Source of the DNA: Christensenellaceae bacterium
GTDB lineage: Bacteria; Bacillota; Clostridia; Christensenellales; UBA1242
Direction of reading: 5' to 3'
DNA: 64,000 bases
NCBI GenBank assembly: GCA_031262595.1
Contig: JAISHI010000006.1
Coordinates: 438-64,437, forward strand
Under the pieces are notes generated by a model. The model did no database searches. It saw only the letters and a list, made by a program, of their open reading frames with translations, and was not told where the DNA came from. Positions 1 through 64,000 of the stretch are shown here, one piece after another. The translations under genes and the position numbers were made by a program. Positions within the stretch are counted from its first letter, which is position 1; each line of letters begins with the position of its first letter.

Positions 1-67
1 ATTCTTCATCTTCCATATGTTTGTTATATCGCAAATGCCGTTTCCATACAAGTGTTTTTATATAAAA

Positions 68-2878
68 TTATTTTAACTTCCCCTTAATGAATCGCCCCGT
101 CGTGCTGTCCCCGTTTTTCGCGACCTCTTCCGGCGTGCCTTCCGCGACAATCTCGCCGCCGTTGTCGCCGCCCTCGCGCCCGAGGTCAATAATATAGTCC
201 GCCACTTTTATAACTTCGAGGTTATGCTCGATTATAACAACGGTATTCCCGCTGTCGACGAGGCGATTTAAAATCGCGATAAGTTTTTCTACGTCATAAG
301 TCGAAAGCCCTGTCGTCGGTTCGTCGAGGATATAAAGCGTTTTGCCGGTTGCCGCGCGCGCGAGTTCCGATGCCAATTTAACGCGTTGCGCCTCGCCGCC
401 AGAGAGAGTTGTTGCGCTTTGCCCGAGTTTTATATAGCCGAGCCCAACGTCTTGAATCGTCTTAACATGCTTATATATTTGCGGAATGTTTTTAAAGAAT
501 TCGGTTGCCTCGTCGACGGTCATATCTAAAACGTCGGCGATGCTTTTCCCCTTATATTTAACCTCGAGCGTTTCGCGGTTAAAGCGCTTCCCCTTACAAG
601 ACTCGCAAGTTATAAAAACGTCGGGCAAAAAGTGCATTTCGATTTTCTTAATGCCGTCGCCGTCGCAATCATCACAACGCCCGCCGCGAACGTTAAACGA
701 AAACCGCCCGCTCGTATACCCGCGCGCTTTCGCCTCGCGCGTTTCCGCGAAAAGGTCGCGGATTTTCGTGAAAACGCCCGTATATGTTGCTGGATTGCTT
801 CGAGGCGTGCGCCCGATTGGCGATTGGTCGATGTTTATAACTTTATCGAAATGCTCCGTTCCTTTAACTTCCTTATATTTCCCGACGTCATAACTCGTTC
901 GCATTAACGCGTTCGACGCCGCAGGATACAAGATTCGGTTAACGAGGCTAGACTTCCCTGAACCCGAAACGCCCGTCACGGCGGTTAATAGCCCAACAGG
1001 AAATTTCGCGTCAATATTTTTAAGGTTGTTTTCGCTAGCGCCTATAACGTTAATAAACTTATCGCTAATTGGTCGGCGTTTTTTAGGAACTAAAATCTTC
1101 TTCGCCCCGGAAAGATACTCGCCGGTTATGCTCTCGTTATTCGCCATAATATCTTGCGGCGTTCCTTGCGCAACTAGCGTTCCGCCATAAACTCCCGCGA
1201 GTTTACCAATATCAACTATATGGTCGGCAGCCAGCATAGTTTCCTCGTCGTGCTCGACAACAATAAGCGTATTTCCCATATCGCGCAACTTTTTAAGCGT
1301 CGCGATGAGTTTTTCGTTGTCGCTTTGGTGCAGCCCTATGCTCGGTTCGTCTAGGATATAAATAACCCCAACAAGCCCCGAACCGATTTGTGTCGCGAGG
1401 CGTATGCGTTGGCTCTCGCCGCCTGAAAGGCTCTCGGCGGACCGCGCCAAAGTTAGATAATGAAGCCCGACGTCAACCAAAAATTTAAGCCGAACTTTTA
1501 TTTCCTTAATAATCTCGGCTGCGGTTAGTTCCGCCTCACCTTTGAGTTTTAAATTTTCGAAAAATTCAAGCGTCTTTATAATAGAAAGGTTCGTCAACTC
1601 GAAAATATTAAGCCCGCCGACCTTAACCGAAAGCGCTTCACGCGAAAGCCTCATTCCGCCGCAATCCGAGCATTTCGCCTCGACCATAAACTTCCCGATT
1701 TCGTTGCGCGACCAATCGCTAGTCGTTTCGTTAAAACGGCGCATCATATTCGGAATAACGCCCTCGTATCGCCCCGAAAAACTGTTTTCCCAAGTCGCGC
1801 CCTTATATTCGTATCTAATCCGCTCGTCGGTTCCGTATAAAATCTTGCGAACAACGTCTTTCGGTAAGTCTTTAATCGGCGTTCTTAAACTTATCCCGTG
1901 CGCTTTTGCGAAACTCGAAAACGTCATCATCGCCATCTTTCCGCTATCGATATACCAACCCGGCGCGTTGATTGCGCCTTCTGCTAACGAAAGATTAACA
2001 TTCGGGATAACGAGTTTAGGGTCGATTTCTTGCGTGAACCCGAGCCCGCTGCATTTTTTACAATCGCCGAACGGGCTATTAAAACTAAATGTCCGCGGTT
2101 CTAGTTCCGTTATCGAAATTCCGCAATCAATACAAGCATACTTATCGCTAAAAATTTGCGTTTCCTCGCCTGCCGAAACCGCAACAAGCCCGTTCGCGGT
2201 TCGAAGTGCAGTCTCAACATCCTCAGTTATGCGCGAAATTTCCTCGCGCGAAACGGTTATCCTATCGAGAACGATACTAATTTCATGCCGAATATTTTTA
2301 TCGAGCGCAATCGGTTCGTCGAGCATATATAAATTCCCGTCAATTTTAACGCGAACGAAACCGCTGCGTTTCCAATCGTTAAGTTCCTTCTCGAACCGCC
2401 CCTTTTCGCCGCGAACAACAGGTGCTTCGATAGTTATTTGCTCGCCCTCGCGCTGCAAAATTTGTTCGCAAATTTGCTCGGCGGTTTGGCGCGAGATCCG
2501 TTTGCCGCAAACTGGGCAATGTGGCGTGCCAACGCGCGCATAAAGCAATCTTAAATAATCGTAAATTTCCGTAACCGTTCCAACCGTCGAGCGCGGGTTA
2601 TGGTTCGTGGTTTTTTGGTCAATCGCAATCGCCGGCGATAACCCTTCTATATAATCAACCGCGGGTTTTTGGGATTGCCCTAAAAATTGCCTAGCATAAC
2701 TCGTTAGGCTTTCCATAAACCGCCGTTGCCCCTCCGCGAAAATCGTTCCGAACGCGAGCGAACTCTTTCCGCTCCCCGAAACGCCGGTAAAGACAACGAG
2801 TTTATTGCGCGGGATAACAACATCAACGTTTTTAAGGTTATGCTCCCTCGCGCCCTTTATAACAATATTTTCAAGCAT
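68..2878 (-). CDS. uvrA: Excinuclease ABC subunit A (UvrA)
   Basis: Two ABC modules (Walker A GVSGSGKSS twice, LSGGE signatures) and UvrA-type CxxC zinc-finger pairs. I trimmed the ORF-track start (TTG 2926) to ATG 2878, which gives the canonical N-terminus MLENIVIKGAREHNLKN. Confidence 0.95.
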   Translation of the reverse strand: MLENIVIKGAREHNLKNVDVVIPRNKLVVFTGVSGSGKSSLAFGTIFAEGQRRFMESLTSYARQFLGQSQKPAVDYIEGLSPAIAIDQKTTNHNPRSTVGTVTEIYDYLRLLYARVGTPHCPVCGKRISRQTAEQICEQILQREGEQITIEAPVVRGEKGRFEKELNDWKRSGFVRVKIDGNLYMLDEPIALDKNIRHEISIVLDRITVSREEISRITEDVETALRTANGLVAVSAGEETQIFSDKYACIDCGISITELEPRTFSFNSPFGDCKKCSGLGFTQEIDPKLVIPNVNLSLAEGAINAPGWYIDSGKMAMMTFSSFAKAHGISLRTPIKDLPKDVVRKILYGTDERIRYEYKGATWENSFSGRYEGVIPNMMRRFNETTSDWSRNEIGKFMVEAKCSDCGGMRLSREALSVKVGGLNIFELTNLSIIKTLEFFENLKLKGEAELTAAEIIKEIKVRLKFLVDVGLHYLTLARSAESLSGGESQRIRLATQIGSGLVGVIYILDEPSIGLHQSDNEKLIATLKKLRDMGNTLIVVEHDEETMLAADHIVDIGKLAGVYGGTLVAQGTPQDIMANNESITGEYLSGAKKILVPKKRRPISDKFINVIGASENNLKNIDAKFPVGLLTAVTGVSGSGKSSLVNRILYPAASNALMRTSYDVGKYKEVKGTEHFDKVINIDQSPIGRTPRSNPATYTGVFTKIRDLFAETREAKARGYTSGRFSFNVRGGRCDDCDGDGIKKIEMHFLPDVFITCESCKGKRFNRETLEVKYKGKSIADVLDMTVDEATEFFKNIPQIYKHVKTIQDVGLGYIKLGQSATTLSGGEAQRVKLASELARAATGKTLYILDEPTTGLSTYDVEKLIAILNRLVDSGNTVVIIEHNLEVIKVADYIIDLGREGGDNGGEIVAEGTPEEVAKNGDSTTGRFIKGKLK

Positions 2879-2885
2879 AACATTT

Positions 2886-2914
2886 ACTATATACCCATTT
2901 TCGCGGTTTAGCAA
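2886..2914 (-). promoter_or_regulatory. uvrA promoter TTGCTA-17-TATAGT, with the -10 box 7 nt from the ATG
   Basis: Hexamers read directly from the sequence. The promoter is back-to-back with the tpiA promoter. Confidence 0.6.
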
Positions 2915-2919
2915 TGCCC

Positions 2920-2949
2920 TTGACAAAATTTCGCTTCATAAAGTAAGTT
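2920..2949 (+). promoter_or_regulatory. tpiA promoter TTGACA-18-TAAGTT, with the -10 box 5 nt from the ATG
   Basis: Hexamers read directly from the sequence. Confidence 0.55.
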
Positions 2950-2954
2950 AAGGT

Positions 2955-3719
2955 ATGAAAATAATTGCTGGGAATTGGAAGATGAATATGACGCGGCGCG
3001 AAACGCTCGAATATTTCGAGCGCTACGCAGGCCTAAACCCCGATAAAAGCGGCGCGCGCGTGATTTTCCTAGTGCCCTATACGGCGATCTCGACCGCGGT
3101 CGAAACAGGCGAAAATCTTGGGTTTGAGGTTGGCGCGCAAAACGTTTATCCCGCGGCTGCCGGCGCTTATACCGGCGAAATAACCGCGGACATGATTAAA
3201 GATTGCGGCGCGAAGGTCGTTTTAGTTGGGCATAGCGAACGCCGAACGCTCTTCCGCGAGAGCGATACTTTTATAAACGAAAAGTTGCGCTGCGTTTTGG
3301 ATGCTGGGCTATCCGCAATACTTTGCGTTGGCGAAACAGCGAAGGAGCGCGAAAACGACGAAACCGAAGGCGTTCTTTGGCGGCAAATAACTATGGCGCT
3401 GGATAAACTCCCCGATTTATCGAAACTTATTATCGCTTACGAGCCTGTTTGGGCGGTCGGCAAAACCGCGGACGGAAAATCGAAAAAACCCGCAACCTCC
3501 CAACAAATCGCGGACGCCCACGCGTTCATAAAAACGATTTTAACGGGCTTTACCGACGCGAACGATATCCCTGTTCTTTACGGCGGAAACGTTAAGAGCG
3601 AAACCAGCGGCGAGATTATGCGGATCCCAAACGTTGACGGCGTTCTCGTCGGCGGCGCAAGTTTAAAAGTCGAGGAATTTTCTAAGATTATAGAAAGTAG
3701 TTCGGCATTGCTTAATTAG
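2955..3719 (+). CDS. tpiA: Triosephosphate isomerase
   Basis: 254 aa with the motifs AGNWKMN, VGHSERR, YEPVWAVG and GGASL. Confidence 0.9.
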   Translation: MKIIAGNWKMNMTRRETLEYFERYAGLNPDKSGARVIFLVPYTAISTAVETGENLGFEVGAQNVYPAAAGAYTGEITADMIKDCGAKVVLVGHSERRTLFRESDTFINEKLRCVLDAGLSAILCVGETAKERENDETEGVLWRQITMALDKLPDLSKLIIAYEPVWAVGKTADGKSKKPATSQQIADAHAFIKTILTGFTDANDIPVLYGGNVKSETSGEIMRIPNVDGVLVGGASLKVEEFSKIIESSSALLN

Positions 3720-3720
3720 C

Positions 3721-4026
3721 TTATTTAGAACGGGCTACTACTGTTTCTTTTACATTTCCGAAAATATTTGTTCCTAAATTTTTCAAAGTGAACCCGCTGC
3801 CATCTGTTGCGGTGAACACCATATAATCGCCCTTATTATAATGCTTATCCTCATTCATATCATAAATAATCTCGTCGACCCCATTTGTATAAATGTTGCT
3901 GCCGTATTGAGATTCGTACCCCATTTTTTCAAGGTTATTTTCGGGACCAGAGCAGCCCAAACCAACAGCCGCAATTCCCGCAGTAAGCGCAAGATTTTTT
4001 AATTTTTTGCCTATTTTTTTACCCAT
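3721..4026 (-). CDS. Small putative lipoprotein
   Basis: 101 aa. Basic N-terminus, hydrophobic stretch and Cys (LTAGIAAVGLGC) resemble a lipoprotein signal. An AAAGGGG SD lies 7 nt upstream. Confidence 0.5.
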   Translation of the reverse strand: MGKKIGKKLKNLALTAGIAAVGLGCSGPENNLEKMGYESQYGSNIYTNGVDEIIYDMNEDKHYNKGDYMVFTATDGSGFTLKNLGTNIFGNVKETVVARSK

Positions 4027-4065
4027 ATTATATTCCCCTTTTATTATATAAAAATATAATACTAT

Positions 4066-4142
4066 AAAAACCGCAAAAAGTCAATACTTGCGAGTAAATT
4101 TATCGAAGCCTCGTAAAAATTCATAAACTTTTTGCGGTTTTT
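4066..4142. promoter_or_regulatory. Perfect 16-bp inverted repeat bracketing the divergent lipoprotein and eno promoters
   Basis: AAAAACCGCAAAAAGT (4066-4081) and ACTTTTTGCGGTTTTT (4127-4142) are separated by 45 nt. Confidence 0.5.
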
Positions 4143-4145
4143 AGT

Positions 4146-4175
4146 TTGCCAAAATTTTTATCTTAGGCGTATAAT
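4146..4175 (+). promoter_or_regulatory. eno promoter TTGCCA-18-TATAAT, with the -10 box 6 nt from the ATG
   Basis: Hexamers read directly from the sequence. There is no SD at functional spacing. Confidence 0.65.
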
Positions 4176-4181
4176 TAGGTT

Positions 4182-5453
4182 ATGAAAATATTAAAACTTA
4201 CTGCGAGCGAAATTCTCGACAGCCGCGGCAACCCAACAATCGAAACCTACGCGACGGTTTCCAACGAGCGACAAGCCGTCGTCGGCTGGTGCGCCGTTCC
4301 TTCGGGCGCGTCGACGGGCGAAAAAGAGGCCGTAGAACTGCGCGACGGCGATAAGGCGCGCTATAACGGAAAGGGCGTTTTAAAAGCCGTTCAAAACGTT
4401 AACGAAACTATTCTAAAAGCCGTTTTGGGGCGCGATTTTGCGACGCAAGCCGACCTCGACAACTTTTTAATTAAACTCGACGGCACGCCGAATAAAGGAA
4501 AACTCGGCGCAAACGCAATTCTTTCCGTTTCGCTTTCCTTCGCGCGCGCTGCCTCGACCCTTTCGGGGCAAGAATTTTGGCAATATATCGCAAGTCAGGG
4601 CGGACTTCTCGAACCCGCGCTCCCAACGCCTGCGTTTAACATAATAAACGGCGGAGTTCACGCCGACAGCGGGATTGACTTCCAAGAGTTTATGATTGTT
4701 CCGCTTATGAAAACTTCTTTTGCCGAAAAACTCCGCGCAGGCAGCGAAATAACCGCGAAACTTAAAAGCATCTTAAAAATTAAAAACCTCGCGACAAGCG
4801 TTGGCGACGAGGGCGGCTTTGCGCCGAAGATGAGCAGCAAGCGCCCAATTAAACAAGCCCTCGACTTACTCATCGAAGCCATTTCAAAGGCTGGGTATAA
4901 GGCCGGCGAGGACGTTTCGATTGCGATTGACCTCGCAGCATCCGTTTTTTACGATAAAGCCCAAAAGAAATACATAGTTAAAAACGAAGAAAAAACCTTT
5001 ACGAGCCAAGAATTCGTCGACTACCTCATCGACCTTACGAAAAATTATCCGATAATCTCGCTCGAGGACCCGTTCGACGAAAACGACATGACTGGGTTCG
5101 CGACGCTAACGAAAAAAATCGGCGGAAAAGTCCAAATTGTTGGCGACGATTTGTTTTGCACGAACAAGGAACTGCTCCAAAACGGCATAGATTGCGGCGC
5201 TTGCAACAGCGTCCTCATAAAAATGAACCAAATCGGAACTCTAACCGAAACCCTCGAAACGATTTCGCTCGCGCGTTCCGCCGGCTATTCGATTTTCGTT
5301 TCGCATAGGAGCGGCGAAACAACCGACACCGCGATCGCAGACCTCGCCTTCGCAACCCACGCCGAGTTCATAAAAAGCGGCGCGCCTGTCCGAGGCGAGC
5401 GGGTTTGCAAATACAACCGCCTCATGCAAATCGAGCGCGGCGAGCGGAATTGA
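4182..5453 (+). CDS. eno: Enolase (phosphopyruvate hydratase)
   Basis: 423 aa with the N-terminus SEILDSRGNPTIE, the SHRSGETTD motif and typical enolase length. Confidence 0.9.
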   Translation: MKILKLTASEILDSRGNPTIETYATVSNERQAVVGWCAVPSGASTGEKEAVELRDGDKARYNGKGVLKAVQNVNETILKAVLGRDFATQADLDNFLIKLDGTPNKGKLGANAILSVSLSFARAASTLSGQEFWQYIASQGGLLEPALPTPAFNIINGGVHADSGIDFQEFMIVPLMKTSFAEKLRAGSEITAKLKSILKIKNLATSVGDEGGFAPKMSSKRPIKQALDLLIEAISKAGYKAGEDVSIAIDLAASVFYDKAQKKYIVKNEEKTFTSQEFVDYLIDLTKNYPIISLEDPFDENDMTGFATLTKKIGGKVQIVGDDLFCTNKELLQNGIDCGACNSVLIKMNQIGTLTETLETISLARSAGYSIFVSHRSGETTDTAIADLAFATHAEFIKSGAPVRGERVCKYNRLMQIERGERN

Positions 5454-5556
5454 ACCAATAATTTAAACGCATAAAACACTGTTATCGTAAATTTTGTTTT
5501 GCAAAATATTAAAAATATAGTATACAAAGATTAGTTAATGTGAGGTGTACAAACAA

Positions 5557-5916
5557 ATGTCAAATATGTTGCTAACAATAAACAGGGATGATTTAATACA
5601 TCTGTATATTGCGGGATTAATTGTATTTGTGTTTTTGGTTTATCAAGTTTTAAGAGCACTAATTGACGGACACCGCTTCGATTGGACTTATATGGCGATA
5701 GTATGTCTATCCATAGCTGCGTCTCTACTATTTGAAGTCGCTAAATTAGTGTATATCGGATATATATCCTGTTGTTTGGTAACCTTAATAAAGGAAATTT
5801 ACAAACAAATTACTCCTGAAGAAAATAAGAAACAATTCAGTTGGGCGGATATTGTTGGATTAGGTATTTCGGCATTGGGTGTGACAGCAGAAATTGTTTT
5901 TGGCATACTTGGTTGA
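5557..5916 (+). CDS. Small hypothetical membrane protein
   Basis: About 120 aa with several hydrophobic helices. A GAGGTG SD lies 9 nt upstream of ATG 5557. The gene is AT-richer by eye than its neighbours. No family recognised. Confidence 0.4.
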   Translation: MSNMLLTINRDDLIHLYIAGLIVFVFLVYQVLRALIDGHRFDWTYMAIVCLSIAASLLFEVAKLVYIGYISCCLVTLIKEIYKQITPEENKKQFSWADIVGLGISALGVTAEIVFGILG

Positions 5917-5932
5917 ACATAAAAACAAAATC

Positions 5933-5966
5933 GGGCGAATAGGTAATCTATCCGCCCTTTTATTTT
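5933..5966. terminator. Bidirectional hairpin terminator between convergent genes
   Basis: GGGCGAATA..TATCCGCCC imperfect stem with T-runs on both strands. It ends the actin-like operon. Confidence 0.55.
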
Positions 5967-6835
5967 TAAAATAATCTAGTTTCCTTCTTATATTCTTCCC
6001 ATTCCGCCGCGCCGTGGCGTTTTGCGGATTGGCGTTCTGCCCAAGGCGTGCTGACAGCGAGAAACATAATCGTATTCGCGAGAGCGCCGAACGCAGTCCA
6101 CCACAGCTCGGACGAAACCGCAAAAACCGCGCCCCAAAGCCCCCACCAAAACAATATCTCGCCTAAATAGTTCGGGTGGCGTGAGGACTTCCAAAGCCCA
6201 ACGGCACAAATCCCGCTGTTTTTGCGGTTACCATTCTCGTCGACGGCATCGTAGAATTTATGTTTTTGCGCATCGCTTATAAGTTCTAAAAGAGTTCCTA
6301 AAATCATAACCGCTACGCCGATTAACGCGAACCAGCTAAACGCGGTCGACCCGAGCCCATAAACGAACGGGAACAAGCAACCATAAACGATTAGCGTCGG
6401 GAAAATTTGTATCCCGAAGAGGTTCGCGAGTGGGTAAAGTTTGCCCGATTTCGATTTTATCTCGTCATAGCGCCAATCTTGTTTCGTTAAATCCTTAAAG
6501 GTCGTTATCCAATTTATCGTTAACCGCACGCCCCAAAACTCCACGCAAACTAAAATTAAAATGTTCGTCGCGGAAAAATTCCCCGCTGAAATCATTAAAA
6601 GCGGAACGGCAATCATCGGCAAAACGCTCCAATACGGGTCGTAAACCGTTGCGTTATTAACAATTAAACTAAAAAGATAAACGACAACGGTTGCGGCGAT
6701 ATCCGCGATTAAAAAATTCAGCCAAATCGCAAACGGCGCAAACGCAAAAACGGCTACACCAACACCCACAGCGACTAAATACGTTATTAAAATATACGCA
6801 AGCCCTAAGTTCCTACTCGTTTTTAGTTTTAACAC
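5966..6835 (-). CDS. DUF1295 / steroid-5-alpha-reductase / ICMT-like polytopic membrane enzyme
   Basis: 289 aa, polytopic, with the C-terminal motif SSRHPNYLGEILFWWGLW. The GTG start abuts the stop codon of the upstream gene. Confidence 0.6.
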   Translation of the reverse strand: MLKLKTSRNLGLAYILITYLVAVGVGVAVFAFAPFAIWLNFLIADIAATVVVYLFSLIVNNATVYDPYWSVLPMIAVPLLMISAGNFSATNILILVCVEFWGVRLTINWITTFKDLTKQDWRYDEIKSKSGKLYPLANLFGIQIFPTLIVYGCLFPFVYGLGSTAFSWFALIGVAVMILGTLLELISDAQKHKFYDAVDENGNRKNSGICAVGLWKSSRHPNYLGEILFWWGLWGAVFAVSSELWWTAFGALANTIMFLAVSTPWAERQSAKRHGAAEWEEYKKETRLF

Positions 6836-7447
6836 TTAATTACTACCGCCGTTTTTATTTTCGAGGAATTTAAATAAGAAATCACGCCCCGCCGCCGAAC
6901 CTTCGGGTGCGCCTTTTCCGCCGCTAGCCCCCGGCAAAGCACCCGGTAAAGAACCGCCGCCGCTAAACGAGGCTGGCGCGCTAGGTGCTGGGGTTGGAGT
7001 TGAAACAGGAGCTTGCGCCGGTGCTGGAGTTGGGGATGGCGCAGGTCGAGGAGCCGGAGCCCCCGCTGGAGTTTGCGCAGGAGCTTGCATTGGAGTTGGT
7101 GCTGGTCTTGGCGCTGGCGCCGCGTATTGTTGTTGAGGCATCATGGGTTGCGACACCGCCGGTTGAGGCATCATGCCTTCCGCAGGATATCCAACAGATT
7201 GTAGGTTTACGCCGTAAGCCATAAGGCGCTGGTTCCCGAGACTAATAACCATCTGCCCCATCGCCTCAACTTGTTGCGTTATTATCACATTATATTGATC
7301 GTTAATCATGTCGGAATGTAAGGACGCGGTTATATTTTGCAACGACAAAACTACGGAGCGTATACCACTTATAATTGGTACACTCGCCAAAAACGCCGGA
7401 TTATTTTCGGCATTTTCAAGTAAAACTCCGTACTCTTGTAATGTCAT
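6836..7447 (-). CDS. Proline-rich protein immediately downstream of the actin-like ATPase (ParR/Alp7R position)
   Basis: 203 aa. An N-domain of about 95 aa is followed by a Pro/Ala-rich stretch (APAPRPAPTP, APAPRPAPSP), a Gly-rich segment and the C-terminus FLENKNGGSN. An AAGGAG SD lies 4 nt upstream. Confidence 0.6.
   Translation of the reverse strand: MTLQEYGVLLENAENNPAFLASVPIISGIRSVVLSLQNITASLHSDMINDQYNVIITQQVEAMGQMVISLGNQRLMAYGVNLQSVGYPAEGMMPQPAVSQPMMPQQQYAAPAPRPAPTPMQAPAQTPAGAPAPRPAPSPTPAPAQAPVSTPTPAPSAPASFSGGGSLPGALPGASGGKGAPEGSAAGRDFLFKFLENKNGGSN
6892..7162. repeat. Pro/Ala-rich low-complexity coding region
   Basis: Encodes ..APAPRPAPTPMQAPAQTPAGAPAPRPAPSPTPAPAQAP.. in the 203-aa protein. 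Confidence 0.8.
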
Positions 7448-7455
7448 ATTTCTCC

Positions 7456-8508
7456 TTAGAATTTACCAAGCAAATAGAAACCTTTAACGTTCGCCATAAC
7501 AGCGTTGTCTTGAAGAATAACGCGCGGGTCGTTGAATAATTTTTTAAGTTCTTTTTCAAGCAACATACAGCCGCCACCAGTAAGCACGATATGATAGAAT
7601 TTATTAAACTCGAGCCCTAAACTCATAACCGATTCATAAATTTTTTGCGCGAGCTCGCTTTTATAACGTTCAGCATAAGCCGTTAAATCGAATGTTCCGA
7701 ACGGAGTTTTAACGTTTGGCGAGTTTAATAACGCAACGTCGAGTTGATGCGCGTTTAGCGAATAAATCGACATCTCAGGCATTTTATTATTAACTTCTTC
7801 TTGAAGTAGCGCGATAAAATCCGAAACGCCCATGTCGAAACCGAACGTTCCTCTAACGCGGAAACTTTCTAACGTCGCAATATCAGTTGTTCCCCAACCA
7901 ACATCAAGCACCAAAGCGCGTTCCGCGAGGATTTCTTGGTTAAGACTGTCGCTCTTGTCGTCGTAAACGAACGAATATAACGTTCCTAGCGGTTGCGGAA
8001 CTACGATAACGTCAACGATTTCGAAAACAACGTCCTCAACTTTATCCCATTGAACAGATTTAACGGTATGTTTGCCGAGTAAATTTGCCTTAACTTCGTC
8101 GGTTACGGCTTTGTTTTTCGCTAACGTCGAAGGAACGCCAGTTACGACACGCAATCTATGATCTTGCCCCGTTTTAAGTATCGAAGTAATGCCGATAACT
8201 GCCTCGATAAGGAATTGCTGCGAATTATAACGATTGCGTCCGCGGCCGCCCGAACCTGTTGCCTCGATATCGCCAACCTCATAAACGCGGTTGTTATAAA
8301 GGAACATTTGATAGTCCGTTTTAAACGAGAAAACCAACCCAGAGTCGTTAATCTCTTTGATTGTATTGCGATATTCGATGCTCTCGTTATTATCAGTCCA
8401 AGCCTTAATAGTCGAGTTCGCAACGTCAATACCAACAATCTTGTTATATGGTTTCCCTTGATAGATATTGTTGCTCACTGTTTCCTCTTTTTTACCGAAT
8501 AATGCCAT
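7456..8508 (-). CDS. Actin-like ATPase of the ParM/StbA/Alp type
   Basis: 350 aa with the actin-fold motifs in order: phosphate-1 VGIDVANSTIK, phosphate-2 LVLDVGWGTTDIA, adenosine IVLTGGGCMLL. An AAGGAG SD lies 9 nt upstream. Confidence 0.8.
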   Translation of the reverse strand: MALFGKKEETVSNNIYQGKPYNKIVGIDVANSTIKAWTDNNESIEYRNTIKEINDSGLVFSFKTDYQMFLYNNRVYEVGDIEATGSGGRGRNRYNSQQFLIEAVIGITSILKTGQDHRLRVVTGVPSTLAKNKAVTDEVKANLLGKHTVKSVQWDKVEDVVFEIVDVIVVPQPLGTLYSFVYDDKSDSLNQEILAERALVLDVGWGTTDIATLESFRVRGTFGFDMGVSDFIALLQEEVNNKMPEMSIYSLNAHQLDVALLNSPNVKTPFGTFDLTAYAERYKSELAQKIYESVMSLGLEFNKFYHIVLTGGGCMLLEKELKKLFNDPRVILQDNAVMANVKGFYLLGKF

Positions 8509-8528
8509 TTTTGTTTTCTCCTTTTTAT

Positions 8529-9035
8529 TTATTTCGGCTCGCCTGAATGATTTGCGGCCGCTTTTTTCGATTCGATTTTATTTTTAACATAACCGAAACT
8601 TCTTTCTTTCATTTTCGGCGAGTTTATGTCGCCTATTTTTATGGAACATAGTCCATTTTTGTTTTTAAAGATTGAGAATAAGCCTGTTTTTGCGAACTCT
8701 ATTGCCCTGAAAACAAGAACATCAATGGGTCTCTCGTCTTTATAACAAACGACAGCAACATATTGCTCCGCGCTCGCCGTATCAATCAAATTAGCCGGAA
8801 ACTCTACGCGTTTATCGTTAATCTCCATGCCAAGAGGTAAAAAATCCCCAAGCGAACCGACACCTTCAACAGCCGATTTGGGCGCAATGAAGTTAAGATT
8901 TGCAAGCGCCGCTAGGTTTGTTTGGCTACAAAGAAAACTAAAATCTTGTTTCGCTTGCTTATTGATTGGCGAGTCCAAAAAGGTTTTCGGGCGCTCCCTA
9001 TCTACTAAACTACTAAGGTTTGAAAAATCTTCCAT
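8529..9035 (-). CDS. Hypothetical soluble protein (actin-like operon)
   Basis: 168 aa with no TM segment and no recognised domain. The ATG directly follows the upstream stop, and an AAGGAGG SD lies inside the upstream gene. Confidence 0.55.
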   Translation of the reverse strand: MEDFSNLSSLVDRERPKTFLDSPINKQAKQDFSFLCSQTNLAALANLNFIAPKSAVEGVGSLGDFLPLGMEINDKRVEFPANLIDTASAEQYVAVVCYKDERPIDVLVFRAIEFAKTGLFSIFKNKNGLCSIKIGDINSPKMKERSFGYVKNKIESKKAAANHSGEPK

Positions 9036-9806
9036 TTATTCGCCTCCTTCGACGTTTTCATCTTCGAATTGTTTCTTGCCCTTCGAAGTTATTCCAGCCG
9101 AACCGTATGTATCGATAGAGTTGAATCTTTTCATGTCGATGGCTTTTTGGGCGTTTGCTTTTTTTGTCTTTTCGATTTTTACCGTTTTCTTTCCTGCTTC
9201 CGCCGCAGTTGTTGCGCCAAACCCAGTGAGCGCGTTCATATCCTCGAAAGCCTTCGTAGTCGATTCTTCGATATTAACGGTTTTCTTTTCTTTAAGCGCC
9301 GCGTTGCTCGCCATATTATCGCCCGAAAATTGCGTCATAACCGAAACGCCTAACGCGCCTTGTTCTTTTTCAAAACTTGGCGGCGCAATAATCGAATCTA
9401 GGTTTTGTTGAACGAACATCCCCGCCGACATTGTATTTCGCAATTCAAAATCCGACATATTAGTTTTTGCTTTTGCCTCCGCGAACGCCGAAGCGATTTG
9501 GGCGTTTCTTTGGTTAATTTCCTTTTGTTTTCGATTGGCTTCCGCTTGCAAAAGTTCTTCTCGGCTAGGTTCACGGTCGCGCGCACCAAAAACCGAACTA
9601 ACGACATCTTGTTGCGCCTCTTTTTGAGCTTGTTTTTTAGCGTTTAATTCTTTTTTGCGCGCCGACGCCCCAGCTATTTTCTTTTTAAAAACTATAAAAT
9701 AAAGAGCTATCAAAACCGCAACAACCATAACCGCAGCAACAATCCCGATTATCAAACCGTCATTATTTTGAAGGGCTGGAGTCATAATGCAGTTTTGTAT
9801 TTTCAT
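9036..9806 (-). CDS. Bitopic membrane protein with a charged cytoplasmic domain (actin-like operon)
   Basis: I prefer ATG 9806 (AAGGAG SD 4 nt upstream) to TTG 9863, which is the -35 hexamer of an internal promoter. One TM segment (LIIGIVAAVMVVAVLIALYFIVF) is followed by a K/E/Q-rich region. Confidence 0.6.
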   Translation of the reverse strand: MKIQNCIMTPALQNNDGLIIGIVAAVMVVAVLIALYFIVFKKKIAGASARKKELNAKKQAQKEAQQDVVSSVFGARDREPSREELLQAEANRKQKEINQRNAQIASAFAEAKAKTNMSDFELRNTMSAGMFVQQNLDSIIAPPSFEKEQGALGVSVMTQFSGDNMASNAALKEKKTVNIEESTTKAFEDMNALTGFGATTAAEAGKKTVKIEKTKKANAQKAIDMKRFNSIDTYGSAGITSKGKKQFEDENVEGGE

Positions 9807-9833
9807 TTCTCTCCTTTTCTTATAATCACTTCT

Positions 9834-9863
9834 AATATAGAGGTTTTTGCTATTTGTTGTCAA
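9834..9863 (-). promoter_or_regulatory. Internal promoter TTGACA-18-TATATT inside the actin-like operon
   Basis: Lies in the only sizeable gap of the operon (9807-9895). It is followed by a leader of about 25 nt carrying an AAGGAG SD. Confidence 0.6.
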
Positions 9864-9895
9864 ACGAATTTATATGGGTTTAACGGTGGCGCTTT

Positions 9896-11068
9896 TTATT
9901 CTTCGCTTAGCATTTCTTTGAGTCTCGAAAGGCTAAACCCTAAATCTTTTTCAGGCGGCGCATCTTCTTTCGGCGGCGCGCTTTTTTTAGGTGTTTCCTC
10001 TTTTTTTATCGCACCTTCTTTTGGCGAACTAAACTCTAACTCTTTTTTAGGTGTTGCGCCCTCTTTCGGCGTTGCCGCCTCTTTTACCGCCTCTTTTACC
10101 GCCTCTTTTGCCGCCTCTTTTGCCGCCTCTTTTTTTGGTGGAACAAAATCCGGCTCTGGGTCGGGGCCACCAATAGGTTTATACACTACTTCTCGAGTTT
10201 GTATAGTTTTCGCTGGTTCGCGTTTTTCTTGTTTTTCTTTACCCTTCTCTACAATCCCCCTGCCGCGGTTAAGCTTAGCCGCACGCTCTTCAAGAATTTG
10301 GCTCCAAATCCCCTTTTCGGCGTTAATAGGCTCCCTAATAACAGCATATCTATAATCAAAATTTTGAACTAGTTTCTCGCCCGATTTCTTTCGCATATAA
10401 AAACGGCGCAAATCAACTTTAACGGTCGAAACCCGTTCGCCGTCGGTTGTTAGTTGCATAATATAAAGGACTTCTCCGACGAGCGTCGCCGAGTATTGGA
10501 TTAAATCTGTGCTTTTATAATCAAAAAAAGTCGCGAGCAATTTACCTTTATAAGTATAAAACGCCAGAACTTTTTGCTCAACGCCTGTATCCGGGTCTTT
10601 ATCGACATAATCAATTAAAAACGTTTCGTTATTAAAAAGGTCAACCATTAAGTTGAGCTTCGTAAAATTCATAATAATCTCGTCAGCCGAGCCCGCTTTC
10701 TCTCCTAGTTTATGAAAGGAAACTTGCGATTGAACCCCGTCGCGATGGCTTAAAGAAGTTATAAAGAATAATTTATCCCCCATGCGGCGAATATTCGTTT
10801 TTGATTGAACGGGAACAGTCGCCAAATCCCAGACAGCTTTCTTTTCGTCGTCAAAAAAAACAATTTGATGATAAAGGCTTTGAAATTGTTCCGTATAGGA
10901 TATTAAGATTTTCTCGTTTGGATTTTTATACGAATGTATCGCGGATTCAAACTCCATCTTCGTTTCATGCGTCGAGATATACTTATCCCCACGTATATCG
11001 CGCGTCCATTCATCCCTAACGAGGTTTTCGTTTAACTCAATCTCTTTGCCGTCAATCAATATACTCAT
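9896..11068 (-). CDS. Hypothetical soluble protein with a (KEAA/V)x5 repeat (actin-like operon)
   Basis: 390 aa with no TM segment. A beta-rich N-domain is followed by a charged, Pro-rich C-terminal region. Its start overlaps the upstream gene as ATGA. Confidence 0.6.
   Translation of the reverse strand: MSILIDGKEIELNENLVRDEWTRDIRGDKYISTHETKMEFESAIHSYKNPNEKILISYTEQFQSLYHQIVFFDDEKKAVWDLATVPVQSKTNIRRMGDKLFFITSLSHRDGVQSQVSFHKLGEKAGSADEIIMNFTKLNLMVDLFNNETFLIDYVDKDPDTGVEQKVLAFYTYKGKLLATFFDYKSTDLIQYSATLVGEVLYIMQLTTDGERVSTVKVDLRRFYMRKKSGEKLVQNFDYRYAVIREPINAEKGIWSQILEERAAKLNRGRGIVEKGKEKQEKREPAKTIQTREVVYKPIGGPDPEPDFVPPKKEAAKEAAKEAVKEAVKEAATPKEGATPKKELEFSSPKEGAIKKEETPKKSAPPKEDAPPEKDLGFSLSRLKEMLSEE
10075..10134. 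repeat. Tandem 12-bp coding repeat x5
   Basis: CCGCCTCTTTT[A/G] x5 on the plus strand, encoding (KEAA/KEAV)x5 in the 390-aa protein. Confidence 0.9.
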
Positions 11069-11667
11069 AATATCACCCCAACGGATGTTTCCTCGTTTTT
11101 CTCTTTCTCTTTTCCGCCAGCCGCAGGGTTTTCCGCGCTCTCGCGGTCGTATTTATCAGTCGATTCTAACGGTTTAAGATTCCCGTGTTTTTTCTCAACG
11201 CGGAAATCATCGATGTTTTCGATTAAATAGTGAACGATAACAGTCGAATACGGGCTAGTTGCTGAAAGATAGTATTTACCCTTTTCAAAAACAATGCCCC
11301 GCGCGTTAACGTAATATCTTTCACCGTCGCCGTCGAATTGCTCGTCGCCCGTATCATTCTCTAAAAAACGGAAGGTTTCGTATTGGTATACTCGCTTGCC
11401 GTTGTCGCCTAACGTAAAGTATTTAAACGAAACAACGGATTTATTTTTAGCGGCTTTGCGGAACTTTTTAAGTTTAAACTTTGGATTATATTTTAAACTC
11501 GTAGTTAATAAAGCAATAAACAAAGCGAAAGCTAAGATTAGGCACGCGCCCGAAAAAAGCAATGCTTCAAGCGGCATATCCTTCCCTAAAAAACTTATCG
11601 CTAGTATCTTTGCCATTTCCCTACTTATTGCCTCCATCTCTATTGCGAGCTCTTTTCGCTTCTTCAA
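11065..11667 (-). CDS. Bitopic membrane protein (actin-like operon)
   Basis: About 200 aa. One TM segment (LLFSGACLILAFALFIALLTTSL) is followed by KYNPKFKLKKFRK, implying a cytoplasmic C-domain. The start is uncertain: TTG 11667, ATG 11637 or ATG 11616. Confidence 0.5.
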   Translation of the reverse strand: MKKRKELAIEMEAISREMAKILAISFLGKDMPLEALLFSGACLILAFALFIALLTTSLKYNPKFKLKKFRKAAKNKSVVSFKYFTLGDNGKRVYQYETFRFLENDTGDEQFDGDGERYYVNARGIVFEKGKYYLSATSPYSTVIVHYLIENIDDFRVEKKHGNLKPLESTDKYDRESAENPAAGGKEKEKNEETSVGVIL

Positions 11668-13990
11668 TTTGCGCCTTACGCGCAGCCCGTATATCTTCTT
11701 TACTTACTTGTCCAACGCTCCTACCCGATTTAAGGTCTTGCATATAGCCAGAGAGGTCGAATTTCGATTTATCCGTTCTTTCTGAAACGAGTTCTGCTTT
11801 CATTAACTTATTGCGTTTAGCATTCGTCAATAGCATGACTAATAACCCAATAAGCATAAGCGGAACGATTATTAAAGGTATCAATATCGTTAGTTTAAGC
11901 CCCGTTTTAATATCGTTTTCTATGTTAATCAGCGCAATATTGCCGTTCGAAGAAATCCAACTTTGATTTGCCGCCAATAACTCCTCGCTAAGCCTTATAC
12001 TTAAAGTTTTGCCGGATAATGAAGCGTCATCGCCGAAATCCTTATAACTTTTCCCGCCAATTTTCCAATCTCTTATATCGCTGCTTGCGTTAAGGTCGTA
12101 TTCAAGCGTAATAACGTCGCCAACCTTGAATTTTGTCTCGCCGCCCTCGAAATTAACCTTATCGTCCGTTGCAATTTTTATACCAAGCGTTTTAAATACC
12201 GCTGTTATAGACCTATCACTCCCGACACTAAAACTCGCCGTATTTCCGTCAATTTCGCTTGTTGCGATGTTTGTAAAATGGCTGAATTGATATACGCCGT
12301 TAACTTTGCTTTTTGCCGTTATGCGGATATTTGCGTCTTTCCCGAAATAATATTTACCGTTGTCATCTGAAACATCTACCCATTCGTCATCGCCAACATT
12401 CTCGGTAATCTCAATGGTTCCAAACTCGGATTGCCCGACAGTTAACGTAAACTCGCGCCTAAAAGTCGCGCTAATTTCAACTTTATTATTAGAAAAATAT
12501 GTATCAAGGAAATCCTCATCAATCGCAAGCCCGTTATTAGAAATAGTAAAGTCATCAAGTCTATCGCCGCTAGCGTTAGGAACAGCGCGTTTTATCTTAA
12601 ACCCTTCGAAAACATATGCATGCCCGCCTAATATAATTTTAGAACTTTCCAAACTTTCGCCGTCATAAGTAATGCTCTCTAAAACGTCTAAAATATGAAT
12701 CTTTCCGCTTGCGCGGTCGCTATCAAAATTCGCAGCAATAAGAGGATTGATGCCCGTTATAGCGTTTCCGTCGCTGTCAACAGCCTTAATAGAAAGCGTT
12801 AAGTCTTTCGATGTGAAATTAAGCGTTATGCCGCCGTTTGCGTTTATTGGGGTTGTAGTATGTGGAATTGTCAGCGCGCCGTCATACTCGATATAATCGC
12901 CCTCGATAGTTGTTATCGTTACCGTCGAACCCTCGTCAAGAATAATATAATTTTCACCCGAGAATTGCCTATTGCCGCCGTTCGGGCTAAATACGATAGG
13001 GCTTTGAACTACTGTTTGTATGGCGTCGTCGAAAAGCGCACTATCAACATTAGTGTTATTGTCGATAGCCCCATTAACTGTAAAGGAATACGTTCGAACA
13101 TATGCGCCGATAATATTTATTTCGCCGTTTAAAACATGGCTGTCTATAAACTCCTCGTCAACGGTTACTGAATACGCATCCTCGAAGGTTAGCCGTGTGC
13201 CGAGGTTGTCGTAATAGCCCGCCGTGCTATACTCTATAACAGGATACGCGAAACGCTTTGTCGTATCCGCCGCCGACAACGAGTTCATAAGCCGAAGTTC
13301 GTCGCCGAGCATAACCTTTAAAGTATCGCCTGTCGTTCTTGAAATATTCTCTACTTCAAAATATCCGCCTAGCTCGGGGTTTTTCGTATAAGTCGTTCCG
13401 TTAGTATACGCCGTATCAACGTTAACTTCATATTGCAATGGCGCAAAATGCAATTCAAACTTATAATCTATATTAATGGATGGTAATACGAACAAATACG
13501 TTCCGCTGCCTAGACCGCTTTCGGTTAAAGTTATGGTTTCGCTTCCATTGGATGTAAAATTGCCGCTAGTATACACCCCGCGAACAACATTAACCGCAAC
13601 AAGGTCATAGTATCTAATCGGCGCGATTGTTATTAAGAACTCATCTCGGGTTGCGTTGGTATCTTGGAAGAATAAGTTTATGTTATTAAGTCCGAGCGCC
13701 ATAGGTCTGCCGTTGCTGCCCGTAATCCTAAAATCAACGCCGCTCATATTTTTCGGAGCGTCCGTCCAACTCTCGCCAAGGTCATAACGACCGTTGCCGT
13801 TCGTATCTATATAATTCTCACCCGCGTCATAACGTCCGTTAGGGTCAACAACCGCCGTTCCTATTATGGCTGGTCGAGTAGAATCCAACGTCGCCGCAGA
13901 GACTTCTAATTTCGGCGCCTGCGCGAACATAAGCGAAAGCCCAAACGATAGCGCAACAATTCCAAACAATAAATATTTGACTTTTTTCAT
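11621..13990 (-). CDS. Type-I surface protein, 789 aa, with a C-terminal TM segment and a 75-aa cytoplasmic tail
   Basis: Signal peptide MKKVKYLLFGIVALSFGLSLMFAQA, a large ectodomain, a TM segment (LTILIPLIIVPLMLIGLLVMLL) and a long tail. It is paralogous to the 944-aa neighbour. Start and stop overlap as TAATG. Confidence 0.75.
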   Translation of the reverse strand: MKKVKYLLFGIVALSFGLSLMFAQAPKLEVSAATLDSTRPAIIGTAVVDPNGRYDAGENYIDTNGNGRYDLGESWTDAPKNMSGVDFRITGSNGRPMALGLNNINLFFQDTNATRDEFLITIAPIRYYDLVAVNVVRGVYTSGNFTSNGSETITLTESGLGSGTYLFVLPSINIDYKFELHFAPLQYEVNVDTAYTNGTTYTKNPELGGYFEVENISRTTGDTLKVMLGDELRLMNSLSAADTTKRFAYPVIEYSTAGYYDNLGTRLTFEDAYSVTVDEEFIDSHVLNGEINIIGAYVRTYSFTVNGAIDNNTNVDSALFDDAIQTVVQSPIVFSPNGGNRQFSGENYIILDEGSTVTITTIEGDYIEYDGALTIPHTTTPINANGGITLNFTSKDLTLSIKAVDSDGNAITGINPLIAANFDSDRASGKIHILDVLESITYDGESLESSKIILGGHAYVFEGFKIKRAVPNASGDRLDDFTISNNGLAIDEDFLDTYFSNNKVEISATFRREFTLTVGQSEFGTIEITENVGDDEWVDVSDDNGKYYFGKDANIRITAKSKVNGVYQFSHFTNIATSEIDGNTASFSVGSDRSITAVFKTLGIKIATDDKVNFEGGETKFKVGDVITLEYDLNASSDIRDWKIGGKSYKDFGDDASLSGKTLSIRLSEELLAANQSWISSNGNIALINIENDIKTGLKLTILIPLIIVPLMLIGLLVMLLTNAKRNKLMKAELVSERTDKSKFDLSGYMQDLKSGRSVGQVSKEDIRAARKAQIEEAKRARNRDGGNK

Positions 13991-16824
13991 TAGTTCGCCC
14001 CTCCGTTATCCTTATTATTTAGAAGGTCGCTGAGCATACTGCCCATATTAATTCTACCCTCTCCTTGCCTACTCCTTACGAGCGCTTCCTTATAAGCCTT
14101 CTTTTTCGATTTCATGCGTATCATAAGAATAAGGCACGCCAAGAGTAATAACGGAACTATAACCGCCGCCGCGATTAACAAGATAAACATGGTTTTGTCC
14201 GCCGTTGTTTCCGGAATAATATCAAAACTAATTCCTCCTCCCGCGAACAACTCGTCAAGTTTTTCTTTCGTTAAAACAATCGCAACCGAACTCGAATCAT
14301 ATTCTTCACCGTTTATCTTCATGCCCGCGGCGTTATAGTTCTTGTCTGGCTCGAACTTTATCGTTAAAGTGTCGCCAATCTTAACTTTTTCCGCAGAGCC
14401 TAACTCATGCCCATTAACGAGGGTTTTAAGCGTTCCGTTCGTTTCTTCTATGCCTTTTGTTATCACGATGTCGTGTTCTATCGCCCTAAAATTAAGGAAA
14501 ATAGTATTATTTCCTTGCGCAAGCGGTTGCTCCCATTCAAGCGGCTCGCTCGCGTTAGTTCTCGCCTCGCCATTAACCGTAAAATCGACAAACTCATAAT
14601 AATCGTCGGCGATCGCAACGATTTTAAGCGTTGCATTCTCGGAAATGTTCTCGTTTACCGCGTCGCTGATTTGAACGCTTGTCCATTCGTTAGTATTTGC
14701 CCCTTCGGGTATTTGCGCGACGCCGTTTATATAAAGTTCAAACTTATTAACGTCGGTTGCAACATCATTATTAACCTCGATTGCGATTAAGGCTTTTTGT
14801 CTAAATACTTGTATTAAAGTTATCTCGCCGTCTTCGTTAAGATATTTAGTTAATTCTTCAAAAGTTAGATTAATAAGCTTGCCCTCGGGGTCAAGTTCCG
14901 CGCCGTCAAGAATGCTATCAATCCCCGCGACTATTTCAAAACCTTCAGGGGTTTCGCTCGTTAAATCTACAATATTACCGTCAGCCTTTTTAAGTTGATA
15001 GCCAATAAGGTTATACCCTTCAACTGCTATTTTTTCGATAGGCTCAATAGCATCGCCTTCCCTTATATTTATTTCGCTTGCTCCAAATATATCCCCGCTC
15101 TCATCGACGGTTTGGATTAAAACAGTATATTCAACGCGGACAAACCCTATATTAAACTCTTTGTCCGCACCTAAACTAAAAACAAAAACTATGTCGCCGT
15201 TAACCGTAGTAGTCTCCATTCCTTGAGCGATAAGTTCATCTTCAAATTCGCTCGCGAGTTTATTTGTTTCGGACGGATCAACCGTTACTCGAATAGAGGT
15301 CGTCGGTTCTAGATATTTCGGCTTGCTTGGATTCGTGATTACCGTCCAAACGTTATCTGGGTCGGTTGTTTTATGATACTCAACAATAAAATCGCCCATA
15401 AGTTCGTCCGCGGCGCTCGCGTAATCAACCTTTAAACTATTATTTCGCTTATATTTCGCGGAAATTGTTATCTTGTCGCCGCTTAAATAGTTATCAAGAA
15501 ACGCTTGATTAACAATCATCGCCGAGAAACCGTTTTGATCCGCGAATTGGATATCACCATAACCGAAATACCCAACTAAATTATAACGGTTATTATCTCC
15601 GAGTATTTTGTTTCTAATCGTTATTAAGTTGTTGCCATTTTCAATAGAAACCGCGTTCTTTAAAAGTTCAATAGATATTCCCTCGCTAGCTGATGTCGCT
15701 AAGACCTCTCCCGTGCCATCTAAAACTGTCTTAATCTCAACGTTATACGAAATCGCTTTAAAGCTAACAAAGATTGTCGCCGCGTCATCCGTTCCTATTG
15801 AATCCTCATCAAGCGTTATCGCATCCGTCTCATTGCTATATAGGTTTCGATTGTCTGCCGAGTTATAAACTCTTGTCCCATCTATAAAAATTGTATCGAC
15901 TGTATAGTAATCATTAGGCTGAACAATAAGTTTAACTATATCAAACGTGCCATTTCGAACAACTTGCGTCGCCTCCGCGCCCGTTCCGAAAGCCCCGCCA
16001 ATCGAGTTGTTAACGGAAAGATGGACTGAACCGTTAGGCGCGTTCGTCGTAGCCGTAACCGTTATGGAATCCGCCGCTAAAACCGCCCTAAATTTAATTT
16101 CTTTATCCTCGTCGTCTATATATTTCGTAATAAAGTCCGGCGTTAATAACGAAAACATATCTGGATATTCGAGCGATGATATGAAATGCCAATCGTTGTC
16201 TACGCCGAATGCCTCCCAAGAAAGAACGCTGCCTCCCGTAAGACTTCCCGTCGTATATAAACGGTTTGTTTCGCCGCGCTTGACTGTCCCTTTTTCCGAC
16301 GCCGAAGAAACCGCCGCCCCGCCTTCTGTTCCAACTGATGTTAATTCGTATTCAATCGGCGTCCAAATAGCGTAAAGTATTATGTCCGAATATAACCATT
16401 CCCCAGTCCACTCGCCCGGCCCTCGCCCTATTTGAAATTCAGGGTGATTTGCTGGGTATAAAGCTTCCGCGGGATCCGTGCAAGAAGGGTTTGACGACCA
16501 ACCGCCGAAAATATAACCCTTACGGTTTTTAAGTAACTCAACTGCCTGACTGAAAGTACTATATTTAGGGTGCATAACAACTGAACCAACCATGCCTGAA
16601 ACAGCAATATCGCCAAATCCGGTTTCGCGGTTATCGTTTGCGTGAAGCTCTAATCTATACCTCTCAGTTCGTGGGTCAGTAGCGGCCGAAACTGCTGTGT
16701 TTGCTGTTATATTACTTTGAAGTGCCTCACTCGCGAACGCGCTAAGCCCAGCAACGCCGAATAACAACGCAAACGCGAGAATAACGCCGATAAAGAGTTT
16801 CTTCATATGTAATATTGTCCCCAT
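13990..16824 (-). CDS. Type-I surface protein, 944 aa, with a C-terminal TM segment and a 42-aa cytoplasmic tail
   Basis: Signal peptide, a Listeria-Bacteroides-type repeat (GYIFGGWSS...LYAIW), beta-rich modules, a TM segment (MFILLIAAAVIVPLLLLACLILMI) and a tail ending DLLNNKDNGGAN. Confidence 0.75.
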   Translation of the reverse strand: MGTILHMKKLFIGVILAFALLFGVAGLSAFASEALQSNITANTAVSAATDPRTERYRLELHANDNRETGFGDIAVSGMVGSVVMHPKYSTFSQAVELLKNRKGYIFGGWSSNPSCTDPAEALYPANHPEFQIGRGPGEWTGEWLYSDIILYAIWTPIEYELTSVGTEGGAAVSSASEKGTVKRGETNRLYTTGSLTGGSVLSWEAFGVDNDWHFISSLEYPDMFSLLTPDFITKYIDDEDKEIKFRAVLAADSITVTATTNAPNGSVHLSVNNSIGGAFGTGAEATQVVRNGTFDIVKLIVQPNDYYTVDTIFIDGTRVYNSADNRNLYSNETDAITLDEDSIGTDDAATIFVSFKAISYNVEIKTVLDGTGEVLATSASEGISIELLKNAVSIENGNNLITIRNKILGDNNRYNLVGYFGYGDIQFADQNGFSAMIVNQAFLDNYLSGDKITISAKYKRNNSLKVDYASAADELMGDFIVEYHKTTDPDNVWTVITNPSKPKYLEPTTSIRVTVDPSETNKLASEFEDELIAQGMETTTVNGDIVFVFSLGADKEFNIGFVRVEYTVLIQTVDESGDIFGASEINIREGDAIEPIEKIAVEGYNLIGYQLKKADGNIVDLTSETPEGFEIVAGIDSILDGAELDPEGKLINLTFEELTKYLNEDGEITLIQVFRQKALIAIEVNNDVATDVNKFELYINGVAQIPEGANTNEWTSVQISDAVNENISENATLKIVAIADDYYEFVDFTVNGEARTNASEPLEWEQPLAQGNNTIFLNFRAIEHDIVITKGIEETNGTLKTLVNGHELGSAEKVKIGDTLTIKFEPDKNYNAAGMKINGEEYDSSSVAIVLTKEKLDELFAGGGISFDIIPETTADKTMFILLIAAAVIVPLLLLACLILMIRMKSKKKAYKEALVRSRQGEGRINMGSMLSDLLNNKDNGGAN

Positions 16825-16832
16825 ATACCTTG

Positions 16833-16861
16833 ATTTTATGTATAAGGCATCTCAAAGTCAA
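16833..16861 (-). promoter_or_regulatory. Promoter of the surface-protein/actin-like operon, TTGACT-17-TAAAAT, with the -10 box 8 nt from the ATG
   Basis: Hexamers read directly from the sequence. Confidence 0.6.
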
Positions 16862-16917
16862 ATACTCCGCAAACCATTGTCTAAAAATTTTTTAATAGTT
16901 TTTATAATATTTTAAAT

Positions 16918-17004
16918 TGGTGCTCGGGATCGGACTTGAACCGATATGAGGTTGCCCTCGAGGGATTTTAAGTCCCTTGCGTCTGCCGATTTCGCCACCC
17001 GAGC
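16918..17004 (-). tRNA. tRNA-Leu (anticodon UAA)
   Basis: 87-nt cloverleaf. Acceptor stem GCTCGGG/CCCGAGC, anticodon loop CTTAAAA, long variable arm, T-loop GGTTCAAGTCC and an encoded CCA. Confidence 0.9.
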
Positions 17005-17007
17005 AAA

Positions 17008-17035
17008 AACCGTATCGCGATTAAACGATACGGTT
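17008..17035 (-). terminator. Hairpin after the 1080-aa gene, overlapping the tRNA-Leu promoter and leader
   Basis: 10-bp stem AACCGTATCG/CGATACGGTT with an 8-nt loop, followed by TTTTT directly before the tRNA 5' end. Confidence 0.5.
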
Positions 17036-17064
17036 ATTATATTGCTAGTATTTCAGTTTGTCAA
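17036..17064 (-). promoter_or_regulatory. tRNA-Leu promoter TTGACA-17-TATAAT
   Basis: Perfect consensus hexamers immediately after the stop of the 1080-aa gene. Confidence 0.7.
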
Positions 17065-17078
17065 TTTAAAGTTTAGGG

Positions 17079-20000
17079 TTATGCCGTAACTTTATCATAA
17101 ATTCCCAAAACTATATAGCCATACCCGTCGCCACCTAATCCATAACCTGATGGAAGAGCAACTTGAAGGTTGTCGTCGCCCATAAGTTTTGAGAAACCTT
17201 GGGTTTCCGCGGGATTGAACGCGCCGGCGGGAACAAGCCCTTGACGAAGTGTATGAACTATCGGTTTGTTGTCTTCGTCTTTGTCTTCTTTATCTTCCCA
17301 ATTAAGTATGTATTGGGCGTTTGCCATAAAGTCAGAGAGTTTAGCGCCGCCTGGGAGTGGCGTATCTTTGTTGAAAAGTTCCATAATTCCATCCGCTACA
17401 ACCCCCGCCATACTTGCCATCCCGAATGGACTAAGTATTTCTCCAAGCGCTACAACAAGCTCGAGTTCAGTAGCCTCGAACATATCTTCTATTGCGTTCT
17501 CATCAGGTGTTGATGTATCCTTAATTTTAGGTTTACTCGAAGCGCGCATCAATATAGGAGCGTTATATTTTGCTTTAACAGTTCCGTTGCCGCCACCTTC
17601 AGCTATGTTCGCATATATTGTTTTTGTAGGATCAAAAGCCTCAAGCCCATCAGCGGGAGTCGCGCCCTTCGCAGGATTTCCAACGATTGTATTATCAATC
17701 GGACCCGCCAAAGGCATATAGCCGTTAAGAACCATAAAAGGCGAATCGAAAGTTATAGGATTATATATCTCAACATCTTTGCCGATAGTTATTTCAAGGT
17801 CTCGAACGCCAATACCGCCTTCTATCTCTGGATTAAGCATTGCCGAAATAACTGCATTCGAGAGTGCCTCAACTTGTGTAGTATTAGTTATTCCTAGTTG
17901 TCCTGCCTTAGTTTCAATACCAGTTTTAAGCGTTGCAAGAACCATGTCGTCGGCCGCGGTTAGCGCGCTGTTTATCCCATAACTCGTATCGTCAACAACT
18001 ATACCGAAACCAGCGTTGTTAATAATTTTTGTTTCGCCTGTGAGTTTTAAAATTGTTGAAGCATACGCATAGATGCCGGAGTTAAAGTTATTTTCGATTA
18101 TACAATTATTAAGTTCCGCGCCGCCAACTTCGTTATCATTATGCATCCAAACCGCAATCGTCACTTTACTTATATCAACATTATCAAGTACCATATGCGC
18201 TTTATAAGAGAGGACTCCTTGTATCGCTGATGCATTATGAGCGTATCGCTGGTTTATGAGATATTCCCAAGCATTTTGGGCAGCACTTACAATTACATTG
18301 CCCTCCGAGTCCTTTCTCTCGACACCAACATATGGATTGCCTGCCTTGTCTTCTGGCCAAAGCTCGTGGCCTGTGCCCCAATCGCTAGGCATGTTTGCAT
18401 GAAGCTCTTCGATAAGCCTTGGCGAACTGCCCTCGATTGTTAAGTTGTTGATTGTTGTTTGTGCATTTACTGTCTCGCCGTCGCGAAGGTCTTGGATCAT
18501 AAATATGCCTATGTGGTTTGAAGCTATTGCCTCGCTTATGTGGGTATCGAGCAACGCGCCAAAGTTTCCGTTTGCTTCTGTCGACGCAGCAACAGGATAC
18601 TTACTTGCGTCAACAGTAAAGTTATTTCCTTCAACGGTGAGGCCAAAATCGGAATTTGCGGCGGTCGGATCCGCTTTAATTCGCCTTTTAAAAGGTGCGC
18701 CGGATTGGCGATACATCTCATCCGAGTCCCAATTATCAAAGATGTTTTGAACTGTGCCTTCATTAGCCGCAATATACCCCGCGACAGGATTCGAGCCTAA
18801 AATTAGGGCTTGATTAGGGGTGTATTCCTCTATCCAAGTCGAAGCCTCGTCGTCAAGTTCATCCGCGTCCCAAACTTGGTTATAACTTTCAGGCGCTTTA
18901 TCGGCGTCTTCCGCTACTAACGTATCCCATTGAGCTTTCGTCATATTATAGTATTCTGGCGTTATGTTCGCGAGCATGAAGATTTGTTTAACGCTCGTAT
19001 CCGCGAATTTTTTCGAGAGTTCGAAACTATTATAAACGTTAACCGCGTTAGCTCCCCCAGCAATATTAACTTTAATTATAATAGGGCTAACATTAGCGAA
19101 GTTATAAAGTGGCTCAACGGAAATTTCGTACTCCCCGCTGCCAACCGAGAAATCGAGCGCAACAGTTTCTTCCTCAACAATATCTACCGTTTTAATACCA
19201 GTCGCCGTAGTAGAAACTACTTTTTCTTTAAAGAAGTTCACTTTCTTCAAAGTTGCGATGCTAACTTCCGTGCCTGCGTCATTTTTCACGGTTATTTTAT
19301 ATTGGTTATCCGCGTTCGCGATAGTCTCGTCGACGTCGCCTATGATCGATGTTTGCGATAAATCAAGCCTGAAATCGTTTTGGGCGATATTAAGAACGCC
19401 GCTACCCACTTGATCGAAGTTGTCGCCCCAAGTTAACATATTTGTATAAGGAACAACTTCCATTTTAAGGATTATGTCCTCTTCGCCATCTTTAACGAAT
19501 TTAATTTTCGTATCCCCGAGCGCGTTTGCTATGAGTTTATTTTCGTCGATAATAATCGCCTCTTCGTCATCCGAAACGCTCGAAACCGTCGCTCCTTCCG
19601 CAGATACCACCGCATATCCCTCAGGCATTGTTAAGCTAAGCTCAACGCCTTTCGCGATTATAATATGCTTGTCTGTTTCTCCGCTCTCGTCGATTTTTTC
19701 TTCAATAAAGAGTGCGCTATCGCTTGCGAAAATCGAACCCGATTCCGTAAGGGCGCCGTCCTCAAATGAAACGGCTGCAAATTGTTGCGATTCAACTGGA
19801 TTGATTAAGTTTATACGTTTAGAGATTGTTGGTTTATTTTCAACGGCAATCTTAACCTCCGCGCCGTTCGTTTCGGAAAATCCTGCTTCATACGAAATCG
19901 TTACGGTATAAGTGTTTTTACTGTTCGCAACTTTTTGAACTTCGCCGTAGCTGATGAGTTCGCTCGAAGGCGTAATAACTACCTCGTTTTCCGTCGCGTG

Positions 20001-20321
20001 AACAGGCAAAAGCGTGAACGTAATCGTTGTTGATCCGCTCGAAGGCGCTTTCGCCACGTATTGGTTTTTAGGCTCTAAGTTCGACGCATGATAACGCCCG
20101 CCCGCCTGAATTTGTAAATCTAAAACGGGCTTAGTCGGGTCTATAACGTCGGTATCCATCCCATCAATTCCGCCGCTTATACTATCGATAACCATGCTAC
20201 TAACGTTGTATTTGTCTGGCTTTTCGAGGTCGCGGCTTGGGTCGAGGAAAACAACCGCGAGAACGATACTCGACACGACAACAACGCCTGCTATTATAAG
20301 TGCTATAACTTTTTTATTCAT
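17079..20321 (-). CDS. Large N-terminally anchored surface protein with parallel beta-helix-like repeats
   Basis: 1080 aa. N-terminal TM segment (VIALIIAGVVVVSSIVLAVVF) and repeats such as NNCIIENNFNSGIYAYAS and NNAGFGIVVDD. An AAGGAG SD lies 5 nt upstream. Confidence 0.7.
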   Translation of the reverse strand: MNKKVIALIIAGVVVVSSIVLAVVFLDPSRDLEKPDKYNVSSMVIDSISGGIDGMDTDVIDPTKPVLDLQIQAGGRYHASNLEPKNQYVAKAPSSGSTTITFTLLPVHATENEVVITPSSELISYGEVQKVANSKNTYTVTISYEAGFSETNGAEVKIAVENKPTISKRINLINPVESQQFAAVSFEDGALTESGSIFASDSALFIEEKIDESGETDKHIIIAKGVELSLTMPEGYAVVSAEGATVSSVSDDEEAIIIDENKLIANALGDTKIKFVKDGEEDIILKMEVVPYTNMLTWGDNFDQVGSGVLNIAQNDFRLDLSQTSIIGDVDETIANADNQYKITVKNDAGTEVSIATLKKVNFFKEKVVSTTATGIKTVDIVEEETVALDFSVGSGEYEISVEPLYNFANVSPIIIKVNIAGGANAVNVYNSFELSKKFADTSVKQIFMLANITPEYYNMTKAQWDTLVAEDADKAPESYNQVWDADELDDEASTWIEEYTPNQALILGSNPVAGYIAANEGTVQNIFDNWDSDEMYRQSGAPFKRRIKADPTAANSDFGLTVEGNNFTVDASKYPVAASTEANGNFGALLDTHISEAIASNHIGIFMIQDLRDGETVNAQTTINNLTIEGSSPRLIEELHANMPSDWGTGHELWPEDKAGNPYVGVERKDSEGNVIVSAAQNAWEYLINQRYAHNASAIQGVLSYKAHMVLDNVDISKVTIAVWMHNDNEVGGAELNNCIIENNFNSGIYAYASTILKLTGETKIINNAGFGIVVDDTSYGINSALTAADDMVLATLKTGIETKAGQLGITNTTQVEALSNAVISAMLNPEIEGGIGVRDLEITIGKDVEIYNPITFDSPFMVLNGYMPLAGPIDNTIVGNPAKGATPADGLEAFDPTKTIYANIAEGGGNGTVKAKYNAPILMRASSKPKIKDTSTPDENAIEDMFEATELELVVALGEILSPFGMASMAGVVADGIMELFNKDTPLPGGAKLSDFMANAQYILNWEDKEDKDEDNKPIVHTLRQGLVPAGAFNPAETQGFSKLMGDDNLQVALPSGYGLGGDGYGYIVLGIYDKVTA

Positions 20322-20381
20322 TTTTTCTCCTTTATTTTTTAAGTTAAACCGATTTTTTAATTAAACTCCCCGCATACGCTC

Positions 20382-22067
20382 CTATACCCCCTCTATGCGG
20401 TTATAGAAAACCGACATATTTTTATAAACGAGATAAAGCCTAATAATAAGATAACCCAGCGCGAAAATTAGAATCTTAACCAGCGCGAGCGATGGGCTTT
20501 CGAGCCAAAAAAAGTAAAGCAAACCAGTAAAGATTATCGACAACACCGCGCCAGACGTCATAGATTTAACGATATTCGGATTTGAGGTGTCTTTGCCTGT
20601 TAGGGCGTAGTCGGCGATATGCGGATTTATAATATCGCGTTGCAAGCTGCCTGCCATATGTCCTGTCGATAAAAAGACGGCGATTATCGCGAAGAGGGTC
20701 GCTTGGAGAACGCTAAAATCCGTAAACTCAACCAAGATAAACGAAGTTATGATAATCGAAACAAACGAGAAGATAAAGTTTATAAACATCTTCGCGAGCG
20801 GCATAACCCAAGTTTGGCTTGGCGCGGTTTTTACGATATTAAACTCGCCGCCCTCGCTTGTTATTGCGTTCGCGGAGAGCGTATTCGACGACATAAGCAT
20901 TAAAAGCACAATTAAAACGTTAATCGAAATCGCAAGGCTGACGCCCGCAACCGAATACGGCAACCGTTTTAGTATCTCGCTTATAAACCAAACCGCAACC
21001 GGCATCGCGATAAGGAAACTAAGGCTCGAGAAGGTATGCGACAAGTTTCTAACCTTTATTATCGTTTCGCGTTTTAAGAAAGTTAAAAAGATATTGCCCC
21101 CGACGGCGTTCTTCGCCGCTTTATTTCGCCTCATCGAGAACTCGGTCGAACTCGACGCGATGTTATAATAAATAATACTTATTATATAGGTAAACGCCAA
21201 GAGCGCAATAACGGTCAATAAAACAAAAGTTATATTTACCCCGAGTTTAGGAAGGAATGTTGTCGCTGGGTCGAAAGAGTTCGGCAAGACGTCGAACAGC
21301 CCCATGCCCTTCCGCTCGAACGAGAACATAATCGCCGAGATGACGTTATATATGCTGCCATGGTCGCCAACCCAAGCGATTCCCTTTTGAAAAATATCAT
21401 AAAAATATTTCGAGAACCCAACGAGGTTTATTTGATTAGGTAAAACGCCGACGATCATAGCAAGAACCCAAATTATGAGCCCGATTAACGCAACGGAAAG
21501 CGCAATTTTAAGGACTGGGAACTTAATTATGAGTTTTTTTAGATACATAATCGGCAAGGACAAAATCGCCCCGAGCAAAACCGCGATAAGCGGCAATAAG
21601 AACACCAAAACGAGCGCAAAGATATAGAACGCCGAGCTAAACGCGAAAGTTAGCCCAAACGCGATTAAAAGCGGAATCGTAAAATAAAGCCCTGCGATGA
21701 GTTGTTCTATATAATAGAAGATTAAGCGCGAGATAAAGACTTCGTTTGGGTTAACGGGAAAAGAAAACACAATCGCGTTATCGTTCGCGTTATAAAGCGA
21801 CTTTGTTAGCCCGAACGCGGTTGCGATGATTGCGACGGTTTGGGTTATAACTAAAACGAACGGCAAAAGCGCAGGAACGATTGGTATAAACGCAAGTTTT
21901 TGCATGAGGCTTAAAAGGAAATTAAGTCCAAACGCAACCGCCCCGCAAACAACAAGGGCGAAAACAAAATCGACAAACTTATTAACTTTGCCTTTTTGTT
22001 TATTTTTGCGCCGTTTTTCTTTATTGGCGAATTGCATTTTTAAAAGGATTTTAATTCGATTTAGCAT
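20382..22067 (-). CDS. Polytopic permease of the putative ABC-exporter type
   Basis: At least 10 hydrophobic helices. I prefer ATG 22067 (AAAGGGG SD 5 nt upstream) to the ORF-track start 22100. It overlaps the upstream ABC gene by 17 nt. Confidence 0.65.
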   Translation of the reverse strand: MLNRIKILLKMQFANKEKRRKNKQKGKVNKFVDFVFALVVCGAVAFGLNFLLSLMQKLAFIPIVPALLPFVLVITQTVAIIATAFGLTKSLYNANDNAIVFSFPVNPNEVFISRLIFYYIEQLIAGLYFTIPLLIAFGLTFAFSSAFYIFALVLVFLLPLIAVLLGAILSLPIMYLKKLIIKFPVLKIALSVALIGLIIWVLAMIVGVLPNQINLVGFSKYFYDIFQKGIAWVGDHGSIYNVISAIMFSFERKGMGLFDVLPNSFDPATTFLPKLGVNITFVLLTVIALLAFTYIISIIYYNIASSSTEFSMRRNKAAKNAVGGNIFLTFLKRETIIKVRNLSHTFSSLSFLIAMPVAVWFISEILKRLPYSVAGVSLAISINVLIVLLMLMSSNTLSANAITSEGGEFNIVKTAPSQTWVMPLAKMFINFIFSFVSIIITSFILVEFTDFSVLQATLFAIIAVFLSTGHMAGSLQRDIINPHIADYALTGKDTSNPNIVKSMTSGAVLSIIFTGLLYFFWLESPSLALVKILIFALGYLIIRLYLVYKNMSVFYNRIEGV

Positions 22068-24777
22068 CTTTACCCCTTTTCCCGAACGCATCATACTCAA
22101 CCTTATCGAAATAAACCTCGTCGTTTATAACGAACTTCTTCATAGTTCCGCGTTTTTGGCGCATCAAAACTTTTTGGTATTCGTTCTTAGTTAGTTCTTT
22201 AAGCGGAATAAGATTTTGTTTTATCTCATCGATTTTCTTAACGTTTTCCTTTCCCGCAACAACCGCGCCAAGCTCAAACTTTTCGTTAGGGCGCTTAAAT
22301 TTATTGAAAAACTTTTGTAGACGGTTTTGAGATTTACGGTTCGTTATCGTATCGTTATTTTTATTAACGCTGGCGTTAATGCTCGGGATATAAGGCTCAT
22401 GCCCTAATTTTTTAATAAGTTCTTTTTGTTTTTCTTCGTCGTTTTCGTGATACGCTAAATAAAGTTCTTCGAGGTCAACGCCGCGCTCACGAAGTTCTCT
22501 TAAATCGAAAACGCCTTGCATCTTGCCTTTCTTAATAATGCAAATCCTATCGCAAATGCGTTCAACGACTTCTATTATATGGCTCGAGAACAAAACTATG
22601 TTGCCAGCGTCGGCGTGCGCGCGCATACATTCCTTTATTTGGTATGCGCTAGATGGGTCAAGCCCTGTGAGCGGTTCGTCGAGTATCCAAACTTTTGGGT
22701 TATGAACAAGCGCGGCGATAACCGAGAGTTTTTGTTTCATGCCGTGACTATAACTTTTTATTTGTTGGTCAAACGCATACGCAAGCTCAAAAATTTCGAG
22801 ATATTTCGCTATTCGCGCGTCGCGGTCGGCTTTATCAACCTTATAAAGGTCGGCAACATAGTTAACATACTCGCGCCCCGTTAGCGTTTCATAACTTGCG
22901 TGGTTGTCGCTAACGTAGCCGATGTTGCTCTTCGCTTGGATAGGTTGACTCGTAATGTCAAATCCGCAAACTTCGATATTGCCCTCGCTTATGCTTTGGA
23001 TTCCAACGATGCTCTTAATAACCGTGGATTTCCCCGCGCCGTTATGCCCTAAAAAGCCGAAAACTTCGCCAGAGCTCACTTCGAGGCTAAAATCGTCAAC
23101 AGTTCTATGTTTATTAAATCCATAAACCTTCGAGAAATGACAAATTCTTAACATATTAACTCCTTTTTCATTTACGGGCATAAATAATGGTCGCCCTCCC
23201 ATTCTTTTTTTGAACTCGCGAAGCCCGAGGGCATCGGAAACTTTCAGTTCGTCCAACTTCTTATAATGGTCAATTGCCTTAAACGCCCAATAATACATAA
23301 ACCAAACCGCGAGCGCGAAACCGAGAAAGCCGAAATAAAGTAAGATGTCATAAAGCCATGAAACTTGGAAAATTTTTCCGTCAATCGTAAATGAAATAAT
23401 TTTCTCAACTTGTATTTCCCTAACGCCGAACATTCCGCTAATAACATCGCCCGTTAAAAAGAAATAATCGGTTATTGGCCCTCGCGTTATGATATTCCCC
23501 GCCTTATCTAATGTTTCGACTGGAAAAACGTTCGGGTCGACAACAACCGCCGAGTTAAAGTATGCGTTTATAAAAATAACCGCTAGAAAATAAAAAGTAA
23601 AAACAACGGCACCCCAACTAAATGTCTTCATCGTCGGCCTCGGCATCTCGCCCCACATTATAACGAGGATAGGAACAACCATAAGGATGATGTGCGTAAA
23701 GAACAAATCCATCGCGCCCGTGTTGAAAAGCGTTGTCGTCGCCGAAATGTCCGGCATAATTATCGCGCCAGCCGCGCCAACAACATTCGCGAATAAGTTA
23801 AAGTAATAAAGCGGCTTCCAACGGAAAACGCAAACAAGGAAAATGAAATAATTCCCCGCGTTGCAAAGATGCCAAGGTAAACTGCGCAAGCCAAAGCCAA
23901 CCCACTCCGTATTGTTCGACGCATAGCAAACAAGCGCACCGAGCGACATTAATGTTAACGCCGCCCATTTGGTTTTGCTGTCGGTCTTTCTAAATATAAA
24001 GTAAGTTGCGATTAAAACAACCGCCATGACATAAAGCCAAATTCTATGCCCTATTTTAAAATCATCAGGTAGGCTCGACGAATTTCCTATCGTCGTACTA
24101 ACGCCGAAGAAAATTTGCGGCGCGCCGACGGGAAGAGTCGCGAGAATTATCCCGAATAAAACGACTAACGTTAAAGGAATACTAATTTGCGGTTTTTGCC
24201 ATTTGTTCTCGCGGATAATGTCGAATAGCGAATAAAAACCGATTACGCCAACAAGCCCAACCTCTAAAATGAATTGGACTATACGGAAAGGCTCAGCCGT
24301 AAAATCTGCGCCGCCGTTTATCAGCATAACATTATTAAAGAAGATAATATTTAAAACACAAACAATAGGCAAGAAGAACGCCGATAGATTTTTAAGCGTT
24401 TTTAATCTATAAAATGGCGCAACAATCGCAATCGCGACCGCCGCATAAGATAAACAGCGCAAAACCGCCAACCAAACAATTTCCCCGCGCACTAGCCCAA
24501 GCGCGTTTACGTCGGTAAGGCTATCGAAAACGTCATTAAACCCAACTCGCCAAAACATTATAAAGAAAAGTACAATCGCGATGACTTTTAGAACCGCCGG
24601 CATAAACCCTTCTTTATATATTCTCGCCCAAAGCCTCAAAACTGGTTTGCGTTCAAGCTTCTCGGGTAAAGAAAGCGCCGCGTCCGCATTCTTCCAACGC
24701 TTTTTCGTTAAAATATCAATAAAAACAACAGCGCCCGCGCCAAATATTATAATCAACGAAATCCATAATTGCGCCAT
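22051..24777 (-). CDS. Fusion protein: polytopic membrane domain + ABC ATPase + basic C-terminal region
   Basis: 908 aa. Residues 1 to about 500 are polytopic and include LPWHLCN (tentatively YwaF/TMEM164-like). Residues about 542-760 form an ABC ATPase (GHNGAGKST, SHGMKQKLS, VWILDEP). Confidence 0.75.
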   Translation of the reverse strand: MAQLWISLIIIFGAGAVVFIDILTKKRWKNADAALSLPEKLERKPVLRLWARIYKEGFMPAVLKVIAIVLFFIMFWRVGFNDVFDSLTDVNALGLVRGEIVWLAVLRCLSYAAVAIAIVAPFYRLKTLKNLSAFFLPIVCVLNIIFFNNVMLINGGADFTAEPFRIVQFILEVGLVGVIGFYSLFDIIRENKWQKPQISIPLTLVVLFGIILATLPVGAPQIFFGVSTTIGNSSSLPDDFKIGHRIWLYVMAVVLIATYFIFRKTDSKTKWAALTLMSLGALVCYASNNTEWVGFGLRSLPWHLCNAGNYFIFLVCVFRWKPLYYFNLFANVVGAAGAIIMPDISATTTLFNTGAMDLFFTHIILMVVPILVIMWGEMPRPTMKTFSWGAVVFTFYFLAVIFINAYFNSAVVVDPNVFPVETLDKAGNIITRGPITDYFFLTGDVISGMFGVREIQVEKIISFTIDGKIFQVSWLYDILLYFGFLGFALAVWFMYYWAFKAIDHYKKLDELKVSDALGLREFKKRMGGRPLFMPVNEKGVNMLRICHFSKVYGFNKHRTVDDFSLEVSSGEVFGFLGHNGAGKSTVIKSIVGIQSISEGNIEVCGFDITSQPIQAKSNIGYVSDNHASYETLTGREYVNYVADLYKVDKADRDARIAKYLEIFELAYAFDQQIKSYSHGMKQKLSVIAALVHNPKVWILDEPLTGLDPSSAYQIKECMRAHADAGNIVLFSSHIIEVVERICDRICIIKKGKMQGVFDLRELRERGVDLEELYLAYHENDEEKQKELIKKLGHEPYIPSINASVNKNNDTITNRKSQNRLQKFFNKFKRPNEKFELGAVVAGKENVKKIDEIKQNLIPLKELTKNEYQKVLMRQKRGTMKKFVINDEVYFDKVEYDAFGKRGKDAKSN

Positions 24778-24788
24778 ATTTTTCCTTT

Positions 24789-24825
24789 TGTTAGTTGATA
24801 TGTTAGTATCGACATTAAACTAACA
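24789..24825. promoter_or_regulatory. Candidate operator: TGTTAGT x2 direct repeats plus an inverted ACTAACA
   Basis: Copies at 24789-24795, 24801-24807 and 24819-24825, between the ABC operon start and the divergent XRE gene. Confidence 0.35.
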
Positions 24826-24983
24826 TTTTATAAAATCCCTGCGCAACAAAAAATTTTTTATAATTACTATTCAAGCATCACCAAAAACAACTTAATTTAT
24901 TTTAATACTAGATAAAAATAATTTATATAAAAATTGTAGTGAAATGATTGAGTTTATATAGTATTGTCAAAGATAATATATAG

Positions 24984-25214
24984 ATGAATAAACTATATTT
25001 TTCAAAATGGTTAACGAAATACCTAAGCGAACATAAGATGACCCAACAAGAGCTTTCGGCGATTTTGCATATTCGGCAATCGCAAATTTCGAACTGGCTA
25101 AACGCAAAGAGCTATCCGGGGTATATCTCTATAATAACGATTTGCGAAAAACTCGGGGTTATGCCGACGGATTTATTTTCTATTGACCGAAAAGGTGTGC
25201 CACAATTGAGTTGA
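24984..25214 (+). CDS. XRE (Cro/C1) family HTH transcriptional regulator
   Basis: 76 aa with the HTH MTQQELSAILHIRQSQISNWLN. It is divergent from the ABC operon. Confidence 0.75.
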   Translation: MNKLYFSKWLTKYLSEHKMTQQELSAILHIRQSQISNWLNAKSYPGYISIITICEKLGVMPTDLFSIDRKGVPQLS

Positions 25215-25341
25215 TAAAAACTCCAATCATTAAACAATGTATCTAATAAAACCTAACAAAATAAAAACTATCTGTGCGGTGTGTTTTTAAAACAAGAAAA
25301 ACGTCAACTTAAAATAGGGCACACCTGACCGAAACTAACGC

Positions 25342-25370
25342 TTGTATTTCTCGCGCGTTTCGAATATAAT
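25342..25370 (+). promoter_or_regulatory. mscS-family gene promoter TTGTAT-17-TATAAT, with the -10 box 7 nt from the ATG
   Basis: Hexamers read directly from the sequence. Confidence 0.6.
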
Positions 25371-25377
25371 AACAACA

Positions 25378-26481
25378 ATGGAAAACACGAAAGCAAATAT
25401 AAAAACGACAAAGAAAGTCCCTGAAACAAAAGGGGCTATTAAGGGCGTGCCCGTTAATGACGACGCAAATATAATTAAGAACAAATTCGATATAAAACAC
25501 CTACTCTTATCTAAACAAGAAGTTTTAACGCGCGAGGAACGCGAAAAAAGGCGCGCGGCTAGGCGCAAGAAGTTTATTATTATTTCTATAATCTTAATTA
25601 TCGCTTTTTTCGCGGCTGGGATATTAGTCCATTATCTTTGGCCGAACAGCGACATCGCGCAAATAACTGAGGACGGCGTTTTAAGTGTTCTAAATATAGC
25701 AAATTGGTTTACAGATAACATAACGACAATCCTACAAACAATCAGCACAATAATTCTCGTCTATATTATTTCGCTTATTGTTAACTTTATTTTAAGCCTC
25801 ATGGGGCGCGGCAGCAAGCGCCGAAAAACCGTTATGTCGCTAGTTTCCTCGGCGGTTACATTCATAACTTACCTCGTTATACTAACTGTAATTCTAACCT
25901 TTTGCGGCGTTAATCTAACCGCAATCTTCGCCGGCGCGGGGGTTATCGGTATTATTATAGGTCTTGGCGCGCAAAGCGTTGTTAGCGACATTTTTGCGGG
26001 AGTCTTCCTTATCGTTGAGAACGGTTTTGCGGTCGGCGATATTATAACTATCCCGAGCGAAAACTTCCGCGGTGAAGTTGAGGAAATCGGCGTTCGAACG
26101 ACAAAACTCCGCGACTCCTTCTCTAATGTTTTAATTATAAATAACTCCGCGTTTAAGAGCGTTGTAAATATGAGCCGCAACCAAAGTTTTGTCGCTTGTA
26201 ATATAACGATAAATTACGACGAGGATCTCGAAAAAGTTGAGCGCATCATAACCGCGAACCTCGAAAAAATAGGCGCGAATATTAAAACCTTAACCGCGCC
26301 TGTCGTTTACAACAAAATCCAAGAGTTTAGCGAGCGCGGTATAGTTCTTCGTGTAAGTTCCTATTGCAACGAAGGCGACATCTATCAAACCCAGCGCGAC
26401 CTCAACCGCGAGATGAAAAGACTCTTCGATAAAACAAATATTAAACTCGCAATCCCGCATATCGAAGTCGTTAAGAAATAA
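25378..26481 (+). CDS. Mechanosensitive ion channel (MscS family)
   Basis: MscS core GAQSVVSDIFAGVFLIVENGFAVGDIITI. I chose ATG 25378 because the ORF-track TTG 25342 coincides with the -35 hexamer. Confidence 0.8.
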   Translation: MENTKANIKTTKKVPETKGAIKGVPVNDDANIIKNKFDIKHLLLSKQEVLTREEREKRRAARRKKFIIISIILIIAFFAAGILVHYLWPNSDIAQITEDGVLSVLNIANWFTDNITTILQTISTIILVYIISLIVNFILSLMGRGSKRRKTVMSLVSSAVTFITYLVILTVILTFCGVNLTAIFAGAGVIGIIIGLGAQSVVSDIFAGVFLIVENGFAVGDIITIPSENFRGEVEEIGVRTTKLRDSFSNVLIINNSAFKSVVNMSRNQSFVACNITINYDEDLEKVERIITANLEKIGANIKTLTAPVVYNKIQEFSERGIVLRVSSYCNEGDIYQTQRDLNREMKRLFDKTNIKLAIPHIEVVKK

Positions 26482-26490
26482 ATCTAAAAT

Positions 26491-26525
26491 AAGGGAGGCG
26501 ATGTGGCTTCCCTTGTTTTTATTTT
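26491..26525 (+). terminator. Rho-independent terminator after the mscS-family gene
   Basis: AAGGGAGGC/GCTTCCCTT stem (one G-U pair) followed by GTTTTTATTTTA. Confidence 0.65.
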
Positions 26526-26526
26526 A

Positions 26527-27105
26527 TTAGTCTTGCCGCCCCGCAGTCCTTATCGGGTTTATTGCCGCCGCCATCTCGCGGCGCAACTCGTCGAGGTTAT
26601 AAACTTCCTTAATTTCGTAGTCTAAAACCGGCACGCCACTGTTCTTTATAATAGTCTTGTATCGGTTTTTAAGCCTGTTTATCCCTTCGAGCGAAACCAA
26701 CGACGTATCAAATAAGTCAATAACAAGCATCGGCATAAGCGCCTCGTTAAAGATAACAAAGTCCGCATACGCGTCTTGCATTTGGAGCATATCGCGGCTC
26801 CTATATTCGAAGAGCTTCTCAACGCAAACATTCGGATAAATAATAAATTGCGCCGGCAACGCCCGTTTTAGGACGTCAAAGAACTTTTTTGAATTATCGT
26901 TAAGATACGGAACGATGTCCGCAGATTTTGGTAAGAGGGCTATATTAGAACGGCGAAAGTTTTCCTCGGCGTCGGCGGCGCGCTTTTTCGAATAAGCCGA
27001 CAACCAAATCCCAAGCCCGCAAAGCAATAAAACGATAACCGCAATCGGGATAACTACCCCTAAAAAAATATCGCTCCCCTCTTTCGCTAAAAATAAATCC
27101 TTCAT
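26527..27105 (-). CDS. Membrane-anchored DUF2726-like (nuclease-fold) protein, tentative
   Basis: 192 aa with an N-terminal TM segment. The segment ADFVIFNEALMPMLVIDLFD resembles the DUF2726 core. Confidence 0.45.
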   Translation of the reverse strand: MKDLFLAKEGSDIFLGVVIPIAVIVLLLCGLGIWLSAYSKKRAADAEENFRRSNIALLPKSADIVPYLNDNSKKFFDVLKRALPAQFIIYPNVCVEKLFEYRSRDMLQMQDAYADFVIFNEALMPMLVIDLFDTSLVSLEGINRLKNRYKTIIKNSGVPVLDYEIKEVYNLDELRREMAAAINPIRTAGRQD

Positions 27106-27116
27106 AACCTATTATA

Positions 27117-27162
27117 CCAAACAAAAACGCCGAGCGCAAGATTTTATTACGTTCGGCGTTTT
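27117..27162 (-). terminator. Rho-independent terminator after the 1315-aa surface-protein gene
   Basis: 13-bp stem AAAACGCCGAACG/CGCTCGGCGTTTT (one G-U pair) followed by TGTTTGG. Confidence 0.6.
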
Positions 27163-27174
27163 ATGTTTTTTAGT

Positions 27175-30100
27175 TTATGCGACGCGGGAGGCTGCGGACA
27201 ACGCTATATTTCTAAGCAAGCCCGTTACTTTAACGTAAACTACGTTTTCGGATTTCCATACTTTTATTTGGCACCCAATATTGACGCCCCCTATACTCGA
27301 AATCGGAGTCGCATCCGCCTCTCTTGTTGCTATCGTCGGCGCGGCTTCGTCATAAATAACCTTCGACACGTTAAACAAACTTATCGACGCAACTGTCCCT
27401 AATGTTGGGGTGAAGGTAAACGTATTTTCGTCGCTATTCTTAACGTTCGGAACCGTCGTTGCCGCCGTTCCATAGCTATCCGTTGCGAAATCGACAGAAA
27501 TGTTTCCAACAATTTTCCAAGTTAAATTTCTAACGTCATTTTCCGTGCCGCTCGCCCATTTATAGTTAATCGAGTCCGTTAGTGTAGCGGTTATCGTATA
27601 GTTTCCTACATCGGTTACGGATTGCGTTCCGCCATAAGTAAATCCGCTTGCGGTTGGTTTTGTTGGAGTTATAGCCGAGCCCAACCAACCAAAGGTTGTC
27701 GCGTCTGTAAGCGACGGAACCGCAACCGTTCCCCCGGAGGTTGTCGTTGTCGCGCCCGTAATTGACGGAACTGCGACGGAACCTTTCGTCATCGTAATAT
27801 TTATGGTTTTCTCTATAGAAGTATAATGAGTTTTACTTACCGTAATTGTTAATGTGGTTGTGCCGCTGTTGTATAATGTTGGCGTTCCGGAAATCGTTGA
27901 ACTGCTCAACGAGAGTTCGTTTGTTTTGGTCATGGCATAACTTACCCCGCTAGTGCCTTCCCATGATAATGTTCCCGAGTGCGCAACACCGACCGTTGCT
28001 GTTGTATCGTCAAGAGTTAGCGTTCCCGTAATAATTCCATTAGTTATCGTTATCGACCCAAGGTTTTGCGCACTAACAGCGTTATAGTTTGTTCCTTCAA
28101 GGACTCGAACCCAAACGTAGTATGTGTTTGGGGTAAGACTAGTTGTTTGAAAGCTACTCCAACCCTCTGTTGGCGCAGTCGTATCGTTTGAATGAAGTGC
28201 ATACTCTATCGTTCCGTCGCCAGTTCTGGTTGGCGCGGTCGTAACGAAATCTTGCGCGCCACCTGTATACGCAAAGCCCGTATACGTTCCGCCGGAAACC
28301 GAACCTGTGCCCTTCGCAACCGTAACTGTAACCGTTTTTGTTGCGGAATTATAATAGTTTGCGCTCGCTACGACGCTTAACTCGTTTGAGCCATATGTTG
28401 TTGGTGTTCCTGAAACTTCTGCCCCGCTTCCGCTAAATCCGTTTTTAGCAGTTAAAGAATAACTTACCGTGTTAGCCGCGCCAACGCTTGCCGTAAGCCC
28501 AGAGAGCGTTCCTGAATATGCGACGCCGACTGTTGCGATTGTATCAGAAATCGCGAGCGCCCCCGAAATAGTCCCTAAGCTTATGACAATCGAACCTATA
28601 CGTGTTGCGCCAACTGCGTCATAGTTATCCGATGCGGCGGCTTTCGCCCAAACGTAATATGTTTTTTCGCTTGTTGTATTTGGTTGGGCGTTGGTTGTTT
28701 CTGCGGTATTCCAAGTTGTTGGCTCGGTTGTATAGGCAGTCGAAAGCCCGTAAGAAATAGTTCCGCCGCCCGTCACTGTCGGCGCGGTCGTAACGAAATC
28801 TTGCGCGCTGCCGTTGTATGTTAAGTCCCTAAATTCCCCGCCCGAAATCGAGGCTGTCCCTGCTGTTGTTATCGCCCAACTTAGCGTTTTATTGGTGCGA
28901 GAGCCGTCCGACCATTCATAGTCCGCAGTTAAGGCTAACGTTACGGTATATGTTCCGACGTTTGTGCCCGTCGTTTGACCTGATATTGTGTAGGCTGTGG
29001 TATTTGTCTCTATGTTATGGTTCATCTCGTCACCAGTATAGGTTCGGCTTGCACCATCACTAGGAATTGCCACATATTTATAATCCGCCGTCACTACCGC
29101 GAGAGTATAAGGCTCTGAGGCGTTGTAATATGAATTCCCTGCCCAATATGCCGTTATTGTTGCCGTTCCGCTAACGCCAGTTGCTTCGATTACGCCTGCT
29201 GACGATACCGAGGCGACATTCCCATTAGTTGTAGTATATGTTAACGTTCCGACATTACCGCCGCCGCTTGCCGTAACGGTTTGCGTTGCGCCTTTCCTTA
29301 ATGTTATTGCTAGTGGACTTAACGCGCCCGTGTCGGGCGCGGCTTGGTCGGCTTTTATTGCCGTCACTGTCGCGACAGTATAATAGTCCGAGGCGTAATA
29401 GTTTGTCGTCTCTGCGTAATATGCCCTTATTATTGCCTCTCCGCTCGACGCAACGGCTCTTATCGTCCCGTCGTCTGGATCTACTGTTGCAACTAACGGC
29501 CTAGACGAAACATATATTAAATCCCCGATCGCGCTACCGCCGCTTACTGGCGCATCAATCGTCGAATTATATGCTATATCTACCGCGCCTAGCGCACCTG
29601 AGTTTGGCGCGTCTTGCTCGGCTTTTGTTGGTGTATATGCGCTCGAGGCGACGGAGGTTGTCCTCGCTGTTCCGCCCGCCGTTGGGCGATATTGAATAAA
29701 ACCGTAATATGGCGTATGGTATGTTTTATTCTCGAAAATATTGCTTTCTTGCCAACCTGTTGTTGGCGCGGTTGTGCTAGTTGAAACGGCATAATATCGA
29801 GTATAGCCTGTAGGCGCCGGAGTAATCATCCGCCCCCCCGTACTTACGGTTATAGTCGTTGACCCTGCCGTTCCCGTTACCATTGGTGCGCTCGGCGTCG
29901 GCATATCTCCGATGTTTATTGTCGGTAAAGTATACGAACCGACGACAGGAGAATGAACGTTATTATTGCCCAGTCTTATATCCAAAGACGTAAAATAGTC
30001 GTTTAATATATTAGTCATACCAGCAGGATCCGAAGCCCATGCGGCGCGGTCTGCGTAGAACACAATATCATATTCCGTCCATTCATCCCAATCATAGTCC

Positions 30101-31122
30101 TGCATCACGAGCCTATAATCTGTCCCGGGTTGATTATTCGTCTCATGCGGTGCGGAATAAGTTTCACCCTCTATAGTGGTTCCACTATTAGTCCTAACCC
30201 GACCGTCTACGGTTATAGGGGGGCGCGACATCGTCGTTTTTGGATATGGGTCATTCGCCACAACTATCCATTTATTATCCATTGCGTATCCATCCATTGT
30301 ATATCCAGCTGAGTTTGCAATTAATGTTGTGCTCGTTGGCCTTATTCTAAGTATTTCAACCAAGCCGCTCGATGCCGCCCCATAACTATATGGATAATTA
30401 ATCGCGCCCGGCGCGGTGTCGTTGGTGCCGAGAAGGGTTCCGTCGCCTTTATAAACGTTGCACCAATCCTTGTTTGGGTTGTCAAGTGTTATATTAAAAG
30501 TCATTGTTTTCGAGTATAAATCTATTTCGGTTCCGGGGATTCCTCCGGTAATAGGCGTGTCGTATGCTGAGTTCCTTCCTACTACCCCACGAATAATATA
30601 CGAGAATGTTATCGTTGCTTTTGCGCCGTCCAGCGCGTCCGCAGGAATCTCAAAATCTATATAAGCATAATCACCGCTATTAGTTAGCGTACCTGATGCA
30701 TAAGTATAACCCGGAAGAACTCGCGGAGTATTACTTAAACCTAAACCGCTCAAACTAGAGGATGAAATTCGTAAGCCCGCGCCCGGTGGACCACTGGTAT
30801 CTATATATACCCTATATCCATAGCCAGCAGCAAAAGATAAATCGGGATTAACCGAAAAAGTAATAAAATTATGCTTACCCGCTGTCATGGTTATGTCTTC
30901 TCGATAATTCGATACCGATGGCGGCATTGGGGTATTTGTGATGTGGCTCCCTCCTGAATTAGTTACAGTATGGAGCTCCCAAAGCAGAAAGTCGCTGGGG
31001 TCTGCTGATGCCGCCTGCGAGGTTGGTTCATTATTTGTCAAGAAAACGACGCCCGCCGTTGTTGCGCCGACGGCGACGACCGTTGTTAAGGCTAAAACTA
31101 AAATCTTAGCACGTGTCCACAT
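27175..31122 (-). CDS. Giant surface protein with Ig-like / MBG-type repeats
   Basis: About 1315 aa with an N-terminal signal or anchor. Repeated modules include two copies of about 183 aa. I prefer ATG 31122 (AGAGAGG SD 9 nt upstream) to TTG 31128. Confidence 0.75.
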   Translation of the reverse strand: MWTRAKILVLALTTVVAVGATTAGVVFLTNNEPTSQAASADPSDFLLWELHTVTNSGGSHITNTPMPPSVSNYREDITMTAGKHNFITFSVNPDLSFAAGYGYRVYIDTSGPPGAGLRISSSSLSGLGLSNTPRVLPGYTYASGTLTNSGDYAYIDFEIPADALDGAKATITFSYIIRGVVGRNSAYDTPITGGIPGTEIDLYSKTMTFNITLDNPNKDWCNVYKGDGTLLGTNDTAPGAINYPYSYGAASSGLVEILRIRPTSTTLIANSAGYTMDGYAMDNKWIVVANDPYPKTTMSRPPITVDGRVRTNSGTTIEGETYSAPHETNNQPGTDYRLVMQDYDWDEWTEYDIVFYADRAAWASDPAGMTNILNDYFTSLDIRLGNNNVHSPVVGSYTLPTINIGDMPTPSAPMVTGTAGSTTITVSTGGRMITPAPTGYTRYYAVSTSTTAPTTGWQESNIFENKTYHTPYYGFIQYRPTAGGTARTTSVASSAYTPTKAEQDAPNSGALGAVDIAYNSTIDAPVSGGSAIGDLIYVSSRPLVATVDPDDGTIRAVASSGEAIIRAYYAETTNYYASDYYTVATVTAIKADQAAPDTGALSPLAITLRKGATQTVTASGGGNVGTLTYTTTNGNVASVSSAGVIEATGVSGTATITAYWAGNSYYNASEPYTLAVVTADYKYVAIPSDGASRTYTGDEMNHNIETNTTAYTISGQTTGTNVGTYTVTLALTADYEWSDGSRTNKTLSWAITTAGTASISGGEFRDLTYNGSAQDFVTTAPTVTGGGTISYGLSTAYTTEPTTWNTAETTNAQPNTTSEKTYYVWAKAAASDNYDAVGATRIGSIVISLGTISGALAISDTIATVGVAYSGTLSGLTASVGAANTVSYSLTAKNGFSGSGAEVSGTPTTYGSNELSVVASANYYNSATKTVTVTVAKGTGSVSGGTYTGFAYTGGAQDFVTTAPTRTGDGTIEYALHSNDTTAPTEGWSSFQTTSLTPNTYYVWVRVLEGTNYNAVSAQNLGSITITNGIITGTLTLDDTTATVGVAHSGTLSWEGTSGVSYAMTKTNELSLSSSTISGTPTLYNSGTTTLTITVSKTHYTSIEKTINITMTKGSVAVPSITGATTTTSGGTVAVPSLTDATTFGWLGSAITPTKPTASGFTYGGTQSVTDVGNYTITATLTDSINYKWASGTENDVRNLTWKIVGNISVDFATDSYGTAATTVPNVKNSDENTFTFTPTLGTVASISLFNVSKVIYDEAAPTIATREADATPISSIGGVNIGCQIKVWKSENVVYVKVTGLLRNIALSAASRVA
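28232..28808. repeat. Internal tandem duplication (549-nt period) in the 1315-aa gene
   Basis: An identical 28-mer, GGCGCGGTCGTAACGAAATCTTGCGCGC, occurs at 28232 and 28781. The flanking protein modules of about 183 aa are collinear. Confidence 0.8.
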
Positions 31123-31166
31123 ACGCAAAAACCTCTCTTTCGTTTCAAGTCTATTATATAGAATAT

Positions 31167-31195
31167 TATATATAGATTTAGGAGTTTTATGTCAA
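31167..31195 (-). promoter_or_regulatory. Promoter TTGACA-17-TATATA of the 1315-aa surface-protein gene (leadered)
   Basis: Hexamers read directly from the sequence. A leader of about 40 nt carries an AGAGAGG SD. Confidence 0.6.
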
Positions 31196-31240
31196 ATCAT
31201 TTTCGCGAATAAATAAATATTTTTTAGACAATACCCTCGC

Positions 31241-31972
31241 CTATATCGCCTCGTCTTTTAGCGTTTCGCGGAATTCGGCGAGAACGCGTTGTTCGATGCG
31301 CGAAACTTGGACTTGGCTTATATTAAGAGCCTTCGCAACTTCGCTTTGGGTTGCATTTCGAAAATACCTTAGAAGCATAACTTTCCGCTCGCGCTCATCG
31401 AGGCTTTTTAGAAGGTTTGTTATCATAATTTTGTCGGTTAGGTCGACTGGGTCGCCGTTATCGCAAGGGATTTTTTCCGCGAGAGAAAGCGATTCGCCTT
31501 GGGAGTTTTCTGTTTTCTCGAACAGCGAAATCGGCAGATGCGACGCCTCCATCGCGAAAACAATTTCTTCGCGCGAAACGCCGAAATGCTGCGCAATTTT
31601 ATCAACGGATCTTTCCGTTTCGTCTTGGGTCGCGTTCAAATATTTTTTTATTTTAACGAACAAACTTTTAACGCTGCGCGAAACTTTTATCGCGCCGTCA
31701 TCGCGCAAAAACCGCTTAATTTCGCCCAAGATTAACGGCAGCGCATATGTTGTAAACTTTACGCCATAACTCGGGTCGTATTTCTCGATAGCCTTCGTAA
31801 AACCCAAGGCGCCTAGTTGATAAAGGTCATCGTATTCAACGCCCTTTCCGATATAGCCTTTTAAAACGCTCTTAATAAGAGGCGAATTAGAAATAATAAG
31901 CCTGTTTTTTGCCTCGCCGTCGCCCGTTTTCGCGAGCGCAATTAGTTCGGCTAGTTCGTTATTTGAAAGCAT
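31241..31972 (-). CDS. sigF: Sporulation sigma factor SigF
   Basis: 243-aa sigma-70 family protein with the region 4.2 HTH ISQVQVSRIE. It is the third gene after spoIIAA and spoIIAB. Confidence 0.85.
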   Translation of the reverse strand: MLSNNELAELIALAKTGDGEAKNRLIISNSPLIKSVLKGYIGKGVEYDDLYQLGALGFTKAIEKYDPSYGVKFTTYALPLILGEIKRFLRDDGAIKVSRSVKSLFVKIKKYLNATQDETERSVDKIAQHFGVSREEIVFAMEASHLPISLFEKTENSQGESLSLAEKIPCDNGDPVDLTDKIMITNLLKSLDERERKVMLLRYFRNATQSEVAKALNISQVQVSRIEQRVLAEFRETLKDEAI

Positions 31973-31978
31973 CGCGGT

Positions 31979-32437
31979 TCACTCTCCGCTCGCTAAATCT
32001 GCCGCCTTTTCTTTCGTAAAAAATTTTGTCATCTCAACCAAAACTCCGCCTCCAAAGTTATTATTGACGGAAAGGTTGTCCATGAAACTTTGCATAACCG
32101 TAAAACCCATTCCGCTCCTCTCGTCCTCGGGCGCGGTTGTATAAAATGGTTCGGTGGCCTTCGAGATATCCTCGATCCCGACGCCGTTGTCCGCGATTTT
32201 TATCGTTATTTGGTCGGCGAAAAGTTCGCACTCAACGAAAATCGTTCCGCCCTTCTTTTTATACGCGTGAACTATGCAGTTCGTAACCGCTTCGCTAACT
32301 GCGGTCTTTATGTCGTTAATTTGGTCGAGGGTTGGGTCGGCTTGGCTCGCGAACGCGCCGACAACTCCCCTAACGAAACTCTCGTTCTCGCTTTGCGCCT
32401 CAACTTCCATCTTAAATTTATTTAAAACTTTTTCCAT
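31979..32437 (-). CDS. spoIIAB: Anti-sigma F factor (serine kinase) SpoIIAB
   Basis: 152 aa with HATPase motifs EAVTNCIVHAY, DNGVGI and GMGF. Confidence 0.9.
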   Translation of the reverse strand: MEKVLNKFKMEVEAQSENESFVRGVVGAFASQADPTLDQINDIKTAVSEAVTNCIVHAYKKKGGTIFVECELFADQITIKIADNGVGIEDISKATEPFYTTAPEDERSGMGFTVMQSFMDNLSVNNNFGGGVLVEMTKFFTKEKAADLASGE

Positions 32438-32455
32438 TTTATTTTCTCCTTATAA

Positions 32456-32764
32456 TTACGATACTTTGGGCATAACTTGATATAGCCCAGTCATCTTAAA
32501 AATCCGATCCGCTTGGCTCGATGGGTTCGCGACAAAAACCGGTATATTTTTATCCTTCATCTTCTTATAACGCCCGATTAAAACGCCGATGCCTGTGCTG
32601 TCCATAAAACTTAGGTTAGTTAGGTCGATAACAATTTGCGTAAACCCCGTTCCATTCATGACTTGTTCCATATAGGTGCGCGTATATTCCGCCGAATATT
32701 CGTCAAGTTCGCCGTCGAGCGAGATATAAAGAACGCCCTTATAAACTTTGTTTGCAAGTTTCAT
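32456..32764 (-). CDS. spoIIAA: Anti-anti-sigma factor SpoIIAA (STAS domain)
   Basis: 102 aa with the STAS motif FMDSTGIGVL. An AAAGGGGG SD lies 4 nt upstream. Confidence 0.85.
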   Translation of the reverse strand: MKLANKVYKGVLYISLDGELDEYSAEYTRTYMEQVMNGTGFTQIVIDLTNLSFMDSTGIGVLIGRYKKMKDKNIPVFVANPSSQADRIFKMTGLYQVMPKVS

Positions 32765-32833
32765 TTTGCCCCCTTTTAGGGCGAACCGCGCTGGAATTGC
32801 TTGGGTCGCTGTCGCCTAAACAACAATAAAACA

Positions 32834-32858
32834 AAACCGCAACGGTTTTTTGCGGTTT
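32834..32858 (-). other. Hairpin with a T-rich tract between the 0A boxes and spoIIAA
   Basis: 9-bp stem AAACCGCAA/TTGCGGTTT with a 7-nt loop, followed on the minus strand by TGTTTTATTGTT. The arm sequence is the same as the core of the 4066-4142 inverted repeat. Confidence 0.45.
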
Positions 32859-32860
32859 AA

Positions 32861-32877
32861 AGTCGAAATTTGTCGAA
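32861..32877. promoter_or_regulatory. Tandem Spo0A-box-like heptamers (AGTCGAA, TGTCGAA) with 10-bp phasing
   Basis: TGTCGAA equals the 0A-box consensus and AGTCGAA is a 6/7 match. They lie about 100 nt upstream of the spoIIAA ATG. Confidence 0.5.
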
Positions 32878-32923
32878 ATTTATCAAAGCGCAGTCAATAG
32901 TGAAAAACATAATTGGATTTTAA

Positions 32924-32952
32924 TTGTCAAACTAACAACTTTGTATTACATT
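32924..32952 (+). promoter_or_regulatory. Radical-SAM/UDG gene promoter TTGTCA-17-TACATT, with the -10 box 6 nt from the ATG
   Basis: Hexamers read directly from the sequence. Confidence 0.55.
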
Positions 32953-32958
32953 ATCGAC

Positions 32959-34770
32959 ATGGCTAAAGTTTTATTGCTTAATTCGCCAATCTTTAATGAG
33001 AAACAACTCACAAAAGAAGATTATTTACCCCCTATTGGGTTGGGATATATAGCCACGAATTTAGAGCAAAACAATATACCGGTTGAAATATTAGACGCAG
33101 TTCATGAGAATTTAACTATTGATGAAATCGTAGAAATACTTAAACAAAAACAACCAAATTTTGTCGGAGTAAATATTTTTTCAATAAATCAAAATCTTGT
33201 GAAACAAATTATAGAGAACTACAAAGGCGATACAACATGGCTGCTCGGGGCGAAAACCGTTCAATCACTTTATAAAGAGTTTCCGCAATACAACACAAAA
33301 AACAAAATTATTGGCGTAATCGGTGAGGCGGATTTAATAACGGCTGACATTATAAATAATAACGTAAAAGAAAAACCATCTTTTTCACAAGGAAACACGA
33401 CTATTTATTCGGTTGGCAAGAACTCATTTTATTACCCGCATGATATTTCACAATTAAAACTTGATAGAAGGCTTTTTGCGGACAGAGTTATAAAAAATCC
33501 CTATGGACTACAAGAGGATGTCCTTGTAGGGTCTCGTGGGTGCGTATATAATTGTGCTTTTTGTGGTGGCGCAAGGTCATTAAATAAAAGTGTTGCCCCG
33601 CGCGTTCGTAATATTGAAAGTCTTAAACAAGAGATTATCGAAATAAAAAAACTTAACCCACAAGTTGAATGTATAAGAATGTTGGATGACCTCTTTTTAA
33701 GAAATCGCAAAAGCATAGAACAAGCCATCGAACTATTTACAAAATCCAATTTGCAATGGCGCGCTATGGCGCATATAAATGTATTCAAAGGGAATCTGGA
33801 TTTGTTGGAAAGATTGAAAGAATCTGGTTGCGTAGAGTTAGAAATAGGTATTGAAAGCGGTAACGACAAAATGCGAGAAGTTATTCATAAAGAAGGCTCC
33901 GTTATGGATGTAAAAAGTGTTGTTGGCAGCCTCCTCGATAATGGACTTAATGTCAAAGGGTATTTTATGTATGGCTTGCCTAATGAAACATTACAACAAG
34001 CAACAGATAGTTTCGTTTTAGCAAACGAATTACATGAATACTCTCAATCTACGTTGGGTAATTTTAAGACAAGCGCTTTTCAATTTAGACCTTATCATGG
34101 AACGGAATTATTTGCTAATTTAGGGTTAAATTCCAATCAAGAATATAAGCATATAGAAAGTCAAAACGACATGATAGGTAGGCAACAATTTAATTTTATG
34201 GCTGAAAATTACAGCCAATGTTCGCAACAAGAAATTGATGAACTTGTTATAAAAACAAACTCATTATCGAAAAATAGAAAAAATTTAACAATTCCTAATA
34301 GGACAAAAGCATTAAAAAAGTGTGACGTTATGATGGTCGGAATATCGAATAAAGATGATGAAAAGGGAACTATGCTCGAAGCATTCGATGGAAGTACAAA
34401 TTCTGGGAAACTTATACAACAAATTGAAACAGTAAATTCTAATATAAATATATATAAAACAAACCTTGTCAAATTCACGCCGAAAGACGAGCGCGGAAAA
34501 ATCCGTTATCCTTTAAAAGAAGAAATTGACAGCCAAATAGATTTATTACTTGATGAAATCAAAAACAAACAACCTAAAATTGTATTAGCAATGGGTAATA
34601 TGGTGTTTGATTACCTTAATGCTATAAAAAATCAGATAGATGTTCCCATAGAAAAAGTGGAACACCCTTCATTCGTTACCATTTATCGCAGAAAACAAAT
34701 AGGCGAATATATCGCAAAGATTACGCAGATCATAAACACATATTGCAATGAACAAGAAAAGGAGCAATAA
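32959..34770 (+). CDS. B12-binding radical SAM enzyme fused to a C-terminal uracil-DNA-glycosylase-fold domain
   Basis: N-terminal B12-binding-like domain (LPPIGLGYIATNL), radical SAM motif GSRGCVYNCAFCGG, and a C-terminal domain of about 150 aa collinear with family-4 UDG (MMVG.., YKTNLVKFTP, KIVLAMG, HPSF). Confidence 0.75.
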   Translation: MAKVLLLNSPIFNEKQLTKEDYLPPIGLGYIATNLEQNNIPVEILDAVHENLTIDEIVEILKQKQPNFVGVNIFSINQNLVKQIIENYKGDTTWLLGAKTVQSLYKEFPQYNTKNKIIGVIGEADLITADIINNNVKEKPSFSQGNTTIYSVGKNSFYYPHDISQLKLDRRLFADRVIKNPYGLQEDVLVGSRGCVYNCAFCGGARSLNKSVAPRVRNIESLKQEIIEIKKLNPQVECIRMLDDLFLRNRKSIEQAIELFTKSNLQWRAMAHINVFKGNLDLLERLKESGCVELEIGIESGNDKMREVIHKEGSVMDVKSVVGSLLDNGLNVKGYFMYGLPNETLQQATDSFVLANELHEYSQSTLGNFKTSAFQFRPYHGTELFANLGLNSNQEYKHIESQNDMIGRQQFNFMAENYSQCSQQEIDELVIKTNSLSKNRKNLTIPNRTKALKKCDVMMVGISNKDDEKGTMLEAFDGSTNSGKLIQQIETVNSNINIYKTNLVKFTPKDERGKIRYPLKEEIDSQIDLLLDEIKNKQPKIVLAMGNMVFDYLNAIKNQIDVPIEKVEHPSFVTIYRRKQIGEYIAKITQIINTYCNEQEKEQ

Positions 34771-34780
34771 TAAATCCTCG

Positions 34781-35524
34781 TTAAAGAGCCGTTATTATCG
34801 CGAATTCTAATGCGGAGCTCGAAAGGTTTTCGCTCGTATTCGAGAGCGCGAACAGGGCGAGGGCGAGGTTGTTGCTGTCAACTAAGATTTTCGAGTAGTC
34901 GGCGAGTTTTGCTTCGTTTTGCATTTTGTTTAATGCGGTCGATAACGCTATAACTTCGTTATAAAGTTTAAGCGCGGCGATTTTTAATTCTTCGGTCGAG
35001 GGTTTTTCCGTTCTAAACGTTAATAAACTCTCGAAAACTTCCGCGCGTTTCGCGAAAATATTACCTATTAAATGTTCATCGTCGGCGCGGGCATTAAAGG
35101 TTTTTTGAAATTCTTCCCTCTCGGCAACGGTCGCGTCGCCTAAGCCCTCGCCTGTCATGAGCGCCTTATTCGCGTCGTCGACGGTTTTATATATGCTCTC
35201 GATAACGACGAACTTATCGCCGTCGCTTACGATAAAGCCTGCCCCGCCACTTAATTTACTTTTTCGAGAGAGTTCCATCGCGGTTGTTTTATCCGCGACG
35301 CCCGCGACCTGAATCGCGTAAACTTGCGGCGTTGTTTGGGTTATCGAAACTATATCACCGTTAGAACCCGCCGCGCCGAAACTTGGGAACTTAAAAAAAT
35401 GAAACTTCGCATTACAAGCCAGCGCAACAATCGCCAGCAATAATAAAACCGCAACCAGCGGAAACATAAACTTTTTCTTCGGTTTAAACCGCTTATACTC
35501 AAACTCGTTATAAATTTGATCCAT
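34781..35524 (-). CDS. Membrane-anchored SPOR-domain-like protein
   Basis: 247 aa with an N-terminal TM segment. The segment YAIQVAGVADKTTAMELSRKSKLSGGAGFIVSDGDKFVVIES resembles a SPOR domain. Confidence 0.5.
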   Translation of the reverse strand: MDQIYNEFEYKRFKPKKKFMFPLVAVLLLLAIVALACNAKFHFFKFPSFGAAGSNGDIVSITQTTPQVYAIQVAGVADKTTAMELSRKSKLSGGAGFIVSDGDKFVVIESIYKTVDDANKALMTGEGLGDATVAEREEFQKTFNARADDEHLIGNIFAKRAEVFESLLTFRTEKPSTEELKIAALKLYNEVIALSTALNKMQNEAKLADYSKILVDSNNLALALFALSNTSENLSSSALEFAIITAL

Positions 35525-35563
35525 ACTATATATTTATTAAAATTGAAAATCGAATATGCCCGC

Positions 35564-35592
35564 TTGACTATGGTTGCGTGAGCCTCTATAAT
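35564..35592 (+). promoter_or_regulatory. dnaN promoter TTGACT-17-TATAAT, with the -10 box 6 nt from the ATG
   Basis: Hexamers read directly from the sequence. Confidence 0.65.
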
Positions 35593-35598
35593 GAAGGT

Positions 35599-36699
35599 AT
35601 GAAAATAATATGTGATGGAGCTTGTTTGGCGGACGCGGTTAATACAGTCATCCGCGCAACAAACGGAAAAATAAACCCAAGCCTCGGCGGAATTAAAATC
35701 GTAGCCGCTGGCGATACGCTAACCCTTTTCGCGACGGATATCGAAATGTATATAACGAAGGTTATAAAGGCTGATGTTCGGGAAGAGGGAACGTCGATTG
35801 TTCCCGGCAAAATCTTCGCGGATTATGTTCGCTTACTGGATAAAAGCGCGCAAGTTGAACTCGCGAGCGATGCAACCTCGATTATGATAACCCACGGCGA
35901 GAATGTTTGTACTTTCACCCTTATGAGCGAGAGTGAGTATCCAGACATCTTAAAACTCGGTTCAAAACCGCACTTCGCAATCAAATCCCAAGACCTTAAC
36001 GACATTATCACGAAAACAACAATTTGCGCCTCGCGCGACGACAGCCGCCCAATCCTTAAAGGCGTTCTTTTTGAACTTGAAGGAAAGAATCTAACCTGCG
36101 TTTCGCTCGACGGATATAGGCTCGCGAAAGTTAATAAAACGGTTACGAACGTCGGAACGGATATTAAGTTTGTTGTGCCCGCTCGAAGCCTTGACGAGGT
36201 TAAGAAGATGCTAACTGGCGACACCGGCGACGTTAATATCGTTATCGAAAATAAGTTTTTCGGCATCGCGCTTAACGGAACGACTTTCGCAACGCGCCTT
36301 ATGGACGGCGAATTTATAAATTATAAACAAGTTATCCCGCAAAGTTTCGAATCAACGGCAGTCCTCGATAAAGAAGAGTTTACCGAGTCTGTTGTTCGGG
36401 CGGGGATTGTCGGCAGCAACGCAAATACGAAAATTATAAGCCTTAAATTTGAGGGAAAATCCGTTGCAATCTCCGGCATAAGCCAAACAGGCAACACAAA
36501 CCAACGCGCAAACGCAAAAATTACGGGTAAAGACCTCGTTATTGCGTTTAATGCCGAATATCTAACGACCGCGCTCGGCGGAATAAACGAGCAATTCGTT
36601 TTATTATCCTATAACTCTGCCCTCGCGCCTTGTACGTTAACAAGCACAAAAGACGGCGGCGATTATCTCTTCTTAATCTTGCCTGTCCGCGCGAACTAA
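35599..36699 (+). CDS. dnaN: DNA polymerase III beta subunit (sliding clamp)
   Basis: Motifs RPILKGVLFE, DGYRLA, LMDGEFINYKQVIP and LILPVR. ATG 35599 gives the canonical N-terminus MKIICDG. Confidence 0.85.
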   Translation: MKIICDGACLADAVNTVIRATNGKINPSLGGIKIVAAGDTLTLFATDIEMYITKVIKADVREEGTSIVPGKIFADYVRLLDKSAQVELASDATSIMITHGENVCTFTLMSESEYPDILKLGSKPHFAIKSQDLNDIITKTTICASRDDSRPILKGVLFELEGKNLTCVSLDGYRLAKVNKTVTNVGTDIKFVVPARSLDEVKKMLTGDTGDVNIVIENKFFGIALNGTTFATRLMDGEFINYKQVIPQSFESTAVLDKEEFTESVVRAGIVGSNANTKIISLKFEGKSVAISGISQTGNTNQRANAKITGKDLVIAFNAEYLTTALGGINEQFVLLSYNSALAPCTLTSTKDGGDYLFLILPVRAN

Positions 36700-36717
36700 A
36701 AGTTTTCGATTTTCTAT

Positions 36718-36747
36718 TTGCCACGCGCGTTTGTTTATTGTTATAAA
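36718..36747 (+). promoter_or_regulatory. degV promoter TTGCCA-18-TATAAA, with the -10 box 6 nt from the ATG
   Basis: Hexamers read directly from the sequence. Confidence 0.55.
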
Positions 36748-36753
36748 TAACTC

Positions 36754-37626
36754 ATGAAGAACACAAATAATAAATTAGTGCTTTTTATCGATGCAACTTG
36801 CGATATGCCTTATGATTTCATAAAGGAAAACGATATAAAAATCGTTGGGCTTCCATACATAATCGGCGAAAAAGATGGTTTCGCGAAGGGCGCGACGACG
36901 AAAGAGCTTAAAACTTTTTATGATGCGATGCGGAGGGGCGAGAACGCTAAAACGAGTTTAGTTACTTACGAAAACGCTTACGGTGAGTTAGAGCCTTTTA
37001 TTAAAGACGGCAATGATATTATTTATCAAGGGTTATCTTCTGGGCTCGCGAAAACACTCGAAAACGCGAAAAACGCGGGCGAAGACCTCGCGAAAAAGCA
37101 CGGAACAAAGTTCTTTTGCCCTGATTCGAAGGCCGTTTCCGCGATGCATTATATAATCATGAAACGCATTATTAAATGGCGCGACGAGGGCAAAACTTTC
37201 GAGGAGCTTACGAAACTCATCGACGAATTCCATACCCATTTAAACGTTGTTTTTACGGTTGAGGACCTCGTTTATTTGCGACGCGGCGGACGAATTTCGG
37301 GAGCTACGAAAGTTATGGGAACGCTTCTTAACATAAAACCGCTGATAACTATAAATAAGGAAACAGGCGTTCTCGAAAACTTCGCGAAAACGCAAGGGCG
37401 CATAAAATCAATCCAAGCAATCGCCGACTACGCGAAAACCGCCGACCCAGACCATACTGGCGACGCCGTTATAGTCCACGCCGACTGCCTCGCCGACGCC
37501 GAACTTCTTAAACAAAAAATCCAAGCTATAAACCCGAAATTAAACCCCGAAATCATCGACATCGGCTACGTTATCGGCACGCATACGGGCCCGGGTGCAT
37601 TAGGATTCTGTTGGTATAAAAAATAA
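36754..37626 (+). CDS. DegV family fatty-acid-binding protein
   Basis: 290 aa with the N-terminus VLFIDATCDMP, the motif LSSGL and the C-terminal motif THTGPGALGF. Confidence 0.85.
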   Translation: MKNTNNKLVLFIDATCDMPYDFIKENDIKIVGLPYIIGEKDGFAKGATTKELKTFYDAMRRGENAKTSLVTYENAYGELEPFIKDGNDIIYQGLSSGLAKTLENAKNAGEDLAKKHGTKFFCPDSKAVSAMHYIIMKRIIKWRDEGKTFEELTKLIDEFHTHLNVVFTVEDLVYLRRGGRISGATKVMGTLLNIKPLITINKETGVLENFAKTQGRIKSIQAIADYAKTADPDHTGDAVIVHADCLADAELLKQKIQAINPKLNPEIIDIGYVIGTHTGPGALGFCWYKK

Positions 37627-37650
37627 ATATTATAATAAAAATAAATAATT

Positions 37651-38649
37651 TTATAACTGAACGCTCTTGCTGGCTTGTTTCTTTATTTCTTCGCTCATGT
37701 GGGCGTAGTGTTTTCGGGTTGTGTTAACGTCTTTATGCCCTAAAACTTCCGCGACAACATAAATATCTTGAACGGCTTCATAAAGGTTTGTGCCGAACGT
37801 GCTTCGAAGTTTATGCGGCGAGATTTTTTTAAGCGGCGAGACGACGCGGGCGTATTTATATATAACGTTTTGAATGGCTCTGGGAAGAAGCCTTTGGTCG
37901 CCTCGTTTTGCGCCATTTTCGCTCGTTTTTAGGCTTAAAAATAAAGGTTCCGCGATATTTTTAACGCGCTCCCCTAGATAACTTTTAAGCTCCTCAGCGC
38001 AAAAATCCGGCATATACAAAATCGAAACATTTCCGCCCTTTCGCTGAACCCGAAACGAATTATCCTTAAAATTTATGTCGCAGATATTAAGCGCGGCGAG
38101 TTCGCTTATGCGGATGCCAGTCGCGAGAAACAAAACGATAATCATCTTATCCCGCGCGCTTGTTTTTATCGTATAACTGCGTTGATGCTCGGTTTGGTCG
38201 GCGAGCTCGTCAGGCGCGTCGATAAGTTCGCGGCTCTCATCTTTATCAAGGCGGATGATTTCCTTGTCGTGGATTTTCGGCGCGTCGATTTTTTCCATAA
38301 CGTTTTTCTCAATCTCGCCGATTTTTAAAAAGTATTTAAATAAATTTTTAAGCGCGGAAACCTTACGCGCAACGCTCCGCTCCGTCATCTTCGATAGAAA
38401 CGCAAGATAAACCTCTATATCATGAACGCTTAAGCTTTCTAAGTCCTTCGCGGTTTTAATTTCGCGCCCTAAATTTTCTTTCATAAACCCTAAAAACGCG
38501 CTAATATCGCTCGCGTAGTTAAGCCGAGTTAGAGGGCTAGTTTTTTGCGAAATCGCGTTTATGAAAACAGCCAAAAACGGCGGATTTTTATCTAAAATTT
38601 TCTCCGTTCGGGCGAGTGTTTCGCTGTTGCGCTTTTCGATAAACCCCAT
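37651..38649 (-). CDS. Tyrosine recombinase (XerC/XerD-like)
   Basis: 332 aa with catalytic motifs ATGIRISEL, HKLRSTF and LGHKDVNTTRKHYAHM. Confidence 0.8.
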   Translation of the reverse strand: MGFIEKRNSETLARTEKILDKNPPFLAVFINAISQKTSPLTRLNYASDISAFLGFMKENLGREIKTAKDLESLSVHDIEVYLAFLSKMTERSVARKVSALKNLFKYFLKIGEIEKNVMEKIDAPKIHDKEIIRLDKDESRELIDAPDELADQTEHQRSYTIKTSARDKMIIVLFLATGIRISELAALNICDINFKDNSFRVQRKGGNVSILYMPDFCAEELKSYLGERVKNIAEPLFLSLKTSENGAKRGDQRLLPRAIQNVIYKYARVVSPLKKISPHKLRSTFGTNLYEAVQDIYVVAEVLGHKDVNTTRKHYAHMSEEIKKQASKSVQL

Positions 38650-38733
38650 ATAAAAAATTTAATAAAAAAAAGAAAAAAACACAAATAATAATTTGACTTA
38701 TAATTTATATCTTATTATATATAATATATAAGG

Positions 38734-41700
38734 GTGGAGGTTATGCACAAAAGAACCAACCAGTTTTTTTCAGTATTATTCATATTATGCATTTCTTGCG
38801 CGCTTTTTTCGGTTGGCGTTAATATTCTCTCCGCCCAACCTAAAAACGATAACCAAACAAGCCTTGTTATAGAAAGCGAACGAACCGCGAAACCAGTTTT
38901 CGAAACTTCATCGGGCGACGGCGATACTCCCGCTACCTATACCATTACTTTCGATAAAAATACGAGCGGCGCAACATCAACCCAATACACTCTCGGAACC
39001 TCCGCAGTTTCCGCTACACAAGGGCTTCCTATGCCAACGCCTATTATTAAGCCGACGCTTAAAAGCGCGAGCAATGCCGATATTGCTTTCCAAGGTTATT
39101 ACGACGCTAGGGTTGGTGGAACTAAATATTATGACGAAAACGGTTATTGCGCCCAAGTTTTAGATAATAACGAAACCCTCATAGAACAAGTTTGGGATAA
39201 ATCCGCGAGCGCAACGCTTTACGCTCATTGGGCGGGAACATACGCGCTCAGTTTCAATAATAACGCTGGGGATGTCTCAACTTTATTGGCCGTCGACGCG
39301 CTTTCGAGTATATACGTTATCCGTGGTATTAACCCCATTACGGTTGACGTCAGCGCATTTAACGCAGTTATAACCCATACTTTCCTAGGATTTTGGGATG
39401 CATCCACAGCGACAGGCGGAACTCAATATTTTGACGAAGAGGGAACTAGCATCCGAGTTTGGGATAAATCCGTAAACACAACGCTTTACGCAAGATGGCG
39501 TCTCAATAATATTACCACGCCAAGTATCGCAACAAACCTCGTTTATAATGGTTTTGATGACCGAGAATTGTTTGTTAATACTGATCTCAATAATAATACC
39601 GCTGACGGTTATGAATATACTCCCTACGACAGCACGCCAGATACCGCATACACCGCTACTGGGGCGATTATAGAAAATTCAGTTATAAAATATAAAGACG
39701 GTGCGACGGGAAGTTGGGAAACTACCGCGCCAAGGAAAAAAGACGCCGGCTCTTACACAGTTTATATAGCGGCGTTTGTTAATGGTGTAATACAGGAAGG
39801 CGAAAACGCGATTGTATCTAAAACAATTACCATCGCGAAAAAAGGTCTAACGGTTATTATAACGAACGACGACAAACCCGCCACCGAACATAAGAACTAT
39901 AAAACCTATGGGGATGCTGGGTTTACCTTTACTTTTGAAGTTGACGGCACAGTTCGCGACGAGAGCGGCACGACAGTTTATAACGTTGGAACGGGAACGC
40001 CGGCTTACAAAGATGCGGACGGCAATGCGTTTATTAATACGACCGCTACCCCAGCCGGAGTTTATGCGATAACGCCTGCGATTGGAACTCTCGTTGCGAC
40101 ATCGAACTATGAGTTTACGACTTTTAATTCCGCGACTTTCACCGTTAACCGAAAGGCAGCAACTCCGTCTACGATTTCGACAACCGAAGCTTCGCCAACA
40201 CCCGCAGGAACTTACGGCAGCGCATCGTTAACGGTTTCGCCGATAGATGGTGCGACTATAACTGGCAACGGATCTAGCGGCGCAACAAATACAACGGACG
40301 CAGGAACTTATACTGTTATTTACACTTTAAACAATAACTATTATTGGAGCGACTTAACCGCGCAATCTGACCCAACGGAAGAACTCACCGCCGCAAGAAC
40401 ACATTATTTTAATGTCGCGAAAAAAGGTCTAACGCTAACGATTAGCGACTCCTCCATGACTTATTGGGCGCCGGCCACCTTACAACCCGTAACTGTTTCC
40501 GCGACGGGGCTTACAAATAGCGAAACGGTTTACAGTTTAGGCATAACGAACTCGTCTAGCCAAGTCGTTATAAGCGCGACAAACACGGATGCGGCGGTTA
40601 GTCGCCCAGACACAAGTTGGAATTGGAAGATCGGCAATACAACCAACCCAACGACAGCCGAGCTCGCGGCTCTAAATGCTGGCAATTATGACTTAACAAT
40701 CGTTCAGCAAACGCTCACGAACTACGAGGTTAGCATTACGAAGGGAACTTTTACGGTCAACCCAAAAATGCTTACGAAAGCCGACCTTAGAAACTACGGC
40801 GGGTTTCTAGAAGGCGCAGACTATGAAAATGTACCCTATTTTATAAACACCGCCACCAACGACGCCCGAGTTTTTAATACCTTAATATCTAGTTTAGCCA
40901 CTGGATACATTACCGAAGGCGAAAATTACGGCCGATACGACTTCGGCGATAGCACTAACTATATTGGCTCTTGGCAAATCGCTTATAATAACGGCACCGC
41001 TGCAACAAACTTAAAACCTAGGGATGCGAGCGGGACATTTAGTTTGCCAAATACGTCTGATATCAGTACAGCCAACATCGTTAAAGACAGGACGCAAGGA
41101 TTTTATTTAAAGTTTACGCCAAAAAGCGGTAATACTAACTATACTGCCGGCGTAAATACCGCCTCCGACGACGACGGCGATGGATTTTTCGCGATTGATG
41201 TTATTATGAAAAAAGCGAACCTCCCAACTAATTCCGCCGAATACGCGAACTTCCCCGGTTATTCGTTTTGGCTTGGAAATACAAACCCAAAGATAAAAGC
41301 AATAAATTTCGGAACGACATATGAAGAGTTGCTCACAATGTTAAATGCGGATGCTGGCGTTTCTACTACTAGCCCTTGGGGCTATGGTAGCCTCCAATCA
41401 ACAACAAGCGGAATCATAACCTCACCTAATGATCTCTATAACGGGGCATTCCCTCAAAACGTTCAACTCCAATACACGCCAAAAGCCGCCTCTCAGGGCG
41501 CTGATAACTTTTATACAAGGGCGCATTATTTCCCTAATAGCAGCGTCATATTAAATACGCCTATAAGCCCCCTCGACGCGGAGGAAGACGAAGAAACTAG
41601 TGGTGTTTATCTTTATAATGTAGGCGGGAATGAATATCGCATACCAGCATTAAATGCATCTTATAGTATCAACCTCGGGCAAACGCTTGGCGTAATAAAT

Positions 41701-42330
41701 TCAAGTATCGCTGGTACGAAAAACTCTCCAAACGGTTCATTAAAAGGAACTTTTGCGTTCTCGGCTGAAGATTCCCTAATCGCGCCAACTGCCTCAGGGA
41801 CTTATTCCGTTATATTTAAGGCTTCGGAATTCGGCAATGATACAGCTAATAAAAAATATTTTAGGGACGCCGAAATTCCTATCCAAGTTAATGTTATAGG
41901 CGGCTCTACCCAAGACCAAACGACTTTACCAACCGCTACTGCTGTCGCGGGTCAAACCGTTGCGGACGTCGAACTTCGGTTAGGCGGCGGGGCTGCTACG
42001 GGTTGGGCAATCGTCTACGGGCAAACTGCCGTTGGATATACCGAAGAAACGCTTGTCGAGATGGTAGATAATGGCATAATCTACTTAACTTATAATGGGC
42101 AAACCAAACAAGATAACAGTTATTATCAAATTACTATAACAATTCGCGATGCGGGCGACCCCGACCCTGACGTTCCAATCGTCGACCCTAATCCACCACA
42201 AGACCCTCTTCCAAATGGCGGGATATCTACACCAACTAAAATTTGGATAGCGCTCGGCGTTATGCTTTTATTGCTCTTCGCGTTGCTCGCAATTCGCAAA
42301 TCAAGAAAACGCAAGGCAGCGGTTCAATAA
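38734..42330 (+). CDS. Giant surface protein with Listeria-Bacteroides repeats, MBG-type modules and a sortase-like C-terminal signal
   Basis: About 1198 aa with a signal peptide. Repeats end ..LYAHW and ..LYARW. The C-terminus is LPNGG-ISTPTK-hydrophobic-RKSRKRK. The start is either GTG 38734 or ATG 38743. Confidence 0.75.
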   Translation: MEVMHKRTNQFFSVLFILCISCALFSVGVNILSAQPKNDNQTSLVIESERTAKPVFETSSGDGDTPATYTITFDKNTSGATSTQYTLGTSAVSATQGLPMPTPIIKPTLKSASNADIAFQGYYDARVGGTKYYDENGYCAQVLDNNETLIEQVWDKSASATLYAHWAGTYALSFNNNAGDVSTLLAVDALSSIYVIRGINPITVDVSAFNAVITHTFLGFWDASTATGGTQYFDEEGTSIRVWDKSVNTTLYARWRLNNITTPSIATNLVYNGFDDRELFVNTDLNNNTADGYEYTPYDSTPDTAYTATGAIIENSVIKYKDGATGSWETTAPRKKDAGSYTVYIAAFVNGVIQEGENAIVSKTITIAKKGLTVIITNDDKPATEHKNYKTYGDAGFTFTFEVDGTVRDESGTTVYNVGTGTPAYKDADGNAFINTTATPAGVYAITPAIGTLVATSNYEFTTFNSATFTVNRKAATPSTISTTEASPTPAGTYGSASLTVSPIDGATITGNGSSGATNTTDAGTYTVIYTLNNNYYWSDLTAQSDPTEELTAARTHYFNVAKKGLTLTISDSSMTYWAPATLQPVTVSATGLTNSETVYSLGITNSSSQVVISATNTDAAVSRPDTSWNWKIGNTTNPTTAELAALNAGNYDLTIVQQTLTNYEVSITKGTFTVNPKMLTKADLRNYGGFLEGADYENVPYFINTATNDARVFNTLISSLATGYITEGENYGRYDFGDSTNYIGSWQIAYNNGTAATNLKPRDASGTFSLPNTSDISTANIVKDRTQGFYLKFTPKSGNTNYTAGVNTASDDDGDGFFAIDVIMKKANLPTNSAEYANFPGYSFWLGNTNPKIKAINFGTTYEELLTMLNADAGVSTTSPWGYGSLQSTTSGIITSPNDLYNGAFPQNVQLQYTPKAASQGADNFYTRAHYFPNSSVILNTPISPLDAEEDEETSGVYLYNVGGNEYRIPALNASYSINLGQTLGVINSSIAGTKNSPNGSLKGTFAFSAEDSLIAPTASGTYSVIFKASEFGNDTANKKYFRDAEIPIQVNVIGGSTQDQTTLPTATAVAGQTVADVELRLGGGAATGWAIVYGQTAVGYTEETLVEMVDNGIIYLTYNGQTKQDNSYYQITITIRDAGDPDPDVPIVDPNPPQDPLPNGGISTPTKIWIALGVMLLLLFALLAIRKSRKRKAAVQ

Positions 42331-42337
42331 AAATTTT

Positions 42338-42364
42338 AAAAAAGGAGTAAAGCTCCTTTTTTTT
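42338..42364. terminator. Bidirectional terminator between the 1198-aa gene and recR
   Basis: AAAAAAGGAG-TAAAG-CTCCTTTTTT hairpin with T-runs on both strands. Confidence 0.65.
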
Positions 42365-42373
42365 ATGTCGTTT

Positions 42374-42964
42374 TTATATCTCGACGCGGTTGGTTATCGC
42401 GACGCCGAGCGTTATGCCGTCCGCGTATTCGAGGTTTGTTCCGAGTGAAAGCCCCGTCGCGAGGCGGGTCACTAAAACACCCGCGGGTTTTAGGAGGCTC
42501 GCGATATAACTCGCCGTCGCCTCACCCTCAACGTCGGGGTTCGTCGCTATTATAACTTCGCGTATCTTCTCGTCGCGCACGCGCAAGACTAGGCTCTTTA
42601 AGTTTATATCGTTCGGGCCTTTTTTATCGAGCGGGCTAATTACGCCGTGAAGAACATGATACGTTCCCGAAAATGCCCCGCTTTTTTCGAGGCTGATTAT
42701 ATCGCGCGGGTCTTTAACGACGCAAATAACGTCGCTTTTCCGCGTTTCGCAAATTCGGCAAAGTTCGCCTTCGCAAAAATTCCCGCATTTCGCGCAAAGC
42801 TTAACGTTTCGCTTAACGTCTAAAATCGATTGCGCAAACTCCTTCGCGAAGGCCTCATCTTTTTCGATAATTTTATAGGCGCAACGTTCCGCCATCTTAT
42901 AACCGATGCCGGAAAGTTTCGTAAAACAATTTATAAGGGTGTTTATCGTTTTTAGGTTATCCAC
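42374..42964 (-). CDS. recR: Recombination protein RecR
   Basis: SGIGYKMAERCAY HhH motif, C4 zinc finger CAKCGNFCEGELCRIC and Toprim motif ATNPDVEGEATA. I trimmed the start to GTG 42964, which gives 196 aa, typical for RecR. Confidence 0.9.
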   Translation of the reverse strand: MDNLKTINTLINCFTKLSGIGYKMAERCAYKIIEKDEAFAKEFAQSILDVKRNVKLCAKCGNFCEGELCRICETRKSDVICVVKDPRDIISLEKSGAFSGTYHVLHGVISPLDKKGPNDINLKSLVLRVRDEKIREVIIATNPDVEGEATASYIASLLKPAGVLVTRLATGLSLGTNLEYADGITLGVAITNRVEI

Positions 42965-42970
42965 GACCTT

Positions 42971-42999
42971 ATTATATCGAAATTTAAAGCCGCTAGCAA
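42971..42999 (-). promoter_or_regulatory. recR promoter TTGCTA-17-TATAAT, with the -10 box 6 nt from the GTG
   Basis: Hexamers read directly from the sequence. This supports the trimmed recR start. Confidence 0.55.
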
Positions 43000-43029
43000 G
43001 CGAAAAACCCCGCACGCATAAACCTTAAT

Positions 43030-43965
43030 ATGTGGGGAATCGCGTTCCTTTTTGTTGGGAGCATAATCGGCGCAGGGTTCGCAACGGGCGCGGAGATTTT
43101 AGCGTTTTTCGGCGGGCTTGATTTTCCGCCGCTTTTAATCGGGGCGTTTGTCGTTTTAACGCAATTTGCGGTCATGTTCCTAATCCTAAACCGCGCCTCA
43201 AAGCAAACCCAAAAATCCACGCGGTTCACAAAATTCAAAAAAGTCTACGAACTCGCGCTTTATTTTATCCTCTTTACGGCAATGACGGCAGGAATCTCGA
43301 AACTTTTCGGCGCGATAGCGGGCGCAATAAGCCTTTGCGTTAGCCTTTTCATCGTTTTTTTAGGGTTTAATAAGATGGTCGTCATTAACCGATATTTAGT
43401 TTTATTTGTATCGACGGTTTTATTTATAATAAATATAGTATTTTTAAATAGCGGCTCGTTTGAGATAGGAAACGCCGTTAGCGCACCTTCCGCGATCTTT
43501 TGGGCATTTCTTTATTCGGGGTTGAATTGTTGCATGATGGATTCAATCGTTAAAACCGCGCTAAAAACGAAAACTCGGCGAGAGGTTATTTTAGCGTCAA
43601 TAATTTCGAGCCTTATCGTCGGCGTTTTTACCTTTTTAATCCTAAATTCAATAAGAACGAACGCTATCTCCTCCGCAGTTCCCATGCTCGAGATAAGCAA
43701 AAACCCGATAACGCTCGTCGCAGTTTTGGGTTGCATAATAACTAGCCAATTCTCGTCGCTATTTTCGATAAAGGAAACGCTCCCAGCGCGGTTCAGCGGG
43801 GTTTACTTCGTCGCGCTAGTTTGTGCGCTTTGTTTCGCGATGAGTTTCATCGGTTTTTCGAACATAATCTCGTTTTTCTATCCAATAATCGGCGGCATAA
43901 CAGTCATAACTTTAAGCATTTTTTACATTAGAAATTACAGCGATAATGCTATCGAGCCTAAATAG
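43030..43965 (+). CDS. YkvI-family-like polytopic membrane protein
   Basis: 311 aa with about 10 TM segments. The N-terminal motif GSIIGAGFATGAEI is typical of the YkvI family. Confidence 0.5.
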   Translation: MWGIAFLFVGSIIGAGFATGAEILAFFGGLDFPPLLIGAFVVLTQFAVMFLILNRASKQTQKSTRFTKFKKVYELALYFILFTAMTAGISKLFGAIAGAISLCVSLFIVFLGFNKMVVINRYLVLFVSTVLFIINIVFLNSGSFEIGNAVSAPSAIFWAFLYSGLNCCMMDSIVKTALKTKTRREVILASIISSLIVGVFTFLILNSIRTNAISSAVPMLEISKNPITLVAVLGCIITSQFSSLFSIKETLPARFSGVYFVALVCALCFAMSFIGFSNIISFFYPIIGGITVITLSIFYIRNYSDNAIEPK

Positions 43966-44144
43966 CGCGCTCCGCGCTGTTCCGCGAGTTCAAGATAAAT
44001 TCACGGTTTTTATGTGTTTTTTTATAACGCGTTTTATTTAAAAGGTGATAACTTAAAAAGGTGTTCGTCAAAATTTGCCAAATTAAGCGCAAAAACGACA
44101 AAAAACTTTAAAAATATTTATTTAATTTAAATCAAGGAGATATT

Positions 44145-44762
44145 ATGATTATAAAGAAAAATAACGAGGATATAACGAGCCTACTTAGCGGTTGCGAGAT
44201 TTTTTTAACAATCGCCGGCAACGATTTTAGGCTTGTTCCGGTGGTAAACGAAACTAAAAACCTCGAAACCGCGAGCGCAGGAACCGAAAACATCGAAACG
44301 AAATTTTGCGATTTCGAAAGCGCGCCCTCCATCGCCGCCGCCGAATTTTCACCAATCGCCAAAGTTGCGCTCTCCGCGCCTGCCGCCCAAGCCGCTGAGC
44401 CCGATCCAGCGCACAACCGCGATATAAGCAACGTTTTACTTATGCTGAATATTCCTCCGCATATCAAGGGTTATTCGTTTATGCGCGAAGCCATTTTTCG
44501 AACAATCCAAAACCCGAAAATCATAACGCGCATAACGAAGGAACTCTACCCTAATATCGCCGACCGTTTCGAAACGACGGCGAGTAAGGTCGAGCGCGCG
44601 ATTCGGCACGCGATTGAGGTTTGTTGGCAAAGGTCAAAAATCGAAACGATAAACCAAGTTTTCGGTGTTAGGCAATTCTCGATTCACGACAAGCCTACGA
44701 ACGGCGAGTTTATTGCGCTCGTCGCAGACAAGTTATTATTAGACGGCATAAAAATCGCGTAA
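44145..44762 (+). CDS. Spo0A C-terminal (DNA-binding) domain protein lacking a receiver domain
   Basis: Residues about 100-205 match the Spo0A_C signature (PPHIKGYSFMREAI, ITKELYPNIA, TTASKVERAIRHAIEVCW, KPTNGEFIALVADKL). The N-terminal 100 residues have no REC motifs. An AAGGAG SD lies 5 nt upstream. Confidence 0.8.
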   Translation: MIIKKNNEDITSLLSGCEIFLTIAGNDFRLVPVVNETKNLETASAGTENIETKFCDFESAPSIAAAEFSPIAKVALSAPAAQAAEPDPAHNRDISNVLLMLNIPPHIKGYSFMREAIFRTIQNPKIITRITKELYPNIADRFETTASKVERAIRHAIEVCWQRSKIETINQVFGVRQFSIHDKPTNGEFIALVADKLLLDGIKIA

Positions 44763-44829
44763 GTTTTTGCGTAAATTTAAAAATAGCCGCGCCGAAAATC
44801 TAGCGCGGTTTGAGCGTTATGTCATAGAT

Positions 44830-45087
44830 TTAATTGGTTTCGCCGAGTGCCTCGCGTATCGCAACGGAGAGTTGGTCGGGGCAACTTGCGCCCGAGGGTT
44901 GGCATCTCGTTCCCGCGAGTTTTTCCGCGACTTCGCGCGCGTTTTGCCCTTCGCAAAGCCTCGAAAGCCCAATTGAATTGCCTGCGCAACCGCCGAAAAA
45001 GCGAACGTTATGTAAGTTCCCTTCGTCGTCGATTTCGAGGTCGATTTGGCGGCTGCAAACGCCTTTTGTTTTATAAGAATGTTTCAT
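44830..45087 (-). CDS. TSCPD-domain protein (TIGR03905-like)
   Basis: 85 aa with the motifs FFGGCAGN and GASCPDQLS. Confidence 0.7.
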   Translation of the reverse strand: MKHSYKTKGVCSRQIDLEIDDEGNLHNVRFFGGCAGNSIGLSRLCEGQNAREVAEKLAGTRCQPSGASCPDQLSVAIREALGETN

Positions 45088-45141
45088 TTGTTTTTCTCCT
45101 ATTTTATTTTTCGAGATTTTTTAGAGCTTAACGAGCATTAT

Positions 45142-45708
45142 TTACTTTTCGGGATTTTCTTCGGGCTCGACAAGCGTTCCCCAAATCGTTTCGAAAATTT
45201 GCGGGGCTTTTTGTTTCCAAAGTCCGCCCGCGCGAACGGCGTCGGTTCGTGTCGGCACTTTAACCGAAACTTCGAGTAAGTTATATTTAACGCCCTCTTT
45301 AATAAACATATCAACCGTCCAAGTCCCGTCGCGGTTTTGGCTCAGGTCATAGCGGTATTCTTGGTTTTTTCGGAAACGCACCTTGTTTTCCTTAATATAG
45401 GCTAAAACTTCCTCGCGCAAACTAGCCGGAATCTTTAAATAGAGTTCGGTCAGGCACTCGCGCCCTTCCCTAGTTAGTTGATAAGCGGGCTCCGCGCCGT
45501 GGGCATCGCAATAGATGAACCCTGCGTCTTGGAGTTTCGCGAACGACTCGCGATAATACATATACGGCATCCAATTATTCGACATAATAATCTCGGACAG
45601 CGTCGAATCCGTTAGGGCAATATCCATTTTCTCGAAAATAAACAAAATTAAAAGCTTGCGCACCATTTCGTCCGCGACAAACCCCGTTTCAGTCCGTGCT
45701 TTTTCCAT
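45142..45708 (-). CDS. DUF4364-like protein (tentative)
   Basis: 188 aa. Size and N-terminal pattern (LILFIFEKMDIALTDSTLSEII) resemble Clostridial DUF4364. It lies upstream of the TSCPD gene. Confidence 0.45.
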   Translation of the reverse strand: MEKARTETGFVADEMVRKLLILFIFEKMDIALTDSTLSEIIMSNNWMPYMYYRESFAKLQDAGFIYCDAHGAEPAYQLTREGRECLTELYLKIPASLREEVLAYIKENKVRFRKNQEYRYDLSQNRDGTWTVDMFIKEGVKYNLLEVSVKVPTRTDAVRAGGLWKQKAPQIFETIWGTLVEPEENPEK

Positions 45709-45738
45709 TCCGACTCATTATAACCGAAAAATTTCCGC

Positions 45739-45767
45739 TTGGCAAGCGGGCGGCCGAGAATTAAAAT
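45739..45767 (+). promoter_or_regulatory. Thioesterase gene promoter TTGGCA-17-TAAAAT, with the -10 box 7 nt from the ATG
   Basis: Hexamers read directly from the sequence. Confidence 0.55.
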
Positions 45768-45774
45768 ATAAATT

Positions 45775-46299
45775 ATGAGATATAAAGTTTTAAAAGAACA
45801 ATTCATTTCGCGGGATTGCATGGTTTGCGGCAATCATAATCGGCTCAGCCTTAGGGCGCGGTTTTTCGAATGCGAGGACGCGCAGGGCGAGAAGGTTTTA
45901 ATAACTGTCGCGAAACCGAAATGGAACCACCAATCCTATCCCGACCGAATGCACGGCGGAGTTGTTTCGGCTATCCTCGACGAGAGCATCGGGCGCGCGG
46001 TTCAAATGACCCACCCCGAAATTTGGGGCGTTACGATTGACTTAACCGTTAAATTCAGGAGCGCAACCCCGCTATCGAAGAAACTTTTCGTTAAATCTAA
46101 GATAACCGAAGTCGGCTCGCGCGCGTTTCTTGGCGAAGGCGAACTTTTCGTTAAAGGCGGCGAGAAGCCTCTAGCTACCGCAAGCGGTCGGTTCTTTTTA
46201 ATCCCGGATACGAAACTAGATAGCGTCGGCATGGGTTGCCTCGATGAAGAAAATTGGCACCCAAGCGGGCTTAAATTACCGAAATATATCGAGTTTTAA
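45775..46299 (+). CDS. PaaI-family hotdog-fold thioesterase
   Basis: 174 aa with the motif HGGVVSAILDESIGRA. Confidence 0.75.
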   Translation: MRYKVLKEQFISRDCMVCGNHNRLSLRARFFECEDAQGEKVLITVAKPKWNHQSYPDRMHGGVVSAILDESIGRAVQMTHPEIWGVTIDLTVKFRSATPLSKKLFVKSKITEVGSRAFLGEGELFVKGGEKPLATASGRFFLIPDTKLDSVGMGCLDEENWHPSGLKLPKYIEF

Positions 46300-46303
46300 A
46301 TCC

Positions 46304-46753
46304 CTATTTTATCTTTATATACCGCGCCCTTTTAAAGTTATAACTCGAAAGAGCGCGGTCTAGGCTGTCGTTGTCGTGGGCGCAAATGAAGATTTCGTCG
46401 GCGGAAATATCGCTAACTATTAAAGTATGCGCGAAAAAGTTGCCGTCGAATGAGAGTTGGATAACGTCGCCGACCGAGAGTTCGTCGCGCTCGACGAAAA
46501 CGCCGCGCCCTGACTTATTTATGTAGTTATAAAAGAATTCAACGCCCGTCCAACTCGCCGACTTATCATAACCGTTTTCATAATACCAACCATAAAGCCC
46601 GCGCGTTTGTTTCATTCCGCCGGCGAATAAGCATTGGCTAACAAAATTCGTGCAATCCCCGCCGAGTTTCGCAAAATCTAAGTATTTCGGGTTGCGGCGC
46701 ATCGCCCAAGTTCGCGCGTAGGCGACAGCGGCAGCGCGGTTATATTGTTCCAT
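46304..46753 (-). CDS. Putative amidase-domain (Amidase_6-like) protein
   Basis: 149 aa with AVAYARTWA...GGDCTNFVSQCLFAGGM, a catalytic-Cys context. Confidence 0.55.
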   Translation of the reverse strand: MEQYNRAAAVAYARTWAMRRNPKYLDFAKLGGDCTNFVSQCLFAGGMKQTRGLYGWYYENGYDKSASWTGVEFFYNYINKSGRGVFVERDELSVGDVIQLSFDGNFFAHTLIVSDISADEIFICAHDNDSLDRALSSYNFKRARYIKIK

Positions 46754-46759
46754 ACCTCA

Positions 46760-47530
46760 TTATATTAGCATCTTAATTTTTGTGTCAGCCGCGTGCGTCC
46801 CAAGAAAATTCTCGATATCGCGCTCGTATAAAATAATGTCATCGAGTATAAACTTCGCGTTAAAATTATTCGGGATAAGCTTATAAATCTCGAAAAGCGT
46901 ATATGCCTCATTTATGACGAACTCCCTAACTTGCGAATTTTTATTTTTATTAAACGCAGGAATAAAGTTCGGTTTTTTGCTGTCGATAAGGATTGATAAA
47001 AATAAGAAAGTTAAAAAAATCGAGATGGAATAGTTTAAAAAGATAAAAATTAAAATCATTGCGCCGATAATCCCTAGCGAAAAGAATTTTAATCCTTTCT
47101 CAAAACCCTTGCGTTCGCTAAAAAGCTCATTAAGAATTTTTCCGCCGTCAAAACCATAAATCGGTAAAAGGTTCAAAACCGCTGGGAAAAGGTTCGCGTA
47201 AATCATGAACTCTACCCCGCTAAAAAGGCTCGGCGCAAACCAAAGCACGCTCGAAAATAGGATTATAGCGACGGCGTTCGCGAGCGGGCCCGCTAATAAA
47301 ACCGCAATTTTCTTATCGCGCGATAAAAACGAGCAATCGATATTAAGCGCGCAACCAAACGGCAAAATCGCGAGCCGCTCTACGTAAAGGTTATATCGCC
47401 GCGCAGCAGCCGCGTGGGCAAGTTCGTGTAAGATAACCGCAAAAAGCATCGCGCAAATGATTTGCCCCGCGCCCGCGACAAACGACGCGACAATAACGAC
47501 GATAAACAGCGGATGAACAAAGAACTTCAT
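46760..47530 (-). CDS. M50 family site-2 metalloprotease
   Basis: 256 aa, polytopic, with HELAHAAAA (HExxH) in the first TM region. Confidence 0.7.
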   Translation of the reverse strand: MKFFVHPLFIVVIVASFVAGAGQIICAMLFAVILHELAHAAAARRYNLYVERLAILPFGCALNIDCSFLSRDKKIAVLLAGPLANAVAIILFSSVLWFAPSLFSGVEFMIYANLFPAVLNLLPIYGFDGGKILNELFSERKGFEKGLKFFSLGIIGAMILIFIFLNYSISIFLTFLFLSILIDSKKPNFIPAFNKNKNSQVREFVINEAYTLFEIYKLIPNNFNAKFILDDIILYERDIENFLGTHAADTKIKMLI

Positions 47531-47589
47531 ATCAAGATTTATGATTTTCGGCTTGTTATTATTTCATATATAGGCTAGACTTATCTAAT

Positions 47590-48867
47590 ATGGCAAAAGC
47601 TTGGTATAAAATCGATAACGCGGGGATAATTTATCCGCTAACGTTCAAAAAAAACGACACTTCGTTTTTCCGCTTGTCCGCCGTTTTGAAAAAGGACGTT
47701 AACCCCGAAATTTTATTAAAAGCGACTGGGGCCGCGCTAATTCGGTTCCCAATGTTTAAAGTTAAAATGAAGTCGGGCTTTTTTTGGCCGTATCTCGAAG
47801 AAAACGACGCCGAAATCAAGATAACGAAGGAAAGCCCCTATCTCCATTCCCTCCATTTCCGCCGCGAGCAAAACGGCTATCTTTTTTCGGTTATGCACTA
47901 CGGAAAACGCGTTTCGGCGCAATTCTTCCACGGGCTTTGCGACGGGCACGGCGGTTTAGAGTTCTTTAAAACAGTTCTTTATTATTATTTTACCTTGTCG
48001 GGCGAAAAAATTTCGAATAACGGCGAGATTTTAACGAACGAAGTTGAGAGGCTTTTCGAGGACGATAAGGATAACTTCTTTTTAAATTATAATAAGAAGG
48101 TTTCCGCTCAGCTCGCCGACGAAAAGGCGTTTCGGCTTAAAGGAAATTTTTATAAAAACGGTTTCCAATCCATTTTCGAGGCGACTTGCGACGAGGCAAG
48201 CCTTAAAGCGGCGGCGAAAAAATACGACGCAACCGTCGGTCTTTATCTTTCCGCCCTTTTAGTTTATCATACTTATTTACTCTTTTATAAGGATAGGTTC
48301 GCGAAAAAACAATTCCCAATCCGCCTTTTCTTACCCGTTGACCTTAGAAAATATTTCGATTCGAAAACGCTCCGCAATTTCTCGCTCTTTATAAGAACAA
48401 CCCACCGTTTCGAAACTGCGCTAACCTTCGAGGACGTAATCGAAGAACTTCGCGGGCAATTCACGGAAGAATTATCAAAAGAAAAACTCGAAGCCCGAAT
48501 TAAACAAAATATCGGCTTCCAAACGATTTTACCGGTTCGATTATTGCCGCTCGCGCTTAAAAAATTCATCGTAAAAATCGCGTTTAAGTTTATAAACAGC
48601 AACGCATCGACGATAACCCTCTCAAACTTAGGAAAAATTTCGCTACCGAAAGAGTTCAACGACCTAGTAGAAAAGTTAGAGTTTACGATTCCAGCTTGTA
48701 AGGTTGCGCCGATTGTTGCATCGTCGGCTTGCTTTAACGGAAAAGTTACGATAACGCTCACTAGCATCTACATAAGCCGCGCGTTCCAAAAGCAAGTCTT
48801 TAACCAACTTCGAAACGACGGCGTTTCGTTTTATATCGAATCTAATGACGTGGAGGCGGGGTTATGA
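47590..48867 (+). CDS. Condensation-domain-like acyltransferase (HxxxDG motif)
   Basis: 425 aa. FFHGLCDGHGG resembles the catalytic motif of condensation, alcohol-acetyltransferase and PapA5 enzymes. Confidence 0.5.
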   Translation: MAKAWYKIDNAGIIYPLTFKKNDTSFFRLSAVLKKDVNPEILLKATGAALIRFPMFKVKMKSGFFWPYLEENDAEIKITKESPYLHSLHFRREQNGYLFSVMHYGKRVSAQFFHGLCDGHGGLEFFKTVLYYYFTLSGEKISNNGEILTNEVERLFEDDKDNFFLNYNKKVSAQLADEKAFRLKGNFYKNGFQSIFEATCDEASLKAAAKKYDATVGLYLSALLVYHTYLLFYKDRFAKKQFPIRLFLPVDLRKYFDSKTLRNFSLFIRTTHRFETALTFEDVIEELRGQFTEELSKEKLEARIKQNIGFQTILPVRLLPLALKKFIVKIAFKFINSNASTITLSNLGKISLPKEFNDLVEKLEFTIPACKVAPIVASSACFNGKVTITLTSIYISRAFQKQVFNQLRNDGVSFYIESNDVEAGL

Positions 48868-49574
48868 AACATTGCGATAATTGTCAAATGGACGTTAATA
48901 CGGGGCGCGTTTCTTGCCCGCTTTGTAAGGCGATTTTAAAGCAAAACGCCGAAGATACCGACGCTATTTTAGCGCCTATGCCACCCGTTTTGTCGAAAAG
49001 CCGCGAAATGAATCCGCTAACGAAATGGCTTCTTTTGCTCTCGTTTTTTATCGTCGGCGGAAGCGTTTTAGTGAATCTCTTCTTTTGGGACGAGGTCGGG
49101 ATAAATGGACTTTGGAGCCTCGCTGTTTTTCTTATCGTTGAACTTGCTTGGTGGGTTAGTTACGGGTGCGTTTATTATTATCGCCATTTCGGGGCGAACT
49201 TTGCGGTCGTTTTGTTGCTCCTAGGTGGACTTTCCGCGACGCTCGAATATCTCGTTTGCTTTAACGCTTTTGATAACTTATTTATAACGCTTAAATTTGT
49301 TGTGCCTGCGCTTTTTGTCGTTTACGCGCTAACGCTCGCGCTCCGCAGTTTCGTTAACCATAAACATTACGGGACGGATTGCGCCTTTATAATCGTCAGC
49401 GCGCTCTTATATCTCGCATATATGGCAACCTTTTTAGCGATAGACCTCTTTAACAAAGTCGATACATATTGCCTTATTTTCTCTGGGTTTGCTTGCGGTT
49501 TAGTTGTTCTCGGGTTGTTTGTTATCGCGCCTAAACAAACTATTCGCGAGCTTAAAAAAGCGTTCTTTATATAA
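48864..49574 (+). CDS. Zinc-ribbon membrane protein (DUF6320-like, tentative)
   Basis: 236 aa. N-terminal CDNC...CPLC motif followed by 5-6 TM helices. Its start overlaps the upstream gene as ATGA. Confidence 0.45.
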   Translation: MKHCDNCQMDVNTGRVSCPLCKAILKQNAEDTDAILAPMPPVLSKSREMNPLTKWLLLLSFFIVGGSVLVNLFFWDEVGINGLWSLAVFLIVELAWWVSYGCVYYYRHFGANFAVVLLLLGGLSATLEYLVCFNAFDNLFITLKFVVPALFVVYALTLALRSFVNHKHYGTDCAFIIVSALLYLAYMATFLAIDLFNKVDTYCLIFSGFACGLVVLGLFVIAPKQTIRELKKAFFI

Positions 49575-49596
49575 AATTTGCGGAGGCTAGGAACGA

Positions 49597-50847
49597 ATGA
49601 AGATAAAAATAATTACTTTGGGTTGTAAAGTTAACCAATATGAAAGCGAAAAGATTAAAGAAAACTTAATTAAAAATAATTTCGAGATAACGAACGACAC
49701 CTCCGCTGCGGACGCCGTTTTAATAAATTCTTGCGCGGTAACTAACATGGCAATAAAGAAAGTTAGATATGACATTTCGCTCTCTCGGCGCAAAAACGCG
49801 GGCGCAAAAATCTTCGTTTTGGGTTGCGGCGCGGACGAGATTTCGAAAAATAGTTCGCTTGGGCAGGTAGTCGTTCTTAATAAAGAAAACGCGGATAAAT
49901 TGCTAAACTTATTAACCGAGATGCGTTTAAATGCCCAAAATCGAGCCGTAGCGACGCCGCAGGGCAAATTTGAGCAAAATCACACGCGCAACAGATACTT
50001 CATTAAGGTGCAAGATGGATGCAATAATTTCTGCTCTTATTGCATAGTTCCGTTCGCGCGCGGACGCGAAAAAAGCGTTCCCATCGCCGACGTTTTAACC
50101 GAGATTTCCGCGCTTCCCGAAACTATAAAAGAGGTCGTTTTAACGGGCATAAACCTCTCGAATTATGGGTTAGATATCGGTTCGAGCCTCGCCGAACTTT
50201 GCGCGGAGGTTGATAAATTAGGGCGTAAGTTCCGCCTATCAAGCCTCGAACAACATATCATAACACCAAAATTTTTATCCGAGCTAACGCGTCTCAAAAA
50301 TTTTCAGCCGAGTTTTCATCTTTGCCTTCAAAGCGGCAGCGACAAAACCTTACGCGAAATGAACAGGCACTACACCGCCGCCGAGTTTATCGCGAAAACT
50401 AAACTCATCCGCGAGGCGTTTAAAAACGCGACGATTTCGACAGATATAATTGTCGGCTTTCCGACCGAAACCGACGCGGATTTTCGCGAAACCTTAGCGG
50501 TCGCCGAAAAAGTTAAGTTCGCGCATATCCATATCTTCCCCTATTCCGTCCGTTCGGGGACTGTTGCGGAAAAATTTAAACAACTTACCCCTAGCGTTAT
50601 AACCGCGCGCGTCCGCGAATTAACCGAAATTGCCAACAAAATCGAAACCGAAATCTTAAGCGCGCACGTCGGCAAGACTTTAACTTGCCTCATCGAAAAT
50701 AAAAACCAAAGCGGCTATATAGGAACCAGCGCGGAAAATTTCGACGTTATTATTAAAAGCGAAACTCCGCTCGAACTCGATTTTTATGCGGCGAAAATAA
50801 TCGGCGTTTCGTGGAAAAAGTTAATCGGCGAGGTAAAAAATGCTTAA
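49597..50847 (+). CDS. mtaB: Radical SAM methylthiotransferase, MtaB/MiaB-like
   Basis: 416 aa. N-terminal UPF0004 cysteines (LGCKVN, NSCAV, LGCG), radical SAM motif CNNFCSYC and a C-terminal TRAM-like region. Confidence 0.8.
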   Translation: MKIKIITLGCKVNQYESEKIKENLIKNNFEITNDTSAADAVLINSCAVTNMAIKKVRYDISLSRRKNAGAKIFVLGCGADEISKNSSLGQVVVLNKENADKLLNLLTEMRLNAQNRAVATPQGKFEQNHTRNRYFIKVQDGCNNFCSYCIVPFARGREKSVPIADVLTEISALPETIKEVVLTGINLSNYGLDIGSSLAELCAEVDKLGRKFRLSSLEQHIITPKFLSELTRLKNFQPSFHLCLQSGSDKTLREMNRHYTAAEFIAKTKLIREAFKNATISTDIIVGFPTETDADFRETLAVAEKVKFAHIHIFPYSVRSGTVAEKFKQLTPSVITARVRELTEIANKIETEILSAHVGKTLTCLIENKNQSGYIGTSAENFDVIIKSETPLELDFYAAKIIGVSWKKLIGEVKNA

Positions 50848-51640
50848 AATTCAAACCCTATCTAGCGGCAGCAAAGGCAACATAACCTATATTTCGAGCG
50901 GCGAAACCTCAATTTTAGTCGACGTTGGGCTTTGTTTAAAGTCGACATTAAAACGGCTCGCCGACGCCGGCATCGACCCGAAATCCATCTCCGCAATTTT
51001 AGTAACCCACGAACATAGCGACCACATCTCCGGCATCGCGAACTTTATTAAAAAATATAAACCCGCGCTGTTCGTTCATAAAAAAGCCCGCAAGCATTTC
51101 CTCCATAAAATCGGCGAAGTTAACGCCGAGAACGTTTTCGAATTTAATGAACCCTTTACGATTGGCGATATTTTAATAGATTTTTTCGACGTTCCGCACG
51201 ACAGCAAATTTTGTTTCGGCTATACCTTCCAAAACGGCGACTCAAAAGTCGGCGTTCTAACCGACTGCGGGCATTTCCGCGACGAATTTTACGATAAACT
51301 TTTCGGTTGCTACGTTTTAGTTATCGAAAGCAACCATTGCCCCGACAAACTCGCGCGCAATATGAACTATCCGATCTCGCTAAAACGCCGAATTACCGGA
51401 CTTTATGGGCATCTCTCGAACGCAGTTTGCGCGGACGCGATTGCGAAACTCTTCGGGCTCGGCGTTCGGCAGTTCGTCCTCGCGCATTTAAGCGCGGAAA
51501 ATAACTCGCCCTCCCTCGCCTACTCCCAAATAAAATTAAGCCTCGCCGCGAAAAACCTCATAATCGAAGGCGACGACGCCGACCTCTTCATCGATATCGC
51601 CCCCCAACACGAAATCGGCACGCTATTTGAAATCGAATAA
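50840..51640 (+). CDS. MBL-fold metallo-hydrolase
   Basis: 266 aa with the motif HEHSDH. It overlaps mtaB by 8 nt. Confidence 0.8.
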   Translation: MLKIQTLSSGSKGNITYISSGETSILVDVGLCLKSTLKRLADAGIDPKSISAILVTHEHSDHISGIANFIKKYKPALFVHKKARKHFLHKIGEVNAENVFEFNEPFTIGDILIDFFDVPHDSKFCFGYTFQNGDSKVGVLTDCGHFRDEFYDKLFGCYVLVIESNHCPDKLARNMNYPISLKRRITGLYGHLSNAVCADAIAKLFGLGVRQFVLAHLSAENNSPSLAYSQIKLSLAAKNLIIEGDDADLFIDIAPQHEIGTLFEIE

Positions 51641-51684
51641 AAACCGCGTTCAATCCGCGGCTCTTAAATTTATATTGAGTTTTA

Positions 51685-52620
51685 CTATAACAATGTTGCG
51701 CGGTCTTCCGGGATTAGATAATCGAGTTCAATAACGGATCTTATATATTTGCGCGCGTGTTCGATAGTCCAAAATTCGTTGGTTTCGCCCCAAAGGCTCC
51801 AAACAAGGTTTTGGCAAACGAAATTCGTTAGATCAGCGTTATTTAGATAGTTTAAGACTTTAAGGAAGGTTTGGCGCAAGTCGCCATGGCTCAAAAACAT
51901 AACGTCAGGAACGTTAAAGAGTAAGCATTCGATAAAATATCCGCGCGCGATATCGTTCGGCGAAACTTCGAACTCGCGCTTATCCATCGCATAAAGCGTT
52001 TTAAACGCGCGAACCATCTTCTTGAAGTTTCCGTTCGTTCGTTTATCTTTTTGGTCGCCGTTATTTTGATGCAATTTAGGGAAAGTCGCGAAATTCGCGC
52101 CAACTTCATAGTCCGCAACTAAAACGCCCTCGTTTTTTTGCCTGTTGTCGTCCTCGAAACTAAAACTAAACGCCGGCATAACCTCGACGATATGTTTTAA
52201 CTTGCCGTGCGGCTCAATCGTAATTCGCGTTGCCTCTTGGTGCGCCTTATTATCCGTTTCGTTTTGGATTGCCGTAAAAAGCAACTCGCGGAACTGGTCA
52301 ACGCCGAACTTAACCGGCAAGTCGATAAAATAGTTCGCGAAAACGTCGTATCCTTCGCGCGTTGTTGTTCGCGGATTAAACTCGCTGGTTTCCTTAACTT
52401 CGACGATAACCTCGATTTTAGATTGGAAAAAGATATTCGTCTTATTCGCGTAAGAACCATGAAGATAAATATCGACGTCGTCCGCCTCGATTTCCGGAAC
52501 GGCATCAACAACGCTCAAAACCGCGCGCCGAAGCAGCGGCAAAATCTCCTTATAGTCCGCCTTAACAGATTTCGCGTCGATAACCTTGGCTGCCTCTTCT
52601 AAAAGTTCATTTGCAATCAT
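51685..52620 (-). CDS. Nucleotidyltransferase-fold protein (SMODS/CD-NTase-like) with non-canonical catalytic positions
   Basis: 311 aa. HGSYANKTNI...SKIEVIV and IVEVMPAF are collinear with the GS..T...[DE]x[DE] and DvvPa motifs, but the acidic triad reads K/E/E. Confidence 0.55.
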   Translation of the reverse strand: MIANELLEEAAKVIDAKSVKADYKEILPLLRRAVLSVVDAVPEIEADDVDIYLHGSYANKTNIFFQSKIEVIVEVKETSEFNPRTTTREGYDVFANYFIDLPVKFGVDQFRELLFTAIQNETDNKAHQEATRITIEPHGKLKHIVEVMPAFSFSFEDDNRQKNEGVLVADYEVGANFATFPKLHQNNGDQKDKRTNGNFKKMVRAFKTLYAMDKREFEVSPNDIARGYFIECLLFNVPDVMFLSHGDLRQTFLKVLNYLNNADLTNFVCQNLVWSLWGETNEFWTIEHARKYIRSVIELDYLIPEDRATLL

Positions 52621-52654
52621 TTAAAACCCCCAAAATATATATAATTTTCTATAC

Positions 52655-52685
52655 CATAAAGAAAAATCGTTTGTCCAACGATTTT
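52655..52685 (-). terminator. Rho-independent terminator after the 615-aa gene
   Basis: AAAATCGTT-GGACA-AACGATTTT hairpin followed by TCTTT. It separates that gene from the nucleotidyltransferase gene. Confidence 0.6.
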
Positions 52686-52696
52686 CGCGAGTAAGA

Positions 52697-54544
52697 TTAA
52701 AGACTTATGCCGACTGGTTGCAAGGTATCGGCTGGTTGGATTACTTGCGGCTCAAGACTTGATTTAAGCCCTGTTGTGGTTATCTCTTTGGTGGTTTTCT
52801 TACGCGCTGGCGCTATAGTCCCATACTCCTCTTGCCATTTTTTCATCATATAAAATTCCAAGCCCTCTTGCCTGAGTTTTTTCTGCGTAGTTTCCTTGAG
52901 CGCAAGCTTTTTAACGACTTCCATTATAAAAGGCTCTTTATAAATAGGTCTTCGCAGTTCCTCGCCTTTATCTCGTTTTAATTTATAGGCTTCCCAATCT
53001 TCCCACGAACTAATGACCGGCCTTGCCGAATGTTTGTCAAGGCATTGCCCAATAATAGTATTATTTAAAATATGATATTTTTTTCTAAGTCCCCTATACC
53101 CTAATTTTAAAAAGACCGCCGCTATCTCTTTTTCACAATCCTCACTAAAATTAAATTTATATTTCGAATAATCAACCTCTCCCACATGCTCTTTTAACCA
53201 CTTTTCTAACATCGCTAATGATTCAACCCAGACATCTTCGGTCACCCTTTTACGCCCATTTGCCCACCCCACTAACATCGCCGGAGGGACTCCATAAGTC
53301 TCATAAATTTTAGCACGGCTCATGCCTTCTTCTTTCCAAAGCCCCACAAGTTCCGCTTTAAGTTCCTTAGTATACTTAACATCGACTTCGCTCCGCAAGA
53401 GTTCCCAACCTTCACTTTCTTTAAATGCTTTCAACTCATCGAGAGTCCTCATAATAAGCTTCTTTTTGGTTTTGACTACTGGTTTAACTTTTTTCAACCT
53501 CTCTGGCGGCTCGGTGTTTATCTTAATCTTCTCGAATAGCTGATCAAGAACTTTCGGTTTTCCCGCCGCTTCAAGTTTTTTGTCTTCTTCAATCAACCTA
53601 AGAACCTCAGCCCCGAATTCTTCTTGCCATTTTTCGATTGTAGCGTAACCAAATCCCCATTTGACGCTCAAATTCGGTTTCGTAAACTTCCCAAGTTCAA
53701 GCGCCGCAACAACACCCATTCTAAAATCCTCTGTATACTCAGCATCTTGCCGCTCCTCGCCCTTGGCTCGTTTTATTTTAAGGGCTTTTAGATCCTCAAA
53801 CGAACCAACAACAGGTTTTGGTAAAAACTCAGCAATACAGGCCCCAATAAACGCTCTACTTAAACCCTGCTTTTCAAGTCCTGGATAACCTATTTTTTTA
53901 TATTCCTCCGCTATTTCTTTCTTACAATCAATAGTATAATCAAATTGATTTCTCAAGTAATCGCCACTAGCGTAAAACTCTTTCCACATCGCCAACGATT
54001 CAATTCTAACCCTGCTGCTTGGTCCTTCTTTATTCCACCTTTCTTTGTTTGCCCTTTGTGTTTCAATCCTTTCTTTGTTTGCCCTTTTTGCTTCCGCCCT
54101 TTCTTTTTCGGCCCTTTTTTCCGCCCTCTTTTCTGCCCTCTCCTGCCTTGCCCTTTCTTTTTCGACCCTTTCTTTTCTTCTGTTTGCTATTCTCTCCGCC
54201 CTTTCTTTTTCTTCATTTCTCCTTTGTTCCGCCCTTTCCGACCTTACTTTCTCTTTTTCTACTCTTTCTTTTTCTTTGTTTGCTCTTTTTTCTGCCCTTT
54301 CTTGCCTTGCCTTTTCTGTTTCTGCTCTTTTTTTCCTTGCGTTTTCTGTTTCAGACCTTTCTATTTCTCTGTTTATCCGTTCTATTATCCTTGCTCTTTC
54401 TATCATTCTATCTGACCCCACACGCTCACTCTCTACCCTTTCTCTTGCCGCGCGCGATTTCTCTTCAGCCTTTTCTACTAATTTTTTCATCCGTTCTCTT
54501 TCCGCTTCACTCTCTACGAATACAAATTTCTTTAATTTTGCCAT
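52697..54544 (-). CDS. Hypothetical protein: ER/K-rich helix followed by duplicated HTH-like modules
   Basis: 615 aa. Residues about 20-185 are almost entirely E/R/K/A. Two modules of about 130 aa (..ESLAMWKEF.. and ..ESLAMLEKW..) flank an IS3-like HTH (YGVPPAMLVGW). Confidence 0.6.
   Translation of the reverse strand: MAKLKKFVFVESEAERERMKKLVEKAEEKSRAARERVESERVGSDRMIERARIIERINREIERSETENARKKRAETEKARQERAEKRANKEKERVEKEKVRSERAEQRRNEEKERAERIANRRKERVEKERARQERAEKRAEKRAEKERAEAKRANKERIETQRANKERWNKEGPSSRVRIESLAMWKEFYASGDYLRNQFDYTIDCKKEIAEEYKKIGYPGLEKQGLSRAFIGACIAEFLPKPVVGSFEDLKALKIKRAKGEERQDAEYTEDFRMGVVAALELGKFTKPNLSVKWGFGYATIEKWQEEFGAEVLRLIEEDKKLEAAGKPKVLDQLFEKIKINTEPPERLKKVKPVVKTKKKLIMRTLDELKAFKESEGWELLRSEVDVKYTKELKAELVGLWKEEGMSRAKIYETYGVPPAMLVGWANGRKRVTEDVWVESLAMLEKWLKEHVGEVDYSKYKFNFSEDCEKEIAAVFLKLGYRGLRKKYHILNNTIIGQCLDKHSARPVISSWEDWEAYKLKRDKGEELRRPIYKEPFIMEVVKKLALKETTQKKLRQEGLEFYMMKKWQEEYGTIAPARKKTTKEITTTGLKSSLEPQVIQPADTLQPVGISL
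53990..54490. repeat. Strand-asymmetric low-complexity region encoding an ER/K tract
   Basis: The plus strand is almost pure pyrimidine (CCCTTTCTTT-type units). As a result all three plus-strand frames are also open. Confidence 0.8.
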
Positions 54545-54549
54545 ACCCT

Positions 54550-54578
54550 ATTATAAAATATATTATAATAAAAATCAA
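54550..54578 (-). promoter_or_regulatory. Promoter TTGATT-17-TATAAT of the 615-aa gene, with the -10 box 5 nt from the ATG
   Basis: Hexamers read directly from the sequence. Confidence 0.55.
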
Positions 54579-54640
54579 GATTTTTGCGAAATTTGTTAAA
54601 AATTAGTGAAAAAGTGAAAAATTGAAAGAGTGAAAAGTCG

Positions 54641-54664
54641 TAAAAAATAAAGCCTTGCGGCTTT
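54641..54664 (-). terminator. Rho-independent terminator after the SRP RNA
   Basis: AAAGCC-GCAA-GGCTTT hairpin followed by ATTTTTTA on the minus strand. Confidence 0.65.
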
Positions 54665-54677
54665 ATATTTTTACTGG

Positions 54678-54945
54678 GCTTGTCCCCAAAATTGCCCCGA
54701 GATTTCATTACAAACGAACGAAAGAGATTACTCATGTAAAGTTTATTTGTGGCACACGAAAGAGTTTGTTTAGTGCTGCTATGTTCCCATCCTGACACGG
54801 TTCGCAAAACTTCCATTGCACAAGTCCTTACAGTCAACGCAATCGCCTAACGCCGATTATAGTAAAATTCGGCACGCTTGTTGGGTCTTCGGCCTTGGTT
54901 AGCGCACAAGTTATAAGGCATCGCTAATGCCCCACCTAGACAAGC
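54678..54945 (-). ncRNA. ffs: Signal recognition particle RNA (long, Bacillus-type scRNA)
   Basis: The minus strand reads CCGTGTCAGGATGGGAACATAGCAGCACTAAAC, matching the domain IV consensus GUCAGGUCCGGAAGGAAGCAGC. The 5' GCTTGTC pairs with the 3' GACAAGC. It has its own TTGTCA-17-TATAAT promoter and a downstream hairpin with a T-run. Confidence 0.85.
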
Positions 54946-54951
54946 GTTTAA

Positions 54952-54980
54952 ATTATAACCTAAATTTTGCGCTTTGACAA
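54952..54980 (-). promoter_or_regulatory. SRP RNA promoter TTGTCA-17-TATAAT
   Basis: The -10 box ends about 7 nt before the 5' GCTTGTC of the SRP RNA. Its -35 hexamer overlaps the proS -35 hexamer on the opposite strand. Confidence 0.7.
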
Positions 54981-55003
54981 GTGGAAAGATAACGGGATAT
55001 AAT
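54974..55003 (+). promoter_or_regulatory. proS-tyrS promoter TTGACA-18-TATAAT, with the -10 box 7 nt from the ATG
   Basis: Hexamers read directly from the sequence. There is no room for a T-box leader. Confidence 0.65.
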
Positions 55004-55010
55004 AAACATT

Positions 55011-56273
55011 ATGAAATTCACACAAACCTTAATTCCAACGCTAAAAGAAGTTCCTGCTGATTGCGATAAAGATAACATCGCGCAAATTTTAATGACCCGA
55101 AGCGGAATGATTAAAAAAATGTTCTCGGGGTTTTATACCGCCCTGCCGCTTTATAATATTTTGCGCGACAAAATCGAAAACGAAATCCGCCTCGCTATGC
55201 GCGAAGTCGGATGTTTTGAGGTTAAGTTCCCAGTCATCGCAACGAAAGAAAGTTTCGAAGAAAGCGGGCGTTGGGAAAAGTTTGGCGGCGAGATGTTTAG
55301 GACAGCCGACCGAACCGAGCATATTCTTTGTTTATCGCCAACAAACGAAGAGGCAAGTTGCGCGGTTGCGAAAGCGTTTTTAACGAGTTATACGCAACTG
55401 CCGTTTTGTATGTTCCAAATCCAAAAGAAATACCGCGACGAAATTCGCCCGCGCGGAGGTTTAATGCGCGCGCGCGAGTTTTCTATGAAAGACGCGTATA
55501 GTTTTCATCTAACCGATAAAGATTTAGACGGCTTTTATAATGAAATGCGAGGCGCTTACGTTAAACTCTTTAAAAAACTCGGGTTTAAGGCGATTCCTGT
55601 TTCTGCGGACAACGGAAGTATGGGCGGAAGCGCGAGCGAAGAGTTTATGGTCGAGAGCCCTTCGGGGAGCGACGAGATTTTCGTTTGCGATAGTTGCGGG
55701 TTTGGCGCGAACAGCGAGGTTTTCGCAGGCGAGGTTTGCCCGAAATGCGGCGCTGGGCTTCGAAAAGTTAAGGCGTTTGAGGTCGGTCATATCTTTAAAC
55801 TCGGCGATTATTATACGAAAAAGCTCGGGATAACTTGCGCCGCGCAATCGGGAGAGCAAAAAACCTTAACTATGGGTTGTTATGGGATTGGCGTCGACCG
55901 CGTCATCAGCGCGATTATAGAAACCTTTAATGACGAGAACGGAATCGCTTATCCTGCGCCGCTCGCGCCTATAACCTTTAACTTAATAACCGCGAATATG
56001 AAGGACGAGGCACAAGTTAAGGCGAGCGAACTTCTCTATAACGAACTTAAACACTTCCCTGTAGAGGTTCTTTGGGACAACCGCGACGTTTCTATCGGCG
56101 CAAAGTTTAAGGACAGCGACCTTATCGGCGTTCCTTATCGAATTATTGTCGGGAAATCGCTAGCGCAAGGCGAAGTTGAGTTCTCGTCGCGCGACGGAAA
56201 AGTTAAAACGAACTTAAAAATCGAGAACGCACTTAAAGAAATACTAATGAAACTTTTAGGAGGGCAACTTTAA
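55011..56273 (+). CDS. proS: Prolyl-tRNA synthetase, bacterial type, without the INS editing domain
   Basis: N-terminus MKFTQTLIPTLKEVPAD, class II motifs FRTADRTEHILCLSPTNEE, YRDEIRPRGGLMRAREFSMKDAYSFH and GCYGIGVDRV. It is only 420 aa. Confidence 0.85.
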   Translation: MKFTQTLIPTLKEVPADCDKDNIAQILMTRSGMIKKMFSGFYTALPLYNILRDKIENEIRLAMREVGCFEVKFPVIATKESFEESGRWEKFGGEMFRTADRTEHILCLSPTNEEASCAVAKAFLTSYTQLPFCMFQIQKKYRDEIRPRGGLMRAREFSMKDAYSFHLTDKDLDGFYNEMRGAYVKLFKKLGFKAIPVSADNGSMGGSASEEFMVESPSGSDEIFVCDSCGFGANSEVFAGEVCPKCGAGLRKVKAFEVGHIFKLGDYYTKKLGITCAAQSGEQKTLTMGCYGIGVDRVISAIIETFNDENGIAYPAPLAPITFNLITANMKDEAQVKASELLYNELKHFPVEVLWDNRDVSIGAKFKDSDLIGVPYRIIVGKSLAQGEVEFSSRDGKVKTNLKIENALKEILMKLLGGQL

Positions 56274-56275
56274 TT

Positions 56276-57517
56276 ATGAGTGATATGAATTTAGACAAAC
56301 TTTTATTCGATAGGTATTTTGAGGATTTTTCGAAATACAACGCGAGCGACCTCGTTTCGCTTTTAAATGTTAAGTCGAAAACTATTGTTCCTGAACTTAC
56401 CGAAAAATTATTCGAAAAGAAATTGAATATTAAACTCGGCATCGATTCGACGGGCGCCGACCTTCATATCGGGCATCTTTGCCCAATCTTTATTCTTAAT
56501 CTGTTAGTTAAATTCGGGCATAACGTTTCGCTCGTAATAGGCGATTTCACTGCAAAAATCGGCGACCCTAGCGGCCGCAATACAGAACGCGAGGTCATAA
56601 CCGACGAAAAAATCGCGGAAAACTTTAAAACTTGGAGTTTCCAAATCGCGCCGTACCTCGACCTTACGAAAATAGGTTTGCGCCAAAACAGCGAATGGCT
56701 CGCGGGAATAACTTCGAGCGAACTTTTCGGTTTATTCGGGAAAATGAACCTCGCGACGATGCTGCAACGCGAAGACTTCCGAAAGCGCCTCGAAACCGGC
56801 GGGATAACTTTCGCTGAAGTCGCTTACGCGAGCCTTATGGGGCTGGATTCCGTTGCGCTTAAAACGGACATCGAAATCGGCGGCGTCGACCAACTTTTAA
56901 ACCTTATGCAATGCCGCGAAGTTCAAAAAATCTACGGCATGAAACCCGAAACGGCGTATACTGTTCCGATTTTGGAGGGGACTGACGGCTCTGGGCGCAA
57001 GATGAGCAAGAGCTTTAATAACTATATCGCGGTTAATTCAGATACCGACGATATGTTCGGTAAGTTTATGAGTATCCCGGATAATTTAATCATGCAATAT
57101 GTTAAATCTTTCGGTTATCTTTTCGAATCCGAACTTAAAGAGCTCGAAAAGTTTATCGCCGAAAACCCGATGGAGGCTAAAAAGCAACTCGCGACCTATT
57201 TCGTTTCGATTAAAGGTAAAGACCTTAGCGTTGGAAAAGCCGCGCGCGAGCGATTTGAGGCGAAGTTCAGCAAGAAAAACATCACCGACGACGATTATTT
57301 CGTTATTAAAGTGGCTTCCGGAACGCCGATTATCGATGCGCTCTACGCTAGCGGTAAATACGATTCAAAAAGCGCGATAAAACGCTTAATTTCCGGAAAC
57401 GGCGTTAAAAACCTAACCGAATACGGCGAAGAAATCATCCGCGCAGAACTCATCATAACAAAACCCCTCAAACTCAAAGCGGGCAGGTTAAATTTCTTTA
57501 AGATTGAGTTAATTTAA
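56276..57517 (+). CDS. tyrS: Tyrosyl-tRNA synthetase
   Basis: 413 aa with the HIGH motif (DLHIGHL), IGDPSGR, GGVDQ, KMSKS and a C-terminal S4-like region. It lies 2 nt after proS. Confidence 0.8.
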   Translation: MSDMNLDKLLFDRYFEDFSKYNASDLVSLLNVKSKTIVPELTEKLFEKKLNIKLGIDSTGADLHIGHLCPIFILNLLVKFGHNVSLVIGDFTAKIGDPSGRNTEREVITDEKIAENFKTWSFQIAPYLDLTKIGLRQNSEWLAGITSSELFGLFGKMNLATMLQREDFRKRLETGGITFAEVAYASLMGLDSVALKTDIEIGGVDQLLNLMQCREVQKIYGMKPETAYTVPILEGTDGSGRKMSKSFNNYIAVNSDTDDMFGKFMSIPDNLIMQYVKSFGYLFESELKELEKFIAENPMEAKKQLATYFVSIKGKDLSVGKAARERFEAKFSKKNITDDDYFVIKVASGTPIIDALYASGKYDSKSAIKRLISGNGVKNLTEYGEEIIRAELIITKPLKLKAGRLNFFKIELI

Positions 57518-59812
57518 TATTTCGAATGACGCGTATGCCAGCGAGAGCATTTTTTCGCAAGTTTCAAACTTAACTTTTATAATGTTAGTGCCGATTATAT
57601 CGAGAATAACACCCTCGCCGAAAGAAGAATGTTTAATTTTTGTTCCAACCGAAACGTTAAGGCTCTCGGCGGTGTCGGTTTTTGCGGTAAATTTCGGCTC
57701 GTCGTCGGTTATTTTCGGTGCGTTAAAACTCGAACCCATGAAGTCGTTAGGTTTAGGTTTTTTAGCGAACCGCCCGAAGCCGCCGCCGCCGAAACCGCCG
57801 CCGAAACCGCCGCCGAACCGCGAATATGAGCCCCCATATAACCCGAACTCGTCCTCGATTTCCTCCGCTTCGAGGTTCATTTCCTCGATGAACTCGCTAG
57901 GCGTCGTCGACTTATCAAACGACTTATCCTTCCCATACATAAACCGCGAGCGCGCCGTCGAAAGGTTAAGCGTTCTCATAGCGCGCGTTATCGCGACGTA
58001 TAAAAGCCGCCGCTCCTCCTCCATATCCTTATCATCGTTTTTCGCGCGCGAAAGCGGAAAAATCCCGTCCTCTAACCCAACGATATAAACGCATTTAAAC
58101 TCTAAGCCCTTCGCGCTATGAACGGTTGAGATAACTACTTTATTTTTTGCGTCAATGCCGTCGTCGCCGGAAGCTAACGAAACGGTTTGGAGAAATTCGG
58201 CGAGCGTCGCGGTTTTGACCTGCTCTTTTTTAACTTGGTCATAAAAATCTTTTATCGACTTCGAAAGTTGCCCAAGGTTTTGGAGGCGTTCGTAGTTTTC
58301 CTCGTTTTTCTCGGCGTCGTAATGTTTATCAAGCCCGATAATTTCTATAAACCTCTCAGCAAAAGTTAAAAGCCCGTCCTCGTCTAGGACTTTTTTCATA
58401 TCGTCGATAACTTTTAGGTAGTCCGCGATACCTTTAGTTTGCTTTGCGCCTAAATCGCCATTCGTCCAAGCATTTTTTAAAACATCGAAAAGCGGTTTGC
58501 CGCTCTCGCGCGAAGTTTCTTGTAATTTTTCAAAACTAGCCTCGCCAACGCCGCGCCGCGGAACGTTTATCGTATTCCCAATCGCAACCTCGTCGCTCGG
58601 GTTCGCGATAACGCGGAAATAATCCAGCGCAAGTTTAATTTCTGCGCGCTCATAAAACTTAAAACCGCCCCAAACGACATAATCTATGCCGTATTTGCGG
58701 AGCGCCTCCTCGAAGTTGCGCGAAAGGGCGTTTATCCGCATGAGTATCGCGCAATCGCCATAATCGCCGCCATCCCGAACATATCGCTTAATCTCGCTGA
58801 CGATTTTATCCGCCTCCGCGCGTTCGCTCGGATAACTTTTTAGCGAAACGACGCCGTCGGGAAGTTTCGAAAATAAAACTTTACCTAAGCGATTCTTATT
58901 AAAGTCAACGAGCCTACTGCTAAGCGAAACGATATTCGCAGACGAGCGGAAGTTTTCTTCAAGTTTATAAATTCGCGCCTCGGGGAAATCTTTTTGAACC
59001 TTATTTATGTTGCTTGCATCCGCGCCGCGCCAAGTATAGATACACTGGTCCTCATCGCCGACGATCATAAGGTTCCTATGAACGGAAACGAGGCGCTTAA
59101 CGATTTCGTATTGGATTGCGTTCGTATCTTGGAACTCGTCGACGAGGATATATTTAAAACCACTCGCTAATTTTTCGCGAACGAGCTCGCATTTATCTAA
59201 AAGTTCAAGCGCGCGAACTAATAAATCGTCGAAATCCAGCGCATTGGCTTTTTTAAGCCGACTTTCGTATTCGCTCATAATGCTAAAAATCTTGTCGCTG
59301 TTATGAAGATGCGCAATCTCGCCCGCGTAATAATCGAGAGCGAACCCTTGGTTCTTCATGTTCGAGATATGCCAAGAAACGCCCTTTAAAAACTGCTTGT
59401 CTTTTTCCGTTTCTGTTTCGACGTCGGCGTCGGCGGTTTTGTTTATCTCTCGCAAAACTCGCATTTGGTCGGCGTCGCTATAAATCGAAAAATCCGTCGT
59501 ATAGTTATAGCCTAACGCCTCGTTGAGTTTCGTTATATTTCGGCGAAGAAGGCGCGCGCAAAAACTATGGAACGTTCCCAAAAAGGTTTGAATCGGATGC
59601 CCAATCATATCCTCGATTCGCTGCTTCATCTCGCCCGCGGCCTTATTCGTAAAAGTTAGCGCAACAATCGCGCGTTCGGGGATCCCGCTCTTTAATAGAT
59701 ACTCGATTCGGTGCGTTAAAACGCGCGTCTTGCCGCTGCCGGCGCCGGCGGAAACGATTGCGACGCCGAGCGGCGCGCAGACTATTTCTTCCTGAGTTTC
59801 CGTTAACTTCAT
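57509..59812 (-). CDS. pcrA: ATP-dependent DNA helicase PcrA/UvrD
   Basis: 767 aa with the SF1 motifs GAGSGKT, DEFQDTN, NFRS, TVHSAKGLEF and YVAITRA. Confidence 0.9.
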   Translation of the reverse strand: MKLTETQEEIVCAPLGVAIVSAGAGSGKTRVLTHRIEYLLKSGIPERAIVALTFTNKAAGEMKQRIEDMIGHPIQTFLGTFHSFCARLLRRNITKLNEALGYNYTTDFSIYSDADQMRVLREINKTADADVETETEKDKQFLKGVSWHISNMKNQGFALDYYAGEIAHLHNSDKIFSIMSEYESRLKKANALDFDDLLVRALELLDKCELVREKLASGFKYILVDEFQDTNAIQYEIVKRLVSVHRNLMIVGDEDQCIYTWRGADASNINKVQKDFPEARIYKLEENFRSSANIVSLSSRLVDFNKNRLGKVLFSKLPDGVVSLKSYPSERAEADKIVSEIKRYVRDGGDYGDCAILMRINALSRNFEEALRKYGIDYVVWGGFKFYERAEIKLALDYFRVIANPSDEVAIGNTINVPRRGVGEASFEKLQETSRESGKPLFDVLKNAWTNGDLGAKQTKGIADYLKVIDDMKKVLDEDGLLTFAERFIEIIGLDKHYDAEKNEENYERLQNLGQLSKSIKDFYDQVKKEQVKTATLAEFLQTVSLASGDDGIDAKNKVVISTVHSAKGLEFKCVYIVGLEDGIFPLSRAKNDDKDMEEERRLLYVAITRAMRTLNLSTARSRFMYGKDKSFDKSTTPSEFIEEMNLEAEEIEDEFGLYGGSYSRFGGGFGGGFGGGGFGRFAKKPKPNDFMGSSFNAPKITDDEPKFTAKTDTAESLNVSVGTKIKHSSFGEGVILDIIGTNIIKVKFETCEKMLSLAYASFEILN

Positions 59813-59820
59813 TATCCTCT

Positions 59821-59849
59821 ATAATACAACAGCGCGCGTGAACGGGCAA
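59821..59849 (-). promoter_or_regulatory. pcrA promoter TTGCCC-17-TATTAT, with the -10 box 8 nt from the ATG
   Basis: Hexamers read directly from the sequence. Confidence 0.5.
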
Positions 59850-59893
59850 GTTAATACTTGCGCTTTCCCTAACTTTAATTTAAGATTTTAGAA

Positions 59894-60151
59894 GTGAAGA
59901 AGATTTGGGCGAAAGTTATCATAAACTTTAAGGTTAAAAAGAGTATTTTATTCGAGGCTAAGGAAGAAATTACTACCTCCAATTTTTATGGTTTCGTTAT
60001 CGAGGTTTGCAATGCATTAAAACTGCCGACGCCGCTCATAACGCCAATCCAAACAAACAACTTTTTAGAATTTAATATCTTAAAGTTAAAACAACGCGAC
60101 TTCATCGAGGAAATCGCGTTTGATATCTTGCAATTTGAACTTTGCGAGTAA
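59894..60151 (+). CDS. Hypothetical small protein
   Basis: 85-aa ORF with a GTG start 7 nt after a TAAGAT box. No family recognised. Confidence 0.35.
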   Translation: MKKIWAKVIINFKVKKSILFEAKEEITTSNFYGFVIEVCNALKLPTPLITPIQTNNFLEFNILKLKQRDFIEEIAFDILQFELCE

Positions 60152-61645
60152 TTAAACCTCTTCGGTTTCAGCAAAATAATTTTCATCAACCGAGCGGAGC
60201 AAAATAACGTTTCCGTTTTTATCGAAAATCGCAGGCACATCAACCGCAGGAAGTTCTTCGCCCTCAACCGCTGCAATCGAATAAAGCCCGAAAACGTAAT
60301 ATTCGCCCGAAAGTTTAAAGAAGTTTTTTGTAAGGCCAGAGAAAATGTTTGCCGAACTTACCTCGCCCCAAGCCTCGTCGCTAGATAACGCCGAGATTGC
60401 CGCGCTCTCGCCGCCGTTTTTATCGTAAAAAATAACGTTATCGAGAACGGTTAAAACGCTCGAAACAAGCCCCTCGGCGTATTTCTTAACGTTGCCGTCC
60501 CCTTCTTTAATAGTAAGAACATTTCCGGTTTCTTCGTATTTTATAAGGCTGTTTGTTTCCGAAATGAACGAGTAAAAATATGCGCCGGCGGATTTCGTTG
60601 GGGTTTCCGGGAAGATAAGTTGGCTTGCGGAGTTCGGCGCAACCATTTTTGTAAGTTCGGTTTGGTCACCTTTATATTTCTCTAAATCCGTTTCGTCGGT
60701 CATAACTAAATTCGTAGTCGCGTCTTTCGTCGACTTAAAAGTTAGGTATCCCGCCGAGATATTTACTAACTCATAACTTGTTTGAACGCTATTCGCGAGA
60801 ACTTCGCCCGAACCGCTGCCGATTTTCGAGCGGTAAAGAATTGTTTCGCTCGAGTTTTCGTCGCGGAGTTTCGAATAATAAACGAACCCCATAACGTAAT
60901 CCGCCGCATTTTCGAGTTTCGCGCTCGCGTTATACGATTTTATTTTCGGGAACTTAACAACGGAAACATCCTCCGCGATAACGGTCGTAGCGCCTACTTT
61001 TTTATCTTCCGCTTTAATTACTATTTGTTTAAGCTTACTTTCTTCATAAACATAAAGATAAATTTCGCTGCCGGAGGGGACTACCTCGAAATTTTCGCGA
61101 GCAAGGTCGGTTGTCGCGGTTGTCCAAACACGGGTATTTTTAGCTCCCGTTAGTTCGCAAACGAAAAAGTCGAGTTTTGTATTTTGCAGTGCGCCATTCT
61201 TATTTTTTTGGTTGTTTGGGGTCGTATAAATTAACTTATCGCCGAAAATCCAAAGCGCCGTCGTTTGCGTCCCAACAATTTTAGGAACAATAACTTCCGC
61301 GTTATTTATTGCATCAACATTTAAATTAAAATCCTCGCCTCGCTCCGCGTTTGGCGTTGGATTTATCCCGCCACTTAAACTCACGCGCTTAATGTTCGCG
61401 TCGCTGGTTTTATTATATTCGTTTTGTTTATATGTAATCGTTGTCCTATCGATATAACCATCAACGAAATAAAGGCTAGATCCAACAAGAACCGCCGTTC
61501 CGCCATTCCCTGAAACGCTGGAAATATCGCTCGGCATATCTTTCGGCTTAAACGCGTTTGCGCTAGCCGTTAAAAGAATAGCAGTCAACGCCCCGCCTAA
61601 AATAAGAACAGCCGCTAAGATTATAACACCAATTTTTTGTTTCAT
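60152..61645 (-). CDS. Membrane-anchored beta-rich protein (DUF5050-like, tentative)
   Basis: 497 aa with an N-terminal TM segment (IGVIILAAVLILGGALTAILL). Repeated ..LYFVDG.. and ..LIYTT..-type strands. Confidence 0.5.
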   Translation of the reverse strand: MKQKIGVIILAAVLILGGALTAILLTASANAFKPKDMPSDISSVSGNGGTAVLVGSSLYFVDGYIDRTTITYKQNEYNKTSDANIKRVSLSGGINPTPNAERGEDFNLNVDAINNAEVIVPKIVGTQTTALWIFGDKLIYTTPNNQKNKNGALQNTKLDFFVCELTGAKNTRVWTTATTDLARENFEVVPSGSEIYLYVYEESKLKQIVIKAEDKKVGATTVIAEDVSVVKFPKIKSYNASAKLENAADYVMGFVYYSKLRDENSSETILYRSKIGSGSGEVLANSVQTSYELVNISAGYLTFKSTKDATTNLVMTDETDLEKYKGDQTELTKMVAPNSASQLIFPETPTKSAGAYFYSFISETNSLIKYEETGNVLTIKEGDGNVKKYAEGLVSSVLTVLDNVIFYDKNGGESAAISALSSDEAWGEVSSANIFSGLTKNFFKLSGEYYVFGLYSIAAVEGEELPAVDVPAIFDKNGNVILLRSVDENYFAETEEV

Positions 61646-61733
61646 ACCTTAATATAATATAGCCCTTTCCGCGTTCCGTCAATCTTTAATATTATTATAG
61701 ACATATCCAATCAATAAGAGTATATCTATGTTT

Positions 61734-62666
61734 ATGAACGAAATTTTAGTAAAGGGGCTAAGTTATACTTACCCGAACGGCAGGGGCGTTAAAAATATAA
61801 ACCTCGCCGTGAGTTCTGGGCAAGCAATCGGCTTCCTTGGCCCGAACGGAGCTGGGAAAACGTCGACAATCCGCGCAATAATGGGGTTTTTAAAGCCCGA
61901 CGAGGGGTTCGTCAATATAAACGGAATGAACGCGTTTAGCGATGCGCCTGAGATTATGAAAAATCTTGGGTTTATTGCTGGCGAAACGGCGTTTCCGGAA
62001 TTTATGACAGGCGACGAATATATTAACTTTATGATAGACGCCCGCGCCGAGGTTCTCGAAAAAGAAAAACGCGCGGAGGCGAAAAAAGCGATGCAAACAG
62101 AAGCTAAACGCCTCGTCGAAGTTTTTGACCTAAACAGTAAAGGCAAGATTAAAAAAATGAGTAAGGGCATGAAGCAAAAGGTTGCTATTGTTTGCGCGTT
62201 CATGCATAACCCAGACGTTTATATCCTCGACGAACCGACGAGCGGGCTCGACCCACTCATGCAAAACCGTTTCGACGAACTTTTAATGCAAAAAAAGCGC
62301 GACGGCAAAGTTATCTTTATTTCGAGCCATATCTTCGCCGAAACCGAACGCATTTGCGATAGGCTTGCGATTATTAAGGACGGCGTTATCGTTAAAGAAG
62401 CCAGCCTTAAAGAACTTCGCATTGGCGCAAAAAAAATCTTTAATATCGAGGCTGATAACGTTAAAGATATTAAAGAGTTGTTTGGGTCGAATTACGAAAG
62501 TAAAGTTATAAACGCGGGCGAAATCGAATTTTATGTTCCCGCGGATAAAATCCATGACTTCGTTAAGAAACTTACAAAAGCCGATTTTAACGACATAACA
62601 ACAAAAGAACTTAGCCTCGAGGACGCGTTTATCTCTTATTATGATACGGATAAGGAGGGCAAATAA
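61734..62666 (+). CDS. ABC transporter ATP-binding protein
   Basis: Motifs GPNGAGKTS, SKGMKQKVA and VYILDEP. I prefer ATG 61734 to ATG 61728. Confidence 0.85.
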   Translation: MNEILVKGLSYTYPNGRGVKNINLAVSSGQAIGFLGPNGAGKTSTIRAIMGFLKPDEGFVNINGMNAFSDAPEIMKNLGFIAGETAFPEFMTGDEYINFMIDARAEVLEKEKRAEAKKAMQTEAKRLVEVFDLNSKGKIKKMSKGMKQKVAIVCAFMHNPDVYILDEPTSGLDPLMQNRFDELLMQKKRDGKVIFISSHIFAETERICDRLAIIKDGVIVKEASLKELRIGAKKIFNIEADNVKDIKELFGSNYESKVINAGEIEFYVPADKIHDFVKKLTKADFNDITTKELSLEDAFISYYDTDKEGK

Positions 62667-63454
62667 TGAACTTTTCGTTATATAAATCGCAACTTAAAAG
62701 CAACAACGGGGTCTTTCTCGGGGTTTTCGGCATTTCGATTTTCTATATCGCGATGCTTATCTTGGCGTATTCGCTTTTGCCTGATGTTGCGAATGCTATG
62801 GACGGCGAAATGGGCGCGATGATGAGGGAAATGCTCAGTCAAGGCGCGTTAACCTTTATGGGCATGGGTTTTTTCGGGAATATCTATTACTTTGCGTTTG
62901 TTTTATTCCTAGTTCTAAAACTCGCGACAAAATACGGCAGCACGGCGGCAACTAACACAACAATGAGTTGCTATCTCTCCGCGCCGATATCTAGAACGAC
63001 ATATATTTCGACAACCGCAATGACGATTTTAACGACAACTTTCGTTTATCTTCTCGGGCTTTATATCGTTGGGAATATTGCGTTCGCGATCGGCGGATAC
63101 GAGGTTAATCAACTGGATTTCATCGTAAGCATGGGCGCGCGAACTTATAGTTTATTCGCGCTCGCGGCAATCGGATTCTTCTTCTCGTTTGCGTTCGCGG
63201 GCTCGAAAAATGCATCGATGCTCGCAATTATCATTCCAATCTTTATCATGATGATTCCGTCGCTGCTTTCTACAATTAGCGCAGACGTCGAGTGGTTTAA
63301 ATGGGGCAACCCGTTGGAATGGATAAATCTCGAGAACCTCGTTAAGGGCAATTTCGATTGGCTTTGGTTGGCGACGCTCGGTTATACGGCTATCATTGCG
63401 GTTTCGTTTATCGGCGCATGGAGGCTCTTTAAGCGACGAAATATAAGTATTTAA
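62666..63454 (+). CDS. ABC-2-type permease
   Basis: 262 aa with about 6 TM helices. Its start overlaps the ATPase gene stop as ATAATG. Confidence 0.6.
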   Translation: MNFSLYKSQLKSNNGVFLGVFGISIFYIAMLILAYSLLPDVANAMDGEMGAMMREMLSQGALTFMGMGFFGNIYYFAFVLFLVLKLATKYGSTAATNTTMSCYLSAPISRTTYISTTAMTILTTTFVYLLGLYIVGNIAFAIGGYEVNQLDFIVSMGARTYSLFALAAIGFFFSFAFAGSKNASMLAIIIPIFIMMIPSLLSTISADVEWFKWGNPLEWINLENLVKGNFDWLWLATLGYTAIIAVSFIGAWRLFKRRNISI

Positions 63455-63990
63455 AACAACTTATCGTTTTCGACTTTCGAAAACCGCGAGATTATCGCGA
63501 AAATAAACAATAAACTCGAAATGCTGATGTAAAATATCGGCATTTTTGTTAGAAAGCTCGTAAATAAAACGATAAAGGCTAGGAAGAAATATTGTTTTGT
63601 ATTCTCTCGCCGCGTTGCGAACCTAAAAAATTCCTTAAACGTTTTGCGTTGTTTTTCTTTTCGGGGGGCGACTTGCTTTGGTAAAAGTCCCGCCTTTAAT
63701 AAAAACTCCCGAACCGCGACTTTATAGTCCATAAAGATAACTTCTAAGTTAAGTTCGGCGGCGAGTTCCCTATCCTTACTCGAAAAATCCCCTATTAAAA
63801 GAAGAACGGCGTTTTGTTCCGCCTCGCGTAAGCTTTCGGTTAACGAACTCCCGATAAACGCGTTTACGATTTTGTTGTCTTTTAAAAATAAGATTTTGTT
63901 TCCGCGTATTTTTGCCGAAAAAAGTTTTCGGAGCGCAAACGCAAATAGCGTAAAGGTTTCGCGCGGACTTAAAAATTGTAAATCGAACAA
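63451..63990 (-). CDS. Hypothetical membrane protein; the start may lie beyond the window edge
   Basis: 179-aa ORF with C-terminal hydrophobic helices. There is no in-frame stop between 63990 and the window end. Confidence 0.35.
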   Translation of the reverse strand: MFDLQFLSPRETFTLFAFALRKLFSAKIRGNKILFLKDNKIVNAFIGSSLTESLREAEQNAVLLLIGDFSSKDRELAAELNLEVIFMDYKVAVREFLLKAGLLPKQVAPRKEKQRKTFKEFFRFATRRENTKQYFFLAFIVLFTSFLTKMPIFYISISSLLFIFAIISRFSKVENDKLF

Positions 63991-64000
63991 AACTCCCCTG

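Follow-up and report, generated by a model that had tools for sequence, protein, structure and literature searches.

Many transcription units in the 811-kb, 44% GC genome of this Christensenellaceae bacterium are very probably built for leaderless expression. A housekeeping promoter ends 5–8 bases before the start codon of their first gene, so the mRNA should begin at the AUG and have no ribosome-binding leader. The layout was followed both in the window, by which we mean the whole 64,000-nucleotide stretch analyzed, and across the genome, using gene calls and promoter criteria that are simple models built for this analysis. The genome holds a spoIIAA-spoIIAB-sigF operon and the organism is therefore an endospore-forming Firmicute; its relatives belong to a Clostridia order with genomes of 1.4–3.2 Mb. 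A CPR/Patescibacteria affiliation, which the small genome size might suggest, was rejected on these grounds.

Promoter placement in the window and across the genome

The preliminary description listed 17 gene starts with this layout, and the hexamers, spacers, gaps and start codons it reported are all present. At least three further sites occur in the window (ATG at 45708, 46753 and 61645, all on the minus strand). Each site is given below as -35 hexamer, spacer length, -10 hexamer, gap and start codon with its position.

14–51, minus strand: left-edge gene, TTGTAT-17-TATAAC-6-ATG(16); doubtful
2876–2914, minus strand: uvrA, TTGCTA-17-TATAGT-7-ATG(2878); strict pass
2920–2957, plus strand: tpiA, TTGACA-18-TAAGTT-5-ATG(2955); promoter back to back with that of uvrA
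4146–4184, plus strand: eno, TTGCCA-18-TATAAT-6-ATG(4182); strict pass
16822–16861, minus strand: 944-aa gene, TTGACT-17-TAAAAT-8-ATG(16824); strict pass
25342–25380, plus strand: mscS-family gene, TTGTAT-17-TATAAT-7-ATG(25378)
27103–27119, minus strand: DUF2726-like 192-aa gene, TG-extended TATAAT-5-ATG(27105); -35 weak
32924–32961, plus strand: B12/radical SAM gene, TTGTCA-17-TACATT-6-ATG(32959); strict pass
35564–35601, plus strand: dnaN, TTGACT-17-TATAAT-6-ATG(35599); strict pass
36718–36756, plus strand: degV, TTGCCA-18-TATAAA-6-ATG(36754); doubtful
42962–42999, minus strand: recR, TTGCTA-17-TATAAT-6-GTG(42964); strict pass
45706–45745, minus strand: 188-aa gene, absent from the earlier list, TTGCCA-17-TATAAT-8-ATG(45708)
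45739–45777, plus strand: 174-aa gene ("thioesterase"), TTGGCA-17-TAAAAT-7-ATG(45775); strict pass
46751–46788, minus strand: 149-aa gene, absent from the earlier list, CTGACA-18-TATAAT-5-ATG(46753); promoter operon-internal
47553–47592, plus strand: 425-aa gene ("acyltransferase"), TTGTTA-17-TAGACT-8-ATG(47590); strict pass
54542–54578, minus strand: 615-aa gene, TTGATT-17-TATAAT-5-ATG(54544); strict pass
54974–55013, plus strand: proS, TTGACA-18-TATAAT-7-ATG(55011); strict pass
59810–59849, minus strand: pcrA, TTGCCC-17-TATTAT-8-ATG(59812); strict pass
59858–59896, plus strand: 85-aa ORF (putative gene), TTGCGC-17-TAAGAT-7-GTG(59894)
61643–61682, minus strand: 497-aa gene, absent from the earlier list, TTGACG-17-TATTAT-8-ATG(61645)

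The strict test demands a -35 box that starts with TTG and matches in at least four of six bases, a spacer of 16–18 nt, and a TAnnnT -10 box that also matches in at least four of six. Eleven of the 17 listed sites pass; four (tpiA, the mscS-family gene, the DUF2726-like gene and the 85-aa ORF) have a TAnnnT -10 box and a weaker hexamer. The -10 boxes of degV (TATAAA) and the left-edge gene (TATAAC) are without the conserved final T, and these two sites are doubtful for that reason. In an independent promoter scan of positions 42001–62000, 7 of the 11 best matches end 5–8 nt before a gene start. The -35 boxes of the divergent 174-aa and 188-aa genes overlap within the palindrome CCGCTTGGCAAGCGG, and the TTG at 25342, which is the longest-ORF start of the mscS-family gene, is the TTG of that gene's own -35 box. 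A protein family search with the 85-aa ORF gave no match.

The geometry holds across the genome. Measured over the 811 kb from TTGnnn-17±1-TAnnnT to the next in-frame start, the gap peaks at 5–9 nt with a mode of 6 (35, 61, 26, 17, and 12 cases at 5, 6, 7, 8, and 9 nt, vs. about 3 per bin elsewhere), which places the A of the ATG on the canonical +1. Genome-wide measurement of the -10-to-start distance had been proposed in the preliminary description as a check, and it finds TAnnnT enriched directly upstream of starts, far above chance. The layout marks 159 distinct starts (134 ATG, 14 GTG, and 11 TTG) among 718 called genes, with a gap of 5–8 nt at 139 of them. Among genes 150 aa or longer, 22% have it. 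The frequency of the strict form is 32% where the upstream neighbor is divergent, 22% for same-strand genes that follow a gap of 40 nt or more, 12% inside operons and 0.25% (13/5167) at in-frame internal start-like codons. Of the 449 operon-leading genes, 122 (27%) have the strict layout and 155 have at least the -10 box, for which the background is 56.

Promoter identity, start codons and initiation

These boxes belong to two-element promoters. A TTG -35 element lies 16–18 nt from 67% of the -10 boxes found 5–8 nt before a start, compared with 14% of boxes located 14–59 nt upstream and 8% of -10-like hexamers genome-wide, and the spacer is 17 nt at 97, 18 nt at 42 and 16 nt at 20 of the 159 sites. 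The TG-extended -10 is enriched, as are G at -14 and T at -15. The combination of -35 element, spacer of 17±1, A2 and T6 of the -10 box and optional TG is that of sigma-70/sigma-A housekeeping promoters. Immediately before the start codon there is a T in 62% of layout sites and a pyrimidine in 81%, vs. a pyrimidine in 39% of SD-led genes; a T or C at -1 and then the A(+1) and T(+2) give a Y-R-Y start element, which sets the start site 7–8 bp after the -10 box in 79–93% of promoters (PMC12641261). A gene whose product is not translated serves as calibrator:

54678–54980, minus strand: large SRP RNA (54678–54945) with its promoter TTGTCA-17-TATAAT (54952–54980)

Position 1 of the SRP RNA model falls 6 nt after the end of this -10 box, and the SRP RNA 5' end lies 6–8 nt behind such a promoter in 25 of 30 genomes of the family.

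The start codons at these promoters are the correct ones where family models allow a comparison. The N-termini had been described as agreeing with their protein families, and the proposed starts of UvrA, TpiA, Eno, DnaN, ProRS, RecR, and PcrA indeed align to NCBIfam model positions 1–5: HMM position 1 is residue 1 in both DnaN and ProRS (proS), and the HMM begins at residue 3–4 of UvrA and residue 3 of TpiA. Start-codon usage lends no support, because ATG, which accounts for 89% of leaderless-type starts, is not commoner there than among SD-led starts, where its share is 94%, and codon bias was set aside as uninformative for this class.

Genes with the layout and genes with a Shine-Dalgarno (SD) site form largely separate sets, the strict layout and a 5-nt SD core coinciding in only 9 genes. 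The 16S rRNA keeps its CCUCC anti-SD, with the 3' end GGATCACCTCCTTT terminating in CACCTCCTTT. In the window, operon-internal genes, earlier said to be led by AGGAG, have AGGAG, GGAGG, or GAGGT 4–12 nt upstream. The same description saw AGGT in about half of the short gaps; this stands for the window to the extent of 6 of 17 sites and fails genome-wide, where AGGT occurs at only 7 of 154 sites. It is a local coincidence and no feature of the class, and was rejected as a general functional element of the gap.

The proposal that first genes are leaderless is supported by sequence tests of several kinds: the gap peak, the -35 partner, the Y-R-Y element, the SD split, the N-termini and the SRP RNA. 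From these we strongly infer that the genes are leaderless; where transcription starts and how the ribosome loads we infer as follows. RNA polymerase with sigma-A would bind an ordinary promoter (-35, 17-bp spacer, -10 with or without TG), and with the -10 box ending 5–8 nt before the start codon, transcription would start from the A or G of that codon or within 1–3 bases of it. The resulting mRNA would have no 5' UTR and no SD site, and the ribosome with initiator tRNA would presumably bind its 5'-terminal AUG directly, the mode known from Actinobacteria and Deinococcus. Operon-internal genes, and a sizeable fraction of first genes, would keep to normal SD pairing with the retained anti-SD.

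Could the promoters be real and several of the start codons mis-assigned, so that initiation takes place further downstream in frame, behind short ordinary leaders? The 944-aa, 615-aa, 425-aa, 174-aa, and 85-aa genes are without family models against which to check the start, dnaN has an in-frame ATG at 35626 with GGAG 5 nt upstream, and 52 of 154 layout sites differ from the longest-ORF start. However, all seven family HMMs, that of dnaN included, begin at residue 1–5 from the proposed starts, few genes have an SD site nearby, and true starts at variable downstream distances would give no gap peak as sharp as this one, which was measured to the nearest in-frame start. We regard this explanation as unlikely. 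Less likely again is that the TATAAT-like box is no promoter and instead serves translation, as an A/U-rich element working without SD inside a longer leader whose transcription begins further upstream (group-B/Bacteroidetes-type or S1-dependent). A/U-rich sequence upstream of starts aids SD-less initiation in other phyla (PMC5397173), and about half of the genes in this genome lack both the strict promoter and a strong SD. Against such an element stand the TTG partner at exactly 16–18 nt, present for 67% of these boxes and for 8% of -10-like hexamers genome-wide, the enriched TG, and the presence of the same element at the same distance before the SRP RNA gene. The motif is also rare before internal genes, which have SD sites, whereas group B (Bacteroidetes-type) genomes place one non-SD motif, within leadered mRNAs, before all genes, internal ones included; and no multi-domain ribosomal protein S1 homolog was found in the assembly (G000).

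The pattern might, at the extreme, be a chance product of AT-rich intergenic DNA and of choice among start candidates. Promoter-like matches in 42001–62000 are modestly above shuffles (37 vs. 28.8 ± 4.2), but the gap peak, restricted to 5–9 nt, exceeds background 5- to 20-fold, and the TAnnnT peak persists at a gap of 5–6 when starts are taken without any selection, as the longest ORF or as the first ATG. The ratio of the pattern at 5–7 nt to the control at 15–17 nt is 6.6 here and 0.58–1.81 in the 78 other Clostridia genomes, whose GC content varies. The chance reading is already contradicted by the position-shift controls, and we give it almost no weight.

If the first genes are leaderless, standard gene callers favoring SD sites or the longest reading frame would misplace starts in this lineage, as for uvrA, mscS, the radical SAM gene, dnaN, and recR in the window, and promoter predictions would serve as start-codon predictions too. 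Where the gap is 8–9 nt, the transcript may carry a leader of 1–3 nt. Read-through from upstream promoters could also yield leadered copies of genes with the layout.

Relatives and known systems

None of the 78 other Clostridia genomes has the trait, the signal there being at baseline, so the earlier remark that leaderless genes are not the norm in Firmicutes holds. Within the family it occurs in 8 of 101 sampled species, six of which cluster on a UvrA tree; by itself, this tree points to two or more origins. The layout share of genes is 0.19–0.25 in the nearest genera and 0.00–0.01 in four other families of the order, and use of the SD core drops from 0.44–0.59 in those families to 0.28–0.33 in the nearest genera. 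Orthologs of uvrA have the same promoter layout in the four nearest genomes, and eno orthologs are SD-led in 18 of 18 relatives examined. With eno apparently leaderless in this genus only and uvrA across the whole clade, the comparison shows a predicted leaderless state that is derived and recent, limited to a small clade in which SD-led ancestral arrangements would have been replaced. Tentatively, and with somewhat less than even confidence, we propose that a clade of a few genera in a family of ~1-Mb gut Clostridia moved about one-fifth of its genes, one at a time, from SD-led to leaderless initiation, among them core housekeeping genes such as eno, uvrA, dnaN, and proS, while keeping the anti-SD and SD-led internal genes, and that the same change took place independently in one or more other lineages of the family.

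If so, the family would be a graded natural series, with leaderless shares from 0 to 0.25, for studying what drives the switch, and the existence of SD-led close relatives means that comparison within the family could show how it happens. A possible driver is some change in the initiation machinery. The multi-domain S1 homolog is also missing in genus g3 and in G033, G055, and G103, and is present in the leaderless-rich genus g6; since g6 has S1 and many SD-led relatives are without it, loss of S1 shows no clean link to the trait and was rejected as the cause.

Leaderless initiation is well known but rare in Firmicutes, and such genomes have reportedly been flagged in bulk by the GeneMarkS-2 and GeneMark-HM surveys. 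A literature search on leaderless genes (Christensenell*, Patescibacteria, CPR) returned nothing on this lineage. The clade would join a short list of bacteria with Actinobacteria-like leaderless levels, by a mechanism that is already known. In the group C genomes of GeneMarkS-2 (e.g., Mycobacterium tuberculosis and Deinococcus deserti), a Pribnow box lies 6–8 nt before first-gene starts, 25–50% of operons are leaderless, the remaining genes have an SD ribosome-binding site at a similar distance, and gene finders mis-call starts; only 3.4% of Firmicutes were placed in this group (PMC6028130). Judged by these published criteria, the present genome resembles group C in its short fixed -10 gap, its 27% of operon-leading genes and its use of SD sites for the others. 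The group C examples, from Actinobacteria and Deinococcus-Thermus, are high in GC and combine TAnnnT boxes with a weak -35 (PMC6028130), unlike this 44% GC, spore-forming Firmicute with its full, often TG-extended TTGnnn-17-TATAAT.

Among Firmicutes, leaderless genes were predicted in the Lactococcus-Streptococcus, Oenococcus-Leuconostoc, and Mycoplasma groups (Zheng et al., 2011; PMC3160421). Those genomes too are low-GC Firmicutes with TAtAAT about 10 nt before the start, frequent TG and a patchy, clade-wise spread; however, their shares were 2.4–16.6% of genes (mean 4.2%) in a set without Clostridia (PMC3160421), whereas in the present genome the share is about 22% under a stricter two-element test, and the -35 is usually present. 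Three solventogenic clostridia mapped by Capp-Switch belong to the same class and have sigma-A promoters of the same consensus; only about 2–3% of the transcripts there begin with a 5' UTR of less than 6 nt, and UTR lengths peak at 32 nt (PMC9045289), and this low leaderless share agrees with the baseline in the 78 other Clostridia.

Promoter-abutting start codons in the window and the genome

The close apposition of promoter and start codon in this Christensenellaceae genome (G000), with the -10 box of a sigma-A-like promoter ending 5-8 nt (up to 9) before the start, is real and genome-wide, and predicted leaderless expression of the genes concerned is well supported by sequence evidence. The preliminary description listed 17 such starts in the window, and inspection of the 60 nt 5' of each reproduced every -35, spacer length, -10, gap and start codon. 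Eleven of the 17 pass a strict two-element test and four (tpiA, the mscS-family gene, a 192-aa gene and an 85-aa ORF) have a weaker hexamer but a TAnnnT -10. Two are doubtful, degV (TATAAA) and the gene at the left edge (TATAAC), whose -10 is without the nearly invariant last T. At least three sites of the same kind had been missed, at ATG 45708(-), 61645(-) and 46753(-). The longest ORF of the mscS-family gene begins with the TTG of that gene's own -35 box (25342-25347), a clear example of longest-ORF calling failing in this genome. Two further features adjoin these promoters:

45735-45749, common to the divergent genes 45708(-) (188 aa) and 45775(+) (thioesterase): palindrome CCGCTTGGCAAGCGG, holding both -35 boxes, TTGCCA and TTGGCA, on opposite strands
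16921-17004 (-): tRNA gene, just 5' of the promoter of the operon of the 944-aa gene

The palindrome was also flagged by a scan as a terminator-like hairpin.

Gene calling on the assembly (811 kb, 29 contigs, 44% GC) with a simple codon-usage model gave 718 genes. When starts were not selected but simply taken as the longest ORF or the first ATG, TAnnnT was 3-4x over-represented 5-6 nt ahead of them. The pattern TTGnnn (≥4/6), 16-18 nt, TAnnnT (≥4/6) has 829 matches in the whole genome; past the -10, the first in-frame start candidate belonging to a gene follows after 5, 6, 7, 8 and 9 nt in 35, 61, 26, 17 and 12 of them, over a background near 3 per bin at 10-60 nt. The layout is found at 159 distinct starts (134 ATG, 14 GTG, 11 TTG), 97 of them with a 17-nt spacer. 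Genes whose upstream neighbour is divergent have it in 32% of cases and same-strand genes with an upstream gap of 40 nt or more in 22%, against 12% for closely packed internal genes and 0.25% for start-like codons lying in frame within genes. An independent promoter scan of 42001-62000 placed 7 of its 11 best matches (≥10/12) 5-8 nt before a gene start.

Promoter identity and the SRP RNA

Among operon-leading genes, 67% of -10-like hexamers 5-8 nt before the start have a TTG partner at 16-18 nt, compared with 14% of those 14-59 nt upstream and 8% genome-wide. The TG extension is enriched at layout sites, of which 62% have T at position -1 and 81% a pyrimidine there, the latter figure being 39% for genes led by a Shine-Dalgarno (SD) site. 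This pyrimidine and the first two bases of ATG, A(+1) and T(+2), form a Y-R-Y "start element", which determines where transcription begins in 79-93% of promoters when centred 7-8 bp past the -10 (PMC12641261). With a 6-nt gap, the A of ATG is the seventh base past the -10, i.e., the canonical +1.

A calibrator is provided by the SRP RNA upstream of proS:

54952-54980 (-): SRP RNA promoter TTGTCA-17-TATAAT, its -10 ending 6 nt before model position 1
54678-54945 (-): large SRP RNA (Rfam RF01854, 120 bits)
54647-54666 (-): hairpin and T-run 3' of the SRP RNA

In 25 of 30 other family genomes the SRP RNA model likewise starts 6-8 nt (mode 7) past a TTGnnn-17-TATAAT promoter. The 5' end of this RNA is set by structure and not by a start codon, so the promoter type and distance of the layout are also seen where there is no start codon; the support is only indirect because SRP RNA can be processed. 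Its -35 shares five of six bases with that of the divergent proS promoter (TTGACA), one near-palindromic TTGACAA thus serving both. The lowest SRP RNA bit scores belong to leaderless-rich genomes (84 in G002, 114 in G005, 120 in G000 and 134 in G033, all of this family), with 140-186 in most other genomes compared.

Start codons and the translation machinery

In a check limited to proteins having a family model, NCBIfam models start at residue 1-5 of UvrA, TpiA, Eno, DnaN, ProRS, RecR and PcrA translated from the claimed starts, in agreement with the consensus N-termini previously noted for the first six; for none of the seven did the models favour a longer ORF-track start or a downstream start. 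ProRS (55011-56273(+)) has only 420 aa. Its match to the bacterial-type model is split in two, the better part pairing residues 1-237 with profile positions 1-235 of 559, so that the protein seems to lack the editing (INS) insertion.

The SD system of G000 is intact. The 16S rRNA 3' end is GGATCACCTCCTTT, and AGGAG, GGAGG or GAGGT stands 4-12 nt ahead of operon-internal genes in the window, in line with the AGGAG at 4-9 nt described before. Some first genes also have a leader that contains an SD (e.g., 20321, 44145 and 45087). AGGT, said to occur in about half of the short gaps, is present at 6 of the 17 window sites and only 7 of 154 genome-wide, and is therefore not treated as an element. 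A search of G000 (83%-complete assembly) for a multi-domain homologue of ribosomal protein S1 found none; an S1-like protein of ~350 aa occurs in about 36 of 101 sampled family genomes, and its presence does not follow the leaderless trait.

Distribution and direction of change

The window contains spoIIAA, spoIIAB and sigF, indicating an endospore-forming Firmicute. GeneMarkS-2 group C, whose architecture is exactly that of G000, takes in 90% of Actinobacteria, 97% of Deinococcus-Thermus and just 3.4% of Firmicutes (PMC6028130); GeneMark-HM put 717 of 4930 human-gut species bins in this group, lineages not being discussed (PMC8153819). In some Firmicutes (Lactobacillales and Mycoplasma) 2.4-16.6% of genes are leaderless (PMC3160421), and in mapped solventogenic clostridia 2-3% of transcripts are (PMC9045289). 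Nothing was found in the literature on leaderless transcription in the lineage of G000; the clade-level distribution, the evidence for a derived state and the SRP RNA calibrator are what is added here.

The trait was scored as the ratio of TTG-N19-21-TANAAT-N5-7-ATG counts to those of the same pattern with N15-17. At 6.6, G000 is the highest of 101 family species (median 1.17; ≥3.7 in eight genomes). Ratios of 0.58-1.81 in 78 Clostridia genomes outside the family uphold the view that such starts are not the norm in Firmicutes. Gene-aware counting, with about 100 kb sampled per genome (47 kb for G013), gave leaderless-type shares of 0.22 in G000, 0.19, 0.25 and 0.12 in the high-ratio relatives G070, G005 and G033, 0.03-0.13 in three other family members, 0.25 on only 32 genes in G013, and 0.00-0.01 in four other families of the order. 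Use of an SD core stands at 0.28-0.33 in the high group vs. 0.44-0.59 in those four families and the family members G004, G008 and G010. Genome sizes are 0.7-1.6 Mb in this family and 1.4-3.2 Mb in others of the order.

In a UvrA maximum-likelihood tree, G000, G005, G073, G002 and G070 form a 100/100 clade, which G033 joins at 81/90 support; all six are high-ratio. High-ratio G055 falls inside a low-ratio clade, requiring at least two changes on this single-gene tree. Orthologues of the leaderless-type genes of G000 are mostly SD-led in low-ratio relatives and in 13 of 13 cases examined in other families. Enolase is leaderless-type in G000 only, with AAGGAG-type sites in 18 of 18 relatives examined. 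The uvrA layout is kept in the four nearest genomes; elsewhere uvrA is nearly always SD-led, often directly after uvrB, with G038 a possible exception. The leaderless-type state is therefore derived, single genes having been converted at different times. The -10 box of many SD-led relatives is separated from ATG by only 15-17 nt, a stretch that includes the SD, so ~10-nt leaders seem common in this small-genome family. In one genus (g62; G103:C65 and G061:C2), UvrA is matched in two pieces, residues 1-288 and 377-933, inside a single 859-aa open frame; what lay between them has been replaced or lost.

Follow-up and report, generated by a model that had tools for sequence, protein, structure and literature searches.

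A chromosomal ParM-type actin-like protein genetically linked to tailed surface proteins in an uncultured gut Christensenellaceae bacterium

A 64,000-nucleotide stretch of DNA (hereinafter the window) from an uncultured gut Clostridia bacterium of the Christensenellaceae encodes a ParM/Alp-type actin-like protein (ALP; g7) within a string of nine genes. We propose, at a probability of roughly 45%, that this ALP belongs to a domesticated chromosomal filament system with a non-DNA cargo, which acquired a membrane-linked set, namely the proteins g5 and g6 along with tailed surface proteins, in the window's clade. ParM-type actins are understood almost only as pushers of plasmid DNA. The g7 family offers a concrete alternative cargo for them: the DNA-binding adaptor and the centromere are gone and an adaptor with a conserved peptide is kept, and within one clade the conserved partners are limited to membrane proteins and surface proteins that have conserved cytoplasmic tails. 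What chromosome-encoded ParMs do has been described as an open question (PMC12270681), and a search of the literature returned nothing on actin-like proteins in Christensenellales, nothing on a bacterial actin coupled to the tails of surface proteins and no published description of the system.

Gene organization and conservation of the locus

All nine open reading frames (ORFs) lie on the minus strand between positions 5966 and 16824, as had been given in a preliminary description of this DNA. In the direction of transcription they encode the tailed surface proteins A (g1, 13990–16824, 944 aa) and B (g2, 11621–13990, 789 aa); a bitopic membrane protein (g3, 11065–11667, an ORF of 200 aa with a likely start at ATG 11637 or 11616 and hence a product of ~183–200 aa); a β-propeller-like protein (g4, 9896–11068, 390 aa); a second bitopic protein (g5, 9036–9806, 256 aa); a soluble α/β protein (g6, 8529–9035, 168 aa); the ALP (g7, 7456–8508, 350 aa); a protein in the position of ParR (g8, 6836–7447, 203 aa); and a DUF1295 membrane protein (g9, 5966–6835, 289 aa). 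The close packing described earlier follows from these coordinates, with a 1-nt overlap at 13990, an ATGA overlap at 11065–11068 and zero-nt junctions at 9035/9036 and 6835/6836. For g5 a longer ORF of 275 aa (9036–9863) opens at a TTG; the true start is ATG 9806, which is preceded by a AAAGGAGAG ribosome-binding site and yields the 256-aa bitopic protein previously described. Among the eight non-ALP products, family matches were limited to two cases: DUF1295 for g9 and, for the surface proteins, InlB-type B-repeats that are seen in their relatives.

The string ends at an intrinsic terminator-like hairpin on the minus strand (5933–5957), which has a 10-bp stem with six GC pairs followed by a T-run and agrees with the terminator assigned earlier. 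Ahead of g1 is a minus-strand promoter-like site, TTGACT-17-TAAAAT (16833–16861, 10/12 match), and a second such site, TTGACA-18-TATATT (9834–9863, 11/12 match), occupies the gap between g4 and g5, a junction that is likewise gapped by 77–180 nt in related loci. While the sequence that had been read as the operon promoter is thus present, the density of promoter-like matches across the region equals chance (22 observed versus 22.3 expected from shuffles); hence, the promoters of the locus are plausible by position only. Directly upstream of the operon lies a minus-strand tRNA-Leu(TAA) gene (16918–17004) with its own 12/12 promoter (17064–17036), a neighbor outside the system that had been missed. 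No terminator was found between it and the operon, and its promoter is a possible source of read-through transcription. A tRNA-derived direct repeat indicative of a genomic island was not found.

The locus is chromosomal. The flanks in the window encode UvrA, TIM, enolase, DnaN, an ABC protein, MscS and the SRP RNA, and related loci are found on contigs of 100–680 kb, some adjoining housekeeping genes. As previously stated, the flanks contain no relaxase, T4SS or phage genes and the intergenic spaces of the locus no iterons, the only repeats being in low-complexity coding DNA; no parC-like array of direct repeats adjoins the operon. No phage or defense families were found at the locus beyond the ALP itself; a search with PADLOC for defense systems gave no meaningful match, with a single marginal one on the transmembrane (TM) region of g5.

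We compared the locus with ~50 related loci, many of which derive from a small number of metagenomes of termite gut and rumen; duplicates occur among them. Their universal core comprises g4, the ALP and g8: of 35 genome loci, 30 have a member of the g4 family beside the ALP gene and 31 a member of the g8 family, with most misses at contig ends. The bitopic g5, a g6 α/β protein of 155 aa and the giant type-I surface proteins are restricted to the window's clade, where their linkage is kept across at least four different gene orders. The surface-protein genes are upstream of g4 in the window and five further loci (L004, L032, L042, L053 and L054), downstream of g8 in three (L001, L002 and L005), and after g6 on a divergent arm in two (L012 and L030); L056 has a tailed gene at a distance of 3.4 kb upstream of g4, with genes for a glycosyltransferase and an alcohol dehydrogenase and a 144-aa ORF in between. 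In the reverse direction, a scan of metagenome DNA with a pattern for the tail motif recovered 12 loci, eight of which are cut by contig ends, and all four with usable context carry the ALP cassette; three of these are the same contigs as L001, L002 and L005, and only L042 is therefore independent.

In ~20 loci of a more distant and larger clade, the core has glmM-glmS-dcd on one side and gerA/B/C on the other, and no large tailed protein is encoded within 10 kb. Similarly, the close relative L055 codes for g4, g6, the ALP and g8, with g5 not detected and no homologue of g1 or g2 within 10 kb. Thus, the surface proteins are a clade-specific addition, and the core must also have a function independent of adjacent surface-protein genes. 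The expectation that the ALP travels with tailed surface proteins and small proteins accordingly holds in the window's clade, and as regards the surface proteins it does not extend to the distant clade or L055. This distribution raises the alternative that g4, the ALP and g8 form a general intracellular cytoskeletal module, acting for example in shape, division, sporulation or the positioning of internal structures, with the surface genes being co-regulated clade-specific neighbors that are not physically coupled to it. The housekeeping setting of the core-only loci, the strong conservation of g4 in that clade (72% mean column identity) and the state of L055 speak for such a module, whereas the survival of the surface-protein linkage across the rearranged gene orders, and a tail conservation that calls for an intracellular partner (see below), speak against it; we regard it as possible, if somewhat doubtful.

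Two of the nine genes, g3 and g9, are seen only in the window genome. As no related locus has a relative of g3, it is a lineage-specific passenger or add-on; its derivation as a truncated paralogue of g4 was rejected (hhalign probability 0.2%). The g9 product gives a full-length match to DUF1295 (PF06966; 151 bits, E 4.6e-44, profile positions 2–235 of 235), which bears out its earlier assignment as a DUF1295-like enzyme. The gene is probably co-transcribed with the cassette in the window genome and, being missing from all related loci, is likewise a passenger. Hence, the proposal of a nine-gene functional unit gives way to the invariant core of g4, ALP and g8.

The actin-like protein, g8 and the question of a DNA cargo

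To judge from its sequence, g7 is a ParM/Alp-type actin-like protein, as previously proposed, and groups with neither sugar kinases nor Hsp70. It matches the Pfam models ALP_N (PF17989; E 4e-14, 53.4 bits against a cut-off of 26.3), MreB-like_C (44.8 bits; cut-off 27.8) and ParM_N (29.5 bits; cut-off 27.4), as well as the 'partition protein' family PHROG 691 (E 2e-39). The nucleotide-binding motifs are intact: phosphate-1 (DVANSTIK), phosphate-2 (DVGWGTTD) and adenosine (LTGGG) are invariant across the family, with D28, N31, S32, T33 and K35, D202, G204, G206 and D209, and T310 and G311–G313 being shared by all 24 members aligned. The best solved relatives are pCBH ParM (6ixw/6izr), pSK41 ParM (3js6) and Alp12 (4apw), and because these are all filament formers, g7 would by analogy be expected to polymerize into filaments. 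The family has ~120 members with 52–69% identity on contigs of up to 381 kb. As g7 scores below the NCBIfam equivalog cut-offs for ParM (PRK13917; 79.9 versus 417 bits), PRTRC protein D (76.1 versus 214.8) and FcmB (34.8 versus 300), we place it in a distinct ALP subfamily. Its match to Cb-cParM is marginal (E 2.5e-4), and no plasmid or phage ALP is more than 31% identical to it; an origin from a plasmid, ICE or phage was rejected.

The gene downstream of the ALP gene sits where ParR sits in plasmid operons. Its product, g8, displays an acidic helical N-terminal domain of ~90 aa, a Pro/Ala/Gln-rich linker and a C-terminal peptide of the form GRD[YF]L[LMF]x[LIF]L, which all 32 members carry no more than 12 residues from the C-terminus and which reads GRDFLFKFL in the window (6863–6889). 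Outside this peptide, the members are only 16–34% identical. Beside the closest plasmid ParM (31% identity), the position of g8 is taken by a classic ribbon-helix-helix (RHH) ParR, likewise with a hydrophobic C-terminal peptide; the plasmid, unlike the window locus, carries a conjugative-transfer (T4SS coupling) gene. In contrast, 31 of 32 members of the g8 family have a net-acidic N-domain, and neither RHH nor any other Pfam match was obtained for the family (18 members, E ≤ 0.1); no RHH ParR was found next to the ALP, and a g8 profile run against PDB sequences returned only noise. It would be wrong to say that the locus lacks an adaptor: given the position of g8 and its strictly conserved end peptide, only the lack of a DNA-binding adaptor holds, in keeping with the earlier remark that no ParR-like RHH protein is seen. 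We propose that g8 is an adaptor with the gene position of ParR and an amphipathic C-terminal peptide, and with an N-domain unlike an RHH DNA binder. Alternatively, the peptide could form a helix that targets the membrane instead of docking to the ALP.

These relationships bear on the possibility that the system segregates DNA, belonging to the chromosome, to some integrated element or to a plasmid that went unseen, with g6 or g8 as an unconventional centromere-binding substitute for ParR. The affinity of the ALP to plasmid ParMs and the occupation of the ParR position by g8 are in its favor, as is the precedent of the cParMs of Desulfitobacterium hafniense and Clostridium botulinum, which are encoded in chromosomal ParMR cassettes (Ali et al., J Biol Chem 2025, PMC12270681). 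Further, g6, which belongs to a small family (55 representative clusters) and is predicted with confidence (pLDDT 93), shows weak structural matches to PD-(D/E)xK-like nucleases (the SPARDA nuclease domain, PvuII and Eco15I-N at E ≥ 0.02) and to phage G Gp685 (E 5e-4), and this fold resemblance leaves some room for a link to nucleic acids. However, g6 is missing from the core-only clade, and its candidate PD-(D/E)xK acidic and Lys positions are only 61–68% conserved. Together with the acidic g8 N-domain, the absence of iterons or intergenic repeats at the locus and of mobile-element genes nearby in the window, and the occurrence of family members on long contigs, some beside housekeeping genes, this makes a DNA cargo improbable.

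Surface-protein tails and the putative membrane-linked partners

The topologies previously given for the two surface proteins and the two bitopic proteins are upheld. In both g1 and g2 a signal peptide precedes a large ectodomain, and a single C-terminal TM segment leads into a basic cytoplasmic tail; significant likeness between them is limited to the last domain, the TM segment and the tail. The InlB B-repeat models score only 17.2 bits in the window proteins (cut-off 27), whereas, of five orthologues, three exceed the cut-off for one or both repeat models, namely L032 (40.2 bits) and L004 (32.8 bits) for Flg_new_2 (cut-off 23.6) and L001 (29.1 bits) for Flg_new (cut-off 27). The tail of g1 comprises ~38 aa (…KKAYKEALVRSRQGEGRINMGSMLSDLLNNK…). 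That of g2 spans ~65 aa and bears the motif KAELV…F…[FY][IM]xDLKxG[KR]xVGQV, the core of which maps to 11708–11737.

Tail B is distinctly more conserved than its ectodomain (mean identity 48% versus 28%), with 11 invariant positions in the alignment of the TM segment and tail, while tail A barely exceeds its ectodomain (31% versus 27%). The conservation of tail B thus implies a conserved intracellular partner, and nearby only the cassette supplies conserved cytoplasmic proteins. A search with the tail profile in a database of 5.8 billion proteins recovered one fragment, the query being too short to reach significance there. The pattern ΦΦxDLKxGxxVxxV recalls the actin-binding WH2 motif; a WH2 identity was not supported, as six B tails gave no match to the Pfam model even at E ≤ 10.

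Two further partners might bridge the ALP to these tails. The g5 protein has a short N-terminus outside the cell, with an LLNNP-type motif in its relatives, followed by one TM segment; its cytoplasmic part is long, disordered and rich in Lys and Glu, and contains short hydrophobic motifs. A Flp1_like match was disregarded, being below the cut-off and confined to the TM helix. The g4 protein contains an all-β, β-propeller-like domain of ~220 aa, and in the window genome only it carries a Lys/Glu/Pro-rich disordered tail. Its AF2 model (pLDDT 74, pTM 0.69) has ~19 β-strands, and the best Foldseek matches are weak, being to kelch, prolyl-oligopeptidase, TolB and clathrin propellers (E ≥ 1e-3, TM 0.3–0.44); a g4 profile found no match among PDB sequences.

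Since the ALP cassette and the surface proteins are genetically linked and tail B is conserved, the earlier hypothesis of a connection between filament and surface proteins gains support, with their physical coupling staying at the level of conjecture. Sequence comparisons suggest an internal filament linked to the cell surface via conserved intracellular tails. We infer filament formation, every protein–protein contact and the cellular outcome along the following lines. The C-terminal peptide of g8 would engage ATP-driven ALP filaments at their ends or along their sides, in the way that ParR engages ParM; g4, together with g6 and g5, would bridge the filaments to the cytoplasmic tails; and filament growth or turnover would position, cluster or move the surface proteins in the membrane. 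In a bolder and less probable version of this reading, g4 would serve as a β-propeller-like hub of a transmembrane link between filament and tails, and filament dynamics would move or cluster the surface proteins; as a prokaryotic counterpart of integrin–actin or glideosome coupling, such a system could drive surface motility or polar adhesion.

Another way to account for the tight linkage with giant secreted proteins is that the cassette exports, folds or anchors them, with the ALP serving at the membrane as an ATPase for assembly or with a chaperone-like role, and not as a cytomotive filament. A precedent comes from other actin-fold proteins, such as PilM and FtsA, which bind peptides of bitopic proteins and act as scaffolds close to the membrane, and membrane-associated partners are at hand in g5 and, in the window genome, g3. 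Yet the ALP groups with filament-forming ParMs and not with Hsp70, PilM or FtsA, many genomes carry the core without adjacent giant proteins, and the surface proteins bear ordinary Sec signal peptides; hence, we deem this unlikely.

If the coupling of a domesticated ParM-type filament to the tails is true, no earlier bacterial case would exist of an actin-family filament being connected across the membrane with surface proteins. It would also furnish a functional context for the g4, g5, g6 and g8 families, for all of which there is no Pfam model, and could explain the surface organization of the abundant uncultured gut Christensenellales.

Comparison with known systems

Among the closest known parallels are the type II ParMRC systems (e.g., R1 ParM, pSK41 ParM, pCBH ParM and Alp12), with which the window system shares the ALP fold family, i.e., ALP_N with a ParM-type C domain, the gene order of ALP followed by adaptor, and an adaptor whose flexible linker leads to a conserved hydrophobic end peptide of short length. 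This C-terminal peptide is the ParM-docking element of ParR. The window system differs in being chromosomal, with a housekeeping context rather than a plasmid or mobile-element location, and in the low identity (≤31%) of its ALP to plasmid and phage ALPs; its adaptor has an acidic N-domain in place of the RHH domain, it has no parC-like iterons, and it adds the conserved partners g4, g5, g6 and the tailed surface proteins. The cParMs are likewise ParM-type ALPs conserved on Bacillota chromosomes for which a function beyond plasmid segregation has been proposed (PMC12270681). However, their cassettes are defined by a ParR-like partner, consisting of ParM with or without ParR only, and no β-propeller-like, bitopic or surface-protein partners have been reported for them (PMC12270681).

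Beyond the ParM-type proteins, the PilM–PilN, FtsA–FtsN and MreB–RodZ pairs also feature an actin-fold ATPase genetically coupled to single-pass proteins with short conserved cytoplasmic peptides. Their ATPases are of the PilM, FtsA or MreB type, whereas the window ALP is of the ParM type, and g5 departs from their membrane partners in being mostly cytoplasmic, with a conserved N-terminal motif for which a location outside the cell is predicted. In magnetosome positioning, MamK, an actin-like filament, is tied to membrane-bound cargo via the acidic, repetitive or disordered adaptor MamJ. The use of an adaptor for a non-DNA cargo would be shared with the window system, while the ALP subfamily differs, the cargo of MamK is an intracellular organelle and the adaptors are not homologous. 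Finally, the tails of integrins and those of the apicomplexan TRAP/MIC2 glideosome provide a purely functional analogy from eukaryotes, in which type-I surface adhesins connect via short conserved cytoplasmic tails with a filament of the actin family; these linkages and the window system are not homologous, and in the latter no motor protein is present.

The operon and its actin-like protein

Nine consecutive minus-strand ORFs run from position 16824 down to 5966, exactly where the preliminary description placed them, and the overlaps and zero-nucleotide junctions it reported between neighboring genes follow from the ORF coordinates. The 256-aa length it gave for the fifth product also holds, the start being ATG 9806 with the ribosome-binding site AAAGGAGAG ahead; the third gene probably begins at ATG 11637 or 11616. 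A signal scan recovered the promoter-like site proposed upstream of the operon (16861–16833), together with a better one at 9863–9834 and a strong terminator-like hairpin at 5957–5933. The promoter-like sites count by position only, because such matches are no more frequent in the region than in shuffled sequence (22 versus 22.3). Directly upstream, on the same (minus) strand, lies a tRNA-Leu(TAA) gene (16918–17004) whose promoter (17064–17036) matches the consensus at 12 of 12 positions. No terminator-like hairpin was found between this gene and the operon; thus, transcripts started at the tRNA promoter may extend into the operon and contribute to its expression.

The seventh product (350 aa) scores above the Pfam thresholds for ALP_N, MreB-like_C and ParM_N and far under the NCBIfam equivalog cut-offs for ParM, PRTRC-D and FcmB. 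Among solved structures it is closest to pCBH ParM, pSK41 ParM and Alp12, all filament formers, and its nucleotide-binding motifs are invariant across the family. On sequence grounds it is a ParM-type actin-like protein (ALP) of a separate subfamily, and as such belongs to an already known protein family; it is neither a sugar kinase nor an Hsp70. Its approximately 120 relatives at 52–69% identity, on contigs of up to 381 kb, all come from uncultured Clostridia or Christensenellales, and one protein from a Christensenellaceae metagenome-assembled genome is 100% identical. One locus (L029) has two ALP paralogs (5424–6440 and 7528–8640), the second at the contig end after the fifth- and sixth-gene homologs, the first ALP and the eighth-gene homolog. 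No plasmid or phage ALP exceeds 31% identity to the window protein. The nearest ones outside the family (30–31%) are from a Haloplasma contractile MAG (L036, L037) and the Mycoplasmatota plasmid CP074574 (L040), where a classic ParM–ParR pair adjoins a gene annotated as a type IV secretory system conjugative DNA transfer family protein. This classic setting of the plasmid copy suggests that the chromosomal family arose from a plasmid.

The flanks of the window are chromosomal (UvrA, TIM, enolase, DnaN and SRP RNA), and no tRNA-derived repeat that could mark an island boundary was found at the locus. The window also holds three more very large ORFs without Pfam families above cut-off (17079–20321, 1080 aa; 27175–31128, 1317 aa; 38734–42330, 1198 aa), the product of the first having a hydrophobic segment at its N-terminus and a weak match to β-helices. 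At 32941–34770, a 609-aa protein joins B12-binding, radical-SAM and uracil-DNA-glycosylase-superfamily domains.

Linkage to tailed surface proteins

Using iterated HMMs derived from the nine operon products of the window, we annotated and compared 35 species-level genome loci, 12 metagenome loci and four further contigs. The universal core comprises the fourth gene, the ALP and the eighth gene, with the fourth-gene family in 30 and the eighth-gene family in 31 of the 35 genome loci; most misses fall at contig ends. A more distant clade (ALP 56–59% identical) has the core alone, favoring the main rival explanation, namely a cytoskeletal module of general function that has the surface proteins as mere neighbors. 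In both Pfam-annotated core-only loci (L010 and L013), the core is flanked by glmM, glmS and dcd and, at its opposite end, by a gerA/B/C operon, which makes a sporulation connection of the core possible. In the window itself, a sigma-70-family factor (243 aa) adjoins a SpoIIAB-like anti-sigma kinase (HATPase_c_2, 152 aa) at 31241–32437, a pair resembling spoIIAB–sigF.

Loci of the clade closest to the window (ALP identity about 59–69%) extend the core by the fifth and sixth genes, and giant tailed surface proteins adjoin this set in nearly every sufficiently long locus, in four arrangements. Their genes lie upstream of the fourth gene in the window, L004, L032, L042, L053 and L054; downstream of the eighth in L001, L002 and L005; after the sixth, on an arm divergent from the ALP and eighth gene, in L012 and L030; and 3.4 kb upstream in L056, where a glycosyltransferase gene, a 144-aa ORF and an alcohol-dehydrogenase gene intervene. 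The exception, L055, has none within 10 kb. This persistence through rearrangements speaks against mere neighborhood, as does the conservation of one cytoplasmic tail.

Both window surface proteins, A and B (944 and 789 aa), begin with a Sec-type signal peptide and end in a single C-terminal TM segment followed by a basic tail in the cytoplasm, and some of their larger orthologs score above cut-off for InlB-type B-repeat domains. Significant likeness between the two is limited to the C-terminal part, from the membrane-proximal domain through the TM segment to the tail. Tail B, with the motif KAELV…F…[FY][IM]xDLKxG[KR]xVGQV, shows 11 invariant positions in a TM-plus-tail alignment of six sequences and a mean identity of 48%, compared with 28% for the corresponding ectodomains; the homologous tail A is weakly conserved (31% versus 27%). 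Scanning metagenomes with the tail-B motif returned 12 loci, eight of them cut by contig ends; all four with usable context carry the ALP cassette, although three of these contigs had already been counted as L001, L002 and L005, leaving L042 as the sole independent one. On the 381-kb contig of L053, two more giant ORFs (13218–21047) follow the full cassette, one of 2165 aa with Big_2/fn3 matches and one of 4284 aa by a gene call running beyond the locus end; as they fall outside the A/B family, this locus may be a surface-protein hotspot.

Candidate adaptor and bridging proteins

The third to sixth and eighth products have no family match in Pfam, NCBIfam, PHROG or PADLOC. In the eighth (203 aa), an N-domain of roughly 90 residues, which is acidic in 31 of the 32 family members, is followed by a Pro/Gln-rich linker of variable length. 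All 32 have the peptide GRD[YF]L[LMF]x[LIF]L no more than 12 residues from the C-terminus, and outside this peptide identity is 16–34%. Next to the nearest plasmid ParM, that of the Mycoplasmatota plasmid, a textbook RHH ParR occupies the same downstream position and likewise ends in a hydrophobic peptide (…LDGMINDFIK). By this analogy, the eighth product looks like an adaptor that retains the filament-docking end and has a changed cargo end. DNA segregation through an unconventional adaptor is unlikely, since this N-domain is acidic, no iterons were found at the locus and no mobile-element genes lie nearby in the window.

The fifth product is bitopic, and its cytoplasmic arm repeats short hydrophobic motifs of the LFSQLHNEQY type, similar to the amphipathic core seen in the surface-protein tails; these repeats may serve for multivalent docking. 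Across the family (window 9036–9806; L012 7599–8486; L009 2192–2932; L006 1025–1738), the motif in the disordered arm takes the form [LV][FLI][GS]x[LMI][HKN]N[ED][QE][YF], with up to four copies in L012. The domain model of the fourth product is all-β (about 19 strands, pLDDT 74) and matches β-propellers weakly (E ≥ 1e-3, TM 0.3–0.44). The sixth is modeled confidently (pLDDT 93), with weak likeness to PD-(D/E)xK-type folds and candidate catalytic positions that are not invariant; its family is small, with 55 representative clusters in a set of 1.84 billion proteins. The third gene and the ninth, which encodes a full-length DUF1295 protein, are absent from every related locus annotated and are thus passengers.

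A proposed domesticated filament system and its known relatives

The data best support a domesticated filament system of the ParM type with non-DNA cargo, for which we infer polymerization and all contacts. In the window's clade, the filament would be wired to the type-I surface proteins via their conserved tails, with the eighth product as the filament adaptor and the fourth, fifth and sixth as bridging parts. A chaperone or assembly role for the cassette is possible, but fits poorly with the ParM affiliation.

Full-text literature searches found no published description of the window cassette. It departs from ParMRC in ParR, parC and plasmid location. Chromosome-encoded ParMR cassettes of unknown function have already been described (PMC12270681); these, however, are defined by a ParR-like partner and are without any of the partners of the window cassette. 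We see a substantial chance that the window system represents a kind of filament-to-surface coupling not seen before.

Follow-up and report, generated by a model that had tools for sequence, protein, structure and literature searches.

The window, by which we mean the whole 64,000-nucleotide stretch of DNA that was analysed, carries an operon of about 11 kb on its minus strand, and the feature under study spans most of it. The transcription unit runs from a promoter at ~17050, a promoter-like site 5' of the gene for a 944-aa protein (17036..17064; TTGACA-17-TATAAT, 12/12), to a terminator at ~5945, a terminator-like hairpin that marks its end (5933..5957). All of the genes described below lie on the same strand. 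One of them, a DUF1295 membrane protein gene (5966..6835), adjoins the stop codon of the adaptor gene and is part of the transcription unit in the window, which is not so in other loci. Genes for UvrA, TIM and enolase within the window define a chromosomal setting. The loci of relatives lie on contigs of up to 381 kb with sporulation genes nearby, and the host lineage is one of uncultured, endospore-forming gut Clostridia. Two gene orders recur across loci, A-B-core and core-A-B, where A and B are surface proteins and the core is the actin module, and the A-B pair adjoins the module in both orders across many genomes. Given that several loci with full flanks (L014, L068 and L071) contain the core genes with no A or B proteins nearby, the surface proteins are accessory to the filament system and not obligatory.

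The 350-aa product of 7456..8508 is a predicted actin-like ATPase with a fold of the ParM/Alp type, based on Pfam, AF2 and Foldseek. It scores above the Pfam cut-offs for ALP_N (53.4 bits; cut-off 26.3), MreB-like_C (44.8; 27.8) and ParM_N (29.5; 27.4) and far under the cut-offs of the NCBIfam equivalogs for ParM (79.9 versus 417), PRTRC_D and FcmB. The protein is therefore inside the superfamily and outside every named equivalog. With the AF2 model (pLDDT 87.2, pTM 0.85), the best Foldseek matches are pSK41 ParM, pCBH ParM, CorM, R1 ParM, Alp7A and Dh-cParM1. The top PDB entries are all ParM-type (3js6, 6ixw, 9rmi, 4a61, 5ec0 and 8x1i; E-values of 1e-17 to 1e-20, TM-scores of 0.6-0.77), with MreB, MamK and Hsp70 well behind at ~1e-11. 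We conclude that the protein, as modelled, has the ParM fold. It also matches the PHROG ‘partition protein’ family, and its relatives are annotated as ParM/StbA at NCBI and JGI.

The protein encoded after the actin-like gene (6836..7447; 203 aa) is the predicted adaptor of the system. Residues 1-80 make up an acidic N-domain of three helices; a disordered Pro/Ala-rich spacer of ~100 residues and a C-terminal helix follow, and the protein ends ...RDFLFKFLENKNGGSN. AF2 with a 61-sequence alignment predicts helices at residues 3-15, 17-45 and 51-77 (pLDDT >90) and no beta-strand, followed by a disordered middle and a terminal helix at residues 186-199 that leaves residues 200-203 outside. The N-domain has a median pI of 4.8 (the window protein has 2 K+R versus 6 D+E) and no PDB fold match at E <1. 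A ribbon-helix-helix N-domain was ruled out given the acidic three-helix bundle and the lack of beta-strands. By far the most conserved part of the adaptor is its extreme C-terminus, where the consensus helix G-R-D-(Y/F)-(L/I)-(L/M)-x-(L/V/I)-(L/I), followed by 2-5 residues, is near-invariant in ~150 orthologues; 34 orthologues from the loci and 115 of the 120 database matches retain the peptide. In the window it reads GRDFLFKFL (residues 187-195; 6863..6889) and is, on sequence grounds, the probable filament-docking helix. Among the 34 locus orthologues and the 115 motif-bearing database matches, only the window adaptor has an 8-residue extension past the helix, ENKNGGSN (residues 196-203; 6839..6862), in place of the usual 2-5 residues. 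The original prediction had likened the adaptor to ParR, and the alignment and AF2 model bear this out for the layout, a flexible region followed by an extremely conserved C-terminal helix, though not for the terminal NK(D)NGG(A/S)N peptide, which is not conserved. In ParR, CorR and arcadin-2, a C-terminal helix docks in a hydrophobic groove of the actin-like partner (CorR: 10.1101/2025.06.27.661541). By analogy, we infer that the adaptor's helix would dock in the equivalent groove of the actin-like subunit.

Surface protein A (13990..16824; 944 aa) has a signal peptide, a repetitive ectodomain, a C-terminal TM segment with a conserved IPL-type motif (FILLIAAAVIVPLLLLACLILMI; 14119..14187) and a 42-residue cytoplasmic tail (13993..14118). 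This tail contains a MLSDLL core (14020-14037) and a lineage-specific NKDNGGAN end (13993-14016), and the protein ends ...SMLSDLLNNKDNGGAN. Surface protein B (11621..13990; 789 aa) has its TM segment, LTILIPLIIVPLMLIGLLVMLL, at 11828..11893 and a 68-residue tail (11624..11827) in which a conserved block, YMQDLKSGRSVGQVSKEDIRAARK (11675-11746), precedes an unconserved NRDGGNK end (11624-11644); B ends ...EEAKRARNRDGGNK. The two proteins match each other by BLAST, both TM segments contain (V/I)IVPL(L/M)L as originally described, and the gap-free alignment of the tails after the TM segments is real (7/27 identical), backed by BLAST and by conservation in orthologues. These alignments indicate that A and B are paralogues with a common TM segment (“IPL”) and a common cytoplasmic tail module. 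The proposal of a shared tail is thereby upheld, as the module is conserved in orthologues and syntenic with the actin module. The tail core ΦΦxDL(K/R) is common to A- and B-type proteins, and the TM-plus-tail module is kept in orthologues; in 789-type tails the core extends to DL(K/R)xGKxVGQVTxEDVKxAMK, and the largest 944-type clade carries MMGQxEALKKLREDM. Conservation is maximal in the tail motif, which is at least as well conserved as TM segment and ectodomain. Neither A nor B has an LPXTG or PEP-CTERM motif immediately ahead of its TM segment, and no sortase or exosortase gene was found among the operon products scanned with family models. Both tails carry conserved internal motifs and far exceed classical sorting-signal tails in length. 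A sorting signal of the sortase/exosortase type was rejected given that neither motif occurs and the tails are long. Elsewhere in the window, a classical short basic tail provides a contrast to those of A and B. Seven tail and adaptor peptides gave no match to Pfam WH2 (LLxxIxxGxxLKKV-type) or any other Pfam family at E up to 10, the only hit being a spurious one to thioredoxin.

Four more genes lie between those for the surface proteins and the actin-like protein. A small membrane protein of up to 200 aa (11065..11667), whose true start is probably 3' of the TTG, has a homologue in the nearest relative (L073) only. The next gene encodes a 390-aa protein (9896..11068). It starts with a globular domain of ~196 residues that is present in almost every orthologous locus and has no Pfam or PDB relative, and its K/E/P-rich extension, which ends LGFSLSRLKEMLSEE (9899-9943), is window-specific. 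A bitopic membrane protein (9036..9806; 256 aa from ATG, or 275 aa from the TTG at 9863) combines an N-terminal TM segment with a long K/E-rich tail ending ...EDENVEGGE, and its orthologues carry a (F/Y)(D/N)VM(G/N)QF(G/D)K motif near the C-terminus. Lastly, a globular 168-aa protein with no known relatives (8529..9035) has its gene directly 5' of that for the actin-like protein, a position kept in most loci. Several of the operon partners end with a disordered stretch and a short conserved motif.

The closest known systems share parts of this arrangement. As in the ParMRC cassettes of R1, pSK41 and C. botulinum pCBH, a gene for a ParM-fold ATPase is followed by one for a small adaptor with a conserved C-terminal helix. 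However, the window operon is chromosomal and has no parC array, its adaptor is an acidic three-helix protein with a ~100-residue Pro-rich spacer in place of the ribbon-helix-helix DNA-binding dimer of ParR, and it includes further conserved genes as well as the giant surface proteins with their TM anchors. Tandem Repeats Finder (5900-20500) detected no parC-like iterated repeats, only coding low-complexity repeats and one weak array (12 bp, 2.2 copies; 16888-16913). In Anabaena, the chromosomal ParM/ParR pair CorMR has been turned from DNA segregation to a membrane-associated cytoskeleton; CorR has an (RHH)2 fold, reaches the membrane via an N-terminal amphipathic helix and requires its C-terminal helix for binding, and a short helix in a disordered extension of MinC is predicted to share CorR's pocket on CorM (10.1101/2025.06.27.661541). 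CorM is among the best structural matches of the window's actin-like protein (TM 0.74-0.77). Unlike CorMR, the window system belongs to another phylum, has no Min link and has an adaptor whose N-terminus is a three-helix bundle, not an RHH; its membrane contact would come from the bitopic protein and the giant surface proteins with their conserved tails. The genome-encoded ParMs of Firmicutes (Dh-cParM1 and Cb-cParM) are likewise chromosomal, occur in Clostridia-type genomes and have suggested roles beyond plasmid segregation (PMC12270681). Dh-cParM1 gives the highest TMq to the window protein (0.77), but these cassettes are defined by ParR-like neighbours, and no Pro-rich GRDYLL adaptor or surface-protein partner has been described for any of them (PMC12270681). 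In crenactin/arcadin-2, WH2 and thymosin β4, a short helix binds the groove between subdomains IA and IIA. The window adaptor resembles arcadin-2 in that a short C-terminal helix follows a disordered region, whereas there is no sequence homology and arcadin-2 depolymerises filaments rather than serving as an adaptor for cargo. WASP/WIP-type proteins, in which a Pro-rich stretch precedes a short helix, recall the adaptor layout. MamK and MamJ of the magnetosome chain embody the same concept, an actin-family filament tied to membrane cargo via disordered, repetitive linkers; however, the window protein is of the ParM class (E-value of 1e-20 versus 1e-11 for MamK) and no component is homologous. 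A chromosomal ParM-type actin-like filament operon that combines an adaptor tipped with a helix and a pair of giant surface proteins anchored in the membrane is previously undescribed.

We compared the ends of the surface-protein tails with the end of the adaptor. Against a PSSM of the conserved adaptor helix, the tails do not score above shuffles, one tail excepted, and 789-type tails show no resemblance to the adaptor of the same locus (p = 0.46). Nor does a hydrophobic-moment analysis do better than shuffles. The ends of 944-type proteins are closer to the adaptor end of their own genome than to those of other genomes (n = 12, p = 0.001; p = 0.011 without the window and p = 0.10 without the window and L019). 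For instance, the 944-type protein of L019 ends DYINKLRSGE and its adaptor DYLLKIINGE, and the 944-type tail of L074, which ends ...AQAGRDSLKDKQ, was also counted as adaptor mimicry; the largest 944-type clade has no adaptor resemblance. The 944-type tail ends thus appear to mimic that of the adaptor in three or four lineages, the window's included, and a direct docking of surface-protein tails on the filament is plausible.

What the tail ends and the adaptor helix bind can be explained in several ways. The original prediction read NK(D)NGG(A/S)N, by analogy, as a signature peptide of several cargoes on one filament, and the C-termini from which it was read (those of the 944-, 203- and 789-aa proteins, together with ...EDENVEGGE of the 256/275-aa protein) are all present in the sequence. 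Such an ending, or GGNK, could itself be a recognition peptide in this lineage, serving for docking or for C-terminal modification or recognition. In its favour, the 203/944 pair ranks top among the 1485 C-terminal pairs in the window (p ~7e-4 versus shuffles of the 944 tail), and the 944 terminus is the sole non-adaptor match scoring at least 33 among 538 C-termini. Of 8 operon proteins, 4 have ‘GG’ within their final 7 residues, against 1 of 44 other window genes, and the nearest relative of the 789-aa protein (P0243; tail 71% identical), which ends ...ARDGGNR, retains DGGNR. The 203/944 likeness is at the protein level and not at the DNA level; the codons differ at synonymous sites, and thus it is not the product of recent gene conversion. 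However, these statistics are post hoc, and the ending is absent from the other orthologues (133 adaptors, 11 944-type and 39 789-type), with ‘GG’ in the last 7 residues of 3/133, 2/11 and 2/39 of them, respectively, and in 5.7% of background ORFs. Conservation is nil over the final 10 residues of the 789-aa protein, P0243 being the sole keeper of “DGGNR”, residues 200-203 of the adaptor are outside the AF2 helix, and polar G/N/K-rich ends are expected past a helix C-cap in disordered tails. A recognition role for this peptide is therefore quite improbable. Orthologue alignment places the most conserved part of the adaptor at its terminus and finds the A/B tail modules conserved, as foreseen, but not the terminal motif itself, and its absence from orthologues is the outcome that had been set out as refuting the proposal. 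NK(D)NGG(A/S)N is an appendage restricted to the window genome's lineage, with the conserved signal just upstream. It is also decidedly unlikely that the adaptor helix is amphipathic and targets the membrane, like those of MinD and FtsA, with the N-domain binding the filament and the ParR likeness superficial. The E. coli MinD terminus, ...KGFLKRLFGG, is resembled by ΦLxxLΦ with G/K ends, and adaptor ends such as DFLLALLGGG and DYLLELLKK fit this description. ParR-like adaptors can gain membrane-binding helices, as CorR did (10.1101/2025.06.27.661541). Yet near-invariance of G-R-D-Y/F in ~150 orthologues is typical of a specific protein contact, whereas lipid-binding helices usually conserve amphipathicity alone; the helix has a net charge of just ~+1 and an unexceptional hydrophobic moment, and in ParR, CorR and arcadin-2 it is the actin-like partner that the C-terminal helix binds.

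Other explanations concern the link between tails and filament. The coupling could be indirect, with the adaptor helix alone touching the filament and the adaptor bridging cargo and filament as ParR bridges DNA and ParM. The tail motifs of A, B and the bitopic protein would in that case be recognised by a globular product of the operon, for which the candidates are the three-helix N-domain of the adaptor, the 168-aa protein and the N-domain of the 390-aa protein. We regard this as possible, if tentative. The 789-type motif is very specific and unlike the adaptor helix; with its ~25 residues, it is longer than a simple groove-binding helix. The adaptor N-domain is confidently folded and conserved with no assigned partner, and the 168-aa protein and the N-domain of the 390-aa protein are likewise conserved without an assigned role. 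Against this, the adaptor-end mimicry in the window, L019 and L074 is more simply explained by competition for one site, and the N-domain is kept in distant loci that lack adjoining surface proteins. Alternatively, the tails may be unrelated to the filament, TM-plus-tail being a generic anchoring, sorting or signalling module and the synteny reflecting co-regulation only. The loci with core genes and no A or B, and family-specific tail motifs that differ from the adaptor helix, are consistent with this. It is unlikely, however, given the A-B pair beside the actin module in two gene orders and many genomes, a tail motif conserved as much as or more than the TM segment and ectodomain, and tails of 42-68 residues without LPXTG/PEP-CTERM motifs where a classical short basic tail occurs elsewhere in the window. 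Finally, an ordinary ParMRC DNA-segregation cassette of an integrated plasmid or phage would account for the ParM fold, the PHROG match and the ParM/StbA labels of relatives, but is extremely improbable in view of the housekeeping chromosomal setting, the acidic adaptor N-domain that is not a ribbon-helix-helix, the lack of iterated parC-like repeats (5900-20500) and the conserved membrane and surface-protein partners.

Based on these data, we propose as moderately probable that the operon encodes a ParM-adaptor cytoskeleton that has been repurposed and would have the operon's membrane proteins, not DNA, as its cargo or anchor. In this repurposed cytoskeleton, the C-terminal helix of the adaptor would enter the hydrophobic groove of the actin-like subunit, and the tails would be coupled to the filament either directly, by a 944-type end that mimics the adaptor helix in some lineages, or via an intermediate, which could be the adaptor N-domain, the 168-aa protein or the 390-aa protein. 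The likely output would be giant surface proteins that are positioned, clustered or moved along the cell. A more specific version, that the tails of A, B and the small bitopic protein bear short helices which compete with the adaptor for the hydrophobic groove of a dynamic filament and tie the surface proteins mechanically to it across the membrane, is rather unlikely. Integrin-talin and the apicomplexan links from adhesin tails to actin serve as analogies only. If the competition model is true, surface adhesins would be positioned or moved by growth or treadmilling of the filament, and in each lineage the ends of the tails would evolve in step with that of the adaptor. The system would then be a bacterial counterpart, in a Gram-positive spore-former, of the eukaryotic coupling of adhesin tails to actin.

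The two surface proteins and the Pro-rich protein are encoded in a run of eight co-directional genes on the minus strand of the window. In transcriptional order the products are a surface protein of 944 aa, which we call the A type (13990-16824), a second of 789 aa, the B type (11621-13990), a small membrane protein of up to 200 aa (11065-11667), a 390-aa protein (9896-11068), a 256/275-aa protein (9036-9863; 9036-9806 for 256 aa), a 168-aa protein (8529-9035), a 350-aa actin-like protein (7456-8508) and the 203-aa Pro-rich protein (6836-7447), hereafter the adaptor. A perfect match to TTGACA-17-TATAAT at 17064-17036 and a terminator-like hairpin at 5957-5933, both on the minus strand, are consistent with a single transcription unit, and housekeeping genes (UvrA, triose-phosphate isomerase, enolase) flank the operon. 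The same promoter-terminator unit takes in a DUF1295 membrane-protein gene (5966-6835, minus strand) that abuts the stop codon of the adaptor gene; its product has weak matches to ICMT, PEMT and steroid-reductase-like families, and the gene is absent from the position after the adaptor in other loci. To link it to the lineage-specific C-terminal extensions described below would be pure speculation. Immediately upstream of the operon, at 17079-20321 and 20382-24777 on the minus strand, lie genes for an N-terminally anchored protein of 1080 aa that matches a beta-helix weakly, a polytopic membrane protein of 572 aa and a protein of 908 aa in which a TMEM164-like membrane domain is fused to an ABC ATPase. 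In the other loci that we inspected, we saw none of these three beside the actin module.

The actin-like protein scores above the Pfam thresholds for ALP_N, ParM_N and MreB-like_C and far under all NCBIfam equivalog cut-offs. Its AF2 model (pLDDT 87, pTM 0.85) best matches ParM-type structures (pSK41 ParM, pCBH ParM, CorM, R1 ParM, Alp12, Alp7A and Dh-cParM1; E 1e-17 to 1e-20), with MreB and MamK trailing by far. Close relatives of the protein are lacking: its relatives form about 120 clusters (at 90% identity) with 52-69% identity to it, and their most specific database name is "ParM/StbA family protein". They are encoded in MAGs of Clostridia, Bacillota and Christensenellales on contigs of up to 381 kb, with termite-gut, rumen and fermenter Clostridia as sources. 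Since the relatives carry GerA, SpoIVA and SpoIID, the hosts are walled spore-formers, which rules out a wall-less host and the analogy to the gliding 'leg' of Mycoplasma.

We compared loci from 2 genomes and 61 metagenomes (mostly termite gut, rumen and fermenters), together with 13 retrieved by exact protein look-up. The A and B genes are always paired, A before B. Two positions occur for the pair: it precedes the core in one (A-B-390N-[TM]-168-actin-adaptor, as in the window; 390N denotes the N-domain of the 390-aa protein) and follows the core in the other (core-A-B). Some fully covered loci hold the core alone, and loci at the greatest distance (52-58% actin identity) carry just the 390N-like, actin-like and adaptor genes, beside spore-germination genes. 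The minimal system therefore consists of filament, adaptor and a single globular protein, with the surface proteins as a common accessory that stays physically linked to it.

Almost all loci conserve the 168-aa protein and 390N, and remote-homology searches with these two gave no Pfam or PDB matches. The 168-aa family (8529-9035 on the minus strand, and orthologues) has a strongly conserved end, ...(Q)YSFG(Y/N)V(L/I)KN(L/I), which is superficially like the adaptor helix (YLLKLL) but probably belongs to the globular fold; in the window an extra ESKKAAANHSGEPK comes after it. Orthologues of the 390-aa protein span about 170-230 aa and lack its window-specific K/E/P-rich extension of about 190 residues (9899-10480, minus strand), which contains (KEAA/KEAV)-type repeats (tandem repeat at 10075-10133, 12-bp period, 4.9 copies) and terminates in the amphipathic LGFSLSRLKEMLSEE. 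The 256-aa protein belongs to a bitopic family with an N-terminal TM segment, a K/E-rich tail and a near-C-terminal motif, (F/Y)(D/N)VM(G/N)QF(G/D)K. Its gene sits between the 390N-like and 168-like genes among loci L001-L072. The L005 and L007 members instead have DQL(K/Q)KMR(G/E)E, a sequence very like the motif in the 944-type tails at L013 and L016. Comparison of 944-type tails with the C-termini of these small bitopic proteins gave one striking pair (score 46), to which no statistic attaches because the background included orthologues.

In every locus with a complete gene, the gene immediately 3' of the actin-like gene encodes a Pro/Gln/Met-rich protein that ends in LPG(M/A)GGG...(A/K)xGRD(Y/F)(L/I)Lx(L/V/I)(L/I) plus 2-5 residues. 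Searched as a single sequence, the adaptor recovered itself and just one genuine relative; orthologues were instead gathered by position and by a profile search, which added 120 database proteins. The motif is present in 115 of these 120, 95 of them with GRDYLMELLKK. The adaptors of one clade (L020, L022, L023, L025 and L029) end in GPAYLLKVINGE(I/V) or GKGAAYLLSVIEG, and these loci have a distinct conserved membrane protein of about 500-610 aa upstream of the 390N-like gene, ending ...EKRLEEFxxxxVYVYD. In an AF2 model of the window adaptor (61-sequence alignment), residues 3-77 form a three-helix N-domain with pLDDT above 90 and a terminal helix spans residues 186-199, with disorder between the two. 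Because the N-domain has no beta-strand in the model, no PDB fold match and an acidic pI, the adaptor is not a ParR of the ribbon-helix-helix type. A search for parC-like repeats at the operon found no such array. FIxDLKxGKxVGQV of the B tails and GRDYLL, which we took to resemble the WH2 of WIP/WASP, gave no match to Pfam WH2, and membership in that family was dropped.

The C-termini quoted in the original prediction are all four present in the sequence: ENKNGGSN on the adaptor (6839-6862), NKDNGGAN on the A protein (13993-14016), NRDGGNK on the B protein (11624-11644) and the looser ENVEGGE on the 256-aa protein (9039-9059). The likeness of the 944-aa and 203-aa ends, ...RDFLFKFLENKNGGSN and ...SMLSDLLNNKDNGGAN, exceeds composition-based expectation. 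They form the top pair of 1485 C-terminal peptide pairs among window ORFs of at least 150 aa; when the C-termini of all loci are pooled (538), no non-adaptor other than the 944-aa tail attains that score, which a shuffled 944-aa tail reaches with p about 7e-4. Synonymous positions use differing codons, so neither NK(D)NGG end is a recent gene-conversion copy of the other. As a conserved signature, however, NK(D)NGG(A/S)N fails: the 8-residue tail ENKNGGSN beyond the helix occurs on the window adaptor alone among orthologues, and the last 10 residues of the 789-aa protein have zero column information. The expectation that terminal residues would be the most conserved holds for the last ~12 of the adaptor, an otherwise low-complexity protein, but what is conserved there is the helix and not NKNGGSN. 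Among relatives of the 789-aa protein a comparable ending is confined to the nearest one, P0243 (71% identical tail, ...KKARDGGNR); the relative with a 71% identical 789-type tail at L073 is in JGI sample 3300042599. A 'GG' in the last 7 residues was rejected as a family trait (3 of 133 adaptors, 2 of 39 B tails and 2 of 11 A tails, versus 5.7% of background ORFs). Within the window, polar 'GG' ends occur on 4 of the 8 operon proteins versus 1 of 44 other genes. To judge from these alignments, the NK(D)NGG(A/S)N ending is a lineage-specific peculiarity.

Both surface proteins have an N-terminal signal peptide, a C-terminal TM segment that contains the quoted (V/I)IVPL(L/M)L string and a Lys/Arg-rich stretch immediately after it, followed through to tails of 42 (A) and 68 (B) residues. 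Given these features, the tails should be cytoplasmic by the positive-inside rule. We looked for an LPXTG or PEP-CTERM motif and found none, and a sorting-signal reading of the tails was set aside. Orthologues fall into two clear tail families. The 789-type consensus is TM(...P..IPL...)-KKKYAxIKAELVxxNRxKxxFxxxxFIxDL(K/R)xGKxVGQVTxEDVKxAMKxxKK, and the 944-type is TM-...KKKQYAxLxxKRQxGxxMMGQxExLKKLRxDMxx, with variants GKFLSDLKNDDKDK (L069), TADYINKLRSGEDTTQGGK (L019) and TDYVQKIKSGEAQAGRDSLKDKQ (L074). Searching the whole library by HMMER with the C-terminal 94 residues of the 789-aa protein gave 51 representatives, and in a 40-sequence alignment of this type column information is highest in DL(R/K)EGK.VGQVT.EDVK.AMK. 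The gap-free alignment of the two window tails therefore reflects a true paralogous relationship, and the terminal peptide is lineage-specific. Some 789-type proteins (P0244-P0247, P0249, P0253, P0259, P0287, P0291 and the product of L022 479-2440) run about 100-150 residues beyond the conserved tail; this part, which has a linker rich in Pro and repeats of 'TIVDxxGxVVAxLxxDGSIxDxxGKxFA', would be an additional cytoplasmic domain. Elsewhere in the window a 1198-aa protein (38734-42330, plus strand) has a TM segment followed by a short basic tail (…IRKSRKRKAAVQ) of the classical type, in contrast to the long conserved operon tails; no LPXTG was seen in its last 70 residues.

A PSSM built from 27 distinct adaptor helices finds its best positions on the tails in their own conserved cores (FIxDLK, ALKKLR). 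These scores are negative and not above shuffles, with the exception of the A tail at L019, which scores 9.1 (p = 0.0005), and one common motif for adaptor and tails was rejected. The hydrophobic moment of the motifs was no better than shuffles and uninformative. By sequence statistics, then, each of the three families has its own motif, with only a ΦΦxxΦ pattern in common. The last 20-22 residues of A tails are closer to the adaptor end of their own genome than to others' (mean local score 18.8 versus 15.0), with p = 0.001 for all 12 loci, p = 0.011 without the window and p = 0.10 without the window and L019. For four of the 12 A tails the match to adaptors beats that of their shuffled versions (p < 0.05), and B tails gave no signal against same-locus adaptors (p = 0.46). 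At L074, retrieved after the mimicry idea had formed, the A tail ends ...AQAGRDSLKDKQ and the neighbouring adaptor ...KAAGRDYLLSLLGEK. This is suggestive of convergent mimicry of the adaptor end by A tails in some lineages, and is not proof of it.

What the adaptor helix does can be approached from known filament partners. The C-terminal helix of ParR occupies a hydrophobic groove of ParM, arcadin-2 on crenactin and WH2-type peptides on actin bind in a like manner, and CorM binding needs the 13-residue C-terminal helix of CorR, with a short MinC helix predicted in the same CorM pocket (bioRxiv 10.1101/2025.06.27.661541). Based on these precedents, we propose that the GRD(Y/F)LLxLL helix is the most likely filament-docking element, and quite likely to be one; alternatively, it may target the membrane as in MinD or FtsA. 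The cargo is very likely not DNA, given the acidic three-helix N-domain, the lack of parC and the chromosomal context. Synteny and tail conservation make it reasonably likely that the surface-protein tails are coupled to the filament system, although they may have no relation to the filament. Direct coupling and coupling through another operon protein are nearly equal candidates, each on its own less likely than not. The original observation holds in part. The original prediction, a ParR-like docking peptide common to several cargoes, is partly borne out in spirit, since the adaptor bears a putative docking helix and the tails of the membrane proteins are candidates for its cargo, but the residues that matter would be those of the helix and not NK(D)NGG(A/S)N.

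We found no description of this cluster in the literature. The closest concepts are CorMR, the ParM/ParR-like pair of Anabaena, and the genome-encoded ParMs of Firmicutes (PMC12270681), both chromosomal ParM-fold systems like the operon here; neither has its adaptor or its surface-protein partners. We class the operon as a repurposed ParM-adaptor system. It is not a member of ParMRC, as two features that define that group were looked for and are absent. ParM-type actins are textbook plasmid segregators. One chromosomal ParM system, CorMR, was very recently shown to be repurposed to a membrane-associated role (bioRxiv 10.1101/2025.06.27.661541). The operon, conserved across the roughly 120 actin clusters above, would add a second case that arose independently and in another phylum, and if so, one with a non-DNA-binding adaptor and with transmembrane surface proteins as probable cargo. 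There is also corrective value in the finding that the eye-catching terminal peptide is lineage-specific and that the functional candidate is the helix just upstream of it. The operon supplies four or five protein families without known relatives, and its compact set of parts (one ATPase, one 9-residue adaptor peptide and two or three tail motifs) lets one ask how a bacterial actin couples to envelope proteins.
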